From Nitrospirota bacterium (GTDB lineage: Bacteria; Nitrospirota; Thermodesulfovibrionia; UBA6902): a stretch of 45,481 nt of DNA. The notes under the pieces are model-generated. The model was given only the letters and a program-made list of their open reading frames with translations. It was not told where the DNA came from and did not search any database. The stretch covers positions 1 to 45,481 of the forward strand of contig JBFLVX010000003.1 in assembly GCA_040758255.1 (NCBI GenBank). Reading direction: 5' to 3'. The position numbers were made by a program, and so were the translations under genes. Shown here piece after piece: positions 1-45,481 of this stretch. Position 1 is the stretch's first letter, and every line of letters begins with the position of its first letter.

Positions 1-279
1 TTGCGGTCTGACGGATCGGTTCTGGAACAGATCGTCAAAGATGCCTTCGATTCAATCGGAGTATGGTCTCCTGACGGTACAAGGCTTGCCGTGATCGCCG
101 GAACTGACCTGTTGTACTTTGATGGATTTTCCCCTTCATTCAGTAGCAGGGACATCGCTGTCAGTGAAGGTAAAGACAATATCAGAGACAAATCGCGTCT
201 TCTTAAAAAACTTCTCAAGGAGAGGCTCATCTCCAAAGAAGAATTCAAGGCAAGAAGAACAAAACTTTTTTCAAAATAA
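1..279 (+). CDS. C-terminal fragment of TolB/PD40-type beta-propeller protein with C-terminal SHOCT-like helix pair (5' truncated by window)
   Basis: WSPDG propeller motif; C-terminal LKKLLKERLISKEEFKARRTKL resembles SHOCT. Confidence 0.55.
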   Translation: MRSDGSVLEQIVKDAFDSIGVWSPDGTRLAVIAGTDLLYFDGFSPSFSSRDIAVSEGKDNIRDKSRLLKKLLKERLISKEEFKARRTKLFSK

Positions 280-292
280 GAGGGGGTTAAAA

Positions 293-1645
293 ATGATCAG
301 GTATGGAGTGTTCTTATTAATAATTATACTGTCTAATGCGGGATACGCATTAGCTGCCCCCAGCGAAAAGAATCAATCATGTCAGTCCTGCCACGAAAAA
401 GAGACGCCTCAAATAATCCGCATCTGGAAAACTTCAGCCCACGCAAAGATAGGTGTGGGGTGTGAAGAATGTCATGGCAAAGATTATGACGCCAAACACG
501 GAGAAGAAGGGAAGAAGACGGTTGCTGACGCCTCTGTATGCGCGCGGTGCCACAGTGACACTGCCAAAAAGCACTTTTCGGGCAAGCACGGGATCGGGTT
601 CAGGGCAGGCAAGGCCTGCACACGAAAACTTGAACAGACCCCTGAGATTCGTAAGGGTTGCAACGACTGTCATGAGAAGGGATCGTCGCTTCCAGCTCAG
701 AATGCCGAGTGCTCGAGATTTCTGGCTCAGACCCCTGAGATGCAGCGTCAGGGCTGTACCTCCTGTCACAAGATCGAAGTCAGGTGTGATTCATGCCATA
801 CCTCGCATGATACGGATCTGAATATTGTGCGGGACCCTGCTGTGTGCGGCACCTGCCACATGGGGCCTGATCATCCGCAATATGAGATGTGGGAGTCCTC
901 GAGGCATGGAGTAATGTCCTCGCAGAAAGGCAGGGATTACGCGCCTGACTGCGTTACGTGCCATATGCCCAAAGGCGATCATAATGTCAGTGAAGGGATC
1001 AGCATGGGACTGTTTGGACAACCCTACCCCGAAGATATACGGGCGGCTGAGCGGGAGAAGATGCTTAATGTCTGCTCCGGATGCCATACAAGATCCTTTG
1101 CCGCTGATAATATGAAAGATGGTGATGAAATTCAGCATCAGGCAAAGGCGCTTGTTGATGAGGCCGCATCAATAATAAGGGATCTGGATAAGGAAGGGCT
1201 ATTGATCCCCTCACCGGCTGCAAGGCCTGCGCATCCGCTGTCAGGACAGACACTGGAGATCGGCTCCCAGATGCTCTATGAAAATCTGTCAGAGGCAGAG
1301 GCGATCTTTTTCCGCATGAAGAAGTTTTACTATATCATTACCTATAAAGGCGTGTTTCACCAGAATCCGGATTACGCGCACTGGTACGGGAATGCACCCC
1401 TCAAATTGGCGCTTTCTGAAATACGCAGCAAGGCAATGCAGTTACAGGAGATCAGGCGTCTGAAGATGAGGGTGGACAATTTATCGGCAATGGGATTAGA
1501 AGATCCGCTGCCTGATACAGGAGCTTCGGACCAGTCATTGGAAACAGGGCTCAGGCGTCTGCGGGAATTATATTTAAAGGGGGATCTCTTAAAAGAAGAG
1601 TATGACAAACGCAGGGCTGAAATGCTGGATAAATATGGCCTGTGA
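293..1645 (+). CDS. Periplasmic multiheme cytochrome c, hydroxylamine oxidoreductase (HAO)-like family, 9 CxxCH, C-terminal SHOCT-like domain
   Basis: Start moved to ATG 293 (GAGGGGG RBS, signal peptide MIRYGVFLLIIILSNAGYALA); CxxCHMGPDH and HQNPDYAHW motifs typical of HAO-like proteins. Confidence 0.85.
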   Translation: MIRYGVFLLIIILSNAGYALAAPSEKNQSCQSCHEKETPQIIRIWKTSAHAKIGVGCEECHGKDYDAKHGEEGKKTVADASVCARCHSDTAKKHFSGKHGIGFRAGKACTRKLEQTPEIRKGCNDCHEKGSSLPAQNAECSRFLAQTPEMQRQGCTSCHKIEVRCDSCHTSHDTDLNIVRDPAVCGTCHMGPDHPQYEMWESSRHGVMSSQKGRDYAPDCVTCHMPKGDHNVSEGISMGLFGQPYPEDIRAAEREKMLNVCSGCHTRSFAADNMKDGDEIQHQAKALVDEAASIIRDLDKEGLLIPSPAARPAHPLSGQTLEIGSQMLYENLSEAEAIFFRMKKFYYIITYKGVFHQNPDYAHWYGNAPLKLALSEIRSKAMQLQEIRRLKMRVDNLSAMGLEDPLPDTGASDQSLETGLRRLRELYLKGDLLKEEYDKRRAEMLDKYGL

Positions 1646-1654
1646 AGATAATAG

Positions 1655-2116
1655 ATGAAGTTCATCGCGGACGCCATGCTTGGAAGGCTTGCCAAATGGA
1701 TGAGGATCATAGGATGCGATGTAGCCTATTACCGCAAGATAGAAGACGCGGAGCTTGTTGAACTGGCGGCCAAAGACAACAGATTGATCCTCACAAAGGA
1801 TAACCTCCTAATCAAAAGGAGAAAGGCAAAAGGGAACTATTTCTTGGTCGAGAGCAACAGCTATAAAGAGCAGCTGAAACAGATGGTTACCCGCTTCTCC
1901 ATAGACCCTTATCAGAGCCTCTTAACACGCTGTATAGAATGTAACATCCTTCTGACGGAAATCGCTAAAGATGAGGGCAGAGAGTCCGTGCCGGAATATG
2001 TCTATAACAGCCAAACTTCATTTATGAGATGTCCTGAATGCGAAAAGATCTACTGGCCCGCGACCCATAAGAGCAAGATAATAAAAACGCTGAAGGATAT
2101 ATTCAAGGAAGATTGA
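1655..2116 (+). CDS. Mut7-C RNase (PIN-fold) domain protein with Zn ribbon
   Basis: FIADAMLGRLAKWMR, RLILTKD, RCIECN and CPECEKIYW motifs. Confidence 0.85.
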   Translation: MKFIADAMLGRLAKWMRIIGCDVAYYRKIEDAELVELAAKDNRLILTKDNLLIKRRKAKGNYFLVESNSYKEQLKQMVTRFSIDPYQSLLTRCIECNILLTEIAKDEGRESVPEYVYNSQTSFMRCPECEKIYWPATHKSKIIKTLKDIFKED

Positions 2117-2309
2117 GGATGCGGGCTGCGCGTTGCAGAATCAAATCAGGCAGTGCATTCCTGTTCTCCTCTGTCACCTCATGTATATCAATATCTTCCC
2201 TCTCTTTTATCCTCCAGATGAAGTCATCGCCTCCGAAGGTGACAGTGCCTATCACAACATTGGGCGAATTGAGCGCCGCCTGTTTGAAGACGTTGGAGAA
2301 ACATTCCAT
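2103..2309 (-). pseudogene. C-terminal remnant of a THEP1-like nucleoside triphosphatase
   Basis: MECFS..F....LNS...VIGT....G..FI..IK.R.D....EVT..NR..LP resembles the NTPase C-half; Walker A/B N-half is absent. Confidence 0.55.
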
Positions 2310-2363
2310 AAAAAGGCTGTAGCTTTCGCTAAAGTTCAAAGCATCCCTGGCTGAATAATATCA

Positions 2364-4229
2364 TTACAACCTCATAGCCAGATCATATAATCCAGTGTAT
2401 TCATCCTTTGCTTCAGTTAAATCTTCCTGCAGTAACCGTACGCCCTCCGGCACATACTTCAGGAAATATCTCTTCCCCTTCACATTAGAGAGAAAGCCAT
2501 ATGCGCCGAGCGCCTGCATATGCCTCTGAAGCCGGCACAAGAGCAATGATCTTTTAAAATACGTTGCTTTAAATTTATCTGCCTGAGCATCACGCATCTT
2601 TGAGATGTAATAATCTAAAATACTGTCCCTTGTGCTGCTCTCAAGCCTGTAATAGGGGTCCCATAATAGCGATGCAAGGTCATAAGCAGGCGGGCCGATC
2701 CTTGCTCCCTGATAATCTATCAATCTCGGGGTTCCCCCTGATGTGATCATTATATTCTGCGACTGGAAGTCGCGGTGTATGATGGTCTTTTGGAAAGAGT
2801 CCGCTTCTGATGCCAGACTCTGCAATTCATTTGTCAGGGCTGAATAATTCTTTGGTTCAATTTTTTGAACGCCTTTTCCAAACCTCTCAATAAAATAGTC
2901 CGACTCCCATAGAAAGTCTTTGTAACCGAATATCCTCTCCCGAAGCATCGGGCATTCTGCTATCTTATCTTCCGGGATACCGTGAATAATGACCAGCATA
3001 TCAATGACCTTTTTATACATCTCTTCAATCTGCTCCTCTTTGCGGGGACATTTTAGCCAACTGTAAAGGGAGATGTCCCCAAGGTCCTCAAAGACCGCTC
3101 TCATCTCTTCCGTCATAACCTCTATCAGCTCAGGAATGGGAATGGAGTGTCTCTGAAAAAATTGGGTATATTCTATCTGTCGCTGAAAATCCGGGTCACC
3201 GGCCGCGCACTCCATTAACACCGATGTCTTTCCGCCTTTCTTTATTCTGAAGTACTTCCTGTCCGAGCCTCCTGTGCCGATCAAGAACTTATTCTTTTTT
3301 CTTGATAACCCATCTATCCCGGATTCACTCAGGTCTATCTTAAAACCGGGACCGAGTATGCAGTTTTCAATTACTGACGTTCCTGCCTGGCTTCCCGGAA
3401 GCAGAATACAATTTTTAAGGGAAATTCCTGAATCTATTACGCTCTCTTTCTCCATCACCACATACCCGTTCATCTCTGCGTTATCACAGCCCTTTGACAA
3501 GGGATCTATATATACCATTTCTCCATCTGCCCTTAAGGCATCAAAGACTGCGGAGGCATATGACGCGGGCGTTCCTATATCGCTCCAATAACATCCGCTT
3601 ACTTCCATTGTCTTGATCCTGTGTCCGTCAGATAGTACGCTCATCCACGCATCAACAACGCTTGATGCCCCGTCAGGGATAAATTTCAGGAATTCAGGAG
3701 AATATAGAGCAATGCCGGTAAATGCGCGCCTTGGCATTTCGTCTCTCTCATCTTGCCGTTTTGTTTCAACGCCTCTCAGGAACCCATACTCATCTACAAT
3801 GACATTATTGAATTTGGGATAATCGTGAACGGCAAGAGTTGCGATATTTCCGGATGAAAGATGCGCTTTAAGCAGTCTTTCTAAATCAATATCAGAGAGC
3901 ACGTCCGAATTGTGGACAAGAAAGATGCCATCTCTCAGAAATTCTTCCGCGTTCTTAAGTGCGCCGCCTGTGCCTAATATTTCGGGTTCAGGAAAGAGCG
4001 CAACTTTGTCCTTATGGACAGACAGGTCAATCCAGTTTTTAATCATCTCTTTCTTATGAAAAAGATTTATCCCGATCTTGTTTACATTCAGGGCTGAGAC
4101 CTTCTCAAACACGGATTGCAGCACAGATTTTCCAGCAATGGGGAGGAGAGGTTTCGGAATATAGTCGGTAATCGGTCTTAAGCGCTCGCCAAGGCCAGCG
4201 GCTAAAATAAAGGCTTTTAATTTATTCAT
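2364..4229 (-). CDS. Fused MurU-like nucleotidyltransferase + AmgK-like (APH-family) sugar kinase
   Basis: N-terminal ILAAGLGERLRP..PKPL; C-terminal GGSDRKYFR, HRDFQSQN, IDYQG, QRHMQALGAYGFL; adjacent to namZ. Confidence 0.8.
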   Translation of the reverse strand: MNKLKAFILAAGLGERLRPITDYIPKPLLPIAGKSVLQSVFEKVSALNVNKIGINLFHKKEMIKNWIDLSVHKDKVALFPEPEILGTGGALKNAEEFLRDGIFLVHNSDVLSDIDLERLLKAHLSSGNIATLAVHDYPKFNNVIVDEYGFLRGVETKRQDERDEMPRRAFTGIALYSPEFLKFIPDGASSVVDAWMSVLSDGHRIKTMEVSGCYWSDIGTPASYASAVFDALRADGEMVYIDPLSKGCDNAEMNGYVVMEKESVIDSGISLKNCILLPGSQAGTSVIENCILGPGFKIDLSESGIDGLSRKKNKFLIGTGGSDRKYFRIKKGGKTSVLMECAAGDPDFQRQIEYTQFFQRHSIPIPELIEVMTEEMRAVFEDLGDISLYSWLKCPRKEEQIEEMYKKVIDMLVIIHGIPEDKIAECPMLRERIFGYKDFLWESDYFIERFGKGVQKIEPKNYSALTNELQSLASEADSFQKTIIHRDFQSQNIMITSGGTPRLIDYQGARIGPPAYDLASLLWDPYYRLESSTRDSILDYYISKMRDAQADKFKATYFKRSLLLCRLQRHMQALGAYGFLSNVKGKRYFLKYVPEGVRLLQEDLTEAKDEYTGLYDLAMRL

Positions 4230-4242
4230 AAAACAAGAGGGA

Positions 4243-5418
4243 CTACTTATAGATCAGATATTTCCGTCTTACATGTTTATTAAATTGTCTGCATTCCTCT
4301 TTCCACCAATCTTCCATACTATTAAGGGATTTGCCTGACTCAATATCTTTCCTTAACCTGTCAGTGCCTGAGAGAATATCAATGGGCATCTTTTTAGTCT
4401 CATACTCATATGGCGGCTCTTTCCATCTGAAATCTTTAGGATATAGATCATGCGCTGTCTTTATAACCGCAACGCCTGTCTTAAACGGTTTGAACTTCTC
4501 CCTGCTGATTATATGCATCTGCGCTCCTCCGCAGAGCTTGCCTTCATGCTTCTGAAAAGTAGGCTGAAAGAAGAGCGGCCTGAAGATGACTCCGGGAAGC
4601 TTGTGCTCATTAAGCCTCTTCACCAGCGCATCAGGTTCTATATAAGGCGCTCCGAATATCTCAAACGGCCGCGTCGTCCCCCTTCCCTCGCTTAAATTCG
4701 TGCCTTCGAGCAGGCACATTCCCGGATACACAGCCGCAGAATCAGGTATCGGCATATTCGGGGAAGGCATGACCCACGGCAGCCCTGTCTCATCAAACCA
4801 ATTCTTCCGAGCCCATCCGCTCATGGGCAAAACTTCAAGATCAAGAGACAGATAGTATTCAGCCTTAAGGTATAAGCCTATTTCAGCTATAGTCATTCCG
4901 TGACGGACCGGCATAGGCCTCTGCCCCACAAACGATTTAAAAGATTCATCAAGCACCGGCCCCTCAGTAATTGATCCCCCAATGGGATTCGGCCGGTCAA
5001 GGATAACAACGCTCTTCCCTATCTCCTGACATGCCTCCATGCAAAGCTCCATTGTCCAGATGAAGGTATAATAACGCGATCCTACATCCTGCAGGTCTAT
5101 CACAAGTACATCTATATCTTTCAGCATCCCCTTCTCAGGTTTTCTTGTTCTGCCGTAGAGACTGTATACCGGAAGCCCCGTTCCTTTGTCCCTGAACCCT
5201 TCCCACTCGATCATATTATCCTGCGTCTCCCCGCGTATCCCGTGCTGGGGGCCAAAGAGCGCCTTCAGGCTGATCTTTTTTGATTTAAGAAGGATGCTGA
5301 CCGTATGTTCCAGCCGTCTGTTTACAGAGGCCGGGTGCACAAGAAGCCCCGCCCTCGCGCCGTTCAGCTTCTTAGGCCAATGCTTCTCAAAATTATCAAG
5401 TCCTGTTTTCATTTTCAT
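4243..5418 (-). CDS. namZ: Exo-beta-N-acetylmuramidase NamZ (DUF1343/YbbC family)
   Basis: LFGPQHG, DLQDVGSRYYT, LDRPNP, PSPNMP, EGTNLSEGRGTTRPFE motifs. Confidence 0.9.
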   Translation of the reverse strand: MKMKTGLDNFEKHWPKKLNGARAGLLVHPASVNRRLEHTVSILLKSKKISLKALFGPQHGIRGETQDNMIEWEGFRDKGTGLPVYSLYGRTRKPEKGMLKDIDVLVIDLQDVGSRYYTFIWTMELCMEACQEIGKSVVILDRPNPIGGSITEGPVLDESFKSFVGQRPMPVRHGMTIAEIGLYLKAEYYLSLDLEVLPMSGWARKNWFDETGLPWVMPSPNMPIPDSAAVYPGMCLLEGTNLSEGRGTTRPFEIFGAPYIEPDALVKRLNEHKLPGVIFRPLFFQPTFQKHEGKLCGGAQMHIISREKFKPFKTGVAVIKTAHDLYPKDFRWKEPPYEYETKKMPIDILSGTDRLRKDIESGKSLNSMEDWWKEECRQFNKHVRRKYLIYK

Positions 5419-5546
5419 ATTCTCTGCGTTTAATTTCCGAATCGTTAATATTAATAGCTATAGCCGATTAATTCAAATTGCGAAAAAGTATCGGCATTAA
5501 TTTTGTCCCCAAAGACATACAGATATGAATAATGATACAATCTTCA

Positions 5547-5993
5547 ATGCGGAAAATAATAGGCGTAATCGGCGGAAGAAGCGCCAGGAAAAAGCTCCTT
5601 GCGGAAGCCGAAGAAGTCGGCAGGCTTATAGCTGAAAACGGCCTGATAATGCTCTGTGGAGGGCTCGGCGGGGTTATGGAGGCTGCTGCAAAAGGAGCGA
5701 AGGAGGCGGGAGGTCTCACAGTCGGCGTCCTCCCGCATGATACAAAGGAGCACGCAAACCCTTATATTGATGTTCCGATAGCAACTGGGCTCGGCATCGG
5801 CAGAAATATTATCATAGCCCGCACTGCTGACGCTCTTATTGCCGTAAGCGGTGAGTACGGGACATTATCAGAGATAGCCTTTGCGCTTCAGCTTGGCAAA
5901 CCAGTAGTCGGGATCAACACTTGGGATATCAAAGGCGTTATTCAGGCGGAGAATGCAGAGGATGCCGTACAGGCCGCAATAAAACTCATTTAA
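5547..5993 (+). CDS. LOG-family / TIGR00725-like Rossmann protein
   Basis: CGGLGGVMEAAAKGA, RN, GEYGTLSEIA motifs; start 5532 or 5547. Confidence 0.85.
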   Translation: MRKIIGVIGGRSARKKLLAEAEEVGRLIAENGLIMLCGGLGGVMEAAAKGAKEAGGLTVGVLPHDTKEHANPYIDVPIATGLGIGRNIIIARTADALIAVSGEYGTLSEIAFALQLGKPVVGINTWDIKGVIQAENAEDAVQAAIKLI

Positions 5994-6008
5994 AACTAAA
6001 CCTGCGTT

Positions 6009-6131
6009 AACCACAGAGAACTCAGAGGGAAGACATTGACAGTTAAAAAAGAGGGAAAGCATTATTTCACTACAGTGGATACAGAGAAAGAGAATTTTAG
6101 ATTTTAAAAAAGCTCTGTGAACTCTGTGGTT
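6009..6131. repeat. ACCACAGAG-N2-CACAGAG-type palindromic element (copy A)
   Basis: aaccacagagaactcagag ... ctctgtgaactctgtggtt termini; 6064-6131 is nearly identical to 13626-13692. Confidence 0.75.
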
Positions 6132-6153
6132 TTATTTAAATGCTTTTTGGGAG

Positions 6154-6954
6154 CTAATTTTCCCTGCTGATAAAGAGGCTCATCAGGAATATCGCCAATG
6201 CTGTCAGCACAATTGTCCCGCCGCTTGCAAGATCAAAGTAGTAAGATAAGAACAATCCGGTTATCACAGAGAGCAGGGAAATAATTACCGAGAGAAATAA
6301 CGTCTGCCTGAAGCTGCGGTTAAACTGCATCGCTGTTATAACGGGAATGACCATCAAAGCTCCTATAAGAAGCACGCCTACTATACGCATTGAGAGCGAT
6401 ACTGTTACAGCAGCCATGATGAGAAGGGTCAAGTTAAGCCCTCTTGTATTTACGCCGCTCACCTCGGCAAGCTCCTCGTCAAAGGATATAAAGAAGAACT
6501 CCTTGTAACATGCTGAGATGAGAAGTAAGATAACTGCGCCGAGTGCGGCAACAAGATACAGATCTCCTGAGCTGACTGTGGTGATGCTGCCGAATAGATA
6601 AGCGAAGAGGTTTACATTGAATCCTTTTGCCAGGCCGAGGATCACAACAGCCCCTGCAAGTCCTCCCCAGAGAAAGAGCGCAAGCGCGGACTCGCCGAAT
6701 ATCTTTTTGGCGCTCCTCAGCCTCTCTATGCCGAATACGCTAAGGACGGAGAAGAGAATTGCGGTCAATGCGGGCTGACTCTTGGTCAGGATGCCCACAG
6801 CCGCTCCTGCAAGCGAGACATGGGCAAGCGTATCCGCAAGAAGGGAATAGCGGCGGACCACAAGGAATATGCCTATCATCGGCGCGATCACGGCGATGAT
6901 TATCCCGGCTGTAAATGCCCTTAATAGAAAATCGTATTGAAATATCTCTAACAT
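6154..6954 (-). CDS. znuB: Zn/Mn ABC transporter permease
   Basis: ADTLAH, YLFGSI, FDEELA..G, VGVLLI motifs; hydrophobic. Confidence 0.88.
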   Translation of the reverse strand: MLEIFQYDFLLRAFTAGIIIAVIAPMIGIFLVVRRYSLLADTLAHVSLAGAAVGILTKSQPALTAILFSVLSVFGIERLRSAKKIFGESALALFLWGGLAGAVVILGLAKGFNVNLFAYLFGSITTVSSGDLYLVAALGAVILLLISACYKEFFFISFDEELAEVSGVNTRGLNLTLLIMAAVTVSLSMRIVGVLLIGALMVIPVITAMQFNRSFRQTLFLSVIISLLSVITGLFLSYYFDLASGGTIVLTALAIFLMSLFISREN

Positions 6955-6956
6955 AA

Positions 6957-7709
6957 TCAGTGTCTATGAAAGACAGAGGTCACTTTCTTCCCGTATACCT
7001 CTTCCAAAAATTCTTCTTTGATGAACCTCTCAGGCGAGCCGTGGCATATAAGACGGTGATTGAGGCATAAGACGGTATTCACCTCGTCTGCGATAACACC
7101 GACATCATGTGAGACAAAGATTATGGTTATTCCAAGTTCACGGTTCAGATATGTGAGGAAGGCGTAGAACTTCTCCTGCGACGCGATATCCACTCCCACC
7201 GCAGGCTCATCCAGTATAAGTATCTTCGGCTCACCTGCCAGTGTTCTTGCAATAAAGACCCGTTGGCGCTCTCCTCCGGAGAGTTTGCTGATAAGTTGCC
7301 CCCTGTTTTCCGCTATCCCGGCAATCTCCATCGCCTTCTCTACGGCCTTATAATCTTCCTCTTTATATCTTCTGAATAACCCGGCCCTTGCCGTCCGTCC
7401 GCTCTTAACGATCTCCTCAACCGTTGCCGGAAAATAAAATTCGGCCTGTGAAGCCTTTTGGGGCACATACCCTATACGATAGCGTTTCTCAAGTTCATCA
7501 GATATCTGCCCGAATATCTTAACCACGCCTGAATCAGGCCTGAGCAGTCCGAGAATGATCTTGAGAAGCGTTGTCTTTCCTCCGCCATTCGGTCCTATGA
7601 TCCCCAGATACTCTCCGGCCTTAACGGAAAAGCTGACGTGTTCAAGAACGGGATTGCCGTTATAATGAAAGTTGACATCCTCGAGTTCTATGCATTTATT
7701 TTCGCTCAT
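6957..7709 (-). CDS. znuC: Zn/Mn ABC transporter ATP-binding protein
   Basis: GPNGGGKT, LSGGERQR, LDEP, SHD, His-containing C-terminus. Confidence 0.88.
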   Translation of the reverse strand: MSENKCIELEDVNFHYNGNPVLEHVSFSVKAGEYLGIIGPNGGGKTTLLKIILGLLRPDSGVVKIFGQISDELEKRYRIGYVPQKASQAEFYFPATVEEIVKSGRTARAGLFRRYKEEDYKAVEKAMEIAGIAENRGQLISKLSGGERQRVFIARTLAGEPKILILDEPAVGVDIASQEKFYAFLTYLNRELGITIIFVSHDVGVIADEVNTVLCLNHRLICHGSPERFIKEEFLEEVYGKKVTSVFHRH

Positions 7710-7712
7710 TGA

Positions 7713-8600
7713 TTATTCACACGACAGAGCCAGGCGTAAATTTCTAAGGTTTTCATCCATTGCAGAGATATATGTCTTTCCAGCCATTATATCATTATCA
7801 GTAAATCCGTCAACATGGCTGAAAAAAAGTATCTCAGCGCCAACCTCATTCGCTATCGTTTCAGCTATCTTAGGGTTGGCAAGGAGTTCTGTAAAGACAT
7901 ATTTTATATTTTTTGCCCTGGAGATCTGTATTATTTCAGCCATCCTGCGCGGCGACGGCTCTTCTTCAGGCGAAAGCCCTGTTATTGAATGAACCTCAAA
8001 GCCGTAACGTCCGGCCAAATAACCGAATGCGTTATGAGAAACAACGATATCTCGGTTTTTGCATGACTTTAACCCACTGTCATATCTGTCTTTCAGCAGG
8101 AGAAGTTTGCCGGTATAAAGTGCGCAGTTGCTTCTGTAATAATCTCCATTTACAGGGTCTGCCATGATAAATATATCCATTATCAGCTCAACCTCTTTTA
8201 TGGCAAATAACGGGTCAAGCCAGATATGAGGATCATATTTTGTGCCTTCTTTGTCTCCAAGAAGCGTAAAATGATCAGCCAGCTGCAATGTCAGGATGCC
8301 TTTCTTCTTCAAATCTCCCAATATTCTCTCTGCCCACGGCTCAAAACCGGCGCCATTGAATACAAACACCCGCGACGTCTGGATCTTTACAATATCCTTT
8401 GCCGTCGGCTCATATTCATGCGGCTCTGCATTGCCGGGGATGATCTTGATTATATCCACCTTATCGCCGCCGACCTGCTCTGCAAAATGCGCCAGCGGAT
8501 AAAAACTTGCGGCAACCTTAATCTTATCTGATGCATCCGAAATTCGATAAGAAGAGATAGAAAGAAAGAGGGCTGTTATTATTATGATGAGATTCTTCAT
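7713..8600 (-). CDS. znuA: Zn/Mn ABC transporter substrate-binding protein
   Basis: EPHEYEP, DPHIWLDP, SHNAFGY metal-ligand motifs; signal peptide. Confidence 0.88.
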   Translation of the reverse strand: MKNLIIIITALFLSISSYRISDASDKIKVAASFYPLAHFAEQVGGDKVDIIKIIPGNAEPHEYEPTAKDIVKIQTSRVFVFNGAGFEPWAERILGDLKKKGILTLQLADHFTLLGDKEGTKYDPHIWLDPLFAIKEVELIMDIFIMADPVNGDYYRSNCALYTGKLLLLKDRYDSGLKSCKNRDIVVSHNAFGYLAGRYGFEVHSITGLSPEEEPSPRRMAEIIQISRAKNIKYVFTELLANPKIAETIANEVGAEILFFSHVDGFTDNDIMAGKTYISAMDENLRNLRLALSCE

Positions 8601-8618
8601 GTCAGAGAATTTGCCTAA

Positions 8619-8720
8619 GAAGAATGCAGGTATTGTGAAGGCAGATAATTTTCGATACCTTATAGTATTTCAATAATTTCATCGAGTTAATTATCTGACT
8701 GAGCAATATCTGCATTCTTC
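8619..8720 (+). repeat. Conserved intergenic stem-loop, copy 1 (copy 2 at 12509-12663)
   Basis: gaagaatgcaggtattg/caatatctgcattcttc outer stem; cagataatt/aattatctg middle stem; ttcgat/atcgag inner stem. Confidence 0.75.
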
Positions 8721-8741
8721 GGACTTATCAACCCGCATCTG

Positions 8742-9191
8742 TCAAATCTTAAGCCCGCTGTAATAACGGAAGCGTTCCTTAAGGTCCTCAGGGTCAATCT
8801 TGAGAAAATGACTGTATATGATGCGGTCAACTGAAGCTATCAATTCGCCGTCAGAACGGATCTCCGCCCTTCCGAGTGTATCCCTTTTCGATGTGGAGGT
8901 TATCTCTGCGCGAATGTCAGCCCTAAAACCGGGCCTCAGATTCGATGTGACTTTCACATCTTCGATCAGGGTCATGATCGCGGCAAGTTTGAAGTCATGT
9001 GAATACATGATCAGCCACCCAAGAAGCTGCGCCATAGTCTCTATCAGAATTGCTCCGGGGACAAGCGCGGCCTTGCTGAAGTGTCCTCTCAGGAACTCTT
9101 CTGAAAGGGCAAAGGACTTGACCCCTTCTATGGATTTTCCCTTATCAATCTTTTCTACCCTGTCGTAAAATAAAAACCGCATTTTAATCAA
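8742..9191 (-). CDS. FabZ/FabA-like hotdog 3-hydroxyacyl-ACP dehydratase
   Basis: RFLFYDR, GHF..AALVPG..LIE.MAQ. Confidence 0.8.
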   Translation of the reverse strand: MIKMRFLFYDRVEKIDKGKSIEGVKSFALSEEFLRGHFSKAALVPGAILIETMAQLLGWLIMYSHDFKLAAIMTLIEDVKVTSNLRPGFRADIRAEITSTSKRDTLGRAEIRSDGELIASVDRIIYSHFLKIDPEDLKERFRYYSGLKI

Positions 9192-10431
9192 CCGCCTCTA
9201 TTATTAATGACGCGCATTGCCCTTCGTAACTCTGAGAGTTTACCATAATCCTTTTTGGAGATGCTCTCAGAGGTTTGTCATGTACGAGGTTGAACCTTAC
9301 ACTCTTATCTAAAGGCATGGCGTTAAGAGTTGCAGGGATTAAACCATGTTCAAGCATATGAACTCCGAGGATAATATTAACAGCAGGCGCGCCTGCAAAC
9401 ATATTTCCCAAAGCCCCTTTTGACGAATATACGAATATCTTTTCCATGCAGTCGGAGAATATCTGATTGATCGCCTCTGCCTCGTTCTTATCTCCCGAAT
9501 GTGTCCCATCCCCATGAGCGATAACCACATCTATGTCTGAAGGTATAAGCCCTGCATTCTCAATCGCGCTCCTCATTGCAATAGAGAGAGCATCAAAAGC
9601 AAAACCATAACCGGTGATCATTGCTTTGCAAGACGCCCTGCGCGCATGAGCGGATGAAAGAAGCTCAAGCGCAAGAATTCCGCAGCCTTCCCCAAGAAGA
9701 GTCCCGTTCCGGTCTGCGCTGAAAGGGCGGCATGCTGCCTCACGCTTATTCCCTGCTTTGCTTAATATTCCTGCCAGATCAGCGCGCGCCAGACTTGACG
9801 GAGAGACCTTTTCACTCACCCCGCCTGCAATTGCTATTTTTGCCTTTCTCTCAAAGAGCGCCCTGACCGCCTCTGCAATCGCTGCTGCTCCCGAGTCTGC
9901 GTGCGGAGCAAATACAGCATTTTCACCCCTTATATCAAGGCTTATGGCAACTTGGGAGAAGCTTATATTGTTGAGCATGGAGAGCGGCCATAGAGGGTGT
10001 ATCTCCTGATACGCTCCGGAGAAGAACTTCTTATAATCAAGGTTTCCATCGGCGTCCCTTGATTTCAGAAGAGCGGGCAGAAGGTCGTCTCTGTTATAGT
10101 CGACCATTCCCATACCTGCAAAGAAGCCTATATCTTCGCCTTCAATAGATGCTCTGTCAATGCGGGATTCTCTATAGGCGTCATGGCTGCACTTCATCAG
10201 CATGAAGGAGTGTTTATCCATTATCCTTGCGTCACGGGGATGAATGCCGAGGTCTGAAGGATTGAGGCCGTTCACCTGGGCTGCGGCGCGGCAGTCAAAA
10301 CCGCCTGCGTCAAAATCGTCTATCGGCTTTATGCCGCTCTTTCCGGCAAGCAGAGCATTCCATGTCTCAGATGCGCTGAGGCCAAGAGACGTTACCATGC
10401 CGGTTCCTGTTATGACAACTCTATCATCCAT
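9184..10431 (-). CDS. Ketosynthase-like protein lacking catalytic residues (chain-length-factor-like partner)
   Basis: KS fold; PHADSG where the neighbouring KS has SACAAG (Cys->Ala); KGALGN where it has KSMLGH (His->Asn). Confidence 0.8.
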   Translation of the reverse strand: MDDRVVITGTGMVTSLGLSASETWNALLAGKSGIKPIDDFDAGGFDCRAAAQVNGLNPSDLGIHPRDARIMDKHSFMLMKCSHDAYRESRIDRASIEGEDIGFFAGMGMVDYNRDDLLPALLKSRDADGNLDYKKFFSGAYQEIHPLWPLSMLNNISFSQVAISLDIRGENAVFAPHADSGAAAIAEAVRALFERKAKIAIAGGVSEKVSPSSLARADLAGILSKAGNKREAACRPFSADRNGTLLGEGCGILALELLSSAHARRASCKAMITGYGFAFDALSIAMRSAIENAGLIPSDIDVVIAHGDGTHSGDKNEAEAINQIFSDCMEKIFVYSSKGALGNMFAGAPAVNIILGVHMLEHGLIPATLNAMPLDKSVRFNLVHDKPLRASPKRIMVNSQSYEGQCASLIIEAVD

Positions 10432-10464
10432 AATTTACAGGCGTAATGAATTAGGCATAAGCCT

Positions 10465-11760
10465 TTATCCCTCAAACTTCCCAATACAGAGACACGCATT
10501 CTGTCCGCCGAAACCGAAGGAGTTGGATATTGCTCTTCTGTGTTCCTTATGTCTCGCTTCATTTGGCACATAATCAAGCCTGCACTTGGGGTCGGGAAAT
10601 TCATAATTTATGGTAGGCAGTATTATTGAACGGCTGATTCCAACGAGAGTAAGAATAGACTCAATCGCACCTGCTGCGGCTATTGTGTGTCCGAGCATTG
10701 ATTTATTCGAACTAACGGGGATTTCCTTTGCCCTTTCGCCGAAGACCTCTTTTATGGCAAGCGTCTCTCCTATATCGTTCTGAATTGTTGAAGTTCCATG
10801 CGCATTGATATAGTCAATATCTTCGGGGTTCAGAGAAGCATCATCCAGAGCGCCTTTTATTGCCAGAATTGCGCCCTTTCCTTTGGGATGCGTGTCAGTA
10901 ATCCTGTAGGCGTCTGCTGAAGAGCCGTAGCCCAAAAGCTCTCCAAGTATAGGCACTCCCCTTGCGCGCGCATGCTCCAGTTCTTCAAGGATTATAGCAC
11001 CGGCACCCTCTGACATTACAAAGCCGTTTCTCTTCCGGTCAAAAGGCCTCGATGCCTCCTGAGGCGTTGCATATTTTTCGGCAAGCGCCCTTATCAAAAC
11101 AAAGCCTACAAAGCCTGTAAAGTTCAGGGCTGCCTCACAGCCCCCTGCTACCATAACATCACATCTTCCATCCTGTATTATTCTCTGCGCCTCTCCTATA
11201 GCCTGCGCGCCAGCGGCGCATGCGGACACTATTGAAGTGTTTGCGCCTTTGCAATTGAAGAGGATGGAGAGAATGGACATTGCCGCATCAGGTTTTCTGC
11301 GGAAAAAATTGAGGTAGGAATAACCCCCAGCCTCCATCAGCTTCTTTATATCCCAGTTACCGTTGCCGTCATAGAACCTGTGGGTGAACATCATGTCTTC
11401 AATTGAAGGAGTGTCGCCATGAGAGCCTAATGAAACGCCGATCCTGTCACGGTTTTCAATCTCATCAAGCCTTGCCTGTTTTGCGGCCTCCAATGTCGCA
11501 ACCCGCATCAGCCTGAGCCCTCGGGATGAGATCTTATCGAATCTATGAGCGGCTTCGTCTTCAATGCCTTCAAGCCACGCATTATCAATCTCTCCGCCGA
11601 TGCGGCACGGCAGTCCTGTGGTGTCAAAGGCGGTTATGTAATCAACGCCGGAAGAGCCTTTGCTTGCTCTTTCAAAGGTCTCTTCGGTGTTCTTGCCGAG
11701 GGGGGTGACCATGCCGTATCCGGTAATGACCACCCTGCGTTTTGAGGTTTCTCTTGACAT
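10465..11760 (-). CDS. fabF: Beta-ketoacyl-ACP synthase II (FabF-type), intact Cys-His-His triad
   Basis: SACAAG, NAHGTST, KSMLGH, SNSFGFGGQNA. Confidence 0.88.
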   Translation of the reverse strand: MSRETSKRRVVITGYGMVTPLGKNTEETFERASKGSSGVDYITAFDTTGLPCRIGGEIDNAWLEGIEDEAAHRFDKISSRGLRLMRVATLEAAKQARLDEIENRDRIGVSLGSHGDTPSIEDMMFTHRFYDGNGNWDIKKLMEAGGYSYLNFFRRKPDAAMSILSILFNCKGANTSIVSACAAGAQAIGEAQRIIQDGRCDVMVAGGCEAALNFTGFVGFVLIRALAEKYATPQEASRPFDRKRNGFVMSEGAGAIILEELEHARARGVPILGELLGYGSSADAYRITDTHPKGKGAILAIKGALDDASLNPEDIDYINAHGTSTIQNDIGETLAIKEVFGERAKEIPVSSNKSMLGHTIAAAGAIESILTLVGISRSIILPTINYEFPDPKCRLDYVPNEARHKEHRRAISNSFGFGGQNACLCIGKFEG

Positions 11761-11796
11761 TATAATAAACCTGTATTTTTTAGGTTGCTGTAAAAA

Positions 11797-11899
11797 ATAA
11801 CAGGGAACTGTTTTCGAACGGCTTTTTTCGCTGAAAGCGAAAACCTCAGAGTCCCGGTTTTTCGGGACGAGAATGAGAGAGGAAACTGTTGCCTGTTAT
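11797..11899. repeat. Branched intergenic palindrome between ACP and KS genes
   Basis: ataacagggaactgttt/aaactgttgcctgttat arms enclosing tttcgctgaaagcgaaa and gtcccggtttttcgggac hairpins. Confidence 0.6.
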
Positions 11900-11915
11900 A
11901 TTCTATTACCGTAAA

Positions 11916-12476
11916 TCAGAATATCTTCTTCTCTTCCTGCACTTTTGTAAGCCACTCTTTTATCAGGTCGTCGCCGTTTTTAAATGCAGCATCAGCGCCG
12001 CATGAGCCGCACTTGATGCGAACTCCTTCAGCCTTCCATGCGGCATTGCCGCAGCCTGGGCATTTTTCAGGAAGGCTGTCAAGCACATCCATGACCCCGC
12101 CGGACATTGTACCAGCGGTAACCAGAGCCGGAATCTCATCCATATCCATGCCTGCGCTTAAATTAAATACATTGCCACTGTACCTCACCTTCAAAAGCTC
12201 AATAGCCTTATCTGTCAATCTGCCGTCTTCATCAATCGCCGAGCCTTCGCCGAACATCTCTTCAACATGCTCAAGCACAAAATGGCGCGCCAGCTTGATC
12301 CCAAAGGCCTGCTCCAGCCTGTAATTCACATCAAGGAAATCAAGAGATTCAGCGCCGAGATCATTGATCAATGAACTCTCCGGCTTTATATTTCCCTCAT
12401 CAACCCTCAGTGTTTCAACAATCGCCTTCTTAAGCTCATTAAAAACCTGCTCTTCAGTAATAAGGTTCTGCTTCAT
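11916..12476 (-). CDS. Extended acyl carrier protein with internal insertion and C-terminal Zn-ribbon
   Basis: DLGAESLDFLD phosphopantetheine motif; CPGC..CGSC near C-terminus; 186 aa. Confidence 0.8.
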   Translation of the reverse strand: MKQNLITEEQVFNELKKAIVETLRVDEGNIKPESSLINDLGAESLDFLDVNYRLEQAFGIKLARHFVLEHVEEMFGEGSAIDEDGRLTDKAIELLKVRYSGNVFNLSAGMDMDEIPALVTAGTMSGGVMDVLDSLPEKCPGCGNAAWKAEGVRIKCGSCGADAAFKNGDDLIKEWLTKVQEEKKIF

Positions 12477-12508
12477 AACTCCCCCTTTTATACCCCAAAA
12501 AATGCATT

Positions 12509-12663
12509 AGATAATGCAGATGTTGGGAAAGAATTTGTTTTTCGATACCTTTAAAATGTAATTATAATCGTTAGTCCAACGTATATTTTACTCAAAGCCA
12601 TATGCATAATATGATAAAAACTCATCGAGTTAAACAAATTCTTGAGCAATGTCTGCATTGTCT
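12509..12663 (+). repeat. Conserved intergenic stem-loop, copy 2
   Basis: agataatgcagatgttg/caatgtctgcattgtct; aagaatttgttt/aaacaaattctt; ttcgat/atcgag. Confidence 0.75.
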
Positions 12664-12673
12664 GTCTTGCCCA

Positions 12674-13453
12674 CTAACCCTTCTTCGGCGGCCTTAAAAG
12701 CCTGCTGCTCAGCCCCCTGTCAACCACTATCGTCTGCCCTCTTATTCCCCTGCTCTCAGGAGAACATAAGAACAACACTGTATCCGCTATCTCTTCAGGC
12801 TCTACGATCATCTCCTCAGGCATAAGCTCTATCTCTTCGATATATTGCCTCAAGACTTTAAAAGAATCAGTCTTGACAATGCCGCCGCAAACACCGTTAA
12901 CGGTAATTCCCCGCTCCTTCAGGCTCTCCGCTGAATCCCTCACTACGGACTCCATCGCAGCCTTCATTGAGCCGAGCGGATACGAAGGGTTATAAAAACG
13001 GCTTCCGAGGCTTGAGATAAAGACTATCTTTCCACCGCTCTTCTCAAGCAGTGGAAGCGCTTCCTGTATGCAGAAGATATTGCCGATATAATTGGTATCA
13101 ACAAGCTGTCTCAATTCCCGCTCAAGAAGCCTCTCAAGCGGTTTAAACGGAGCCCGCGCGGCATTCAATATAAGAAAATCCAACCGCCCGCATCTCTCTT
13201 TTGTTTCGTTAATCAGGTTTTTGACCGACTCTTTACTTGATATGTCCGCCTGAATGAGAAAGGCGCGGCGTCCAATCTCCTGAATCTCTTTGCATAATTG
13301 CTCGCCCTGCTCCTGCGATGCGCCCCCGGCCTTCCTGTAGTTTAAAACTATATCAGCGCCGGAGAGGGCTAATTTTCGGGCAATAGCGCTGCCTATCCCG
13401 CGCGAACTGCCTGTTATTAGAGCTGTTTTATCCTTGAAATAGTCCTGTTGCAT
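12674..13453 (-). CDS. SDR oxidoreductase, FabL-like enoyl-ACP reductase (FabG-type not excluded)
   Basis: TGSSRGIG, NAA, SSLGS..Y...YPLGSMKAA spacing closer to FabL than to the YxxxK of FabG. Confidence 0.7.
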   Translation of the reverse strand: MQQDYFKDKTALITGSSRGIGSAIARKLALSGADIVLNYRKAGGASQEQGEQLCKEIQEIGRRAFLIQADISSKESVKNLINETKERCGRLDFLILNAARAPFKPLERLLERELRQLVDTNYIGNIFCIQEALPLLEKSGGKIVFISSLGSRFYNPSYPLGSMKAAMESVVRDSAESLKERGITVNGVCGGIVKTDSFKVLRQYIEEIELMPEEMIVEPEEIADTVLFLCSPESRGIRGQTIVVDRGLSSRLLRPPKKG

Positions 13454-13625
13454 AACGTGTTATTTTATTCTAAAAGATGACTTAAGTAAACCCTTGTCTC
13501 TATGAAACCGGCTGTGAGACATGGCCTCCTCTCTCTGCAATAACAATCTGGTATAATGTTTTGATTCGTAATAGGTAATGTTAGAAGTTTTATGAAAAAA
13601 GAGAACAAAATATAAAACTACAGGA

Positions 13626-13830
13626 TTTCACCACAGAGTACACAGAGAAAAAGAATTTTAGGTTTTTAAAAAGCTCTGTGAACTCCGTGGTTGCTTCTTT
13701 TCCAGAATAATATCTTTTAACTAAGAGAAGTTACGGAACTAGTACTTATGAGGGTACAGAGAGAGGGAGGGAAGCAATTTTCTCATAACCTTTTATATTT
13801 AAATCTTTTCTCAGTGTGCTCTGTGGTTAA
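13626..13830. repeat. ACCACAGAG-type palindromic element cluster (copy B)
   Basis: caccacagagtacacagag...ctctgtgaactccgtggtt and ctcagtgtgctctgtggttaa. Confidence 0.75.
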
Positions 13831-13866
13831 TTTTTGACAATACGCTCGAATATTAAAGGAGGGACG

Positions 13867-14406
13867 ATGGCAGAAGAAAAGAAAGAACCCTGGCTCAACT
13901 ATCTTGCGCTTATGACAGTCATGCTGGCAGTCTGCGCGACGCTTGCAACTTTTAAGGGTGGCGGGTTCTCCACTCGCTCCGTGCTGGCGCAGTCGCAGGC
14001 ATCAGACCAGTGGGCATATTATCAGTCCAAAAGCATAAAAAGCTATATGTATGAGATGCAGAGAGACAAGCTTGAACTTGAATTGAGAGAGAAGAGGCAG
14101 AAGCTTACTCCCGATCTAATTGAGGATTACGAGAAGAGGGTCGAGGCCTATTCAGTCAAGATAAAAAAGTATGAAGAAGAGAAGGGGGTCATTGAGAAGG
14201 AGGCAAAAGCGCAGGAGTCCATTAGAGATGGGGCTCAGGAGCATGCCCGCATGTTCGGTATGGCGGTCATATTCCTGCAGATTGCGATACTCCTCTCTTC
14301 AATCGCGGCTTTGCTGAAGAAGAAGCCGGTCTGGATCATTGGGCTTCTAAGCGGTGCGGTAGGGATATTCTATTTCATAAATGGTTTTTTGATGGTTGTG
14401 AAATAG
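13867..14406 (+). CDS. DUF4337-family membrane protein
   Basis: ASDQWAYYQSKSIK motif, coiled coil, flanking TM helices; AAAGGAGG RBS before ATG 13867. Confidence 0.75.
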   Translation: MAEEKKEPWLNYLALMTVMLAVCATLATFKGGGFSTRSVLAQSQASDQWAYYQSKSIKSYMYEMQRDKLELELREKRQKLTPDLIEDYEKRVEAYSVKIKKYEEEKGVIEKEAKAQESIRDGAQEHARMFGMAVIFLQIAILLSSIAALLKKKPVWIIGLLSGAVGIFYFINGFLMVVK

Positions 14407-14483
14407 AGGCTTGTCTGAGTTATACTTTACAAGGAATGGCTATCTTGGCGTTTACATTGCATGATATGTTGAGGGAGAGATAG

Positions 14484-15329
14484 TTGATGAGCGATTCGCT
14501 TCCGATAGATGAATTTATTAAATCGAATGATGCTATTTTTCACTATACACGAGCTTCAGTTGCGCTTGAAGAAATTCTTTTCTATGGCAAATTTCGCTTA
14601 AGCCTACTAAAAGACACCAATGATCCATGGGAATATAAGTTCCAATTACTCAATATGTCTGGTTGGTCATTACCCAATGAGGTGATTGAACTATACGACA
14701 AGGCACATCCTGTTATTGATAGAATTATCAGGATGGAGAGTAGAGTGATGTGCTTTTGCTCAAATACAGTGCCCACGATTATACTCGATACCGGAGATAC
14801 TATCCGGGATACCGTAGTGAACACAATCGGTTGGAACAAGTCACGGATGTGGGCTCAATATGGTGAGAACCATCGGGGGATATGCCTTGTTTTTTCAAGA
14901 AAAGCAATAGAAGCTGAGTTCGCGAATATAAAGGAAGGGGTAATTACTGAAAATATGCAATACACAACGAGGGCGAGTATCCGCAGAAACGCCTATACAT
15001 TAAACGGAAATCAGCTTGTTAAGGATGGAGTTGAGAATTATTGTTATAATCATATCAAACAACATTCTGAGGCTCTTTTTTTCACAAAGTATATTGATTA
15101 TCGGGATGAGAGTGAGTATAGGGTAGTTGTGTTTGACCCTAATAATAAATACGAATACATCGATATAAAAAAATCAATCAAGTGTGTCATTTCAGGCGAT
15201 AGAACGCCAGATGTTTACTTCCCTCTGATACGGCAACTCTCAGACCGATATGGCATAGAGTGCAGACACGCATATTGGGATCGGGGAACGCCACATTTGG
15301 TTCCGTGTAAAGAGGATGAAAAAACCTAA
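14484..15329 (+). CDS. DUF2971-like protein, AT-richer than neighbours
   Basis: FHYT, NDPWE, MWAQYG..H.GICLVF, K...Y..E.EYR motifs. Confidence 0.7.
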   Translation: MMSDSLPIDEFIKSNDAIFHYTRASVALEEILFYGKFRLSLLKDTNDPWEYKFQLLNMSGWSLPNEVIELYDKAHPVIDRIIRMESRVMCFCSNTVPTIILDTGDTIRDTVVNTIGWNKSRMWAQYGENHRGICLVFSRKAIEAEFANIKEGVITENMQYTTRASIRRNAYTLNGNQLVKDGVENYCYNHIKQHSEALFFTKYIDYRDESEYRVVVFDPNNKYEYIDIKKSIKCVISGDRTPDVYFPLIRQLSDRYGIECRHAYWDRGTPHLVPCKEDEKT

Positions 15330-15378
15330 CTATTGCGTGCACAGTGAACGAGTGTCGCAGGACGTTTTTTTAAATCGC

Positions 15379-16005
15379 CTACACTTTTCTGAAACCCTCA
15401 ATGAGTGCTTTTATGGATTCTTCCACAAGTGAGTATTGCCCTGCCGCAAGCCGCTCCTTACTAAAAACTCCGCCGCCGAATGCAACAGCATCCGCGCCTG
15501 ATGAGAAGAATGGCCCGATCGTCTCCGATGTAATGCCTCCGCAGGCAAGAAGCTTAATATCCTGAAAAGGCCCTTTTATCTCCTTCATATACGAAGGCCC
15601 GAAGAAGTTTGCAGGAAATACCTTGACCATCGTTGCCCCGGCATTCCACGCATTATATATCTCCTGCGGGGTGAGCGCACCTGGGAAGACGGGGATGGAA
15701 TGCTTTACACAGTATTGCATCACATCTGAGACAAGTACAGGCATTACTATAAATGTTGCTCCGGCGTTAAGCGCGTTGTGGAGGTCTTTAAGCGACAATA
15801 CCGTGCCTGCGCCTATCGTGAGACGATCTCCGGCCGCATTCGACATCTGCCGGATCAATGCAGGCGCATCAGGGGTGTTCATTGTGATCTCAATCGTCTT
15901 GAGGCCGGAGGATACCACGGCTTCAGTAAGTGGCTCCACGTTCTCTGACGTGATGCCGCGCAGTATCCCTAAGATGGGCAGTTCTTTAAAGCGGTTTACG
16001 TCCAT
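15379..16005 (-). CDS. eda: KDPG/KHG aldolase
   Basis: ILRG, IEIT, IGAGTVL, PGALTP.EI, VKVFPA, GGI. Confidence 0.88.
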   Translation of the reverse strand: MDVNRFKELPILGILRGITSENVEPLTEAVVSSGLKTIEITMNTPDAPALIRQMSNAAGDRLTIGAGTVLSLKDLHNALNAGATFIVMPVLVSDVMQYCVKHSIPVFPGALTPQEIYNAWNAGATMVKVFPANFFGPSYMKEIKGPFQDIKLLACGGITSETIGPFFSSGADAVAFGGGVFSKERLAAGQYSLVEESIKALIEGFRKV

Positions 16006-16013
16006 GTTTCAAA

Positions 16014-16952
16014 CTAATCAACAAGGCTCTCGTAAAATTCCCTGTAGTTTTCCTTGTGCTCGCTGTCACGAAGCGCTATCGCACCTTTCGGGTGTTCATT
16101 CAGCATGCCTGCTATGGCGTAAGGAATGATGTAGCCCCATTCAAGTTTCTCCCTAAGAGGAATGAACTCCCTGGAGATGAGGTCGAGTATCGGGCGTAAG
16201 TCAAACTTCGGGTTCTTAAGGAAACCTACGAGTAGTTCGAGAGGGCAGTTGCCTGAGCCGCGCCCGATCCCGTAGACAGTGGCATCGAGATAATTGGCAT
16301 TATGAATAATCGCCTCGATAGTATTCGAGAACGCTAACTGCATGGAGTTATGCCCGTGAAAACCGATCTCTTTGGTCTTGATGATGGATTTGAACCTCTT
16401 CACCAGATGCTCTATATTCTCCTGATAGAGCGAGCCGAAACTGTCAACGATGTTGACAACATCCGCCTTACTCTCCTTCTCTATCTGATGAAGCGCCTCA
16501 TCAAGCTCCGGCCCCCTGTCTTTGGATATCGCCATTATGTTTATGGCGGTCTCATAGCCCTTGTCCGCAAAATGATTGCACATGAATATCGCCTTGTCTA
16601 TGTCCTTAACATAGGTGGCTGTCCTTATCACATCCACCGGGCTCTGGTCAGCGGGTTTTACATCGTCAAGATTCACGCGCCCCACATCAACCATAACAGA
16701 TATTTTAGTTTTGGATTCTATCCCGTCAATCGCCTTTTTTACGTCTTCATCATCACAGAATTTCCACGCGCCGTAATCCTTGGGAGAAAAGAACTCTTTG
16801 GAATTTTTATACCCGATCTCCATATAATCCACGCCTGCCTCAGATACCGCCTTATATACCTCACGCACAAAACGGAGATCGAATTGATGCTTATTGATAA
16901 GCCCCCCGTCGCGTATTGTGCAATCCAGAACCTTTATCTGTTCCCTGTACAT
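16014..16952 (-). CDS. HMGL-like/DRE-TIM aldolase catalytic domain protein (4-hydroxy-2-oxovalerate aldolase-like)
   Basis: DCTIRDGG, VDSFGS, GFHGHN, GRGSGN. Confidence 0.75.
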   Translation of the reverse strand: MYREQIKVLDCTIRDGGLINKHQFDLRFVREVYKAVSEAGVDYMEIGYKNSKEFFSPKDYGAWKFCDDEDVKKAIDGIESKTKISVMVDVGRVNLDDVKPADQSPVDVIRTATYVKDIDKAIFMCNHFADKGYETAINIMAISKDRGPELDEALHQIEKESKADVVNIVDSFGSLYQENIEHLVKRFKSIIKTKEIGFHGHNSMQLAFSNTIEAIIHNANYLDATVYGIGRGSGNCPLELLVGFLKNPKFDLRPILDLISREFIPLREKLEWGYIIPYAIAGMLNEHPKGAIALRDSEHKENYREFYESLVD

Positions 16953-17047
16953 GCTTCCTCCTTGATAAAATAAACTATTTACTGGACTATAAGTCTAATT
17001 TAATATTATAAAAATTGTAAAGTACCCTGATACTTTATAATACCTCC

Positions 17048-17368
17048 ATGAAGAAGAAGGCAAAAGAGCCGGCTGTCCCGGCGGAACGGCACGAGACTAT
17101 TCGCCAGAGCATCATAACTCTGCTTGAAGGACAGACCCTTTTCGCAAAAGAGATATCAGCAGATGTCAGGGTTTCAGAGAAAGATGTATATGAGCATCTT
17201 GAACATATACAGAAGAGGAGAGATGTGAGCCTGCTTGTCCTTCCTGCCGAATGCAAAAGGTGCGGTTATAAATTTATCAAGCGGGAGAGGCTTAGAAAAC
17301 CCGGCAGATGCCCGGAATGCAAAGGGGAATCAATACAGGAACCGCTTTTCAGCATCAGCAAAAAATAG
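17048..17368 (+). CDS. Small HTH + Zn-ribbon putative transcriptional regulator
   Basis: EKDVYEHLEHI, CKRCG, CPECK. Confidence 0.75.
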   Translation: MKKKAKEPAVPAERHETIRQSIITLLEGQTLFAKEISADVRVSEKDVYEHLEHIQKRRDVSLLVLPAECKRCGYKFIKRERLRKPGRCPECKGESIQEPLFSISKK

Positions 17369-17391
17369 TTCAGACGTGGAACAGACAGGTA

Positions 17392-18174
17392 CTACTTCAG
17401 CTGCTTTTCAATGAACCTATGGAGCAACGCAACAGCTCCGGCTATATCTTCTGTTTGCGGCAGGTATCTTGCGATTCTCTTTAAGTAATCCCGCTCCTTC
17501 AGCAGTCTGTATGAGGCTTTGAAATTCATGGCATAACCCCATGAGAGGTTCATTAATTTGAAATCATTCACGCTCCTTAGTGAAGCGTAAGATACCTTTT
17601 GCTCTTTATAAATACGCTCAAGTATCTCTTTTGAATATTCAGGCACATCAGGCAGTCCAAAGGCTGTTGCAGATGCCCTCTCCTCAGCCGGGCTCTCATA
17701 AAAATTAATGAATACCCGCAGTATATCGAGCTTGTCAGCATCACGTACTAATTTCAGAAAGAGAGTAAGCTCTTCGTCCTTAAGATCAGGCATCTGAAAG
17801 ACATTATGGAACTTCACGGAGTTGATGATTAGATGCTTCTCCGCATCTGCAAGATTCTTTAAGACAGCCTTCTCCTCCAGAATCCTTGCGCCAAGGAGGC
17901 CGTGATTAACTGATTTGTTGTCCTGAAAAGTCTTGTACTTTATATACTGCGAAAACCTTCCTACATCATGAAAGAGCGCTATCGTCTCCGCCAAGATCAC
18001 CTTCTTAAAAGAAAGAGGCAGGGACACTGCTATTTCTTTTATATTGGAGCATACATTCTGAGTATGCTCTGCCTTAAGACGGAGGTTTCTGTTATCGCCC
18101 TCATCGTCTCCAAAGAAAGAGCCTGTATAATCCGAGAACCACTCTTTTAGATAGTTAAGATCATCTCCGGTCAT
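17392..18174 (-). CDS. HD-domain phosphohydrolase
   Basis: K.EHT, LFHDVGRF.Q, NHG, RDADKLDI. Confidence 0.8.
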   Translation of the reverse strand: MTGDDLNYLKEWFSDYTGSFFGDDEGDNRNLRLKAEHTQNVCSNIKEIAVSLPLSFKKVILAETIALFHDVGRFSQYIKYKTFQDNKSVNHGLLGARILEEKAVLKNLADAEKHLIINSVKFHNVFQMPDLKDEELTLFLKLVRDADKLDILRVFINFYESPAEERASATAFGLPDVPEYSKEILERIYKEQKVSYASLRSVNDFKLMNLSWGYAMNFKASYRLLKERDYLKRIARYLPQTEDIAGAVALLHRFIEKQLK

Positions 18175-18236
18175 AAATTAAGTCTCACTTGTATTTTTTG
18201 TCCATGTTCTTTGCTCTTGGTTCTGTGTTCTATCCT

Positions 18237-19568
18237 TTAATACTGATACTCATACGCCATCTGATCCATGGAATCACTGCGCAGGAGATATTTCACATTA
18301 TCCTCAGCGATCATCTTAAAGGCATGCACGATTATATCTTTATAGAAATCGCAGAAGACCGCCTTCTTGTTGATATTGCCCCGGGAATACATTTCTGCCG
18401 GACAGGGAGAGCCGCAGATATGCCTGAAGTCACATACGTCACACTCTTCAATATTCTCCACCATCCTTGACCGAATTTCTTTGAAGGGTTTTGATTCCAT
18501 CGCCTTTGCGATTGATGTCTTGAAGATGTTTCCGCCTGAGAACTCCTTCATGCCGATAAATTCTCCGCATGGAACCATCGCCCCGTCTGCTGTGACGGTG
18601 AGGAATGTCCTGCCTCCTCCGCATGGAGAGATGTCGCACATCATGCGTCTTGCCGTCGGCGATATGATAGCCAGCAATACGTTTGCAAAGTTGCCGATAA
18701 CGATCTGCTGCTTGGTCTTCTTTGTAAGATCCATCGCTGTCTCAACAGCCTTTATCAGGTTCTGCGCAAAGGCCTTGTCATCAGGCTTCACCATGTCTGT
18801 GCGCTTCTGTGTAACACGGACAGGATTCAGAAGCACCATCGGCACCTTCTTTTTGTGAAGGAATTTAACATGCTCGGAAAGTTTATCTACGTTGTATTTG
18901 TTAACCGTGCAGATTACATTAAGGCCTTCATATCCCTTAAACCAGTCGATCGCCTGCATAGCCTTCTTGAAATTCCCCTCGCCCTTTCTTGAAATGCGGG
19001 AGCGGTTATTCACCTCGGCAGTGGACGCGTCAAGTGAAATGCCGATGCCCACGCGATACTTCTTTATAAAATCAACATCCTCTTTTTCCAGCAAAAGCGC
19101 GTTGGTCTGTATGCCGAAGAGCATCTTTTTGTGATACTTCCTGATCGCGCCGAAGAGAATATCTTTCACAAGAAGCGGCTCGGCAGCATGAAAGACTATC
19201 ACGGGTTTCTTCTTCGCGCCCTTAAAATGATCCTCAACCTTGCTGAGGACAGTATCAAGTTGTTCAGCAGTCATCTGCGTTCCCTCCCGCCTTATCTTTG
19301 AAGGTATGTAGCAGTACGGGCAGTTGGCATTGCACCTGTCTGTAGGGTCAATGTATACGCAGTTCAAAGGCTCATTGAACCTGAAGTTATACATCTCAGT
19401 ATCGAGATGCTTCATCTCTTTTTTGTAAAGGTCTATCAAATTCTGGGGAAGCGTGAAGTCGCCGTTCTTCCTCGGCAGTACGCTCCAAAATATATTGTCA
19501 GGATCAAGCGCCAGTTTCCAGTCAGCATCAATATCAGAGAATGAGAGTCCGCGGTTATTTTGTTTCAT
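18237..19568 (-). CDS. cbpB: Peptide-modifying radical SAM/SPASM enzyme, CbpB-like
   Basis: Start moved to ATG 19568 (AGGAG RBS; the longer ORF runs through repeats); LDPDNIFW, CNANCPYC, SPASM CDISPCGGG/PCGEF/CDVCDFRHICGSPC. Confidence 0.8.
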   Translation of the reverse strand: MKQNNRGLSFSDIDADWKLALDPDNIFWSVLPRKNGDFTLPQNLIDLYKKEMKHLDTEMYNFRFNEPLNCVYIDPTDRCNANCPYCYIPSKIRREGTQMTAEQLDTVLSKVEDHFKGAKKKPVIVFHAAEPLLVKDILFGAIRKYHKKMLFGIQTNALLLEKEDVDFIKKYRVGIGISLDASTAEVNNRSRISRKGEGNFKKAMQAIDWFKGYEGLNVICTVNKYNVDKLSEHVKFLHKKKVPMVLLNPVRVTQKRTDMVKPDDKAFAQNLIKAVETAMDLTKKTKQQIVIGNFANVLLAIISPTARRMMCDISPCGGGRTFLTVTADGAMVPCGEFIGMKEFSGGNIFKTSIAKAMESKPFKEIRSRMVENIEECDVCDFRHICGSPCPAEMYSRGNINKKAVFCDFYKDIIVHAFKMIAEDNVKYLLRSDSMDQMAYEYQY

Positions 19569-19584
19569 TGATTTTCTCCTTGTT

Positions 19585-19763
19585 CTGTCATTCCGGGCTT
19601 GACCCGGAATCCAGTTTTTTAGATAATTTTTGTACCACTCCTGTAAAAACAGAAATCCACCCTTCGACAGGCTCAGGGTGACTTCGTATGTCATGGTGAG
19701 CTTGTCGAACCATGGATTCCCGTTTTCACGGGAATGACAGCAGGGGCACGCCGTGCCCCTGCT
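19585..19763. repeat. Nested REP-like palindromes in the peptide-rSAM spacer
   Basis: ctgtcattcc...ggaatgacag outer inverted repeat; cttcgacaggctcag...gagcttgtcgaa inner element; agcaggggcacg-c-cgtgcccctgct hairpin. Confidence 0.8.
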
Positions 19764-19771
19764 CTTAAATC

Positions 19772-19900
19772 CTACAACGGCATCTTCTTTTTAGGCACGT
19801 CTCCGTACATGACGAAATGAGTCAGGCCGTTAGCGGTCTTGGCGCACTTCATGTGATAAGAGATGGCCTGAACTTTTTTTGCCTTGTTCGCCTTCTTCAA
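19772..19900 (-). CDS. cbpA: 42-aa precursor peptide, CbpA-like (MKKANKAKKVQAISYHMKCAKTANGLTHFVMYGDVPKKKMPL); absent from the ORF track
   Basis: TTG start 5 nt after the cobD stop, with AGGAGGT RBS; Cys-x5-GLTHF core; directly upstream of the SPASM rSAM gene. Confidence 0.75.
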   Translation of the reverse strand: MKKANKAKKVQAISYHMKCAKTANGLTHFVMYGDVPKKKMPL

Positions 19901-19905
19901 ATAAT

Positions 19906-21018
19906 TCACCTCCTTTCTTTACCAGATTTTATGTCGGAAAGTTCCCTTAACAGCATTTCGTTATCGCCTCGTGATTTAACAGCAACCCTGATATAAGAGC
20001 TGCCAAGCCCTCTGAAGTTTGAACAATCTCTGACAAGGATGCCTTTTTCTCTCAGGCCTGAAACTATTCTTTCAGAGTTTTTTTCTTTCAATAAATAATA
20101 ATTCACACTTGACGGCAAGTACTCAACATTTAATTCCTGAAAACTCTTTTCGAGAAATTCTTTTTCTCTCTTTATCAATTCATGTGTTTTAGCAGCATAT
20201 TCATAATCTGCGAGAGCGGCGATTGCCGTCTTTTGGGCAAGGTTATTTACTGTCCACGGTTCTTTGAATTGCCTGATCTTATTAATTGAATCCTTATGAA
20301 AAACCCCGTACCCGATCCTTAATCCTGTAAGCGCATAAAACTTTGTCATTGACCGAAGAACTATCAAATATGGGTTCTCCTGAACATCCTGAATCACCGA
20401 TTCTTCAGGAACAAAATCAATGAACGCCTCATCAACAACAAGATAACATTTCATCTTCCTTGCCGCCTCGGCAATCGCAAGTACCTTGTCTCTCTTTAAA
20501 AGATGTCCTGTTGGGTTGTTAGGGTTGCAGAGGAAAATGAGTTGAGAGTTAAAAGAAAGAGCCTCGATTGTGGATATGAATTCGTCAGCGATTATCCTGA
20601 AGCTATTTTCTTCTTTTAACTCATAACTCTCAACTCTTAACTCCGAACTCAATCTGCACGCCCTCTCATATTCTGAAAATGTCGGCGTAGGGATGAGAAC
20701 GGTCTTAGGCTTTAGCGCGCGCGGAATTAGATAAATAAGCTCCGTACTCCCGTTGCCGCAGATGATCGTCTCAGGGTCAATGTCATGATATTCGGCAATC
20801 TTATGCCTCAGCATCTTTGTATCGGGATCGGGATAATTAACCAGACTGTTCAACTCCCTCTTTATCACGTCCTTCACCTTCTCTGAAATGCCGAGAGGAT
20901 TGATGGATGCGCTGAAGTCAATGAGCTTCTCTGCAGGGATACCGATCTCTTCCGCAATCCTGTAGATATTGCCGCCATGCTCAGATAAGTTTTGAGTTGT
21001 GGTTTTCTCTTTAATCAT
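19906..21018 (-). CDS. cobD: L-threonine-O-3-phosphate decarboxylase
   Basis: HGGN, DFSASINPLG, CNPNNPTG, VDEAF, RSMTKFYAL.GLR.GY. Confidence 0.9.
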   Translation of the reverse strand: MIKEKTTTQNLSEHGGNIYRIAEEIGIPAEKLIDFSASINPLGISEKVKDVIKRELNSLVNYPDPDTKMLRHKIAEYHDIDPETIICGNGSTELIYLIPRALKPKTVLIPTPTFSEYERACRLSSELRVESYELKEENSFRIIADEFISTIEALSFNSQLIFLCNPNNPTGHLLKRDKVLAIAEAARKMKCYLVVDEAFIDFVPEESVIQDVQENPYLIVLRSMTKFYALTGLRIGYGVFHKDSINKIRQFKEPWTVNNLAQKTAIAALADYEYAAKTHELIKREKEFLEKSFQELNVEYLPSSVNYYLLKEKNSERIVSGLREKGILVRDCSNFRGLGSSYIRVAVKSRGDNEMLLRELSDIKSGKERR

Positions 21019-22067
21019 AGAATGTTCCTCATATACAGCAGTATCAACGCAAGACCAAATCCAAACAGAGAGGTAATTTTAACAATGGATATGGCATTCT
21101 CTGAAGCATTGCTATACATTTCTTTAACTCCTGACTTTTCCTCGCCTATGTAAGGTTTCTCAACGAGCATCCCAGCGTAAAATGAAGGGCCTCCGAGCCT
21201 GACACCGAGCGCCCCAGCCATTGCAGCCTCCGGGATCCCGCTGTTCGGGCTTAAATGTTTCCTGCCGTCGCGGAGTAAAATGTTCAAACTGTTTGAACAT
21301 TTTAAGCCGGTTGAACGATTTGAACCGATATTCAGAACACGCATTAACTTGTTGATTGAGCTTAATATGGTTGTCGCAATAATTATTAGAGCCCCTGTTA
21401 TCCTAGCAGGGATAAAATTGACGACATCATCAAGCCTCGCAGAGGCCCATCCGAAGTTCTTGTACTTCTCATTCCTGTATCCAACCATTGAATCAAGCGT
21501 GTTGACCGCCTTGTAAGCCATAGCCAGCGGCAAGCCGCCAATGGCGAAGTAGAACATTGGGGCGATTATTCCGTCTGAAGCATTTTCAGAAAGCGTCTCG
21601 ATAACCGCCTTCAATACGCCTTTGTCGTCCAGTTCTTTTGTGTCCCTGCCGACGATCATACTAAGCTTTCTTCTCGCGCCTTCCTTATCCCCTCGATTCA
21701 CGGCGTCAATTACAGCCTTGCCGGATTTAACAAGGTCATTTATTGCGAGAGTCGTTGATGTGAGATATATAAGGATCGCGAAAAACAAATACGAAATGAG
21801 AAACGGGAAGCGGGAAGTAAGAAGTAGAGAATTAAGCGCATAAAATATTGAATATGTTGCTCCAACAATTATTATTACAAGGAGAATGCCCGCAAGCTTC
21901 TCTTTCAGTCTGTGTTCTGTGTTCTGTGTTCTACGCTCTCTTCTCAATACTTCCTCCATTTTTTCAATTCCCCATCCGATAAACCTCACGGGATGCGGCA
22001 GCCAATGGGGGTCGCCGATAAGCAGGTCCAATATGTATGCTCCCGTCAGGATTACCACCTCTGTCAT
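21015..22067 (-). CDS. cbiB: Adenosylcobinamide-phosphate synthase
   Basis: GDP...PHPV, IVGRDT, ENASDG, NTLDSMVGY, SPNSG. Confidence 0.92.
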   Translation of the reverse strand: MTEVVILTGAYILDLLIGDPHWLPHPVRFIGWGIEKMEEVLRRERRTQNTEHRLKEKLAGILLVIIIVGATYSIFYALNSLLLTSRFPFLISYLFFAILIYLTSTTLAINDLVKSGKAVIDAVNRGDKEGARRKLSMIVGRDTKELDDKGVLKAVIETLSENASDGIIAPMFYFAIGGLPLAMAYKAVNTLDSMVGYRNEKYKNFGWASARLDDVVNFIPARITGALIIIATTILSSINKLMRVLNIGSNRSTGLKCSNSLNILLRDGRKHLSPNSGIPEAAMAGALGVRLGGPSFYAGMLVEKPYIGEEKSGVKEMYSNASENAISIVKITSLFGFGLALILLYMRNIL

Positions 22068-23677
22068 AATTTACCCTTTGTTATGCAATGTTCCATCCCG
22101 ACCTGCCTGAGCATAAAACAGATGTCAACACTGCTCTTTAAAACATCCGCCCATTTATTGATCGCTTCCTCTTTTTCCGCCTGATAGTTAAAGCCGGATT
22201 GGGACTGAAGCCCTTTCCGTTCCCTAAGTGAATTCAACAACGCAGTGCGGAATTCATCGTTATCAAAGATGCCGTGTATGTACGTGCCCCAGACGTTTCC
22301 TTTAATTGAACCATCGGAGATTGAACGGTTTAAACCGTTTGAACCGTTTAAACGGTTAATCCTGAACAATCCAATATCACCTGTTGTCTGGCCCATATGT
22401 ATTTCATAGCCCTTCAATGAATTCTTATCACTCTTAACTCCTAACTCTAAACTCTGAACTATTTCCCCTTCCACCTGACATGTTGTCTTTGCCTTGTCGT
22501 AAGTTGTTTCAATATCAAGAAGCCCGAATCCTGCGATTTCTTTATGACCGCTTTCAACGCCGTGCGGGTCATAAATCTTTTTGCCAAGCATCTGATAGCC
22601 GCCGCAGATACCGGCAAGAGGGATGTCTTTTTCTGCAGCGGATTTCACACATGCCTCTATTCCGCTCTCTCTCAATAGAAGCAAATCGCTAACCGTATTC
22701 TTTGAGCCGGGGATTATAATGAGGTCGGCGTTTTGGATGTCATCTTCCCGCAGAGAATATTTCAGCTCAATATCTGGCTCATGGAGAAACGGTGCGAAGT
22801 CCGTGAAGTTTGAGATGTACTTTAACCGCAGGACAACAACTTTAATTGTTTTAAACGCTGAACGCTGAACGCTGAATGCTGAACGCCTTTCAAGCGACAA
22901 TCCATCCTCTTCATCAAGCCGCAGGTCAGGTTGATGGTACAAGGTGCCGATGACAAGCTTGCCTGTCTTATGCTCAATCATCCTCAATCCCGGACGGAGA
23001 ATATCCATATCGCCCCTGAACTTATTTACGATAAATCCCTTGATGTAATCGGCATCGGATAATTCCCCTCTATCAAGAGGAGTTAGGGGTGTGTTCCCCA
23101 CTTTAGCAAAGGGGGGCAAGGGGGGATTTTTCAACAACTCCACTGTCCCGTAAAAAGCTGCAAAGACACCCCCTTTATCTATATCTCCAACGAGGATCAC
23201 GGGGGCATCGGCATAACGCGCCATTCTCATATTCACAACATCTTCTCTCGTGAGATTGATCTCTGCCGGACTGCCCGCGCCTTCGATCACAATGAGGTCA
23301 TATTGTTTTGAAAGCCTGTCATATGCCGCAGTGATTACTTCCCATACTTTATCTTTAATTGAATAATATTCCTGCGCCTTCATAGAGGCATGCACCTTGC
23401 CGTTTAATATCACCTGACATCCTGCCTCGCCAGTTGCTTTGAGCAGCACAGGGTTCATGTCGTTTGACGGCTCGATGCCTGCGGCTTCAGCCTGAAACGC
23501 CTGCGCCCGTCCGATCTCTCCGCCCTCTTTTGTGATGAAGGAATTGAGCGCCATGTTCTGCGCCTTAAAGGGAGCGACCTTGATGCCCATGTCCCTGAAT
23601 ATCCTGCAGAGGCCTGCAACGATGACGCTCTTGCCCGCGCCGGAACCTGTTCCCTGTATCATTAATGCTTTAGCCAT
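22064..23677 (-). CDS. cobQ: Cobyric acid synthase
   Basis: GTGSGAGKS, FKAQNM, EGAGSPAE, ISNFTD, GICGGYQMLG, GYEIH, GTYIHG. Confidence 0.93.
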   Translation of the reverse strand: MAKALMIQGTGSGAGKSVIVAGLCRIFRDMGIKVAPFKAQNMALNSFITKEGGEIGRAQAFQAEAAGIEPSNDMNPVLLKATGEAGCQVILNGKVHASMKAQEYYSIKDKVWEVITAAYDRLSKQYDLIVIEGAGSPAEINLTREDVVNMRMARYADAPVILVGDIDKGGVFAAFYGTVELLKNPPLPPFAKVGNTPLTPLDRGELSDADYIKGFIVNKFRGDMDILRPGLRMIEHKTGKLVIGTLYHQPDLRLDEEDGLSLERRSAFSVQRSAFKTIKVVVLRLKYISNFTDFAPFLHEPDIELKYSLREDDIQNADLIIIPGSKNTVSDLLLLRESGIEACVKSAAEKDIPLAGICGGYQMLGKKIYDPHGVESGHKEIAGFGLLDIETTYDKAKTTCQVEGEIVQSLELGVKSDKNSLKGYEIHMGQTTGDIGLFRINRLNGSNGLNRSISDGSIKGNVWGTYIHGIFDNDEFRTALLNSLRERKGLQSQSGFNYQAEKEEAINKWADVLKSSVDICFMLRQVGMEHCITKGKL

Positions 23678-23680
23678 AGT

Positions 23681-24280
23681 TCACACGATAAAATTAATAT
23701 TTTTGACTACCGGATAATCCCACATCTCAATAATATTCAGACATCCGTAATCCTGTTCAACCCTGAATATATTCTCAAGCGGGATGCCTAACAGATGGCA
23801 GAGGATAACCCTGTTTATGCCGCCGTGAGAAACGATCGCAATATTGTCTCCTTTATGTTTTTCAATAATCTCATTGAAGATCTTCACCGCCCTGTCTCTC
23901 ACATCAACCGTGTTTTCACCATTTATCGGGCTGAACTCCAACGGGTTAGCTGCCCAAGCGTTAAATGCATCAGGCCACTTCTCCCTTATCTCATCAAAAG
24001 ACATCCCTTCCCATAAACCAAAATTCCGTTCTCTCAGTTCAGGCATGATTATTGGTTTTAACCCATGTGCTTCAGCGATAATTTCCGCGCTCTTTACAGC
24101 GCGTGAAAGGTCAGAGCAGTATAGAGCGTCTAATGATCCTGTCTTGACAAGATATCCTGCAACTCTCTTAATCTGTTCGATCCCGTTCGCGGACAAGGGC
24201 ACATCAATGTGCCCTTTGTATCTTTTCGTCTCCGCGCCCTCTGTCTCTCCGTGCCGGATCAGATAAATTTTTTTGACCAT
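23681..24280 (-). CDS. cobC: Alpha-ribazole phosphatase (histidine phosphatase)
   Basis: RHGET, SDL.RA, LRE.NFG.WEG, SHGG; operon context. Confidence 0.85.
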   Translation of the reverse strand: MVKKIYLIRHGETEGAETKRYKGHIDVPLSANGIEQIKRVAGYLVKTGSLDALYCSDLSRAVKSAEIIAEAHGLKPIIMPELRERNFGLWEGMSFDEIREKWPDAFNAWAANPLEFSPINGENTVDVRDRAVKIFNEIIEKHKGDNIAIVSHGGINRVILCHLLGIPLENIFRVEQDYGCLNIIEMWDYPVVKNINFIV

Positions 24281-25050
24281 ATCACCATACCCATTAAAAA
24301 TAATATCTCCGAAATTTCCGAGACCGCTCCGAATGTGTCGCCAGTCATGCCGCCGAAATTTTTGCCGGAGAATCGGACGGCGATAAGGCTGAAGAAATAA
24401 AGTACCGGCAACGCAACTAAAAACTGAAAACTAAAAACTGAAAACTGCGAACTTCGTCCGGCAGCAACCAGCGCAGCAAGTAGAATGAACAATACTGAAG
24501 CAGAGGCCGTTATGAGTTCCTTTACTCTGGTATGCTCAATGAATATCCTCCCGAGTCCATCCTGCCTCGCTGACCTGCCATGAAAGATCGCTGTGACCAT
24601 AGCCCATCGTGAGAAAACAGGCATCAGAAATATTGACAAATAATAGATGTCAAGCGATATGTTGAATGCCGCGTTCAGAAATAGATACTTCAGCAGTATC
24701 GCAAAGACTATCGCTATAACGCCGAAGGGCCCGACAGCGCTGTCTTTCATGATCGCCAGTTTTTTCTCTTTATCCTTTCTCGATGCTATAGCGTCAAACG
24801 TATCCGCAAGCCCGTCAAGGTGAAGCCCTCCGTTGATTATTATCATCAGAAGCAGAACAAGTCCGCTTGAGACCTCAACAGGAAAAACTTTCAGGAATAA
24901 TGCGGATAACATTACAAGTAATATTCCCTGCATCGCTCCGACAAGAGGAAAGAACGCCGTTGTTTTCCCGATCTCCTTTTCTGACAGATCGCCCATATCT
25001 CTTAAAGGAATAATCGTCAGAAACTGAAATGCAAGCAAAAGTTTATTCAT
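24259..25050 (-). CDS. cobS: Adenosylcobinamide-GDP ribazoletransferase
   Basis: FLT.IP, GGLHLDGLADTFD, MKDS.VG, GG.TGD..GA. Confidence 0.92.
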   Translation of the reverse strand: MNKLLLAFQFLTIIPLRDMGDLSEKEIGKTTAFFPLVGAMQGILLVMLSALFLKVFPVEVSSGLVLLLMIIINGGLHLDGLADTFDAIASRKDKEKKLAIMKDSAVGPFGVIAIVFAILLKYLFLNAAFNISLDIYYLSIFLMPVFSRWAMVTAIFHGRSARQDGLGRIFIEHTRVKELITASASVLFILLAALVAAGRSSQFSVFSFQFLVALPVLYFFSLIAVRFSGKNFGGMTGDTFGAVSEISEILFLMGMVIWSKKFI

Positions 25051-25083
25051 TTCTTAACTCTTTTAACTCATAACTCCCAACTC

Positions 25084-26142
25084 TCAACTTTTCTCTGACA
25101 CCCCTGCCTCTCCGAATGTCGCCATCTCTTTGTAAATCTTCAATCCCGCATCTATGACGAGCATGGCCAAAGCCGCGCCTGTTCCTTCGCCAAGCCTGAG
25201 GTCAAGATCAAGAACAGGCCTCAATCCTATCTTCTCAAGCATCGCTTTGTGTCCGACTTCCTGCGACATGTGCGCTGAGAACATATAGTCTCTTGCCTTC
25301 GGCTCAATGGAAAACGCGATGAGCGCTCCGGCAGTTGAGATGAAGCCGTCAATAACAACCGGCACCTTGTTTGCCGCAGCGCCGATGATCAGCCCGGCGA
25401 TTCCGGCAATCTCCGCGCCGCCTACTTTTGATAGCACATCAATGGCGTCTGAAGGATTGGGCTTGTTCAGTGCTATCGCATCTTTAATAACCTGCACCTT
25501 ATGTTTCCATGTGTCGTCATTTATCCCTGTTCCTCTTCCGGTTATCTCTTCAACTGATCTTCCGGTAAGAACTGCGGCGATTGCGCTTGAAGGTGTTGTA
25601 TTTGCAATCCCCATATCTCCGGTTCCGAATATTCTGTAGCCTTTTTTTACGTACTCATTTGCAAGCTCAATCCCGACGCTGATGCATTTCAAGGCTTCGT
25701 CACGTGTCATCGCAGGCTCTTTCCTCATGTTCTTTGTGCCTGATACGATTTTTCGTGATACGAAGAAATTATTTTTGATATCACCGAAATCATAATCAAC
25801 CCCCATGTCTACTACAACAACATCCGCGCCTGCGTGCCTTGCGAGCACATTAATGCCTGCGCCGCCGTTAAGAAAATTAAGCACCATCTGAGGCGTCACC
25901 GCCTTTGGAAATGCGGATACGCCTTCATCCGCAACGCCATGATCTCCCGCGAAAGTGAAGACAACCTTTTTATCAAGCTCGGGCATAGTCGCCTCAGTGA
26001 TCGAGACGACCTGTTTTGCAAACTCCTCAAGCCTGCCGAGGCTTCCCTGCGGTTTTGTCAGGCTGTCGAGCCGCTTCTGCGCCTGCTCGATGAATTTGCC
26101 GTTGACTGATGTAATGTTTAAAAGTGCTGCTTTTAATTCCAT
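25084..26142 (-). CDS. cobT: Nicotinate-nucleotide:DMB phosphoribosyltransferase
   Basis: [35 protein letters not shown]. Confidence 0.93.
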
Positions 26143-26164
26143 TGCGTTCTCCTTTTTGTTGTTT

Positions 26165-26689
26165 TTATCCTTTTATCTTTATCGGTATCCCGGCTGTTAC
26201 CAAATAAACCTCATCTGAGATCTCCGCGACCTTCTGATTTACATATCCCGCCGCATCCCTGAACCTCCTCGCAAGTTCGTTCTCAGGCACAATGCCCATG
26301 CCGACCTCGTTAGAGACGATAAAGAGTTTCGGGGTTTCGGGTTTCGGGTTTATTAAAACATCTATTAAATCATCTGTCTCTTTACCGAAATTCATATCGC
26401 CGCAAATCAAATTCGACAGCCAGAGTGTCAGGCAATCAAGCACGATAACGCTGTACTTATCCTTAATATCCGCAATAATCTCAGGCACCTTCAGCGGCTC
26501 TTCAAAAGTATCCCAGTCAGCGCCGCGTTCGTCTTTATGTTTCCTGATGCGCTCCTTCATCTCATCATCAAGCGCCTGAGCAGTGGCGATGTGAGCCTTT
26601 TGCCCTTTGATCTTCGCTGCCTCTCTCAACGCAAAAGAGCTCTTTCCGCTCCTCGTCCCGCCTATGACAAAGGTGATTCTGGATTCCAT
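26165..26689 (-). CDS. cobU: Adenosylcobinamide kinase/guanylyltransferase
   Basis: GG.RSGKS, RI..H...R, DCLTLW.SN, NEVG.GIVP. Confidence 0.93.
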
Positions 26690-27894
26690 TATCTTCCTTC
26701 CCGGTTAATCAAAGAAAATAATACCGCGTCAACCTCATCTATCAGCTCTTTGAACATCCCGCCGTGGCTTTTGGAGTCTGAAAACAACTCAAGCCTTTTA
26801 TCTTTAATCCTCTCGTCATCACATCTTTCATAGGTGATATGGCCCTTCTGCATAGCCTGTCTTTCAAGCAGCAGAAGTTTCTTGGCCTTTTCAATAAAAG
26901 GAATGAGCATCTCCATGATTCTTTTTATCTCATTGTCCGCGCTCTTCTCTTTTGTAATTTCCTTAATCATGATGTACAGAGTGTTGTACTCAAGCCCTCT
27001 TACGCCGCGTCTCCATTGCAGGAGCATAGGGTTTCTCCAGAACCAGAGAAAGTTCCGCTTGCCGAATATGATGAGTTCGTTTACCGTTCTTTCAAGCTCA
27101 ACAGTAAGTTTGGAGTTTACCTCCAAGCTTCCGCGCTTCCGCGCTTCCGCGTTAGCTTGAGACCCTCCAAGATATGTCCAAAGATTTGTTAAGACTGCCG
27201 CTCCATTCATATCATCCGGCGTGTCAAAATGCACGAGTGACAAGATCACTTTGCCTTTTCCATAACTGCCCTCAATTATTGAAGGCTCTCCTATCAGCCT
27301 CTCCGGATCAAGATTTATCCGGTAAATCTCTTCATGCTCTTTCCAGCCGCCATTAGCTTCTGTGTCCCCGACATTAAGGTCAGAGCTGAATGAATCAGGC
27401 AGCGCCTTCCCATATGAGGCAAGCACTTTAATTTCCTTGTCTTCAACATCAAACTGAGAAGGCCACCAGGCATGGAAAATATTTGAACCCTGATCCAGCC
27501 ATATCTGATGCTCATTTATATTCAGCTCTATCCTGCCGCTAAAGCTCGGCACTCTCTCTTTGGTGGGCCTTCTTTTTACATTCAACAGCCCGATGCCGCC
27601 TTCAGCCTTTGTTGCTAATCCTGCGCCTCCGCAGAAACCTAAATAGTTCCCTCCGTTCGCTACAAAATGTTGGATCGCGCTTCTTCCGGCTTCTCCAAGC
27701 GCCTTGCCCTTATTGGATGCCCATCCGCCCGGCACAAAAAGCATCCCATATTTATCAAGCGCGCCTCTCTTTATATCTTCCGCCCTTATCAGATCAAAAG
27801 GCAGGCCAAGTCCCTTCAGCGCCTTATAAGCCATAATGCCCCATAGAAAAGATTCATCCCACAAAAAAGCGGCTTTCTTTGTCCCGGTCTTCAT
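26689..27894 (-). CDS. BPL-N / class I glutamine-amidotransferase-like domain protein of unknown function
   Basis: LFVPGG, F...GG.YLGFCGGAG nucleophile elbow, YGKGKV.LS..H. Confidence 0.65.
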   Translation of the reverse strand: MKTGTKKAAFLWDESFLWGIMAYKALKGLGLPFDLIRAEDIKRGALDKYGMLFVPGGWASNKGKALGEAGRSAIQHFVANGGNYLGFCGGAGLATKAEGGIGLLNVKRRPTKERVPSFSGRIELNINEHQIWLDQGSNIFHAWWPSQFDVEDKEIKVLASYGKALPDSFSSDLNVGDTEANGGWKEHEEIYRINLDPERLIGEPSIIEGSYGKGKVILSLVHFDTPDDMNGAAVLTNLWTYLGGSQANAEARKRGSLEVNSKLTVELERTVNELIIFGKRNFLWFWRNPMLLQWRRGVRGLEYNTLYIMIKEITKEKSADNEIKRIMEMLIPFIEKAKKLLLLERQAMQKGHITYERCDDERIKDKRLELFSDSKSHGGMFKELIDEVDAVLFSLINREGR

Positions 27895-27895
27895 T

Positions 27896-28651
27896 TTATA
27901 TTTTGTACTTGCTCCCGTAACCTCTCGGCGTCACCATTTTGTCTTTCCAGATAAAGGTCATGGAATTGCCGATTATCACCATGCTTTGCATATCTATCTT
28001 ATGGCCGGGCAAATTCCCCAGATCCGTTATGATGATCTCTTCTTCATCTCTTGTGGCAGCCCTCACGATCCCGACAGGGGTCTGAGCAGGCCTGTGCTTA
28101 AGAATAATATCCCTCGCCTTCATTATGTGTTCCGGCCTCCCCTTGCTTTTCGGGTTATAGATGACTATTACAAAATCCGCTGAAGCCGCTGCTTCAAGCC
28201 TCTTCTCGATCATCTCCCAAGGCGTAAGCAGATCGCTCAAACTTATTGACGCGAAATCATGCATCAGCGGAGCGCCGAGCCTTGAGGCGGACGCATTCAG
28301 CGCCGCAACCCCGGGGATCACTTCAACATCCATCTCAATATCTTTTGCCTGCAAAACCTCAAAGACGAGTCCTGCCATCGCATAAATCCCCGGATCGCCG
28401 CTGCATATAACAGCAACCTTCTTCCCGCTTTCAGCAAGCTCCACAGCCTTTGCGCATCTCTCAACTTCCTGCCTCATCCCTGAAGAGAGAACCGTCTTCT
28501 CTTTGATAAGCTCACGAATAAGGGCAAGATAAGTCTTATAGCCGACTATAATCTCGGATTCTTCAATCGCCTTCTTTGCCGCAGGTGTTAAATGTTCCGT
28601 ACCGCCCGGGCCTATGCCTACAATGTAAATTCCGCCTCTGCTATCGCTAAT
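27896..28651 (-). CDS. cbiH: Cobalt-precorrin-3B C17-methyltransferase; start non-canonical (ATT 28651?) or reached by frameshift from cbiG
   Basis: Frame open upstream of the track start, giving IYIVGIGPG...GYKTY; SGDPGIY, HDF..ISLSDLLTPW, YNPKS, TPRGY. Confidence 0.85.
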   Translation of the reverse strand: MSDSRGGIYIVGIGPGGTEHLTPAAKKAIEESEIIVGYKTYLALIRELIKEKTVLSSGMRQEVERCAKAVELAESGKKVAVICSGDPGIYAMAGLVFEVLQAKDIEMDVEVIPGVAALNASASRLGAPLMHDFASISLSDLLTPWEMIEKRLEAAASADFVIVIYNPKSKGRPEHIMKARDIILKHRPAQTPVGIVRAATRDEEEIIITDLGNLPGHKIDMQSMVIIGNSMTFIWKDKMVTPRGYGSKYKI

Positions 28652-29664
28652 GTTACGTTCCCCCTTTTCACTTTTGGTTTGATTAATCTAATATTGCCGC
28701 ATACTTTTTTTGCGCTTAAGAGCGCGGCCGGCTCCGCAACCGCAGCAGCCCCCGTGGCTGCCTTAACCGCTTCAGACCCTTTAATATGGTATGCGGATAT
28801 CGCTTTGTTCAGTTCGACCTTTGTGAAGAGATCAATGATAAAACCATTTTCACGGGCAAATTCAACAAGCCCCTCTTCATCCCTTTTTATGTCAATAGTC
28901 GCCAGCCCTCTGACAGAATAATAAGATAACTTCTCTTTTATAAAGACCTCTTTCAGCTCCTTTTCAATCTCTTCTTTTGACGTTCCCCGGTTGCAGCCTA
29001 TGCCGACACAGAGCGACTTCGGCCTCAGAAAAAGCGCGCTGCTCCTGATAAGCCTGTGCGAGATTATCGCGTCAGCTTCCTTTATCGAAGCATTTGGGAT
29101 AAATTCTTCAGGCATCGCCGCGATATTAACCCTGCCGTCTATCTTCACTTTTATCCGCTTCCCGTTAACGATCCTTGCGCTTAACTTCTTCAGCTTCTCA
29201 AAATCTTCCACATAGAGGTTCTTCTCTTTTGCCCAGAGGTCGAGCGCAAGCCTCCCCTGCACATCGGATGCTGTTGTGATCACCGCCTCTGCGCCGAGAC
29301 AAACTGCGATCTTTTTTGAAAGTTCATTCGCGCCGCCTAAATGCCCGCTCAGCAGACTTATCACAAACCTGCCCTTCTCATCAAGAACCACAACCGCAGG
29401 GTCAGTCTTTTTATTCTTGATCAGCGGAGCAACAGCGCGCACAACTATTCCTGCTGCCATGATGCAGATGATCTTTTTTGCCGTTTGCCATTTACCAGCA
29501 AATAATTTAGTGTCATATTTAAAGAGTTCAGCTTCGGGGAAATTGTTCTTAATTTTCCGGGCGACTTTTAATCCGTTATTTGTGATATAAAAGATGGCCG
29601 TCTTCTTGTCTTTACTGACCCCTGACCTCTGGCCCCTGACCCCTTCTTTATTTTCTATACTCAT
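28618..29664 (-). CDS. cbiG: Cobalt-precorrin-5A hydrolase
   Basis: MAAGIVVR, DPAVVV.DE, SGHLGGAN, TTASD, GIGCNRG, VAEPAAL; start taken as ATG 29664. Confidence 0.9.
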   Translation of the reverse strand: MSIENKEGVRGQRSGVSKDKKTAIFYITNNGLKVARKIKNNFPEAELFKYDTKLFAGKWQTAKKIICIMAAGIVVRAVAPLIKNKKTDPAVVVLDEKGRFVISLLSGHLGGANELSKKIAVCLGAEAVITTASDVQGRLALDLWAKEKNLYVEDFEKLKKLSARIVNGKRIKVKIDGRVNIAAMPEEFIPNASIKEADAIISHRLIRSSALFLRPKSLCVGIGCNRGTSKEEIEKELKEVFIKEKLSYYSVRGLATIDIKRDEEGLVEFARENGFIIDLFTKVELNKAISAYHIKGSEAVKAATGAAAVAEPAALLSAKKVCGNIRLIKPKVKRGNVTLAIAEAEFTL

Positions 29665-30421
29665 GCTTAAAATCCTTATGATAGAGTTTTGATTCCTTGC
29701 CGAGGCATTCTTCAGAAGCCCTGAGCGCATCGCCGACATAGATCAATGCTGTCTTCTTAATGCCAGCCTCTTTAACCATTTTCGCAATATTGCCTAAAGT
29801 CCCTCTAATGACCTTCTCATCAGGCCATGTCGCTTTCTCAACTATTGCGACCGGCGTATTCTCAGGATACCCCTGAAGCAGTTCATCTCTCACCTTCCCG
29901 ATCATCCCGACGCTCAGAAATATCACCATTGAGGTTTTGTGCTTCGCAAGTTCGCTCAGTTTCTCGGTTTCAGGGACAGGGGTCTTTCCCTCAATGCGCG
30001 TGAAGATGACCGTCTGGCTTATCTCCGGTATTGTAAGTTCCTGGCCTAACAATGCCGCGCCCGCCATTGCAGAAGATACGCCGGGAATCACCTCGTATGA
30101 AATATTCAATTCACGGAGCTTCTCTATCTGCTCTGATATTGCGCTGTAAAAGGATGTATCGCCGGTATGAAGCCTGACAACGGACATGCCCTTTTTAACG
30201 GATGAATTAAAAATATCCGTTATCTCATCAAGTGTCATGCCTGCCGAATCATATATCTCCGCCTTGATCCCATCAAGTAAAGCGGGATTAACAAGGCTTC
30301 CGGCATAAATAACAATGTCCGCCTCATCAAGAAGTCTTCTGCCTTTGAGTGTTATAAGCTCAGGGTCGCCCGGTCCCGCGCCCACAAAGTAAACCTTATT
30401 CTCTTTGTTCGTCATCATCAT
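29648..30421 (-). CDS. cbiF: Cobalt-precorrin-4 C11-methyltransferase
   Basis: VGAGPGDPELIT, YAGSLV, RLHTGD, ELT.PE.SQT, SKLY. Confidence 0.92.
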   Translation of the reverse strand: MMMTNKENKVYFVGAGPGDPELITLKGRRLLDEADIVIYAGSLVNPALLDGIKAEIYDSAGMTLDEITDIFNSSVKKGMSVVRLHTGDTSFYSAISEQIEKLRELNISYEVIPGVSSAMAGAALLGQELTIPEISQTVIFTRIEGKTPVPETEKLSELAKHKTSMVIFLSVGMIGKVRDELLQGYPENTPVAIVEKATWPDEKVIRGTLGNIAKMVKEAGIKKTALIYVGDALRASEECLGKESKLYHKDFKHEYRK

Positions 30422-31137
30422 TTTTTCACTATGAGAGTAGAGAAATAATTCAGATCCTCTTCCCCTGCCTCTCTTATATTCCTGAATATCTTCTCATCAT
30501 CCATCCCAGCGTTTGAAATGCAGACCGCGTTTTCAATAAGGTTCATATCGGAGAGCATCTCCACAATTTCATTGAATACCTTGCTCACCTTCATCAGAAC
30601 TACTGTATCAAATGATTCCAGCGCAGGTTTAAGATCATTCATGTAGTTGGCAGGAAGAACCGCGATCCTGTCATTGCCAAGCCCCAAAGAGATTCCGGCC
30701 CTTGCGGCAGAAGCGTTTACGGATGAAACCCCTGGTATTATTCTGATATCAAGATCAGGCTGTAATTCAAGCAGTTTGTCATACAGATAAAAAAAGGTGC
30801 TGTAGAGAGCCGGATCGCCAAGTGTAAGAAAGGCAACGTACGCCCCTTTTCTGAGCTTGCCAAGAATCGTTTCAGCTATCTCATTCCATTTATCATCAAG
30901 TCCGTTTTTTTCTTCTCTCTGTGTTCTTGTCTTAACCATTGGGAAATGAGACTCTATGATCTCCTTGCCTTTAAGATCAACCGCCTTTTCAACGATTGAC
31001 AGGGCAAGGCTGCTTCCCTCTTCACGCCCCTTTGGAACGCAGAGCACCGGTGATTCTTTAATGATCCTTACCGCCTTGAGTGTCAGCAGTTCAGGATCGC
31101 CCGGGCCGACTCCTATAACATTTAAAATACCCTGCAT
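30418..31137 (-). CDS. cbiL: Cobalt-precorrin-2 C20-methyltransferase
   Basis: GVGPGDPELLTLKA, FPM, TLGDP..YSTF, VLMK, YFST. Confidence 0.9.
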   Translation of the reverse strand: MQGILNVIGVGPGDPELLTLKAVRIIKESPVLCVPKGREEGSSLALSIVEKAVDLKGKEIIESHFPMVKTRTQREEKNGLDDKWNEIAETILGKLRKGAYVAFLTLGDPALYSTFFYLYDKLLELQPDLDIRIIPGVSSVNASAARAGISLGLGNDRIAVLPANYMNDLKPALESFDTVVLMKVSKVFNEIVEMLSDMNLIENAVCISNAGMDDEKIFRNIREAGEEDLNYFSTLIVKK

Positions 31138-32394
31138 CTATCTCTCTCCTTTAACAATAAAGATCGGATTAAGAGCGCTCATATGCCTCTTCTGATTGAT
31201 CATCTTTGACTTTGAGACAGAAACTTCTGTCACATCAACCCTAAAACCATCCTCTTCAAGGCATTTCATTGCGCTGTTCAGCGTTTCAATTGTTACCGCA
31301 TTGATAACCACAATACCCTGCCGCATTTTTTCAGATATTGAACGCACAATTTCATCCAGCGTGCCCCCGCTTCCTCCAATGAAGACCCTGTCAGGCGTTG
31401 GAAGGCCGTCTAATACCTGAGGCGCTTCGCCTTTTATGACGCGAAGATTGCGTATTCCAAAAGACTCTTTATTATTTTCAATATGCTTTATCCGATCCTC
31501 ATTCTTTTCAATAGCAAAGACCTCTAACTTGTGACAAAGCCTTGCCGCTTCTATTGATATGGAACCCGAACCTGCCCCGATATCCCAGAGGATTCCGGCC
31601 TCAGGAAGCCTCAGTTTGTGAGTCGTCACCGCCCTGACTTCGTCCTTGGTGATCATGCCCTTTGAATGCTGAATCTCATCTTCTCTAAGGCCAAATCTGA
31701 ATTCTGTGCTCTGCGTTCTGTGCTCTGTGTTCTGAATTATTATCACTACATTAGGATGCTCAAAAGTTTGTTTCGCAATATCTTCCGGTACCCCCTCTGT
31801 AATCTTTTCATCAGGATAGCCGAGCCTTTCACACACAAACATTTTCAGATCTGAACCGCATGCTGACAGCTTATTTGCTATTGCTGAAGGATTATTCTCT
31901 TTGTCAGTGAGTATCCCGATCTTATGATGCGTCTTAAGCAGATGCGGAATATCGCCGATCTCGTATTCAAGGCTTCTTCTCTTCTCAGGGTCCGGGCCGG
32001 TATGCAGGCTCATAAGGAACGCATCGCTCCACGCCTCTTTTATCCTCGCAAAGGCAACCTGAATGCTTGAGAGGTCGGGCAGAATCTCCACATCTTCTTT
32101 ATCAAACTCTCTAACAACCATCCTGCCGATGCCGAAGAAGAGCGGGTCGCCGGAAGCAAGAAGTGTGATAATCCTCGATTCCGGATTTTGCATTTCAGAT
32201 TTAATGAACTCCATCGTCTCATAAACATTATTGATTATCCTGAGCCTATTCTTTATATCCTCGAATTCTTCATATCCCTTCAGGACTTCAAGCAGCCTGT
32301 CGTTTGCAAGAATAATATCCGAACTCCGGATTATCTCCAGCGCCCTTTTATCAAAAGGTTTGTACCCCATTCCTATAACGTACAATTTACTCAT
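31138..32394 (-). CDS. cbiET: Fused precorrin-6Y C5,15-methyltransferase (decarboxylating)
   Basis: ASGDPLFFGIG, ERLG...E, ITK.EVRA, WDIGAGSGS, FIGGSG. Confidence 0.9.
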   Translation of the reverse strand: MSKLYVIGMGYKPFDKRALEIIRSSDIILANDRLLEVLKGYEEFEDIKNRLRIINNVYETMEFIKSEMQNPESRIITLLASGDPLFFGIGRMVVREFDKEDVEILPDLSSIQVAFARIKEAWSDAFLMSLHTGPDPEKRRSLEYEIGDIPHLLKTHHKIGILTDKENNPSAIANKLSACGSDLKMFVCERLGYPDEKITEGVPEDIAKQTFEHPNVVIIIQNTEHRTQSTEFRFGLREDEIQHSKGMITKDEVRAVTTHKLRLPEAGILWDIGAGSGSISIEAARLCHKLEVFAIEKNEDRIKHIENNKESFGIRNLRVIKGEAPQVLDGLPTPDRVFIGGSGGTLDEIVRSISEKMRQGIVVINAVTIETLNSAMKCLEEDGFRVDVTEVSVSKSKMINQKRHMSALNPIFIVKGER

Positions 32395-33523
32395 TGCCTG
32401 CTATTATCTCTCCTGTGTAAGATACGAGTTTGGCGCTTACAGGAACCTTCGCAATATCCTCAGCATATTTTCCGGCCGCATCACATATTTTTTGAAATAA
32501 CTTCGGATTGACATAATCAAATATTTCCCGCGCGGTATTAAATGCCCGATCCGGGATATTTATTCCGGCTGAATGCAGAAACTGCACCGCCTTCTTCATA
32601 TCGATAGCTCCGAATCTGACGTGCGTCTGGGGCGTTGCCATGGCGATCTTGAGCATCTTGGCCCATTGTGCGCAGAGACTGACCTTTTTGAACCCGTGTC
32701 TTTTTGCTTCCTGTAAAGAATATTCAAGATAGTCGCCCATGAGCACATACGACTCCTCCGGCAGATTGTATTTTTTCATATGTGCCTTTTCAGACGTTCT
32801 TCCTGCGGAAAGCACTATCTCCTTAATCCCCGCTGCCTTTGCCACATCCATTGATGAAGTTATGGTCGCTGTCCATGCCTCGGTTGATACAGGTTTTACA
32901 ATGCCTGTAGTGCCGAGTATTGAGATGCCGCCGAGAATGCCGAGCCGTGAATTCAATGTCTTCTTTGCCAATTCCTCTCCGTTAGGGACAGAGATGGTAA
33001 CTTCAAGAGTTTTGAGATTTAACTCATAACTCTTAACTCCTAACTCAAAACTTTCTTTCACTGCCTCTGCTATCATTCTCCTCGGCACAGGATTTATTGC
33101 CGGTTCGCCGACAGGAACTGGAAGCCCGGGCTTTGTTACCATGCCGACCCCTTTGCCGCCTTTTATTACTATTTCACCCTCACCCTTGCCCTCTCCCCTC
33201 AAGGGAGAGGGAACGTCTGTGTTCTGTATTCTAACTTCTGCCATTATCTCCGCCCCATGCGTCACGTCAGGGTCATCACCCGCATCTTTGATGACTGAAG
33301 CCTGTGCAATAGAGTTATGAGTTATAAGTTTCGAGTTATGAATTTTGAATGTATGTCTGCTGCCATCTGGAAAAGGAATTTCAACATCCTTGATTTTTCC
33401 CGAACTCTTAACTCCTAAATCCAAACTCATTAACTCTAACGCTGCCGCCTTTGCAGCCGCAGCCGCGCATGCGCCTGTTGTATATCCTGTTTTCAGCCCC
33501 TTCTTCACTCCGGCCAATTTCAA
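32387..33523 (-). CDS. cbiD: Cobalt-precorrin-5B C1-methyltransferase
   Basis: GYTTGACAAAAA, KDAGDDPDVTHG, AINPVPR, N.RLGILGGISILGTTG. Confidence 0.93.
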   Translation of the reverse strand: MKLAGVKKGLKTGYTTGACAAAAAKAAALELMSLDLGVKSSGKIKDVEIPFPDGSRHTFKIHNSKLITHNSIAQASVIKDAGDDPDVTHGAEIMAEVRIQNTDVPSPLRGEGKGEGEIVIKGGKGVGMVTKPGLPVPVGEPAINPVPRRMIAEAVKESFELGVKSYELNLKTLEVTISVPNGEELAKKTLNSRLGILGGISILGTTGIVKPVSTEAWTATITSSMDVAKAAGIKEIVLSAGRTSEKAHMKKYNLPEESYVLMGDYLEYSLQEAKRHGFKKVSLCAQWAKMLKIAMATPQTHVRFGAIDMKKAVQFLHSAGINIPDRAFNTAREIFDYVNPKLFQKICDAAGKYAEDIAKVPVSAKLVSYTGEIIAGNE

Positions 33524-34374
33524 CCCTTTCCCGCTGAAGCTTCCAATGTCTTTATTATCTCGCGTCTCGCCTCGCCGATTGTGAGAGGCACGCGTTGAAA
33601 ATCCATCTTATCCTCATGCTTCAGCCTGTAGATCAGCTCTGCCATTTGAGGAAGCCTCAGCTTTATATTCGCCATATCCTCAGGCGCGTTGAAGACCTCT
33701 TCCGGTGTGCCGCCTCTTGTGAATTTTCCTTTGCTCAAAATATAAAGACGGTCAAGAAAAACAGGCACAAGGTCTACGCTGTGGGTAGCCATTATTATCG
33801 TTACCCCATTATCCCGGTTAAGCTTCTGAAGCAGCCTCATCATCCTGTATTCTCCCATCGGGTCTAATCCGGCGGTCGGTTCATCCAGCAGAAGCATTTC
33901 ATGCCCCATCGCCAGAAGCCCGGCAATGCACGCCCTCTTCCTCTGCCCGAAGCTCAGGTTATGGACTGATTTTCTTTCCAATCCTGAAAGCTCGACCTCG
34001 CGCAATGCGCTCGTCACCCGTTGTTTTACGTCATCTGCGTCAAGCCCCATATTTAAAGGCCCGAAGGCAACATCCTCAAAGAGTGTCGGCGCAAAGAGCT
34101 GGTCATCCGGATTCTGAAAGACAAGCCCCACCTTTTTATAGATCTGCTTTGGTGAAAGATCTTTTATATCAATTCCATCAAGCAGCACACTGCCTTCAAA
34201 GTTTCTCATGAGTCCGTCCATTACGCGAAGCAGTGTGGTCTTGCCGGAACCATTCGCGCCGAGCAGCCCGATAAATTCACCTTTCTTTACATCAAGGCTT
34301 ATGCCGAACAGCGCATGCGTGCCGTCAGCATATTTGTATGAAATATTCTTGACTGATAACATTACATCATCCAT
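33520..34374 (-). CDS. cbiO: Cobalt ECF transporter ATPase
   Basis: GANGSGKT, FQNPDDQLF, LSFGQRKR, DEPTAGLDP; start taken as ATG 34374. Confidence 0.9.
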   Translation of the reverse strand: MDDVMLSVKNISYKYADGTHALFGISLDVKKGEFIGLLGANGSGKTTLLRVMDGLMRNFEGSVLLDGIDIKDLSPKQIYKKVGLVFQNPDDQLFAPTLFEDVAFGPLNMGLDADDVKQRVTSALREVELSGLERKSVHNLSFGQRKRACIAGLLAMGHEMLLLDEPTAGLDPMGEYRMMRLLQKLNRDNGVTIIMATHSVDLVPVFLDRLYILSKGKFTRGGTPEEVFNAPEDMANIKLRLPQMAELIYRLKHEDKMDFQRVPLTIGEARREIIKTLEASAGKG

Positions 34375-35108
34375 ATTGCGCCTGCAAAAATTATTAATAC
34401 CACGGCTATCGCAATCTCGCCGAATCTCAGCGGACTGCATTTGAGCACCGGCATATCGCCTGTATAGCCGCGCTGGATCATAGCCTCCGAAGTCTTCTGG
34501 CTCTGGTCAAAACCCCTTATCACGAGCGACCCCGCAAGCGTACCGAATGACCTCATGCCTTTTCTCACTCCCGCGTAACCGAGCCGGTTCTTCTGAGCAT
34601 TGTAGATAGTCATCCCATCCTCAAGAAATACAAAAATATACCGGTAGGCAAACATCATGATCTCTACAAACTGCTTCGGCATCCTGAGCCACGAGAGCCC
34701 TGACAGAAGTTCAGTAAATGGCGTGGCGAATCCGAATGCTATTAAAAGCGACACCCCGCCGAGAATTCTGCTTGCGATGATTAATCCCTCAATGAGCCCG
34801 TCTTTATGCCCTGTTAAAGTGAGAAGCGGAATGGAGAAGATCACATCTTTTCCTGTGAAGAAAAACTTCAACAAAAGAATCATCAAGGCGAAAAAAAGAG
34901 GCTGTGAATACCGTAGCAGCAGAACTCGCGCCGGTATCCTCATCTTCACGCAAAGCAAAAAACAACTTGCGGCGATGAGCAGAGGAAACAGTATCCCTTT
35001 GCAGCTCAGCACCATTACGAGCAGCGCAATGACAACAATGAGCTTTGCCCTCACATCAATCTTTGCAAGGATATGTTCACCTGTAAAATGTTCAGAAAAT
35101 ATCTTCAT
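34362..35108 (-). CDS. cbiQ: Cobalt ECF transporter T component
   Basis: D.R.KL, YRYIFV, AQ..RLGY, AM..RGY. Confidence 0.88.
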   Translation of the reverse strand: MKIFSEHFTGEHILAKIDVRAKLIVVIALLVMVLSCKGILFPLLIAASCFLLCVKMRIPARVLLLRYSQPLFFALMILLLKFFFTGKDVIFSIPLLTLTGHKDGLIEGLIIASRILGGVSLLIAFGFATPFTELLSGLSWLRMPKQFVEIMMFAYRYIFVFLEDGMTIYNAQKNRLGYAGVRKGMRSFGTLAGSLVIRGFDQSQKTSEAMIQRGYTGDMPVLKCSPLRFGEIAIAVVLIIFAGAIWMM

Positions 35109-35446
35109 GTCTGCTTTGTGTGCTCTGTTGTGAGAGTTCCTTTTTCCGTCAGCATCCTCCAGTAATACCCTCCTGCAAATCCGCCGACTGCGCCGGCAAG
35201 GAGAAATACAAAGAGGAGCAGATCCCCCTGATCCGTATTGATAAAAGGTTCTCTCGCGGTTCTTCCATGTTCTTCAGCATATTTTTCAACAACAGATTCA
35301 TCAACCCCGCCCCATTTGTCAGCGGCAAGTGCAGAAGTGGGAAGTAAAAAGCAAGAAGTGAGAAGTAAAAAAACAGTGAATAGTGAATAGTGAATAGTGA
35401 ATAGTAAACGACTTAACCAGTTTTTAGTTTTAACTCTTAACTTCAT
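35105..35446 (-). CDS. CbiN-like small cobalt-transport subunit
   Basis: W.GVDESVVEK.A, GDLLLFVFL..G..GGF..GY; lies between cbiM and cbiQ; N-terminus built largely from heptamer repeats. Confidence 0.7.
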   Translation of the reverse strand: MKLRVKTKNWLSRLLFTIHYSLFTVFLLLTSCFLLPTSALAADKWGGVDESVVEKYAEEHGRTAREPFINTDQGDLLLFVFLLAGAVGGFAGGYYWRMLTEKGTLTTEHTKQT

Positions 35447-36216
35447 GCCGTTACCTCCTCAGGCTTTAAGACACGCATTTTCACAAGCAAGTCAGGCCTC
35501 TTCTTGTAAAGCAGTACGACCATACCTGCTGTCATGGCGCCTTCAAGTATTCCCAGCGGGAATTGTGTCGGGATGAAGGCTATCAGGATCTTCCAGAAAA
35601 GAGGCATGAATGGTGAATCTCCCCGTATGCCTGACGCGAGTTCAATGGATGTAGCGGTGTATGTTGCCCAGTCTGCAAGGACACCCGCCATAAAGCCCGC
35701 GATCCAGAGATTAGCCTTCAACGCCCGCAGCCCCCTGAATGTCAGGTATCCCGCAAAAGAACCCATCACGCCCATTGATACTATATCCGCCCCCCATGTG
35801 CTCAAGCCGCCGTGAGCTAAAAACAGAGCCTGAATTAGCAATGCCGCTGCCGTGACAAGTATGCTTATCGCAGGCCCGACCAATATGGCTGATATTCCCG
35901 TGCCTGCTGGATGAGAGCATGTGCCTGCTGTCGGCACGGGAATCGGCATGCATGAGATAATAAAGACAATCGCAGCCATGAGTCCTACGAGAGGTTTGAA
36001 GGAGAGGTCAACAGCGGAGAGCTTTTTAAGTTTATATAAACCATACGCTACAAAGGGTATCGCAATAGCAAACCAGAACGCCGCCCAGTTAAACGGCAGT
36101 ATACCTTCTGAAATGTGCATGGCGTGAGCGTCGGGAATAGCAAGCAGTAAGCAATAGGCAGTAAGAAAAAAAAGCCTGCAACTTTTAACTCTAAAGTCTA
36201 CACTCTTAACTCTCAT
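35443..36216 (-). CDS. cbiM: Cobalt ECF transporter S component
   Basis: Leader followed by MHISEG, GTCSHP.G, AHGG, TQ.P..I.EG. Confidence 0.92.
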   Translation of the reverse strand: MRVKSVDFRVKSCRLFFLTAYCLLLAIPDAHAMHISEGILPFNWAAFWFAIAIPFVAYGLYKLKKLSAVDLSFKPLVGLMAAIVFIISCMPIPVPTAGTCSHPAGTGISAILVGPAISILVTAAALLIQALFLAHGGLSTWGADIVSMGVMGSFAGYLTFRGLRALKANLWIAGFMAGVLADWATYTATSIELASGIRGDSPFMPLFWKILIAFIPTQFPLGILEGAMTAGMVVLLYKKRPDLLVKMRVLKPEEVTA

Positions 36217-37211
36217 TTCTCCCCTGCCATTTTCAATAATGCATTTACAATCGCCACTGCCACAGGCGTGCCGCCTTTCCTGCTTAAATTAGTGATGAAT
36301 GGAAATGTTTGTTCAGCAAGCAGCGCCTTTGACTCAATCGCCTTCACAAACCCGACCGGAACGCCGACAACGAGGAGTTCGGAGTTGAGAGTTCGGAGTT
36401 GAGGGTTATTCAGAATCTCAATGGTCTTTAGCAGCGCGGTAGGCGCATTGCCGATGGCGATGATTCCGATATTGTTCTTCTCTTTTAATGCCGATTCAAT
36501 TCCAATTTCAGACCTTGTTTTATTTTCTGACCCATGACCTCTGCCCTCTGACCCCTCTAAATTACAAACAACCTTTCCGCCCCATCTCGATAACAGTTTT
36601 TTATTTATCCCGGCCTTCACCATTTCGATGTCAGTAAGAATATCTTTCCCGGCCTTGATAGCGGCGAGGCCGGTCTTAATTGCATCAGGATGAAACACGA
36701 GGCTATGCCTGAATTCAAAATCAGCGGTAGAATGTATCACTCGCTTAATGATCGGCAGTCTTTCTGCCGGAACATCGCTTAAGTCAATCTCTTCAGAGAT
36801 TATCTCGAAGCTCTTCTTCTCAATCTCTTCCGGTTTTAGTCCCGGCGCAGACTGGATCCTCTCATGTACGATCTGAGCCAGCTTGCTGTGTATGCCGAGA
36901 GGCTCGGTGTAAATAAATTCCACATGAGGGAACGCCTCACCAGCCTCCCTTATTATCCCCGGAATATCCGATGTCACATGCATGCCGCTCATTAAGAAAT
37001 ACGGATGAATGATAATTTTCACTGCTCCGTCATGAACGCAGCCTTTGATGGCCTCCATTATGTCCGGCCGCGCAAATTGGAGATACGCAGGCCGAACGCA
37101 GTGCTTGCCGCATCCGGGATGCATCATGTTGTGAAGAAGTTTTGCAACGTGCTCAAGATTATTTGCCTCTTTTTTGGGACTGCCGTGTCCTGCGAGAAGA
37201 ATTATTTCCAT
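36213..37211 (-). CDS. cbiC: CbiX-type cobaltochelatase fused to precorrin-8X methylmutase CbiC
   Basis: N-terminal GHGS, PYFL..G.H..DIP; C-terminal IE.KSF, R.IHSTAD, GNAPTAL, PVGFV, RKGG. Confidence 0.88.
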   Translation of the reverse strand: MEIILLAGHGSPKKEANNLEHVAKLLHNMMHPGCGKHCVRPAYLQFARPDIMEAIKGCVHDGAVKIIIHPYFLMSGMHVTSDIPGIIREAGEAFPHVEFIYTEPLGIHSKLAQIVHERIQSAPGLKPEEIEKKSFEIISEEIDLSDVPAERLPIIKRVIHSTADFEFRHSLVFHPDAIKTGLAAIKAGKDILTDIEMVKAGINKKLLSRWGGKVVCNLEGSEGRGHGSENKTRSEIGIESALKEKNNIGIIAIGNAPTALLKTIEILNNPQLRTLNSELLVVGVPVGFVKAIESKALLAEQTFPFITNLSRKGGTPVAVAIVNALLKMAGEK

Positions 37212-38659
37212 GTTATTCCTTTACAAAAATTTATGAAATTTCCTGCAATCTTTTTATTGCTTCCAAAGTGAATATGAATATAACTGCCGAACGTGTTTTT
37301 GACCATGTATCCTTCGTCAAGAAGGGCATTGCCAGCACCGTCTTTCAGCTTGTATATATGGGTTTTGGGTTCTGTGTTCTGTGTTCTGTCTGCAATCTCC
37401 GAATAATGAAATTCATGCCCGCGAAGTGTCATGCCCTTCTCGCCGAGTATGGAATCCTGCTTCAATACCGCTTCTCTATAGCCAAGTTTGGAGAGCTTAG
37501 CTTTCATCTGCGTCTCAAATGGAAATATCCCCGCCATTTCATAAAATTCCCCCTTGGAAAAGGGGGGAAGGGGGTTGTTGTCTATTGCTCTTTTATTAGT
37601 CCATATTCCTTCTGTCAGATACATGAATCCGCCGCATTCCGCGTATACGGGCTTCCCTTCATCTGACCAGTTTTTTACAGATGCCAGCATGGATTTGTTG
37701 CCGGATAACTGTTCAGCATAAATTTCAGGGTAACCGCCGCCGATATACAGAGCGTCAGCATCATCCGGGATTTTACTGTCCGACAAAGGGCTGAATAAAA
37801 GAATCTCCGCTCTCGCTTCTCTCAGCAGATCAAGATTGTCTTCATAGTAAAAGCAGAATGCTTTATCATAAGCAACAGCAACCTTTAAGCCGGAAGTTCG
37901 GAAGCTCGGAAGTTCGTCATGGTTTGACAGGCTCACCATGACAGTGTCACCCTGAGCTTGTCGAAGTGTGTGCTGCTGCGCTACTGTATCAACATCCACA
38001 TGCTTCAGCACCGCATCTGCTAATCTATCAATCGCTTCCGCTGAAATCGGCTCTTCTTCCGCTACAGTTAAACCGAGATGCCTGTGCGGGATTTCAAAAT
38101 TTAGCTCTCTCGGCAGATAGCCAAGCACAGGCACATCGTGAACGCTCTCTTTAAGCCGTTTGAAGTGATTCTCAGATGCAACACGATTAAAGATAACACC
38201 GGCGAAACAGAGTTCAGAGTTTTTACTGCTTTGCCCCTTTGTGCCTTTGTCCCTTTGTCCCTTATAAGAGGTAAACCCTTTTACCACCGCTCCCGCGCTC
38301 TCTGCCATTCCATAAGCATCAACTACGAGTATAACGGGAAGATTGAGAGTGTGTGCAAGGGATGCCGTGCTGAGTTTTCCGTCATACAATCCCATCACGC
38401 CTTCTACAACAGAAATATCCGTGTCCGCTGAATATTTCTGAAAACAATCCCTGACGTAATCCTCTCCGCACATATAGAGGTCGAGATTCCGGGAAGTTCT
38501 GCCGGTGATAAGCTTGTGAAGTCCCGCGTCAATAAAATCCGGGCCTGCCTTGAATGATTGGACGCTTAAGCCTTTTTTCTTCAGAGCCGCAAGGATGCCG
38601 AGCGTTACCGTTGTCTTTCCGCATCCGCTGTGAGTGCCTGCAATGACTACACCATGCAT
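37202..38659 (-). CDS. cbiA: Cobyrinate a,c-diamide synthase
   Basis: SGCGKT, FK.GPDFID, EGVMGL.DG, RHLGL, AFCFYY, GGYPE, AECGG, GHEFHYS; start moved to ATG 38659. Confidence 0.93.
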   Translation of the reverse strand: MHGVVIAGTHSGCGKTTVTLGILAALKKKGLSVQSFKAGPDFIDAGLHKLITGRTSRNLDLYMCGEDYVRDCFQKYSADTDISVVEGVMGLYDGKLSTASLAHTLNLPVILVVDAYGMAESAGAVVKGFTSYKGQRDKGTKGQSSKNSELCFAGVIFNRVASENHFKRLKESVHDVPVLGYLPRELNFEIPHRHLGLTVAEEEPISAEAIDRLADAVLKHVDVDTVAQQHTLRQAQGDTVMVSLSNHDELPSFRTSGLKVAVAYDKAFCFYYEDNLDLLREARAEILLFSPLSDSKIPDDADALYIGGGYPEIYAEQLSGNKSMLASVKNWSDEGKPVYAECGGFMYLTEGIWTNKRAIDNNPLPPFSKGEFYEMAGIFPFETQMKAKLSKLGYREAVLKQDSILGEKGMTLRGHEFHYSEIADRTQNTEPKTHIYKLKDGAGNALLDEGYMVKNTFGSYIHIHFGSNKKIAGNFINFCKGITWK

Positions 38660-38660
38660 A

Positions 38661-38700
38661 TAAAAATCCCCGGCCTTCAATAAAGAAAGCCGGGGATAAA
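38661..38700 (-). terminator. Riboswitch expression-platform hairpin (terminator and/or RBS sequestrator) just before the cbiA ATG
   Basis: Minus strand atccccggc-loop-gccggggat followed by tttt, then atATG. Confidence 0.65.
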
Positions 38701-38760
38701 AGCCAAAATAACCTTTATCCTCACAGCCTCTTACCACGAAGGCTTCTTCAGTGAGGTATA

Positions 38761-38934
38761 TTCAGGCAGGTCTTCTGGCTCACCCGGCCTTTATCCGCCT
38801 TCCCTTTCCGGACTTCTGAAAAGTGGCTTTACGATAAAGGTGTTATCCCGAATGAATCGGGATCAGGATTTACAGCGGCGGGTCCGCTCCAGTATTTCAC
38901 TGGATTCCCCTTTAAGCCCCTAAGGGCGCCTGAA
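38761..38934 (-). ncRNA. Cobalamin riboswitch
   Basis: Minus strand ttcaggcgc..gcttaaaggggaatccagtgaaatactggagcgg.cccgccgctgtaa..gccact..gggaaggc..gagccagaagacctgcctgaa (B12-box), upstream of the cob operon. Confidence 0.93.
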
Positions 38935-38945
38935 CAACGCAGATG

Positions 38946-38976
38946 ATTATAACTTATAAGCTTTGGAGAATGTCAA
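38946..38976 (-). promoter_or_regulatory. Sigma70-like promoter of the cob operon
   Basis: TTGACA-19 bp-TATAAT about 11 nt upstream of the riboswitch. Confidence 0.6.
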
Positions 38977-39028
38977 GGCGGACTAAAAAGGTATCTCTTT
39001 GAGTTTTCCCATTTAGCCTCCCGACAAC

Positions 39029-39067
39029 GAAAGGGGGAGACAATATAACAATATTGCTCCCCCTTTC
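39029..39067. terminator. Hairpin downstream of the cytochrome c gene
   Basis: gaaagggggag / ctccccctttc 11-bp stem; weak U-tract. Confidence 0.55.
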
Positions 39068-39076
39068 ATTCTGTTT

Positions 39077-39508
39077 TTAATAACCTGGGGCCACTTTCTT
39101 TTCCTTCATCGGCATTGCTTTATCCATCATCTTCCCCTTCAATGACTTGATATAAGCAACGATATCTTTCATCTGGTTTGACGCTGTGTCAATGGACTTT
39201 CCTTTAATGGCGTTCTCAATACAAAAATTAACCGCTTCTTCAAGGCTATTCTGCTTTTTACCCATTATATTGAACTCTTTTTTGTCAGCGGCCATCTCTA
39301 ATCCCTTCCCATTAGGATGGCATGTGTTACAGGACTTTCCCGATGTTGCGCCGGCAAACTTTGTGTCATTGAAGAGCGCCTTGCCCTTTGCCACGTCACC
39401 GGCTACAACAGCAGCCGTTCCCGATCCTACGTCATGAGCCGCGAAAGCAGCTGTAAAGAGCAATCCTGTGGCTATCATGCACATGATTACTATCGTCAGT
39501 TTCTTCAT
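39077..39508 (-). CDS. Periplasmic monoheme cytochrome c
   Basis: Signal peptide, GKALF, CNTCH, GGAGGT RBS. Confidence 0.8.
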   Translation of the reverse strand: MKKLTIVIMCMIATGLLFTAAFAAHDVGSGTAAVVAGDVAKGKALFNDTKFAGATSGKSCNTCHPNGKGLEMAADKKEFNIMGKKQNSLEEAVNFCIENAIKGKSIDTASNQMKDIVAYIKSLKGKMMDKAMPMKEKKVAPGY

Positions 39509-39692
39509 TATGTTTCACCTCCTTTCTTCGACAGGGGTTTCTGATTAGATATTATCAATAAATCAGAGCGCATGCAACAATTATTAAAAAGTTTGTTTTT
39601 ATTTGCCATCGGATATATTGTATATGCAGCTTTTTTAAGTAAAAAAGATTATTGCTTATTTTATTTTAATGATGGGAACCGGGTTAAGGTAT

Positions 39693-41861
39693 ATGCTTGA
39701 TACATTAAAAAAGGTCTTTGGATTTGAGGAGTTCCGCCCTAATCAGGAAGATATTATCAAAAAGATCCTGGAGAAGAAGGATGTCTTTGCGGTAATGCCT
39801 ACAGGCGGCGGGAAGTCGCTCTGCTATCAGCTGCCTGCCAAATTAATGAAGGGCACAACGGTTGTCATAAGCCCGCTGATATCCCTGATGAAGGACCAGG
39901 TGGATGCTGCTCTGGAGAATGGTATATCCGCGGCTTTTATAAACAGTTCGATGAAACCGCAGGAGATGTCCGGCGTATTCCGTGACCTCAAGAACGGAGA
40001 TATTGAACTGCTGTATGTTTCTCCTGAACGCTTTGCAATGCAGGGCTTTCTTGAGCAGCTTAGAACTCTCCCCATATCTCTGTTTGCCATAGATGAAGCG
40101 CATTGTGTTTCTGAATGGGGACACGACTTTCGGCCTGATTACCTGAGCCTCTCAAATATTACGAAAATATTTCCCGATATCCCGGTCAGCGCCTTTACAG
40201 CCACAGCCACTTCAAGGGTGCAGGATGATATTATAAGCAAGATCGGCCTCAGGTCTCCATTTACAGTGCGTGCGTCATTTAACCGCCCTAATCTTTTTTA
40301 TAAGGTAAAGGGCAAAAAGGGACTGGAATCACAGTTGCTCGAATTTATCAGGGAACATCCCGGTGAGCCCGGCATAATATACCGCACGACCCGGGATTCT
40401 GTTTCAGAACTTGCCGATCTTCTTTCAGCCAATGGCATCAAGGTCTTGCCGTATCATGCCGGTTTGGCCCCTGATGAGAGGAAGAAGAACCAGGAGGCGT
40501 TCAACAGAGATGAGGCAGCGGTCATTGTGGCTACTATCGCTTTTGGGATGGGCATAGACAAATCAAATGTCCGCTTTGTCATTCATGCCGATCTGCCTAA
40601 AAATATGGAAGGCTACTATCAGGAGACGGGCCGTGCAGGGCGCGACGGCGAGCCTGCCGACTGCATCCTGTTTTTTGGAAGAGGGGACATCCCGAAGATC
40701 AGGTACTTTATAGACCAGATATCTGATGATCAGGAGCGGGCCGTTGCTATGGAGAAGCTGAACCTGACGGTGCGGTATGCTTCTCATAACCTATGCAGGC
40801 GCAGACAGCTCCTTGAATATTTCGGCGAGCATTACCCTGATGAGAATTGCAATACCTGCGACATCTGTACAGGTATGGTTGAAAAGATAGATGTTACGAT
40901 TGACGCGCAGATAATTATGTCAGCCATGTCACGGACTGATCAGCGTTTTGGGTCCCAGCATATCATTGATATTGTCACAGGCGCTGATACAAAACGCATA
41001 CGCGAACTGGGGCACGACAATATCAAGACCTATGGAAAAGGCAAAGACAAAGATAAAAAGCACTGGCGATTTCTGATCGATGAACTCCTTGCGCAGGATG
41101 CAATATGCCAGGATGGCGGGCAGTATCCGGTACTAAAACTTACAGCAAAAGGGAATGATATTCTCTACGGCAAAGAAGAGGTCACAGCATTAAAGAGGGA
41201 GGAGACGAATAAGAGGCGTGCTGCCGGAAGAGACGGCAAATTTGCGCCATATGATGAGCTGCTCTTTGATAAGCTCCGCAGACTGCGGAAAGAGACCGCT
41301 GATGAACAGCAGGTCCCACCGTATATAATATTTTCGGACAAGACCCTTCATGAAATGTGCAGATACTACCCTGCGGCATTATCTGATATGAGAAATATCA
41401 ACGGCGTTGGAGACGCCAAGCTGGAACGTTATGGAGCCGCTTTTATAAAAGCAATAAAGACATATCTTGATGAAAATACCAGCATCATAGTCCCAGAAAA
41501 AGAGGCCTTTATCCAGCCCGTCATCCTACCGCGTAAAAAGACGAAGAGCGATACAATGGAAAAGACCTATGACCTCTTCAGAAATGGATACAATCTGGAG
41601 AGAATCGCAAAAGAACGCAGTCTTGCAATAACCACTATCTCAGGACATTTTGAAGAACTGATAAGAGACGGGCGCGATATTGACATAAACCGTCTTGTAG
41701 ACCCTGTAACGCAAGAAAAGATCAAGGAGATATTTCTGTCACTTGGAACGTGGCAGCTAAACCCTGTCATTGAACACTTTGGCGGTACAGTCAGCTATGA
41801 TGAAGCGAAATTTGTAAGGGCATATCTGCAGCGAAAACCGCTCCCCTCACCAGCGCATTAA
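39693..41861 (+). CDS. recQ: ATP-dependent DNA helicase RecQ
   Basis: MPTGGGKSLCYQLP, DEAHCVSEWGHDFRP, QETGRAGRDG, Zn-binding CRR..C..CD.C, RQC, HRDC, C-terminal HTH; start 39669 or 39693. Confidence 0.95.
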   Translation: MLDTLKKVFGFEEFRPNQEDIIKKILEKKDVFAVMPTGGGKSLCYQLPAKLMKGTTVVISPLISLMKDQVDAALENGISAAFINSSMKPQEMSGVFRDLKNGDIELLYVSPERFAMQGFLEQLRTLPISLFAIDEAHCVSEWGHDFRPDYLSLSNITKIFPDIPVSAFTATATSRVQDDIISKIGLRSPFTVRASFNRPNLFYKVKGKKGLESQLLEFIREHPGEPGIIYRTTRDSVSELADLLSANGIKVLPYHAGLAPDERKKNQEAFNRDEAAVIVATIAFGMGIDKSNVRFVIHADLPKNMEGYYQETGRAGRDGEPADCILFFGRGDIPKIRYFIDQISDDQERAVAMEKLNLTVRYASHNLCRRRQLLEYFGEHYPDENCNTCDICTGMVEKIDVTIDAQIIMSAMSRTDQRFGSQHIIDIVTGADTKRIRELGHDNIKTYGKGKDKDKKHWRFLIDELLAQDAICQDGGQYPVLKLTAKGNDILYGKEEVTALKREETNKRRAAGRDGKFAPYDELLFDKLRRLRKETADEQQVPPYIIFSDKTLHEMCRYYPAALSDMRNINGVGDAKLERYGAAFIKAIKTYLDENTSIIVPEKEAFIQPVILPRKKTKSDTMEKTYDLFRNGYNLERIAKERSLAITTISGHFEELIRDGRDIDINRLVDPVTQEKIKEIFLSLGTWQLNPVIEHFGGTVSYDEAKFVRAYLQRKPLPSPAH

Positions 41862-41914
41862 TCCGCCTTATTTGTAACGTCATGACGATATCTATTAACC
41901 TATATAATGCAATT

Positions 41915-42106
41915 AACCACAGAGGACGCAGAGAAAAATATTAACAACAAAAGAAAAAAGGCTTATTTTATTGCTTTTCTCTGTGTACCCTTTTATTTAA
42001 AATAAATTTATATTGCATAAACGACTTAATTCATGAGAACACAGAGAACCGTTTGAATATTAAGGATTTTTAAACGTTAAAAAAATTCTCTGTGCGCTCT
42101 GTGGTT
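41915..42106. repeat. ACCACAGAG-type palindromic element (copy C)
   Basis: aaccacagaggacgcagag ... ctctgtgcgctct gtggtt termini with internal half-copies. Confidence 0.7.
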
Positions 42107-42139
42107 TATTGAAAAGCATTTTTCAGGTTAAAATTCATC

Positions 42140-43681
42140 GTGTCGATAATACTTGTGCACCCGCCTGTTTCAAAACCCGGAGAGCCCCCTGCAGGGATCG
42201 CGAGGCTTTCAGGCGCTCTGAAATTCCATGGAATAAAACACACTCTCCTTGATGCCAATCTGGAGGGACTGCTTTATCTTCTTAAATCCCCGAAGCCGGA
42301 CGGTGTTGCAGACGTCTGGTCTGGCAGGGCATTTCGTAATCTGGGCAAAAATCTTGAACTCATAAAAAGCCCCGCGCCATATCTAAGAATGGACCGGTAC
42401 AAGCGGGTTGTAAGAGACCTTGGGCGGGTCATTGAGAAAGTATCAAAGGCATATGGCGCTGACGTCGGCATAGCCAATTATCAGCAGGATGGCCTCTCAC
42501 CCTTGAGGTCAGCAGACCTTATTATCTCTGCAGGGCAGTTCGACAAGAATATCTTCTACCCTTATTTCAGAACAAGGCTTGCCAGCATGATCCATCAGGA
42601 GCAGCCGGAATGGATCGGCTTTTCTCTGAACTATCTGAGCCAGGCCCTCTGCACATTTGCGATGATAGGTTTTGTGAAGCGCGAATTTCCAAGCCTAAAG
42701 GTGATCATAGGAGGCGGACTTGTCACATCATGGTTAAGCAGTCCTCTTTGGAGAGATCCTTTCGCCGGGCTCGTTGACCATTTTATCTCAGGCCCCGGTG
42801 AAGAAAAACTGCTTTCGCTCCTCGGCATCTTTGATAAAGAGAGAACATATACTCCCGATTATCAGGCGTTGCCGATAGATGATTATTTCTCTCCGGGGTT
42901 TGTACTTCCATACAGCGGATCAACCGGATGCTACTGGAACCGATGCACTTTCTGCCCTGAGAAGGCGGAGGGGACCCGCTACCTGCCCGTACCTCCCGAA
43001 AAAGTTATTTCGGATATCAATCTTCTCAAGGAAGGTCATTTCCCTGTGCTTATCCATTTTCTTGACAGCGCTGTAAGTCCTTCACTTATGGAAGCCCTTT
43101 CTGATAAAGGCCCTTCGGTTCCATGGTACGGGTTTGCGCGCGTAAGCAGGCAGCTTACAGAGCCGGAATTCTGCCTCTCCCTGAAACGGTCAGGGTGTGT
43201 AATGCTGCAACTCGGCATTGAGTCAGGGGACCAGACAGTGCTGGATAATATGGAGAAGGGGATCAGCATCAAGATGGCATCACAGGCGCTGAAGGCGCTG
43301 AAGAAGGCCGGGATAGCAACCTATGTCTATCTTATCTTCGGCACCCCTGCTGAGACCCTTAAGAGCGCAAAGAAGACCCTTGAATTTACCGCCGGCCATT
43401 GCGGCAGTATAGACTTCCTGAATCTTGCGGTATTCAATATGCCCGTCTGCGGCGCTGCCTCAAATGGACTCGATACGCGAAAATTTTATGACGCAGACCT
43501 CTCGCTCTATACAGATTTTACTCATCCGGCAGGGTGGGACCGTAAGCAGGTCCGGCAGTTTCTCGAAAATGAGTTTAAGAAGCATCCTTCCATCTCTGCG
43601 ATCCTGAAAAATGACCCGCCGGTCTTTACATCCAACCATGCGCCGTTTTTTGTGATGGAGAGGGAAAAGGTCGAGGGTTAA
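42140..43681 (+). CDS. Radical SAM protein with probable B12-binding N-terminal domain
   Basis: LVHPP, DAN, IGFS....Q, IIGGG, GPGE, GCYWNRCTFC, GIESG, FGTP.ET. Confidence 0.8.
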   Translation: MSIILVHPPVSKPGEPPAGIARLSGALKFHGIKHTLLDANLEGLLYLLKSPKPDGVADVWSGRAFRNLGKNLELIKSPAPYLRMDRYKRVVRDLGRVIEKVSKAYGADVGIANYQQDGLSPLRSADLIISAGQFDKNIFYPYFRTRLASMIHQEQPEWIGFSLNYLSQALCTFAMIGFVKREFPSLKVIIGGGLVTSWLSSPLWRDPFAGLVDHFISGPGEEKLLSLLGIFDKERTYTPDYQALPIDDYFSPGFVLPYSGSTGCYWNRCTFCPEKAEGTRYLPVPPEKVISDINLLKEGHFPVLIHFLDSAVSPSLMEALSDKGPSVPWYGFARVSRQLTEPEFCLSLKRSGCVMLQLGIESGDQTVLDNMEKGISIKMASQALKALKKAGIATYVYLIFGTPAETLKSAKKTLEFTAGHCGSIDFLNLAVFNMPVCGAASNGLDTRKFYDADLSLYTDFTHPAGWDRKQVRQFLENEFKKHPSISAILKNDPPVFTSNHAPFFVMEREKVEG

Positions 43682-43705
43682 ATATCAATGGTCAAGACTA
43701 ATCCT
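43667..43705 (+). repeat. 39-bp direct repeat, left copy (31/39 identical to 44588-44626)
   Basis: aaggtcgagggttaaatatcaatggtcaagactaatcct. Confidence 0.6.
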
Positions 43706-43883
43706 GAGCACTTCCCTGAGTTAGCGTGTTTCTCTTTCCTCTATAACTCTTCTGGAAAGTGACACGCCAATTCCTGACAGACTCCGCTGTACGTCCTTTA
43801 AAGTAGCATCTGTGCGCCTATGCTCTTTCAAGCGGCGGTGAAGCTTTGTGCTTATATGTGGCTGTCCCGTAGTTGTGGGGACT

Positions 43884-44195
43884 CTATTTTTCTCTGTTTC
43901 TGAGTTCTGCATTTATGGCTTGCGGGTTGCGCGCACAATGAAAAAGCCCAAATACAATAATCTGGTCATTCTCAATCTCAAAATAGATAGCATAAGGGAA
44001 CCGCCTGAGCAGACGCCGTCGAAAGTCCCTATAAACTTTTGGGTAACGCAAGGGATTCCATAGAATTTCATTTGCATAGGCATAGAACATACGAAGAAAG
44101 TCTTCACCGAGCCCTCTGGATTTTGATTCATACCAAACATAACCGTTGATGAGATCTTCTTCAACTTCAGGAAGGAACCGCAGGATATACGTCAT
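43884..44195 (-). CDS. Type II toxin, RelE/ParE family
   Basis: DL.....WYE....GLG..F, RR..L.RFPY.I.F, H..R.P. Confidence 0.88.
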   Translation of the reverse strand: MTYILRFLPEVEEDLINGYVWYESKSRGLGEDFLRMFYAYANEILWNPLRYPKVYRDFRRRLLRRFPYAIYFEIENDQIIVFGLFHCARNPQAINAELRNREK

Positions 44196-44413
44196 TTTCT
44201 TGATTCTATTTTTTCTCGAAGCTCATCCAGAGTCAAAAGTCCCCCTGGACTGGACTTATGCCTTGCAAGCCTTCTGTCCAACTCCATCATGTGGCTCTCA
44301 GGTATAGGGACAGCAGATTCCTCGGAAGATATGCTATCCCACATATCTTCGACAAGAAGAATCTTTTCAGGGACGCTTAATTTCTTAATTTGTGGAATAT
44401 CTGTTACGCGCAT
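44192..44413 (-). CDS. Addiction-module antitoxin (unstable antitoxin-like)
   Basis: LS..EKI.LVE.MWDSI, ELDRRL; ATGA overlap with the toxin; GGAGG RBS. Confidence 0.85.
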   Translation of the reverse strand: MRVTDIPQIKKLSVPEKILLVEDMWDSISSEESAVPIPESHMMELDRRLARHKSSPGGLLTLDELREKIESRK

Positions 44414-44587
44414 ATTCTGCCTCCTTCTTGTAGGACTGATTTAATAATAACATTTGTTGCTGTATTTGTTGAATTCGCAATCTAACAGATAAAGGTCAAG
44501 GCTGCGGGGGATAGTGAAGAAGATCGATGGGGTTTGTCCGGATGCCGTTGCCTTTTAGACAGATAGTGTTTTGTGAAAGTTGTGAGC

Positions 44588-44626
44588 AAGGTTAAGGTTT
44601 AAATATATATGGTCAAGTCTGAGCCT
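44588..44626 (+). repeat. 39-bp direct repeat, right copy
   Basis: aaggttaaggtttaaatatatatggtcaagtctgagcct. Confidence 0.6.
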
Positions 44627-44638
44627 TGTCTCTCCATG

Positions 44639-45481
44639 TCATGGAAAAATCCCCGCACCCACAGGACATGCCTCGGGCCGGGGCCGTCCCTCTGCCTCGG
44701 CGGCCAACACTTTAAGCAAACATTGGTACTGAGGCGCCGCCTGTAACAGTTTGGGCCCAATGGCAATGAGCCTGGCGACTTGCTCCTTGCTCAGCTTAAA
44801 AGTCGTTGGCAGATCCAGGTAGTATCGCGAATTCTCGCCGGGGATCTGACTGGCAGCTTCGAAATTGATCTCAATCACATACGGATCAATATCGGCTGCA
44901 AAAGGAATAGGTCTGGGTGCCTGGGGACAATCTTTGGAGAGCAAAGTGACGCAGGCCTGCTCATCCTTTTGAGTCTGCACCCGGGCATAAAGCGCCTCGC
45001 GCAATTTGGTCACGCTGTCGTAACTGTAATTATCCATGGCTACTGTGGCGGTTTTCTCGGCCACTGTTAATAAACCTGGTGGTTTCTCTTTGCGGCTGAG
45101 TTGATCTTCACTTTGCGTGCGGGAGTTGACGACAATTAAAACTAGCTGCTGGATGTCCCCTCGGTTGATGCGGGTTCGGATGAAGCCCCGATCAAAGGCA
45201 TCCAGAATAGCTCTTGCACCTATGTTATCCGACAAACCGCCATCCATCAGATGAATATAGCGATTCTCCTTGTCCAGATAGACACTCAGATTTTTGGCTG
45301 CATTGTAACGATCGGTTATCCAATTCTTGGGCGTCAGTGCCTTCTCGAACCACCAAGGTGTTGTGTAGCCTTCGACTACCGGATAATTTTTCAGACTGAT
45401 AGGGGTCAAAAGATAAGGAAAAGCGGATGAGGCCGCCACTGCTCTAGCCACCTGGTACAAATCCAGCCGGGAGCCGAGGGC
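44639..45481 (-). CDS. Patatin-like phospholipase, C-terminal part (5' end beyond window)
   Basis: AVAASSAFP, DGG..DN.G, LPTTF.L; frame open to the window edge. Confidence 0.75.
   Translation of the reverse strand, partial: ALGSRLDLYQVARAVAASSAFPYLLTPISLKNYPVVEGYTTPWWFEKALTPKNWITDRYNAAKNLSVYLDKENRYIHLMDGGLSDNIGARAILDAFDRGFIRTRINRGDIQQLVLIVVNSRTQSEDQLSRKEKPPGLLTVAEKTATVAMDNYSYDSVTKLREALYARVQTQKDEQACVTLLSKDCPQAPRPIPFAADIDPYVIEINFEAASQIPGENSRYYLDLPTTFKLSKEQVARLIAIGPKLLQAAPQYQCLLKVLAAEAEGRPRPEACPVGAGIFP

Follow-up and report, generated by a model that had tools for sequence, protein, structure and literature searches.

The 42-codon reading frame that lies between cobD and a radical SAM gene at the end of a cobalamin operon is, judged by its conservation and its ribosome site, a real and conserved peptide gene paired with an enzyme of the CbpB family. 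We refer to both genes as cbpA and cbpB; they were found in the window, meaning the whole stretch of 45,481 nt analysed here, and the pair is an ordinary but divergent member of the catalogued, uncharacterised CbpA/CbpB system. As to its role, we lean, at somewhat better than even, towards a ribosomal peptide and its maturase that serve the production of cobamides (vitamin B12) inside the cell.

The peptide gene, its partner enzyme and the operon

The gene cbpA occupies positions 19772-19900 of the minus strand, with the stop codon at 19772-19774. Its frame is open from a TTG at 19900 and translates into the 42 residues quoted in the preliminary description, which had proposed a TTG-start frame with a ribosome site over the cobD stop; the sequence matched this in all points. 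A longer version of 45 aa with a GTG start (19772-19909) is given in the automated ORF listing. We preferred the TTG because the ribosome site GGAGGTGA, made up of the cobD codons AGG AGG and the stop TGA (19914-19906), sits 5 nt ahead of it; annotated as AGGAGGTGA (19906-19914, minus strand), the site covers the last two codons and the stop of cobD, the gene for threonine-phosphate decarboxylase (19906-21018, minus strand; TIGR01140, 345 bits, cut-off 290.55). Ribosome site and spacing are kept in nearly all homologous loci, and the 68 loci with an assigned start use TTG (33), ATG (30) or GTG (5). For the Nitrospirota-labelled loci L024-L065, TTG was assigned in 33 of 42 cases and ATG or GTG in the remainder.

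At the N-terminus, residues 1-11 of the peptide are variable and rich in Lys, whereas residues 12-42 make up a conserved core. While cbpA is present as a single copy in its own genome, tblastn led to hits beside CbpB in relatives with E-values of 1e-15 to 1e-24. The exact 42-aa product is contained, without a name, in a protein collection from NCBI and ENA sources, and 724 homologue clusters, named 'hypothetical protein' at most, were found in a collection of 5.8 billion proteins, homologues carrying at least six phylum labels. Comparison of the 31 core codons in 63 sequences revealed variation at position 3 in 30 codons, at position 1 in 20 and at position 2 in 17, with 26249 synonymous vs 12456 non-synonymous differences and with four to six different codons for each of the invariant Ser, Gly and Leu, a pattern which indicates purifying selection on CbpA at the protein level. 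S14, N24, G25, L26 and H28 are invariant in all 33 aligned peptides, and C19, M31, Y32, G33 and D34 within the 63 long-type cores. Across phyla, core identity to the copy in the window amounts to 50-64% vs 51-59% for CbpB. Conserved ribosome site, start codon and purifying selection mark CbpA as a ribosomally made precursor, and the peptide has no hydrophobic signal stretch.

The neighbouring cbpB (18237-19568, minus strand) codes for a predicted radical SAM/SPASM peptide maturase of 443 aa with Pfam matches to Radical_SAM (PF04055) and SPASM (PF13186). Its start was placed at an ATG at 19568, vs 19694 in the automated ORF listing, because AAGGAG precedes it, homologues begin there and the DNA upstream is palindromic repeat DNA. 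The cysteines of the radical SAM motif CxxxCxxC (C79, C83 and C86) and those of the SPASM domain (C311, C316, C334, C376, C379, C385, C389 and C406) are invariant in 33 sequences, which identifies CbpB as a complete radical SAM enzyme that has, by prediction, two auxiliary SPASM clusters. In the AlphaFold model (pLDDT 87.7), approximately 70 residues ahead of the core form three strands and one helix; a PqqD-like domain (RRE) was not matched in CbpB by Pfam.

With the cbpB start at 19568, the spacer between both genes measures 203 nt. It contains, starting 8 nt past the cbpA stop, a perfect, GC-rich 12-bp stem-loop without a T run (19739-19763, minus strand), probably a structure that stabilises or attenuates the transcript. 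A stem-loop of dG <= -15 kcal/mol within the first 60 nt past the cbpA stop was found in 48 of 62 loci, which are related and therefore not independent, vs 15/62 past the cbpB stop and 10/62 before cbpA as control positions, and a stem-loop past the peptide gene thus seems to be a conserved part of the locus design. In part, the hairpins consist of REP-like mobile palindromes, and such elements accumulate wherever a spacer is long. The rest of the spacer (19569-19738, minus strand) is a mosaic of such palindromic, REP-like units, with minus-strand hairpins at 19716-19735 and 19590-19610 and a 47-nt imperfect palindrome (19636-19736, minus strand). A 23-nt unit (19716-19738), occurring once in the window, also follows cbpA in L025, L031, L052 and L057, with near-copies in L028 and L056. 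Sequence scans of the spacer's minus strand detected neither a sigma-70-like promoter nor a T-run terminator.

A cobalamin-riboswitch operon had been suggested for this region, and indeed an RF00174 aptamer (38748-38948, minus strand; 98.6 bits, gathering score 31.5), the only Rfam match in the window, is followed by a terminator-like stem of 13 pairs with a T run (38666-38697, minus strand), which is likely the expression platform, and then by 20 cbi/cob genes with small gaps, a string of approximately 21 kb. The string behind this single riboswitch ends with cbpA, cbpB and an HD-domain gene, all on the minus strand, and the number of terminator-like sites inside the operon (18) is no higher than in shuffled sequences (18.7). 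We infer from this one riboswitch, 19 kb upstream, that cbpAB may be co-transcribed with the string and repressed by cobalamin.

The HD-domain gene (17392-18174, minus strand; PF01966) is the last gene of the operon and starts 62 nt past the cbpB stop, so that the order and gap reported previously were borne out. Its suggested participation in the peptide module did not hold: of 80 loci, only 14 contain the gene; these belong to the set L024-L065, which mostly carries the label Nitrospirota/Thermodesulfovibrionia, and in just one of the 14 does the gene lie directly downstream of cbpB, whereas elsewhere it follows cbiL or cbiE. As it is restricted to this group and usually located elsewhere in the operon, we placed it outside the cbpAB module; its neighbours in the Atlas are plain HD proteins, and it is probably a member of the B12 operon in Nitrospirota.

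Family membership and the predicted complex

The preliminary description had given the family numbers TIGR04163 and TIGR04164, together with the remark that the core appears divergent; both profiles were searched. The numbers turned out to be correct, and the result was split between enzyme and peptide. CbpB reached 500.2 bits on TIGR04163 (rSAM_cobopep; E 4.2e-150, profile positions 10-425 of 428), and 500.5 bits in a whole-genome search, with a curated cut-off of 375 bits, corresponding to equivalog-level membership. Members of this family are described as enzymes encoded next to the gene of a short peptide, amid genes for cobalamin biosynthesis. TIGR04164 (cobo_pep; 25 positions, curated cut-off 35 bits) did not match the 42-aa or the 45-aa form of CbpA even at E<=10, nor did it give a match at the cbpA position in a whole-genome search, in line with the divergence supposed for the core.

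Canonical CbpA peptides, eight of which exceed the TIGR04164 cut-off, were obtained from 12 loci. There cbpA adjoins a CbpB gene in all 12, with CbpB at 38-42% identity. Both kinds of peptide share the motif aromatic-Arg/His-x-x-Cys...Gly-Leu-Ser/Thr-His-aromatic, or, more fully, the skeleton Ile-Ser/Ala-Tyr/Phe-Arg/His-x-x-Cys, 5-7 residues and then Gly-Leu-Ser/Thr-His-Tyr/Phe-Ile/Val; the spacing from Cys to His is 9 in the CbpA of the window and likewise, for example, in the L108 peptide. Also as in the canonical pair, the peptide gene lies directly upstream of CbpB in a cobalamin operon setting. Unlike the canonical peptides, the CbpA of the window falls into a branch that has a longer core, an additional invariant Met-Tyr-Gly-Asp and a Lys-rich tail; its gene uses a TTG start and is not preceded by a dedicated riboswitch, whereas a cobalamin riboswitch of its own directly precedes cbpA in 12/12 canonical loci (and in L073 and L086). 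The short-core peptides L100, L102 and L103 bridge both branches: they lack the Met-Tyr-Gly-Asp stretch, C19 is replaced by Gly in L100, and L103 scores an intermediate 19.7 bits on TIGR04164. From shared motif and gene order, the pair represents a divergent form of the TIGR04163/TIGR04164 system, and its CbpA is a homologue despite the profile miss. The curated TIGR04164 model thus overlooks a large branch of CbpA peptides, whose loci bear the labels Nitrospirota, Omnitrophota and Planctomycetota, among others.

The peptide gene immediately precedes CbpB in 20 of 22 loci and in 75 of 80 loci, and conservation beside radical SAM homologues, on which the preliminary proposal had been made to depend, is therefore given. 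Seven loci had no adjoining peptide; four of these sequences end just upstream of cbpB, and for the remaining three, from two genomes, the peptide was found on another contig. At least 594 CbpA/CbpB-type loci, across at least six phylum labels, could be counted. The literature searched yielded no paper on the chemistry or function of cbpAB and no published measurement of a modification, mass shift, or metal or corrinoid binding of CbpA, in agreement with the earlier statement that the pair is chemically uncharacterised.

Modelling of CbpA together with CbpB led to a complex score of 0.91, vs 0.02 for the best control; 58 of 80 solved complexes but only 2 of 110 mismatched pairs reach this value in the calibration of the tool, from which our run differed by its own alignments and riding ligands, and solved look-alike complexes with peptides (CteB, SuiB, ChlB, anSME) may have helped. 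Contact agreement between runs was at least 66% and partner pLDDT at least 51. CbpA residues 10-33 contact CbpB residues 27-32, 302-312 and 436-443 and strands of the barrel in this model. Residues 12-17 are modelled as an added strand on a sheet of three strands at the N-terminus of CbpB (residues 27-32), clamped by the conserved C-terminal tail of the enzyme, while residues 18-33 are predicted to enter the barrel.

Possible roles in cobamide production

Co-directional cob/cbi genes accompany the pair in 77 of 80 loci, the immediate neighbour varying among 12 genes. Among 41 relatives, CbpB and CbiD occur together in 17, and both were unseen in 16. Three relatives (G010, G015 and G016) have CbpB without cbiD, cbiF or cbiH, one of which (G015, 98% complete) retains cbiB; the pair thus persists in genomes seemingly unable to build the corrin ring, which narrows the possible roles and favours a late step or a corrinoid over cobalt insertion only. 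B12 producers without CbpB were also observed among the relatives (G025, G039 and, on a cut contig, G003), and therefore cbpAB is dispensable for the pathway.

For a pair that serves cobamide production, the following mechanism is proposed. Expression would be tied to the B12 status via the operon riboswitch, and the stem-loop may let the cbpA transcript outlast or outnumber that of cbpB, by which the peptide could be made in stoichiometric amounts. CbpB would then abstract a hydrogen atom and put an intramolecular cross-link into the segment Cys19...Asn24-Gly-Leu-Thr-His28 of CbpA, most likely as a thioether from the single Cys or, alternatively, as a link from His or an aromatic residue to a C-beta; site and type of this cross-link are guesses. 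Since the neighbouring genes within 4 kb include no recognisable protease or exporter and no hydrophobic signal stretch is present, CbpA is proposed to stay in the cell, where the matured, Lys-rich peptide may have an accessory function; it could bind cobalt, although a cobalt-corrinoid intermediate is the likelier partner. His28 and Cys19 could serve as ligands, and the peptide might protect the intermediate or hand it on during late assembly.

If cobalt itself were bound, as the preliminary description had suggested, the matured peptide would be a cobalt-specific chelator or metallochaperone which, using His, Cys and Met, carries Co(II) from the CbiMNQO importer to the CbiX chelatase. The invariance of H28 in 33/33 peptides and of C19 and M31 in the long-type cores is consistent with this, and so are the neighbouring genes: among 80 loci, cbpA directly follows cbiO in 31, and cbpB is directly followed by cbiD in 26. 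A small CbiX-type gene abuts the pair in L010, L015, L030 and L036, and its position beside cbpA in three of them, the reduced-genome loci L010, L015 and L036, keeps a cobalt role alive. However, the place upstream of cbpA is taken elsewhere by 11 other cob/cbi genes (cbiB, cobD, cobS, cobQ, cobU, cobT, cobC, cbiH and cbiL among the upstream neighbours) or by a 401-aa protein, the pair in the window is located 13 kb from cbiMNQO, and the three relatives without cbiD, cbiF or cbiH have kept CbpB. We regard this role as rather unlikely. Still somewhat less probable, in our view, is the most specific form of the corrinoid-binding proposal, namely a cross-linked CbpA carrier whose invariant His (with Cys) ligates the corrinoid cobalt 'His-on' and whose Lys-rich ends hold the polycarboxylate ring, shielding intermediates and passing them between the late cobamide enzymes. 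Were it true, CbpA would be the first peptide of the RiPP type known to act as a chaperone in the biosynthesis of a vitamin, and the anaerobic equivalent of carriers like the protein CobE.

Two further readings are both very doubtful. CbpA might give rise to a small diffusible molecule, similar to PQQ or mycofactocin, with CbpB setting a cross-link and other enzymes excising a cofactor or lower-ligand-like compound for cobamide assembly. The CbpA core and CbpB show equally strong conservation across phyla, and such strong core conservation is typical of cofactor precursors, unlike antibiotics; the high-copy stem-loop arrangement of cbpA also resembles that of pqqA, and genes for PP-loop ATPase-like proteins, recognised by motif only, flank cbpA in L075, L077 and L092. 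Against a small molecule, the 80 loci show no conserved association of the pair with a peptidase or another tailoring enzyme, and the conserved stretch of approximately 20-30 residues goes far beyond what a cofactor core needs. Alternatively, CbpB could act directly on a corrinoid or tetrapyrrole, as the SPASM-type enzymes AhbC/AhbD and NirJ do, with CbpA as helper or scaffold instead of substrate. The tetrapyrrole pathway setting and weak NCBIfam matches to AhbC (68 bits) and NirJ1 (63.7 bits) point in this direction, but DynA (134.9 bits), PapB (128.2 bits) and anSME (121.1 bits) score higher, the solved structures nearest to CbpB (CteB, anSME, ChlB, TigE and SuiB) are all peptide modifiers, and the complex model threads CbpA residues 18-33 into the barrel. 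A chance frame or regulatory leader peptide in the cobD-cbpB spacer, as the short length, TTG start and missing family match might suggest, is hardly credible and was rejected owing to the position upstream of CbpB in 75/80 loci, amino-acid conservation with synonymous change, 724 homologue clusters under at least six phylum labels and the predicted binding to CbpB.

Comparison with known peptide-modifying systems

The best solved relative of CbpB is CteB, the SCIFF-type sactisynthase acting on CteA (PDB 5wgg/5why), both by sequence (E 1.2e-19) and by fold (Foldseek E 4.8e-20, TM 0.68-0.73). Both enzymes combine a radical SAM core with a full SPASM domain and two auxiliary clusters, and in both the N-terminal element takes up the peptide as an added strand, for CbpB according to the complex model. 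They differ in sequence (approximately 20% identity), in the N-terminal element, which in CbpB consists of approximately 70 residues ahead of the core and not of a full RRE, and in their peptides, as CteA has six Cys vs one in CbpA. Anaerobic sulfatase maturases (anSME; PDB 4k36-4k39) share the SPASM fold (TM 0.81-0.84 by target length) and modify one Cys or Ser residue in their peptide or protein substrates. With 121 bits on TIGR03942, CbpB lies far below the cut-off of that family; inspection of CbpA showed no sulfatase motif, the predicted substrate is a dedicated small peptide, and the genomic setting is unlike.

PqqE and MftC do not appear among the best 25 NCBIfam matches of CbpB, and cbpAB differs from PqqA/PqqE and MftA/MftC by the lack of a PqqD-type chaperone, a peptidase and further tailoring genes. 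Common to these systems is a small, strongly conserved peptide encoded beside a SPASM enzyme within a metabolic operon and not an antibiotic cluster. CbpA/CbpB is one of the few radical-SAM peptide systems known to belong to a primary-metabolic pathway.

The peptide gene and its operon

The 42-codon gene cbpA (19772-19900), the radical SAM/SPASM gene cbpB (18237-19568) and an HD gene (17392-18174) lie on the minus strand with the rest of their operon, which runs cbiA, a cbiX-cbiC fusion, cbiM, a 113-aa ORF, cbiQ, cbiO, cbiD, cbiET, cbiL, cbiF, cbiG, cbiH, the gene of a 401-aa protein, cobU, cobT, cobS, cobC, cobQ, cbiB, cobD (TIGR01140 by profile match), cbpA, cbpB and HD. The 113-aa ORF between cbiM and cbiQ gave no family match and is called cbiN from its position alone. 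Intergenic gaps are short throughout, the widest (203 nt) separating cbpA from cbpB, and the operon ends at HD, since a convergent gene lies 23 nt past it (17048-17368, plus strand; 106 aa with PF0610-like winged-helix and zinc-ribbon domains, its end 23 nt from the HD stop). A cobalamin riboswitch (38748-38948, minus strand; 98.6 bits), the sole Rfam match within the window, is directly followed by a terminator-like stem of 13 pairs with a T run (38697-38666, minus strand), and from the gene layout it would also control cbpA. The stem (38666-38737 region) falls within the cbiA ORF as called with a GTG start, and cbiA profiles align only from residue 27-30 onward; the true cbiA start is therefore placed downstream of the stem. 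Furthermore, cobQ (22064-23677; 537 aa) aligns to a 480-position profile in two separate blocks (the first at residues 3-184) with extra sequence between them, and cbiB (21015-22067) encodes 350 aa against a 305-position profile; in both, the extra sequence has the look of in-frame insertions that may derive from repeats. The cbiH ORF (27896-28617) is 140 nt away from cbiG and begins to match its profile only beyond position 51; a frameshift, an error in the sequence or a start codon that was missed could account for this. The 401-aa protein between cbiH and cobU (26689-27894, minus strand) has a weak BPL_N Pfam match and none in NCBIfam. It occurs in 19 of 41 related genomes, including G025 and G039, which lack CbpB, and in 16 of the 20 CbiD-positive ones; it was not seen in those without cbiD, cbiF and cbiH. 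Because of this distribution, and because CbiJ (TIGR00715) was found in 0 of the 41 relatives, it is a candidate to stand in for cobalt-precorrin-6A reductase.

The cbpA frame runs from a TTG at 19900 to a stop at 19772, giving 42 residues, and AGGAGGTGA, which comprises the last two cobD codons and the cobD stop, lies 5 nt before the TTG; the ORF and its ribosome site were thus described correctly, in coordinates and residues, in the preliminary description. Of 22 loci from the 41 relatives, 20 have cbpA directly upstream of CbpB according to a tblastn search with the peptide (E 1e-15 to 1e-24), and a profile built from these peptides was then run on 80 further CbpB loci in named genome records, where it recovered cbpA in 75, the two sets overlapping in some genomes, so that the peptide is indeed conserved beside radical SAM homologues. 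Seven CbpB loci were without cbpA: in L005, L034, L083 and L097 the sequence is cut a few hundred bases from the cbpB start, while L007 and L037 are the same in sequence, and their genome and that of L084 carry cbpA on a separate contig. Nearly all copies have a properly spaced GGAGGTGA-type ribosome site. Start codons were assigned in 68 loci, as TTG (33), ATG (30) or GTG (5); 7 loci were left out by the motif filter, and L092 is wrongly assigned, its frame being open through the upstream gene. In 63 sequences compared over 31 core codons, the third position varies in 30 codons, the first in 20 and the second in 17, with 26249 synonymous versus 12456 non-synonymous differences; Ser14, Gly25, Leu26 and Gly33 are invariant yet written with four to six different codons. 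A big protein collection holds 724 homologue clusters, named 'hypothetical protein' if at all, and the exact 42-aa product is recorded, nameless, from NCBI and ENA sources. Judged by sequence, cbpA is a real, selected gene, because of its conservation upstream of cbpB, the ribosome site, the synonymous excess and the 724 clusters.

Eight nt past the cbpA stop lies a perfect 12-bp GC-rich hairpin (19739-19763, minus strand) with more palindromes behind it. The first 60 nt past this stop fold at -15 kcal/mol or below in 50 of 65 loci (mean folding energy -22.9 versus -11.6 in shuffles), and among the 62 loci that allowed controls, 48 reach this threshold past the cbpA stop, compared with 15 past the cbpB stop and 10 ahead of cbpA. 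Stem-loops commonly boost the message of a precursor gene over that of its enzyme, and we read this one as probably raising the peptide message above the cbpB message. The window's stem carries no T run, and no promoter-like site was found in the cbpA-cbpB spacer. Stem sequences vary between loci, some being REP-like units common to several genomes, and part of the signal could come from mobile palindromes lodging in the long spacer. In the window this spacer (19569-19771) is built up, mosaic-like, from palindromic REP-like units; one of them, a 23-nt hairpin (19716-19738) that occurs a single time in the window, is also found past cbpA in L025, L031, L052 and L057, and near-copies of it occur in L028 and L056.

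The maturase CbpB and its predicted complex

CbpB, already recognised as a radical SAM/SPASM protein, scored 500.2 bits on TIGR04163 (rSAM_cobopep; cut-off 375) and contains the Pfam Radical_SAM and SPASM domains. Its start is assigned to ATG 19568, giving 443 aa, because an AAGGAG site precedes this codon, homologues start there and the additional 126 nt of the automatic call (ATG 19694, rejected) are palindromic repeat DNA. All 33 sequences compared share C79, C83, C86 and eight cysteines of the SPASM region. The AlphaFold model (pLDDT 87.7) has just three short strands and one long helix ahead of the core, and Pfam found no PqqD-like domain. The closest solved proteins, CteB, anSME, ChlB, TigE, SuiB and SkfB, are all peptide modifiers.

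When CbpB and CbpA were modelled together with three 4Fe-4S clusters and SAM, the complex scored 0.91 versus 0.02 for the best control. Solved complexes attain this mark in 58 of 80 cases and mismatched pairs in 2 of 110. It should be kept in mind that similar complexes have already been solved and that the inputs differ from those used to calibrate the scoring tool. Contact agreement between runs was at least 66% and partner pLDDT at least 51. In the model, CbpA residues 12-17 pair with CbpB 27-31 and the conserved C-terminal tail 439-442, and residues up to 33 contact inner barrel strands and the 302-312 loop. The model supports binding of CbpA to CbpB, in which the peptide would dock as an added strand and place its core in the active site.

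Association with the cobalamin pathway

CbpB relatives were detected at at least 594 loci (at least 599 candidate stretches), the best 80 of which bear the labels Nitrospirota, Omnitrophota, Planctomycetota, Bacillota, Firestonebacteria, Hydrogenedentota and Deltaproteobacteria. Co-directional cob/cbi genes lie beside cbpAB in 77 of these 80, the gene directly upstream being cbiO (31), cbiB (11), cobD (5), cobS (4), cobQ or that of the 401-aa protein (3 each), cbiL, cbiH or cobU (2 each), or cobC, cbiX or cobT (1 each), with none within 800 nt in 14. Because this company is constant and the position shifts, the data point to a tie to the pathway overall and not to a single step. Among the 41 relatives, where a gene missing from a draft genome need not be truly absent, CbpB was found in 22, CbiD in 20, both in 17 and neither in 16. 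CbiD occurs without CbpB in G003 (match on a cut contig), G025 and G039, so that the pair is dispensable. CbpB is present in G010, G015 and G016 (92, 98 and 99% complete) without cbiD, a true cbiF or cbiH, with cbiB retained in G015; G022 and G032 have CbpB, cbiF, cbiH and cbiB without cbiD. The pair lies beside a small CbiX-type gene and HD in G015 (L010) and G016 (L015, also with a cbiE-like gene nearby), the G010 contig being cut; L030 and L036 are similar loci. By motif only, two PP-loop ATPase-like genes, one SGGLD-type and asparagine-synthase-like, the other SGGKE-type, directly precede cbpA in L075 (2002-3700), L077 (2077-3712) and L092 (2872-3993), the frame of the first continuing stop-free into cbpA in L092, and after cbpB, L075 and L077 carry a second, small radical-SAM-like gene.

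The HD gene does begin 62 nt after cbpB, as first noted, and encodes a plain HD protein. Its suggested membership of the peptide module did not hold up: it occurs in 14 of the best 80 loci, all within L024-L065 (mostly Nitrospirota-labelled), and directly follows cbpB in one of these, being found elsewhere after cbiL or a cbiE-like gene, a position that ruled it out as a third component. Among the 22 loci of the relatives, L010, L013 and L021 have it after cbpB, and L012 and L015 at a greater distance. By its distribution it seems to belong to the B12 operon of this lineage. The gene is found repeatedly at the ends of B12 operons in Nitrospirota, where it generally overlaps the cbiL stop, and one ESM Atlas structural-neighbour cluster is an HD domain fused with His_Phos_1, to whose family the ribazole phosphatase CobC belongs; the protein may act as a phosphohydrolase in assembling the nucleotide loop.

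The established points are a peptide gene under selection, an intact SPASM maturase, constant B12-gene company and frequent direct riboswitch control. Beyond these, we infer that CbpB would introduce an intramolecular cross-link into the Cys19-His28 stretch and that CbpA would stay inside the cell, because no protease or exporter near the pair and no signal stretch in CbpA were recognised. On the most likely reading, the modified peptide, in stoichiometric amounts, would then bind cobalt or cobalt-corrinoid intermediates. A matured peptide serving cobalt only, close to the chelator or chaperone first proposed, is the nearest alternative; corrinoid intermediates are the more likely ligand because genomes without the ring genes keep CbpB. 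CbpA could also, less probably, be a cofactor precursor. Action of CbpB on the corrinoid itself, likewise less probable, would share the same gene company, and is to be weighed against the modelled docking of CbpA.

Relation to the catalogued CbpA/CbpB family

The CbpA/CbpB pair is already catalogued in NCBIfam; a literature search found no publication on it, in line with the description of its product as chemically uncharacterised. By profile score, the proposed TIGR04163/TIGR04164 assignment held for the enzyme only: the 25-position TIGR04164 model (cobo_pep; cut-off 35 bits) did not match the peptide, even with matches accepted up to E<=10. Canonical members were taken from the phylum of locus L099, where 8 of 201 genomes exceeded the cut-off and 12 loci were read; all 12 adjoin a CbpB 38-42% identical to that of the window. 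Canonical cores and our alignment share the skeleton Ile, Ser/Ala, Tyr/Phe, Arg/His, two residues, Cys, five to seven residues and Gly-Leu-Ser/Thr-His-Tyr/Phe-Ile/Val, which the branch found in the window extends by a Met-Tyr-Gly-Asp that is invariant and by a Lys-rich tail. Peptides with a short core, in which this extension is missing, occur in L100, L102 and L103, the last scoring 19.7 bits on TIGR04164. Ser14, Asn24, Gly25, Leu26 and His28 are invariant in 33 of 33 aligned peptides and Cys19 in 32 (Gly in L100). Identity to the window's copies falls to 50-64% for CbpA and 51-59% for CbpB in other phyla, and to 43% for the short-core CbpA of L103.

Therefore, from the shared skeleton, the CbpB neighbour and the short-core intermediates, the window's peptide is, at the sequence level, a divergent CbpA beyond the reach of the curated model, and its core was rightly called divergent. 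A cobalamin-type riboswitch lies directly upstream of cbpA in 14 of 20 loci scanned (12 of 12 canonical, L073 and L086); whereas canonical loci carry their own riboswitch directly before cbpA, the window has the operon-level riboswitch only. Compared with the canonical family, the pair is ordinary in function and setting and divergent in peptide sequence.

Follow-up and report, generated by a model that had tools for sequence, protein, structure and literature searches.

A genome-wide family of short direct-repeat arrays is enriched, in frame, in the cobalamin operon of a groundwater Nitrospirota

Arrays of 2-6 heptamer units are known from other phyla (PMC4679880, PMC4692102), and the in-frame insertion of repeats is known for the Rickettsia palindromic elements (PMC10969869). 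The arrays of a groundwater Nitrospirota described here correspond to the heptamer arrays reported in cyanobacteria, Beggiatoaceae and Xanthomonas, and the arrays within genes are used as the Rickettsia elements are, in frame and inside coding sequence. Such arrays thus have precedents, where the initial annotation knew of no described mechanism.

The 2.36-Mb genome assembly is fragmented into 228 contigs, and the window, the whole stretch of 45,481 nucleotides that was analysed, is its contig C3. It contains an anaerobic-type cobalamin (cob) operon whose 20 genes are all open reading frames, preceded by the sole cobalamin riboswitch found in a whole-genome search (Table 1). No Pfam family was matched by the CbiN-like protein. 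Arrays were collected with Tandem Repeats Finder (TRF), keeping those of period 7 or 8 with a copy number of 2.8 or more. Among the 40 TRF rows of the window, 29 fall within 20617-38263 and 11, nearly all two-copy, fall outside. The filter retained 20 arrays, 19 in the operon, spread from the riboswitch side to the cobD end, and one intergenic; in agreement with the initial annotation, no gene of the window outside the cob operon carries such an array. The 9-mer array of cobQ is extra to the 19. The short arrays first noticed in the cob genes are therefore real, and about 24 positions had been listed. TRF recovered 20 of these with a score of at least 30, and the other four are weakly periodic (21280-21330, 32170-32200, 33405-33440 and 36526-36558; best autocorrelation 0.43-0.52). 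The recurrent peptides were present as listed: TQNTEHR-like in CbiB, CbiET and CbiA, ELGVKS-like in CobQ, CbiD and CobD, SAFSVQR in CobQ and FTIHYSL in the CbiN-like protein. Frames are intact in all 20 genes despite the units of 7 or 8 bases.

Table 1. Features of the window. Gap fractions are against distant orthologues; X1-X4 are sequencing runs whose contigs were compared.
Feature	Position	Strand	Unit, copies; peptide	Evidence and comparison
Period-7 array, intergenic, only one outside operon	18205..18231	.		TRF
Anaerobic-type cobalamin operon, 20 genes	19906..38737	-		NCBIfam equivalog matches
cobD	19906-21018	-
cobD array	20617..20651	-	TAACTCA x5.0 (78% match); LSSELRVESYEL	TRF; gap fraction 0.11 (gene mean 0.025); common to L013
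cbiB	21015-22067	-
cbiB weak 9-mer stretch	21280..21330	-	TTGAAC-type	Autocorrelation 0.47, period 9; no TRF match; 73 other bases instead of 21275-21394 in X3 and X4
cbiB array	21814..21836	-	GAAGTAA x3.1; LNSLLLTS	TRF; gap fraction 0.24
cbiB array, perfect	21909..21932	-	TCTGTGT x3.4; RTQNTEHR	TRF; gap fraction 0.49; longer version in L013
cobQ	22064-23677	-
cobQ 9-mer array	22321..22357	-	AACCGTTTA x3.8; NRLNGSNGLNRSI	TRF; gap fraction 0.06; X3 contig broken around it, at 22300/22368
cobQ array	22430..22460	-	ACTCTTA x4.4; IVQSLELGVKS	TRF; gap fraction 0.14; common to L013
cobQ array	22854..22886	-	AACGCTG x4.7; RRSAFSVQRSAF	TRF; gap fraction 0.23; also in L013 (base identity 87%)
cobQ dispersed palindrome-like repeat, in frame	23063..23132	-	LKNPPLPPFAKVGNTPLTPLDRGE	Gap fraction 0.88
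cobC	23681-24280	-
cobS	24259-25050	-
cobS array	24415..24447	-	AACTGAA x4.7; QFSVFSFQFLV	TRF; gap fraction 0.33
cobT	25084-26142	-
cobU	26165-26689	-
cobU array	26326..26351	-	GTTTCGG x3.6	TRF; gap fraction 0.26
BPL_N-like gene	26689-27894	-		Pfam BPL_N; 401-aa protein
BPL_N-like 8-mer array, perfect	27127..27151	-	GCTTCCGC x3.1	TRF
cbiH	27896-28477	-		Reads on upstream without canonical start (no ATG, GTG or TTG ahead of conserved N-terminus; frame itself reads through)
cbiG	28618-29739	-
cbiG array, N-terminal extension	29615..29644	-	CTGACCC x4.3; EGVRGQRSGVS	TRF; gap fraction 0.56
cbiF	29648-30421	-
cbiL	30418-31137	-
cbiET	31138-32394	-		Product: CbiE match residues 6-218, CbiT match 248-368
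cbiET array, CbiE-CbiT junction	31702..31734	-	TCTGTGC x4.6; QNTEHRTQSTE	TRF; gap fraction 0.26
cbiET weakly periodic stretch	32170-32200	-		Best autocorrelation within 0.43-0.52
cbiD	32387-33523	-
cbiD array	33020..33052	-	TAACTCA x4.7; SFELGVKSYEL	TRF; gap fraction 0.42
cbiD short palindrome, in frame	33189..33212	-	VPSPLRGEG	Gap fraction 1.0
cbiD array	33312..33341	-	GAGTTAT x4.3; IHNSKLITHNS	TRF; gap fraction 0.09
cbiD weak array	33403..33440	-	AACTCNN; SLDLGVKS	Autocorrelation 0.43; hypervariable site, other repeat peptides in relatives
cbiO	33520-34440	-
cbiQ	34362-35108	-
cbiN-like	35105-35446	-
cbiN-like array, N-terminal hydrophobic part	35327..35366	-	AAGTGAG x5.6	TRF
cbiN-like array, perfect	35375..35405	-	AGTGAAT x4.4; FTIHYSLFT	TRF; 24 other bases instead of 57 in X2 and X3
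cbiM	35443-36216	-		NCBIfam equivalog
cbiM leader array	36187..36213	-	AACTCTA x3.9	TRF; adjoins site of 1145 extra bases in X1 and X3
cbiX-cbiC fusion	36213-37211	-		NCBIfam equivalog
cbiX-cbiC array	36374..36407	-	GGAGTTC x3.9	TRF
cbiX-cbiC weak array	36526..36558	-	CTGACCC-type	Autocorrelation 0.52, period 7
cbiA	37202-38737	-		NCBIfam equivalog
cbiA array, perfect	37369..37389	-	GTTCTGT x3.0; DRTQNTEP	TRF; gap fraction 0.29
cbiA palindrome-like repeat, in frame	37545..37578	-	NNPLPPFSKGEF	Gap fraction 0.58
cbiA 8-mer array	37887..37916	-	CGGAAGTT x3.2; DELPSFRTSGL	TRF; gap fraction 0.0
cbiA dispersed repeat, in frame	37918..37966	-	LRQAQGDTVMVSLSNHD	Gap fraction 0.41
cbiA 8-mer array	38229..38263	-	CTTTGTCC x4.4; KGQRDKGTKGQS	TRF; gap fraction 0.9; 67 other bases instead of 52 in X1 and X3
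Cobalamin riboswitch, directly upstream of cbiA	38748..38948	-		Rfam RF00174, 98.6 bits

Arrays are 10-20 times denser in the cob operon than in the background, with about 1.0 per kb over 18.7 kb and 0.057 per kb in the rest of the genome. At the genome rate 1.07 arrays were expected in the operon and 19 were seen (Poisson P ~1e-17); even at the rate outside ORFs (~0.33 per kb, a third of the cob density) the expectation is 6.2 (P ~3e-5). The whole genome holds 157 arrays of period 7/8, compared with 11, 6 and 6 in three triplet-shuffled genomes. After merging, 76 of 153 lie inside crude ORFs, 24 partly inside and 53 between ORFs, and 134 are outside the cob operon, and nothing points to a process writing specifically into this operon, as proposed initially. 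Other clusters occur at heme, menaquinone and glycosyltransferase genes, and arrays are also carried by a second CobB/CobQ-like gene and a lipoate ligase gene. The 117 heptamer arrays use only 63 units, where 500 random draws gave about 109 (minimum 101), and 48 of them have an AACT/AGTT core (about 6 in random draws, maximum 14). Besides AACT-core heptamers, the vocabulary comprises GGGGTCA, CAGAACA and CTTTGTGC-type octamers. Since unit choice is non-random and unrelated genes share units, slippage on random seeds is disfavoured. Array size and internal match (median 84%) are equal across all classes, and of the 17 pairs of adjacent arrays, most of those located outside ORFs are inverted, with folding energies of -15 to -50 kcal/mol. 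The conclusion that the segments belong to a genome-wide and lineage-wide family of short direct-repeat arrays, with 7/8-base units in about 3-6 copies, about 80% internal match and a restricted vocabulary, is well supported.

Inside ORFs the arrays are in frame, and most of them occupy variable loops, linkers or N-terminal leaders. Their gap fractions range from 0.0 to 0.9 (gene means 0.013-0.10). By these alignments only part of the segments are net insertions, as all had been considered at first, and several arrays substitute for a variable loop of similar length. The cobQ 9-mer array replaces a loop and adds none given its fraction of 0.06, and the array at 37887..37916 in cbiA, with 0.0, is likewise a replacement. 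In the CbiD model, three of the four repeat segments are low-confidence coil (residues 165-167 at the array 33020..33052 have pLDDT under 50, as do residues 103-114 at the palindrome); the array at 33312..33341 is predicted to form a beta hairpin with pLDDT ~77-82, not a loop.

Four palindrome-like dispersed repeats were also found in frame, in cobQ, cbiD and cbiA. Judged by the alignments, those in cobQ and cbiD are clear insertions, and the two in cbiA reach lower gap fractions. The cobQ repeat, for which the rest of the genome offers up to 4 overlapping matches, is missing in 11 of 14 other aligned CobQ sequences; an insert is present at its site in L013 and L014, and the Brocadia CobQ (L039) has an unrelated insert at a different site. 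For the dispersed repeat of cbiA there are at most 2 such matches.

The enrichment was repeated in five other relatives, with 0.94-1.63 arrays per kb in cob spans and 0-0.43 outside: G019 (11 in 11.7 kb, 0 in 29 kb outside), G025 (32 in 20.9 kb, 11 in 25.8 kb), G023 (18 in 12.4 kb, 0 in 2.5 kb), G029 (24 in 14.7 kb, 3 in 11.4 kb) and G031 (20 in a 13.7-kb cob locus, 17 in 118.8 kb of another contig). Background samples gave 0.11 per kb for G019, 0.24 for G023 and 0.35 for G025. In G011 and G002, whose genomes are almost devoid of arrays, none lies in the 4-kb cbiD locus, and G013 has a background of 0.22 per kb yet none in its 4-kb cbiD locus, while the G009 cob operon has just 0.33 per kb. 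At loop sites of CbiD and CobQ, relatives carry different repeat peptides, and strain contigs 88-99% alike have individual arrays swapped or missing. The arrays thus turn over on short time scales, which speaks for the initial interpretation. The five readable strain differences (57, 33, 15, 45 and 21 bases) are all multiples of 3 in a comparison of contigs of runs X1-X4, a level at which rare variants are invisible. A frame change in CbiD of G020 lies inside an 8-mer array. These data agree with the earlier proposal that selection keeps the frame.

The explanation that we tentatively favour, possible rather than probable, combines this family with a frame filter and low-cost retention in the cob operon. 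Slippage or template switching at preferred seeds would create or copy arrays chromosome-wide, whatever the reading frame; plain slippage does not account for the restricted vocabulary. The intragenic arrays probably stem from the same process as the intergenic ones, many of which are inverted hairpin-forming pairs. Selection would purge those that shift the frame, add a stop or strike the folded core, leaving survivors that are in frame and stop-free, chiefly at variable loops, domain linkers and N-terminal leaders, sites into which the small palindrome-like repeats may go as well. As the hot spot is one transcription unit and is repeated in relatives, its cause should be a property of that unit. 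Our best guess is that the operon is mostly kept off by the B12 riboswitch, is needed at trace flux only and is often dispensable in B12-sharing communities, so that in-frame loop insertions would be cheapest there; arrays may then accumulate because fixed ones are hard to delete cleanly. The patchiness of CbiD, detected in 9 of the 18 family relatives but not detected in same-genus G001 (100% complete), and its internal deletions in G008 and G027 would speak for dispensability.

This low-cost account of the hot spot is the part with the least certainty. Codon adaptation does not differ between cob and other genes (0.637 and 0.648, P = 0.22), which counts against it, as do array-bearing genes that are not obviously low-abundance (rubrerythrin, peptide deformylase, ATPase B subunit), the weak cob signal of G013 and G009 and the confident beta-hairpin array. 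Substitution rates, read from the protein alignments, do not back it either. Cob proteins share 66-84% identity with their G031 counterparts (three neighbouring non-cob proteins, 61-66%) and about 60% with those of G019, G023 and G025 (medians of other proteins, 50-56%), and because they are not less conserved than others, a weakening of selection is not evident. A cob density above that outside ORFs is not predicted by relaxed retention on its own. Relaxed selection, loss of mismatch repair and dependence on a B12 ribonucleotide reductase found no support as causes of the hot spot. The same density and conservation speak for a rival in which arrays are written at a higher rate into the cob unit itself and selection only trims them, through transcription-associated template switching as the riboswitch opens under B12 starvation or through frequent recombination or transfer of the operon. 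We consider this rather unlikely, although array edges coincide with the transcription unit, flanks are clean in the window and G019, whole arrays are replaced between strains rather than merely changed in length, and the operon is patchy in the family (the neighbouring recQ and fabF-like genes match contig C35 of G031, where the 118.8 kb that were read contain no cob gene). The sequence reveals no mechanism, clusters in unrelated operons show that cob is not the sole place, and base composition gives no hint that the operon was recently acquired from a foreign source, because operon GC3 equals that of the genome (0.505 and 0.496). For the idea that lack of B12 starves the B12-dependent ribonucleotide reductase no co-variation was found: all of the 31 genomes, whether rich or poor in arrays, have NrdJ, and G019, with NrdD in addition, is still enriched.

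It seems improbable that the arrays are cis-acting elements, for instance sites for a protein that recognises a 7-base period in RNA or DNA, and are retained in the 19-kb mRNA under riboswitch control because they tune its stability, processing or translation, with the peptides as a by-product. A restricted vocabulary common to several families, a narrow size of about four units as in the Xanthomonas and Nostoc arrays (PMC4692102), the intergenic hairpins and a regulatory role suggested earlier for TAACTGA arrays (PMC4679880) would fit such a function. For arrays retained by both genomes, third codon positions are the same in 274 of 442 cases (0.62), compared with 17200 of 36642 (0.47) elsewhere, an excess that is biased since it requires both sequences to be still periodic; it is 0.46, the background level, where one genome alone has the array. 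Four arrays common to L013 have 86-91% base identity (third positions of their genes, 0.49-0.58). No single site is conserved, because there are many units and a given site holds different ones in different relatives; moreover, the AACT core has no strand preference within genes (8 sense, 9 antisense), mismatches are near-even across unit positions (4.02 against 3.80 invariant columns), and strains lose arrays without visible harm. We also give little weight to miniature mobile elements kept when in frame, akin to Rickettsia palindromic elements or Nostoc small dispersed repeats. Identical units and peptides in unrelated genes, the in-frame palindrome-like repeats, which are more abundant in L013, and the X3 contig with 15 bases instead of 72 at the cobQ element would suit copy-and-paste; however, neither a target duplication nor terminal inverted repeats nor fixed ends were seen, the best family has at most 4 other matches, the enrichment in cob of 14-mers with at least 4 genomic copies is only ~2.6-fold (17 of 804 in-ORF intervals), the cobQ element folds no better than shuffles (z -1.25), and arrays vary in unit and length. 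A contingency switch, in which non-triplet units make cob genes reversibly slippage-switchable and yield mixed B12 producers and scavengers, is very doubtful: B12 synthesis is costly, a same-genus relative is without CbiD and the G020 frame change is suggestive, but the arrays are short and mostly imperfect, every gene is open here and each readable strain difference is divisible by 3. An assembly or binning artefact, conceivable in so fragmented an assembly, has a negligible probability and is already contradicted by independent assemblies with like arrays in their cob operons, an X1 contig (~96% alike) that spans the perfect array at 35375 without gaps, and the intact frames.

Taken together, the original interpretation of an active process combined with selection is partly supported. 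Beyond that first claim, the enrichment tracks the cob transcription unit and is repeated in five other genomes.

Among the 40 rows that Tandem Repeats Finder returned for the window, 29 fall inside 20617-38263, within the 20-gene cobalamin (cob) operon. Counting as arrays the tandem repeats of period 7 or 8 with at least 2.8 copies, we found 19 arrays in the operon, one intergenic array at 18205 and none in the other genes of the window. These counts agree with the initial annotation, which had described many short tandem arrays in the cob operon and none in the genes around it; four of the roughly 24 positions that it listed are weakly periodic, and the rest were recovered. The whole assembly (G000) contains 157 arrays vs 11, 6 and 6 in three triplet-shuffled copies, far above the shuffled background. 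After merging, the operon holds 19 of 153 arrays although it makes up only 0.8% of the assembly; 1.07 arrays would be expected there at the genome rate and 6.2 at the rate outside ORFs. According to crude longest-ORF calls, 77 of the 153 merged arrays lie outside ORFs or across their ends, in about 10% of the DNA, and therefore arrays are enriched outside genes genome-wide. The cob operon reverses this pattern.

The assembly comprises 2.36 Mb in 228 contigs (GC 44.9%, 93% complete), and the window is one entire contig. The closest public CobQ loci come from Nitrospirae/Nitrospirota metagenome assemblies, the best being 76% identical. With its cbi/cob enzymes, CbiMNQO transporter and cobalamin riboswitch, the operon fits the riboswitch-controlled type of anaerobic cobalamin biosynthesis, and the genome offered no second unit of this kind for comparison. 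All operon genes are open, including cbiH, which reads through without a canonical start; this anomaly could be due to a rare start codon, to a programmed shift out of the cbiG frame or to an assembly error of one base. Neither CbiJ nor a corrinoid adenosyltransferase was recognised within the operon, and for this reason the 401-aa BPL_N-like protein might fill a missing pathway step. Contigs from two public runs of related strains (X1, X3) carry extra sequence between cbiM and cbiX-cbiC, and the relatives G019 and G025 have a gap of 1-1.4 kb at the same place, so that G000 seems to have lost a gene there.

Features of the cob operon and of related loci
Feature	Location	Strand	Evidence or remark
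Anaerobic cobalamin operon, 20 genes including the CbiMNQO cobalt transporter	window 19906-38737	-	profile matches
Cobalamin riboswitch, directly upstream of the operon	window 38748-38948	-	sole copy in whole-genome search
401-aa protein	window 26689-27894		weak BPL_N match; kept in cob operons of 5 of 5 relative contigs examined, 48-63% identical
cbiH start	window 28477-28620		without ATG, GTG or TTG ahead of conserved N-terminus IYIVGIGPG; frame overlaps cbiG stop
Junction between cbiM and cbiX-cbiC	window 36132-36241		1145 extra bases in X1 and X3 contigs; array at junction
Second CobB/CobQ-like amidotransferase	G000 C2:16345-17769		outside the operon, array-bearing
NrdJ, B12-dependent ribonucleotide reductase	G000 C84:5414-7114		sole ribonucleotide reductase found in the 93%-complete genome
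Inverted intergenic array pairs	G000 C1:8952-9007, C12:3020-3100, C27:14056-14154, C59:10978-11074, others		array and reverse complement 3-40 bases apart; hairpin stems are heptamer repeats
nrdD (class III, B12-independent ribonucleotide reductase)	G019 C10:17499-19223		in the cob operon, with cbiN and cbiQ on either side
cbiD	G008 C39:24383-25455; G027 C17:3762-4809		internal deletions in conserved part and frame change, in two relatives

Analysis of the repeat units shows that the arrays share a restricted vocabulary. The 117 heptamer arrays of the genome use 63 units vs about 109 for random genome heptamers, and an AACT/AGTT core is present in 48 of them vs about 6 expected. AACTCTT, AACTAAG, GGGGTCA and the octamer AAAGGCAC are the most frequent units (7 arrays each), followed by CAGAACA (6). 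Such a limited set of units, arranged head-to-tail with periods of 7 or 8 bases at many loci, corresponds to a dispersed direct-repeat class of the STRR type; tandem doublets of the cyanobacterial units that we take to be STRR1-3 number 0 each in G000. Arrays comprise 3-6 units with a median match of 84%, and whether they lie in the operon, within another ORF, over an ORF end or between ORFs, they are alike, with about four units, 29 bases and 81% match. The positions of mismatches revealed no conserved core inside the units, being nearly uniform across them, and no strand bias of the AACT core was found in genes. In intergenic DNA, neighbouring arrays frequently form inverted pairs that fold as hairpins. 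Repeated 14-mers are weakly enriched in the cob unit.

The recurrent peptides encoded by the arrays also appear in genes outside the operon. Eleven such array-bearing genes were named by eye from their translations, by no tool, among them carbamoyl-phosphate synthase (CarA), FGAM synthase (PurL), methionyl-tRNA synthetase (MetG), menaquinone (Mqn-like) enzymes and metal efflux pump components. A Pfam scan of 20 of the 40 remaining genes identified the second CobB/CobQ-like amidotransferase, PriA, lipoate ligase, LpxK, sensor kinases, P-type ATPases, rubrerythrin and others.

Comparison with the closest relative's cob locus (L013, from genome G031) revealed many lineage-specific in-frame indels of repeat peptides on both sides and a few shared arrays. 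Contigs from four public runs (88-99% alike) have their breaks precisely at arrays. Five length differences were read there: cobQ (72 bases here vs 15 there), the perfect AGTGAAT array (57 vs 24), cbiA (52 vs 67), cbiB (118 vs 73) and cobD (47 vs 68). In this contig comparison each of the five is divisible by three. A contig that is about 96% alike crosses the perfect AGTGAAT array unchanged. In the relative G020 the CbiD frame changes within an 8-mer array, and the CbiD genes of G008 and G027, which have internal deletions in the conserved part, look like decaying genes. These comparisons indicate that the array-generating process is blind to frame and that selection does the sorting.

Within proteins, arrays occupy hypervariable sites in CbiD (aligned with 11 relatives) and CobQ (14 homologues), at which relatives bear different repeat peptides and the loops of distant homologues are short. 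When each gene was aligned with up to 40 distant orthologues, arrays usually showed a higher gap fraction than the mean of their gene, with values reaching 0.9 in CbiA, 0.56 in CbiG and 0.49 in CbiB. The proposal that the segments are insertions holds in part only; the gap fraction is near zero at CobQ 441-453, CbiA 274-284 and CbiD 61-71, and therefore those arrays replace a loop of similar length. Four non-tandem palindrome-like repeats also lie in frame in cobQ, cbiD and cbiA (gap fractions 0.88, 1.0, 0.58 and 0.41). The AlphaFold model of CbiD has a mean pLDDT of 76.7 and places three of the four repeat segments in coil of low confidence and one in a beta hairpin; when CbiD was aligned with the solved structure 1sr8, the match was too weak for loop mapping.

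The number of arrays was also determined in the cob loci of relatives.

Arrays in cob loci of relatives and in the DNA compared with them
Genome	Cob span	Outside	Sampled background per kb
G019	11 in 11.7 kb	0 in 29 kb, same contig	0.11
G025	32 in 20.9 kb	11 in 25.8 kb	0.35
G023	18 in 12.4 kb	0 in 2.5 kb	0.24
G029	24 in 14.7 kb	3 in 11.4 kb	
G031	20 in 13.7 kb	17 in 118.8 kb, contig C35, not the cob contig	
G009	5 in 15 kb		

Arrays also occur in cob genes of loci labelled Nitrospiria, Deltaproteobacteria and Omnitrophota, and 59 of the 92 cob loci examined are without arrays. The cbiD loci of G011 (0.014 arrays per kb), G002 (0 per kb) and G013 (0.22 per kb; a 4-kb locus) contain none, and the same-genus genome G001 has 0.042 arrays per kb. 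Relatives also have array clusters elsewhere: in ferrochelatase and amine-oxidase genes accompanied by signalling genes, in a group of glycosyltransferase genes and in a menaquinone gene adjoining bamA. The background of G025 (87% complete) is the highest sampled, and none of its MutL matches passes the cut-off, possibly because of incompleteness.

Tandem repeats with units that are not multiples of three are known from contingency loci, where simple-sequence tracts are long, perfect and located in surface-structure genes, which they switch by frameshift. The arrays share with them the presence of such units in ORFs but are short, degenerate and in frame, and lie in cytoplasmic cofactor enzymes; a long perfect tract varying by single units was not found among them at the level of assembled contigs. 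Closer in form are the TAACTGA direct repeats of marine Beggiatoaceae, some cyanobacteria and Bacteroidetes, which occur as two to six units; in the part of PMC4679880 used here they are described as mainly intergenic and of one unit, a frame-cycling effect on translation is discussed, their means of spread is not evident and Nitrospirota are not mentioned. Both systems consist of heptamer direct repeats of few units at many loci with a related core (AACT plus three bases in many units here), whereas here the units are many, ORFs contain about half of the arrays and there is a hot spot in one operon; tandem TAACTGA doublets number 0 in G000, which has related AACT-core units. The G-rich heptamers GGGAATC and GGGGA(T/C)T of Xanthomonas and Nostoc, with about four units preferred, and three STRR heptamers of Calothrix, named in the part of PMC4692102 considered, resemble our arrays in their dispersal, heterogeneous units and preference for about four units. 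The Xanthomonas and Nostoc repeats are reported to be under-represented in coding regions. Here GGGGTCA is one unit of many, and tandem GGGAATC doublets number 0 in G000.

In behaviour the arrays resemble the Rickettsia palindromic elements, which, according to the part of PMC10969869 used, are non-tandem, of about 150 bases and in defined families, and insert in frame into unrelated metabolic genes. Here too, repeat DNA is inserted in frame into unrelated genes and yields recurrent peptides at fold-compatible places, but the inserts measure 20-70 bases, most of them are tandem heptamers, and they cluster in a single operon. A search for a defined many-copy element with inverted ends or a palindromic fold gave a best family with at most 4 other matches, a fold z of -1.25 and no constant ends. 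The arrays have the form of the Beggiatoaceae, cyanobacterial and Xanthomonas heptamers and the behaviour of the Rickettsia elements, and lack the defining unit or element structure of each. The initial annotation had likewise pointed to STRR heptamers and Rickettsia coding palindromes, and the arrays thus have precedents in other phyla.

The hot spot has the same limits as the transcription unit, and its cause should therefore be a property of that unit. Our leading guess is that loop insertions are cheap there: the cob unit would be mostly switched off, needed at trace flux only and often dispensable, and insertions into loops would then cost little. CbiD was found in 9 of 18 family relatives and was not found in the complete genome of G001. 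However, three results speak against simple relaxation. In two identity comparisons, one blurred by paralogue matches and the other consisting of three neighbour proteins, the cob proteins are at least as conserved as others; codon adaptation, a limited proxy of expression here because bias is weak and the reference comprised only the seven genes of one ribosomal contig, showed no difference for cob genes; and the array density in cob exceeds even that outside ORFs. Two genome-wide causes failed to distinguish genomes rich in arrays from poor ones. Of the 31 genomes, 27 have a MutS and 27 a MutL above the cut-off, G000 among them (no MutL over it was found in G012, G016, G022 and G025), so that loss of mismatch repair does not explain richness in arrays. 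NrdJ is the only reductase found in G000, so that DNA synthesis would depend on B12; replication stress through this enzyme was rejected as well, since NrdJ is present in 31 of 31 genomes, NrdD in three (G007, G012, G019), without co-variation with arrays.

With simple relaxation disfavoured and these causes set aside, two other explanations may apply. One is local input, in which arrays would be written at a raised rate in the cob unit. The other is a function of the arrays at the nucleic-acid level, suggested by the conservation of third codon positions where both genomes keep an array (0.62 vs 0.47 elsewhere), an excess biased by the condition that both sequences are still periodic. We consider it rather unlikely that the cob unit is a conserved hot spot in which arrays are written faster, or kept because they act on the long riboswitch mRNA or its DNA. 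If true, a mechanism that writes or uses repeats would be tied to one transcription unit and common to several groundwater lineages, and the remodelling of loops would be a side effect.

In the open-access articles searched, we found heptamer arrays described neither for Nitrospirota nor as an in-frame crowd in a cobalamin operon, and no hot spot of them at operon level within coding sequence. The parts of PMC4679880 and PMC4692102 used here give no mechanism for the arrays of cyanobacteria, Beggiatoaceae and Xanthomonas. What appears to be new here is the reproducible operon specificity of heptamer arrays within coding sequence.

In at least six genomes the arrays form the loops of nearly every enzyme of this pathway of 20 genes, and the catalytic cores are conserved nonetheless. 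Selection would be expected to remove tandem repeats of non-triplet units from the coding sequence of bacteria. For genomes from groundwater metagenomes, the inserts interfere with gene calling, orthology scores and structure prediction. They are also a natural experiment on the tolerance of bacterial enzymes to foreign peptides and make loops and linkers of proteins turn over rapidly, and a hot spot so sharply bounded by one transcription unit may reveal the origin of heptamer arrays.
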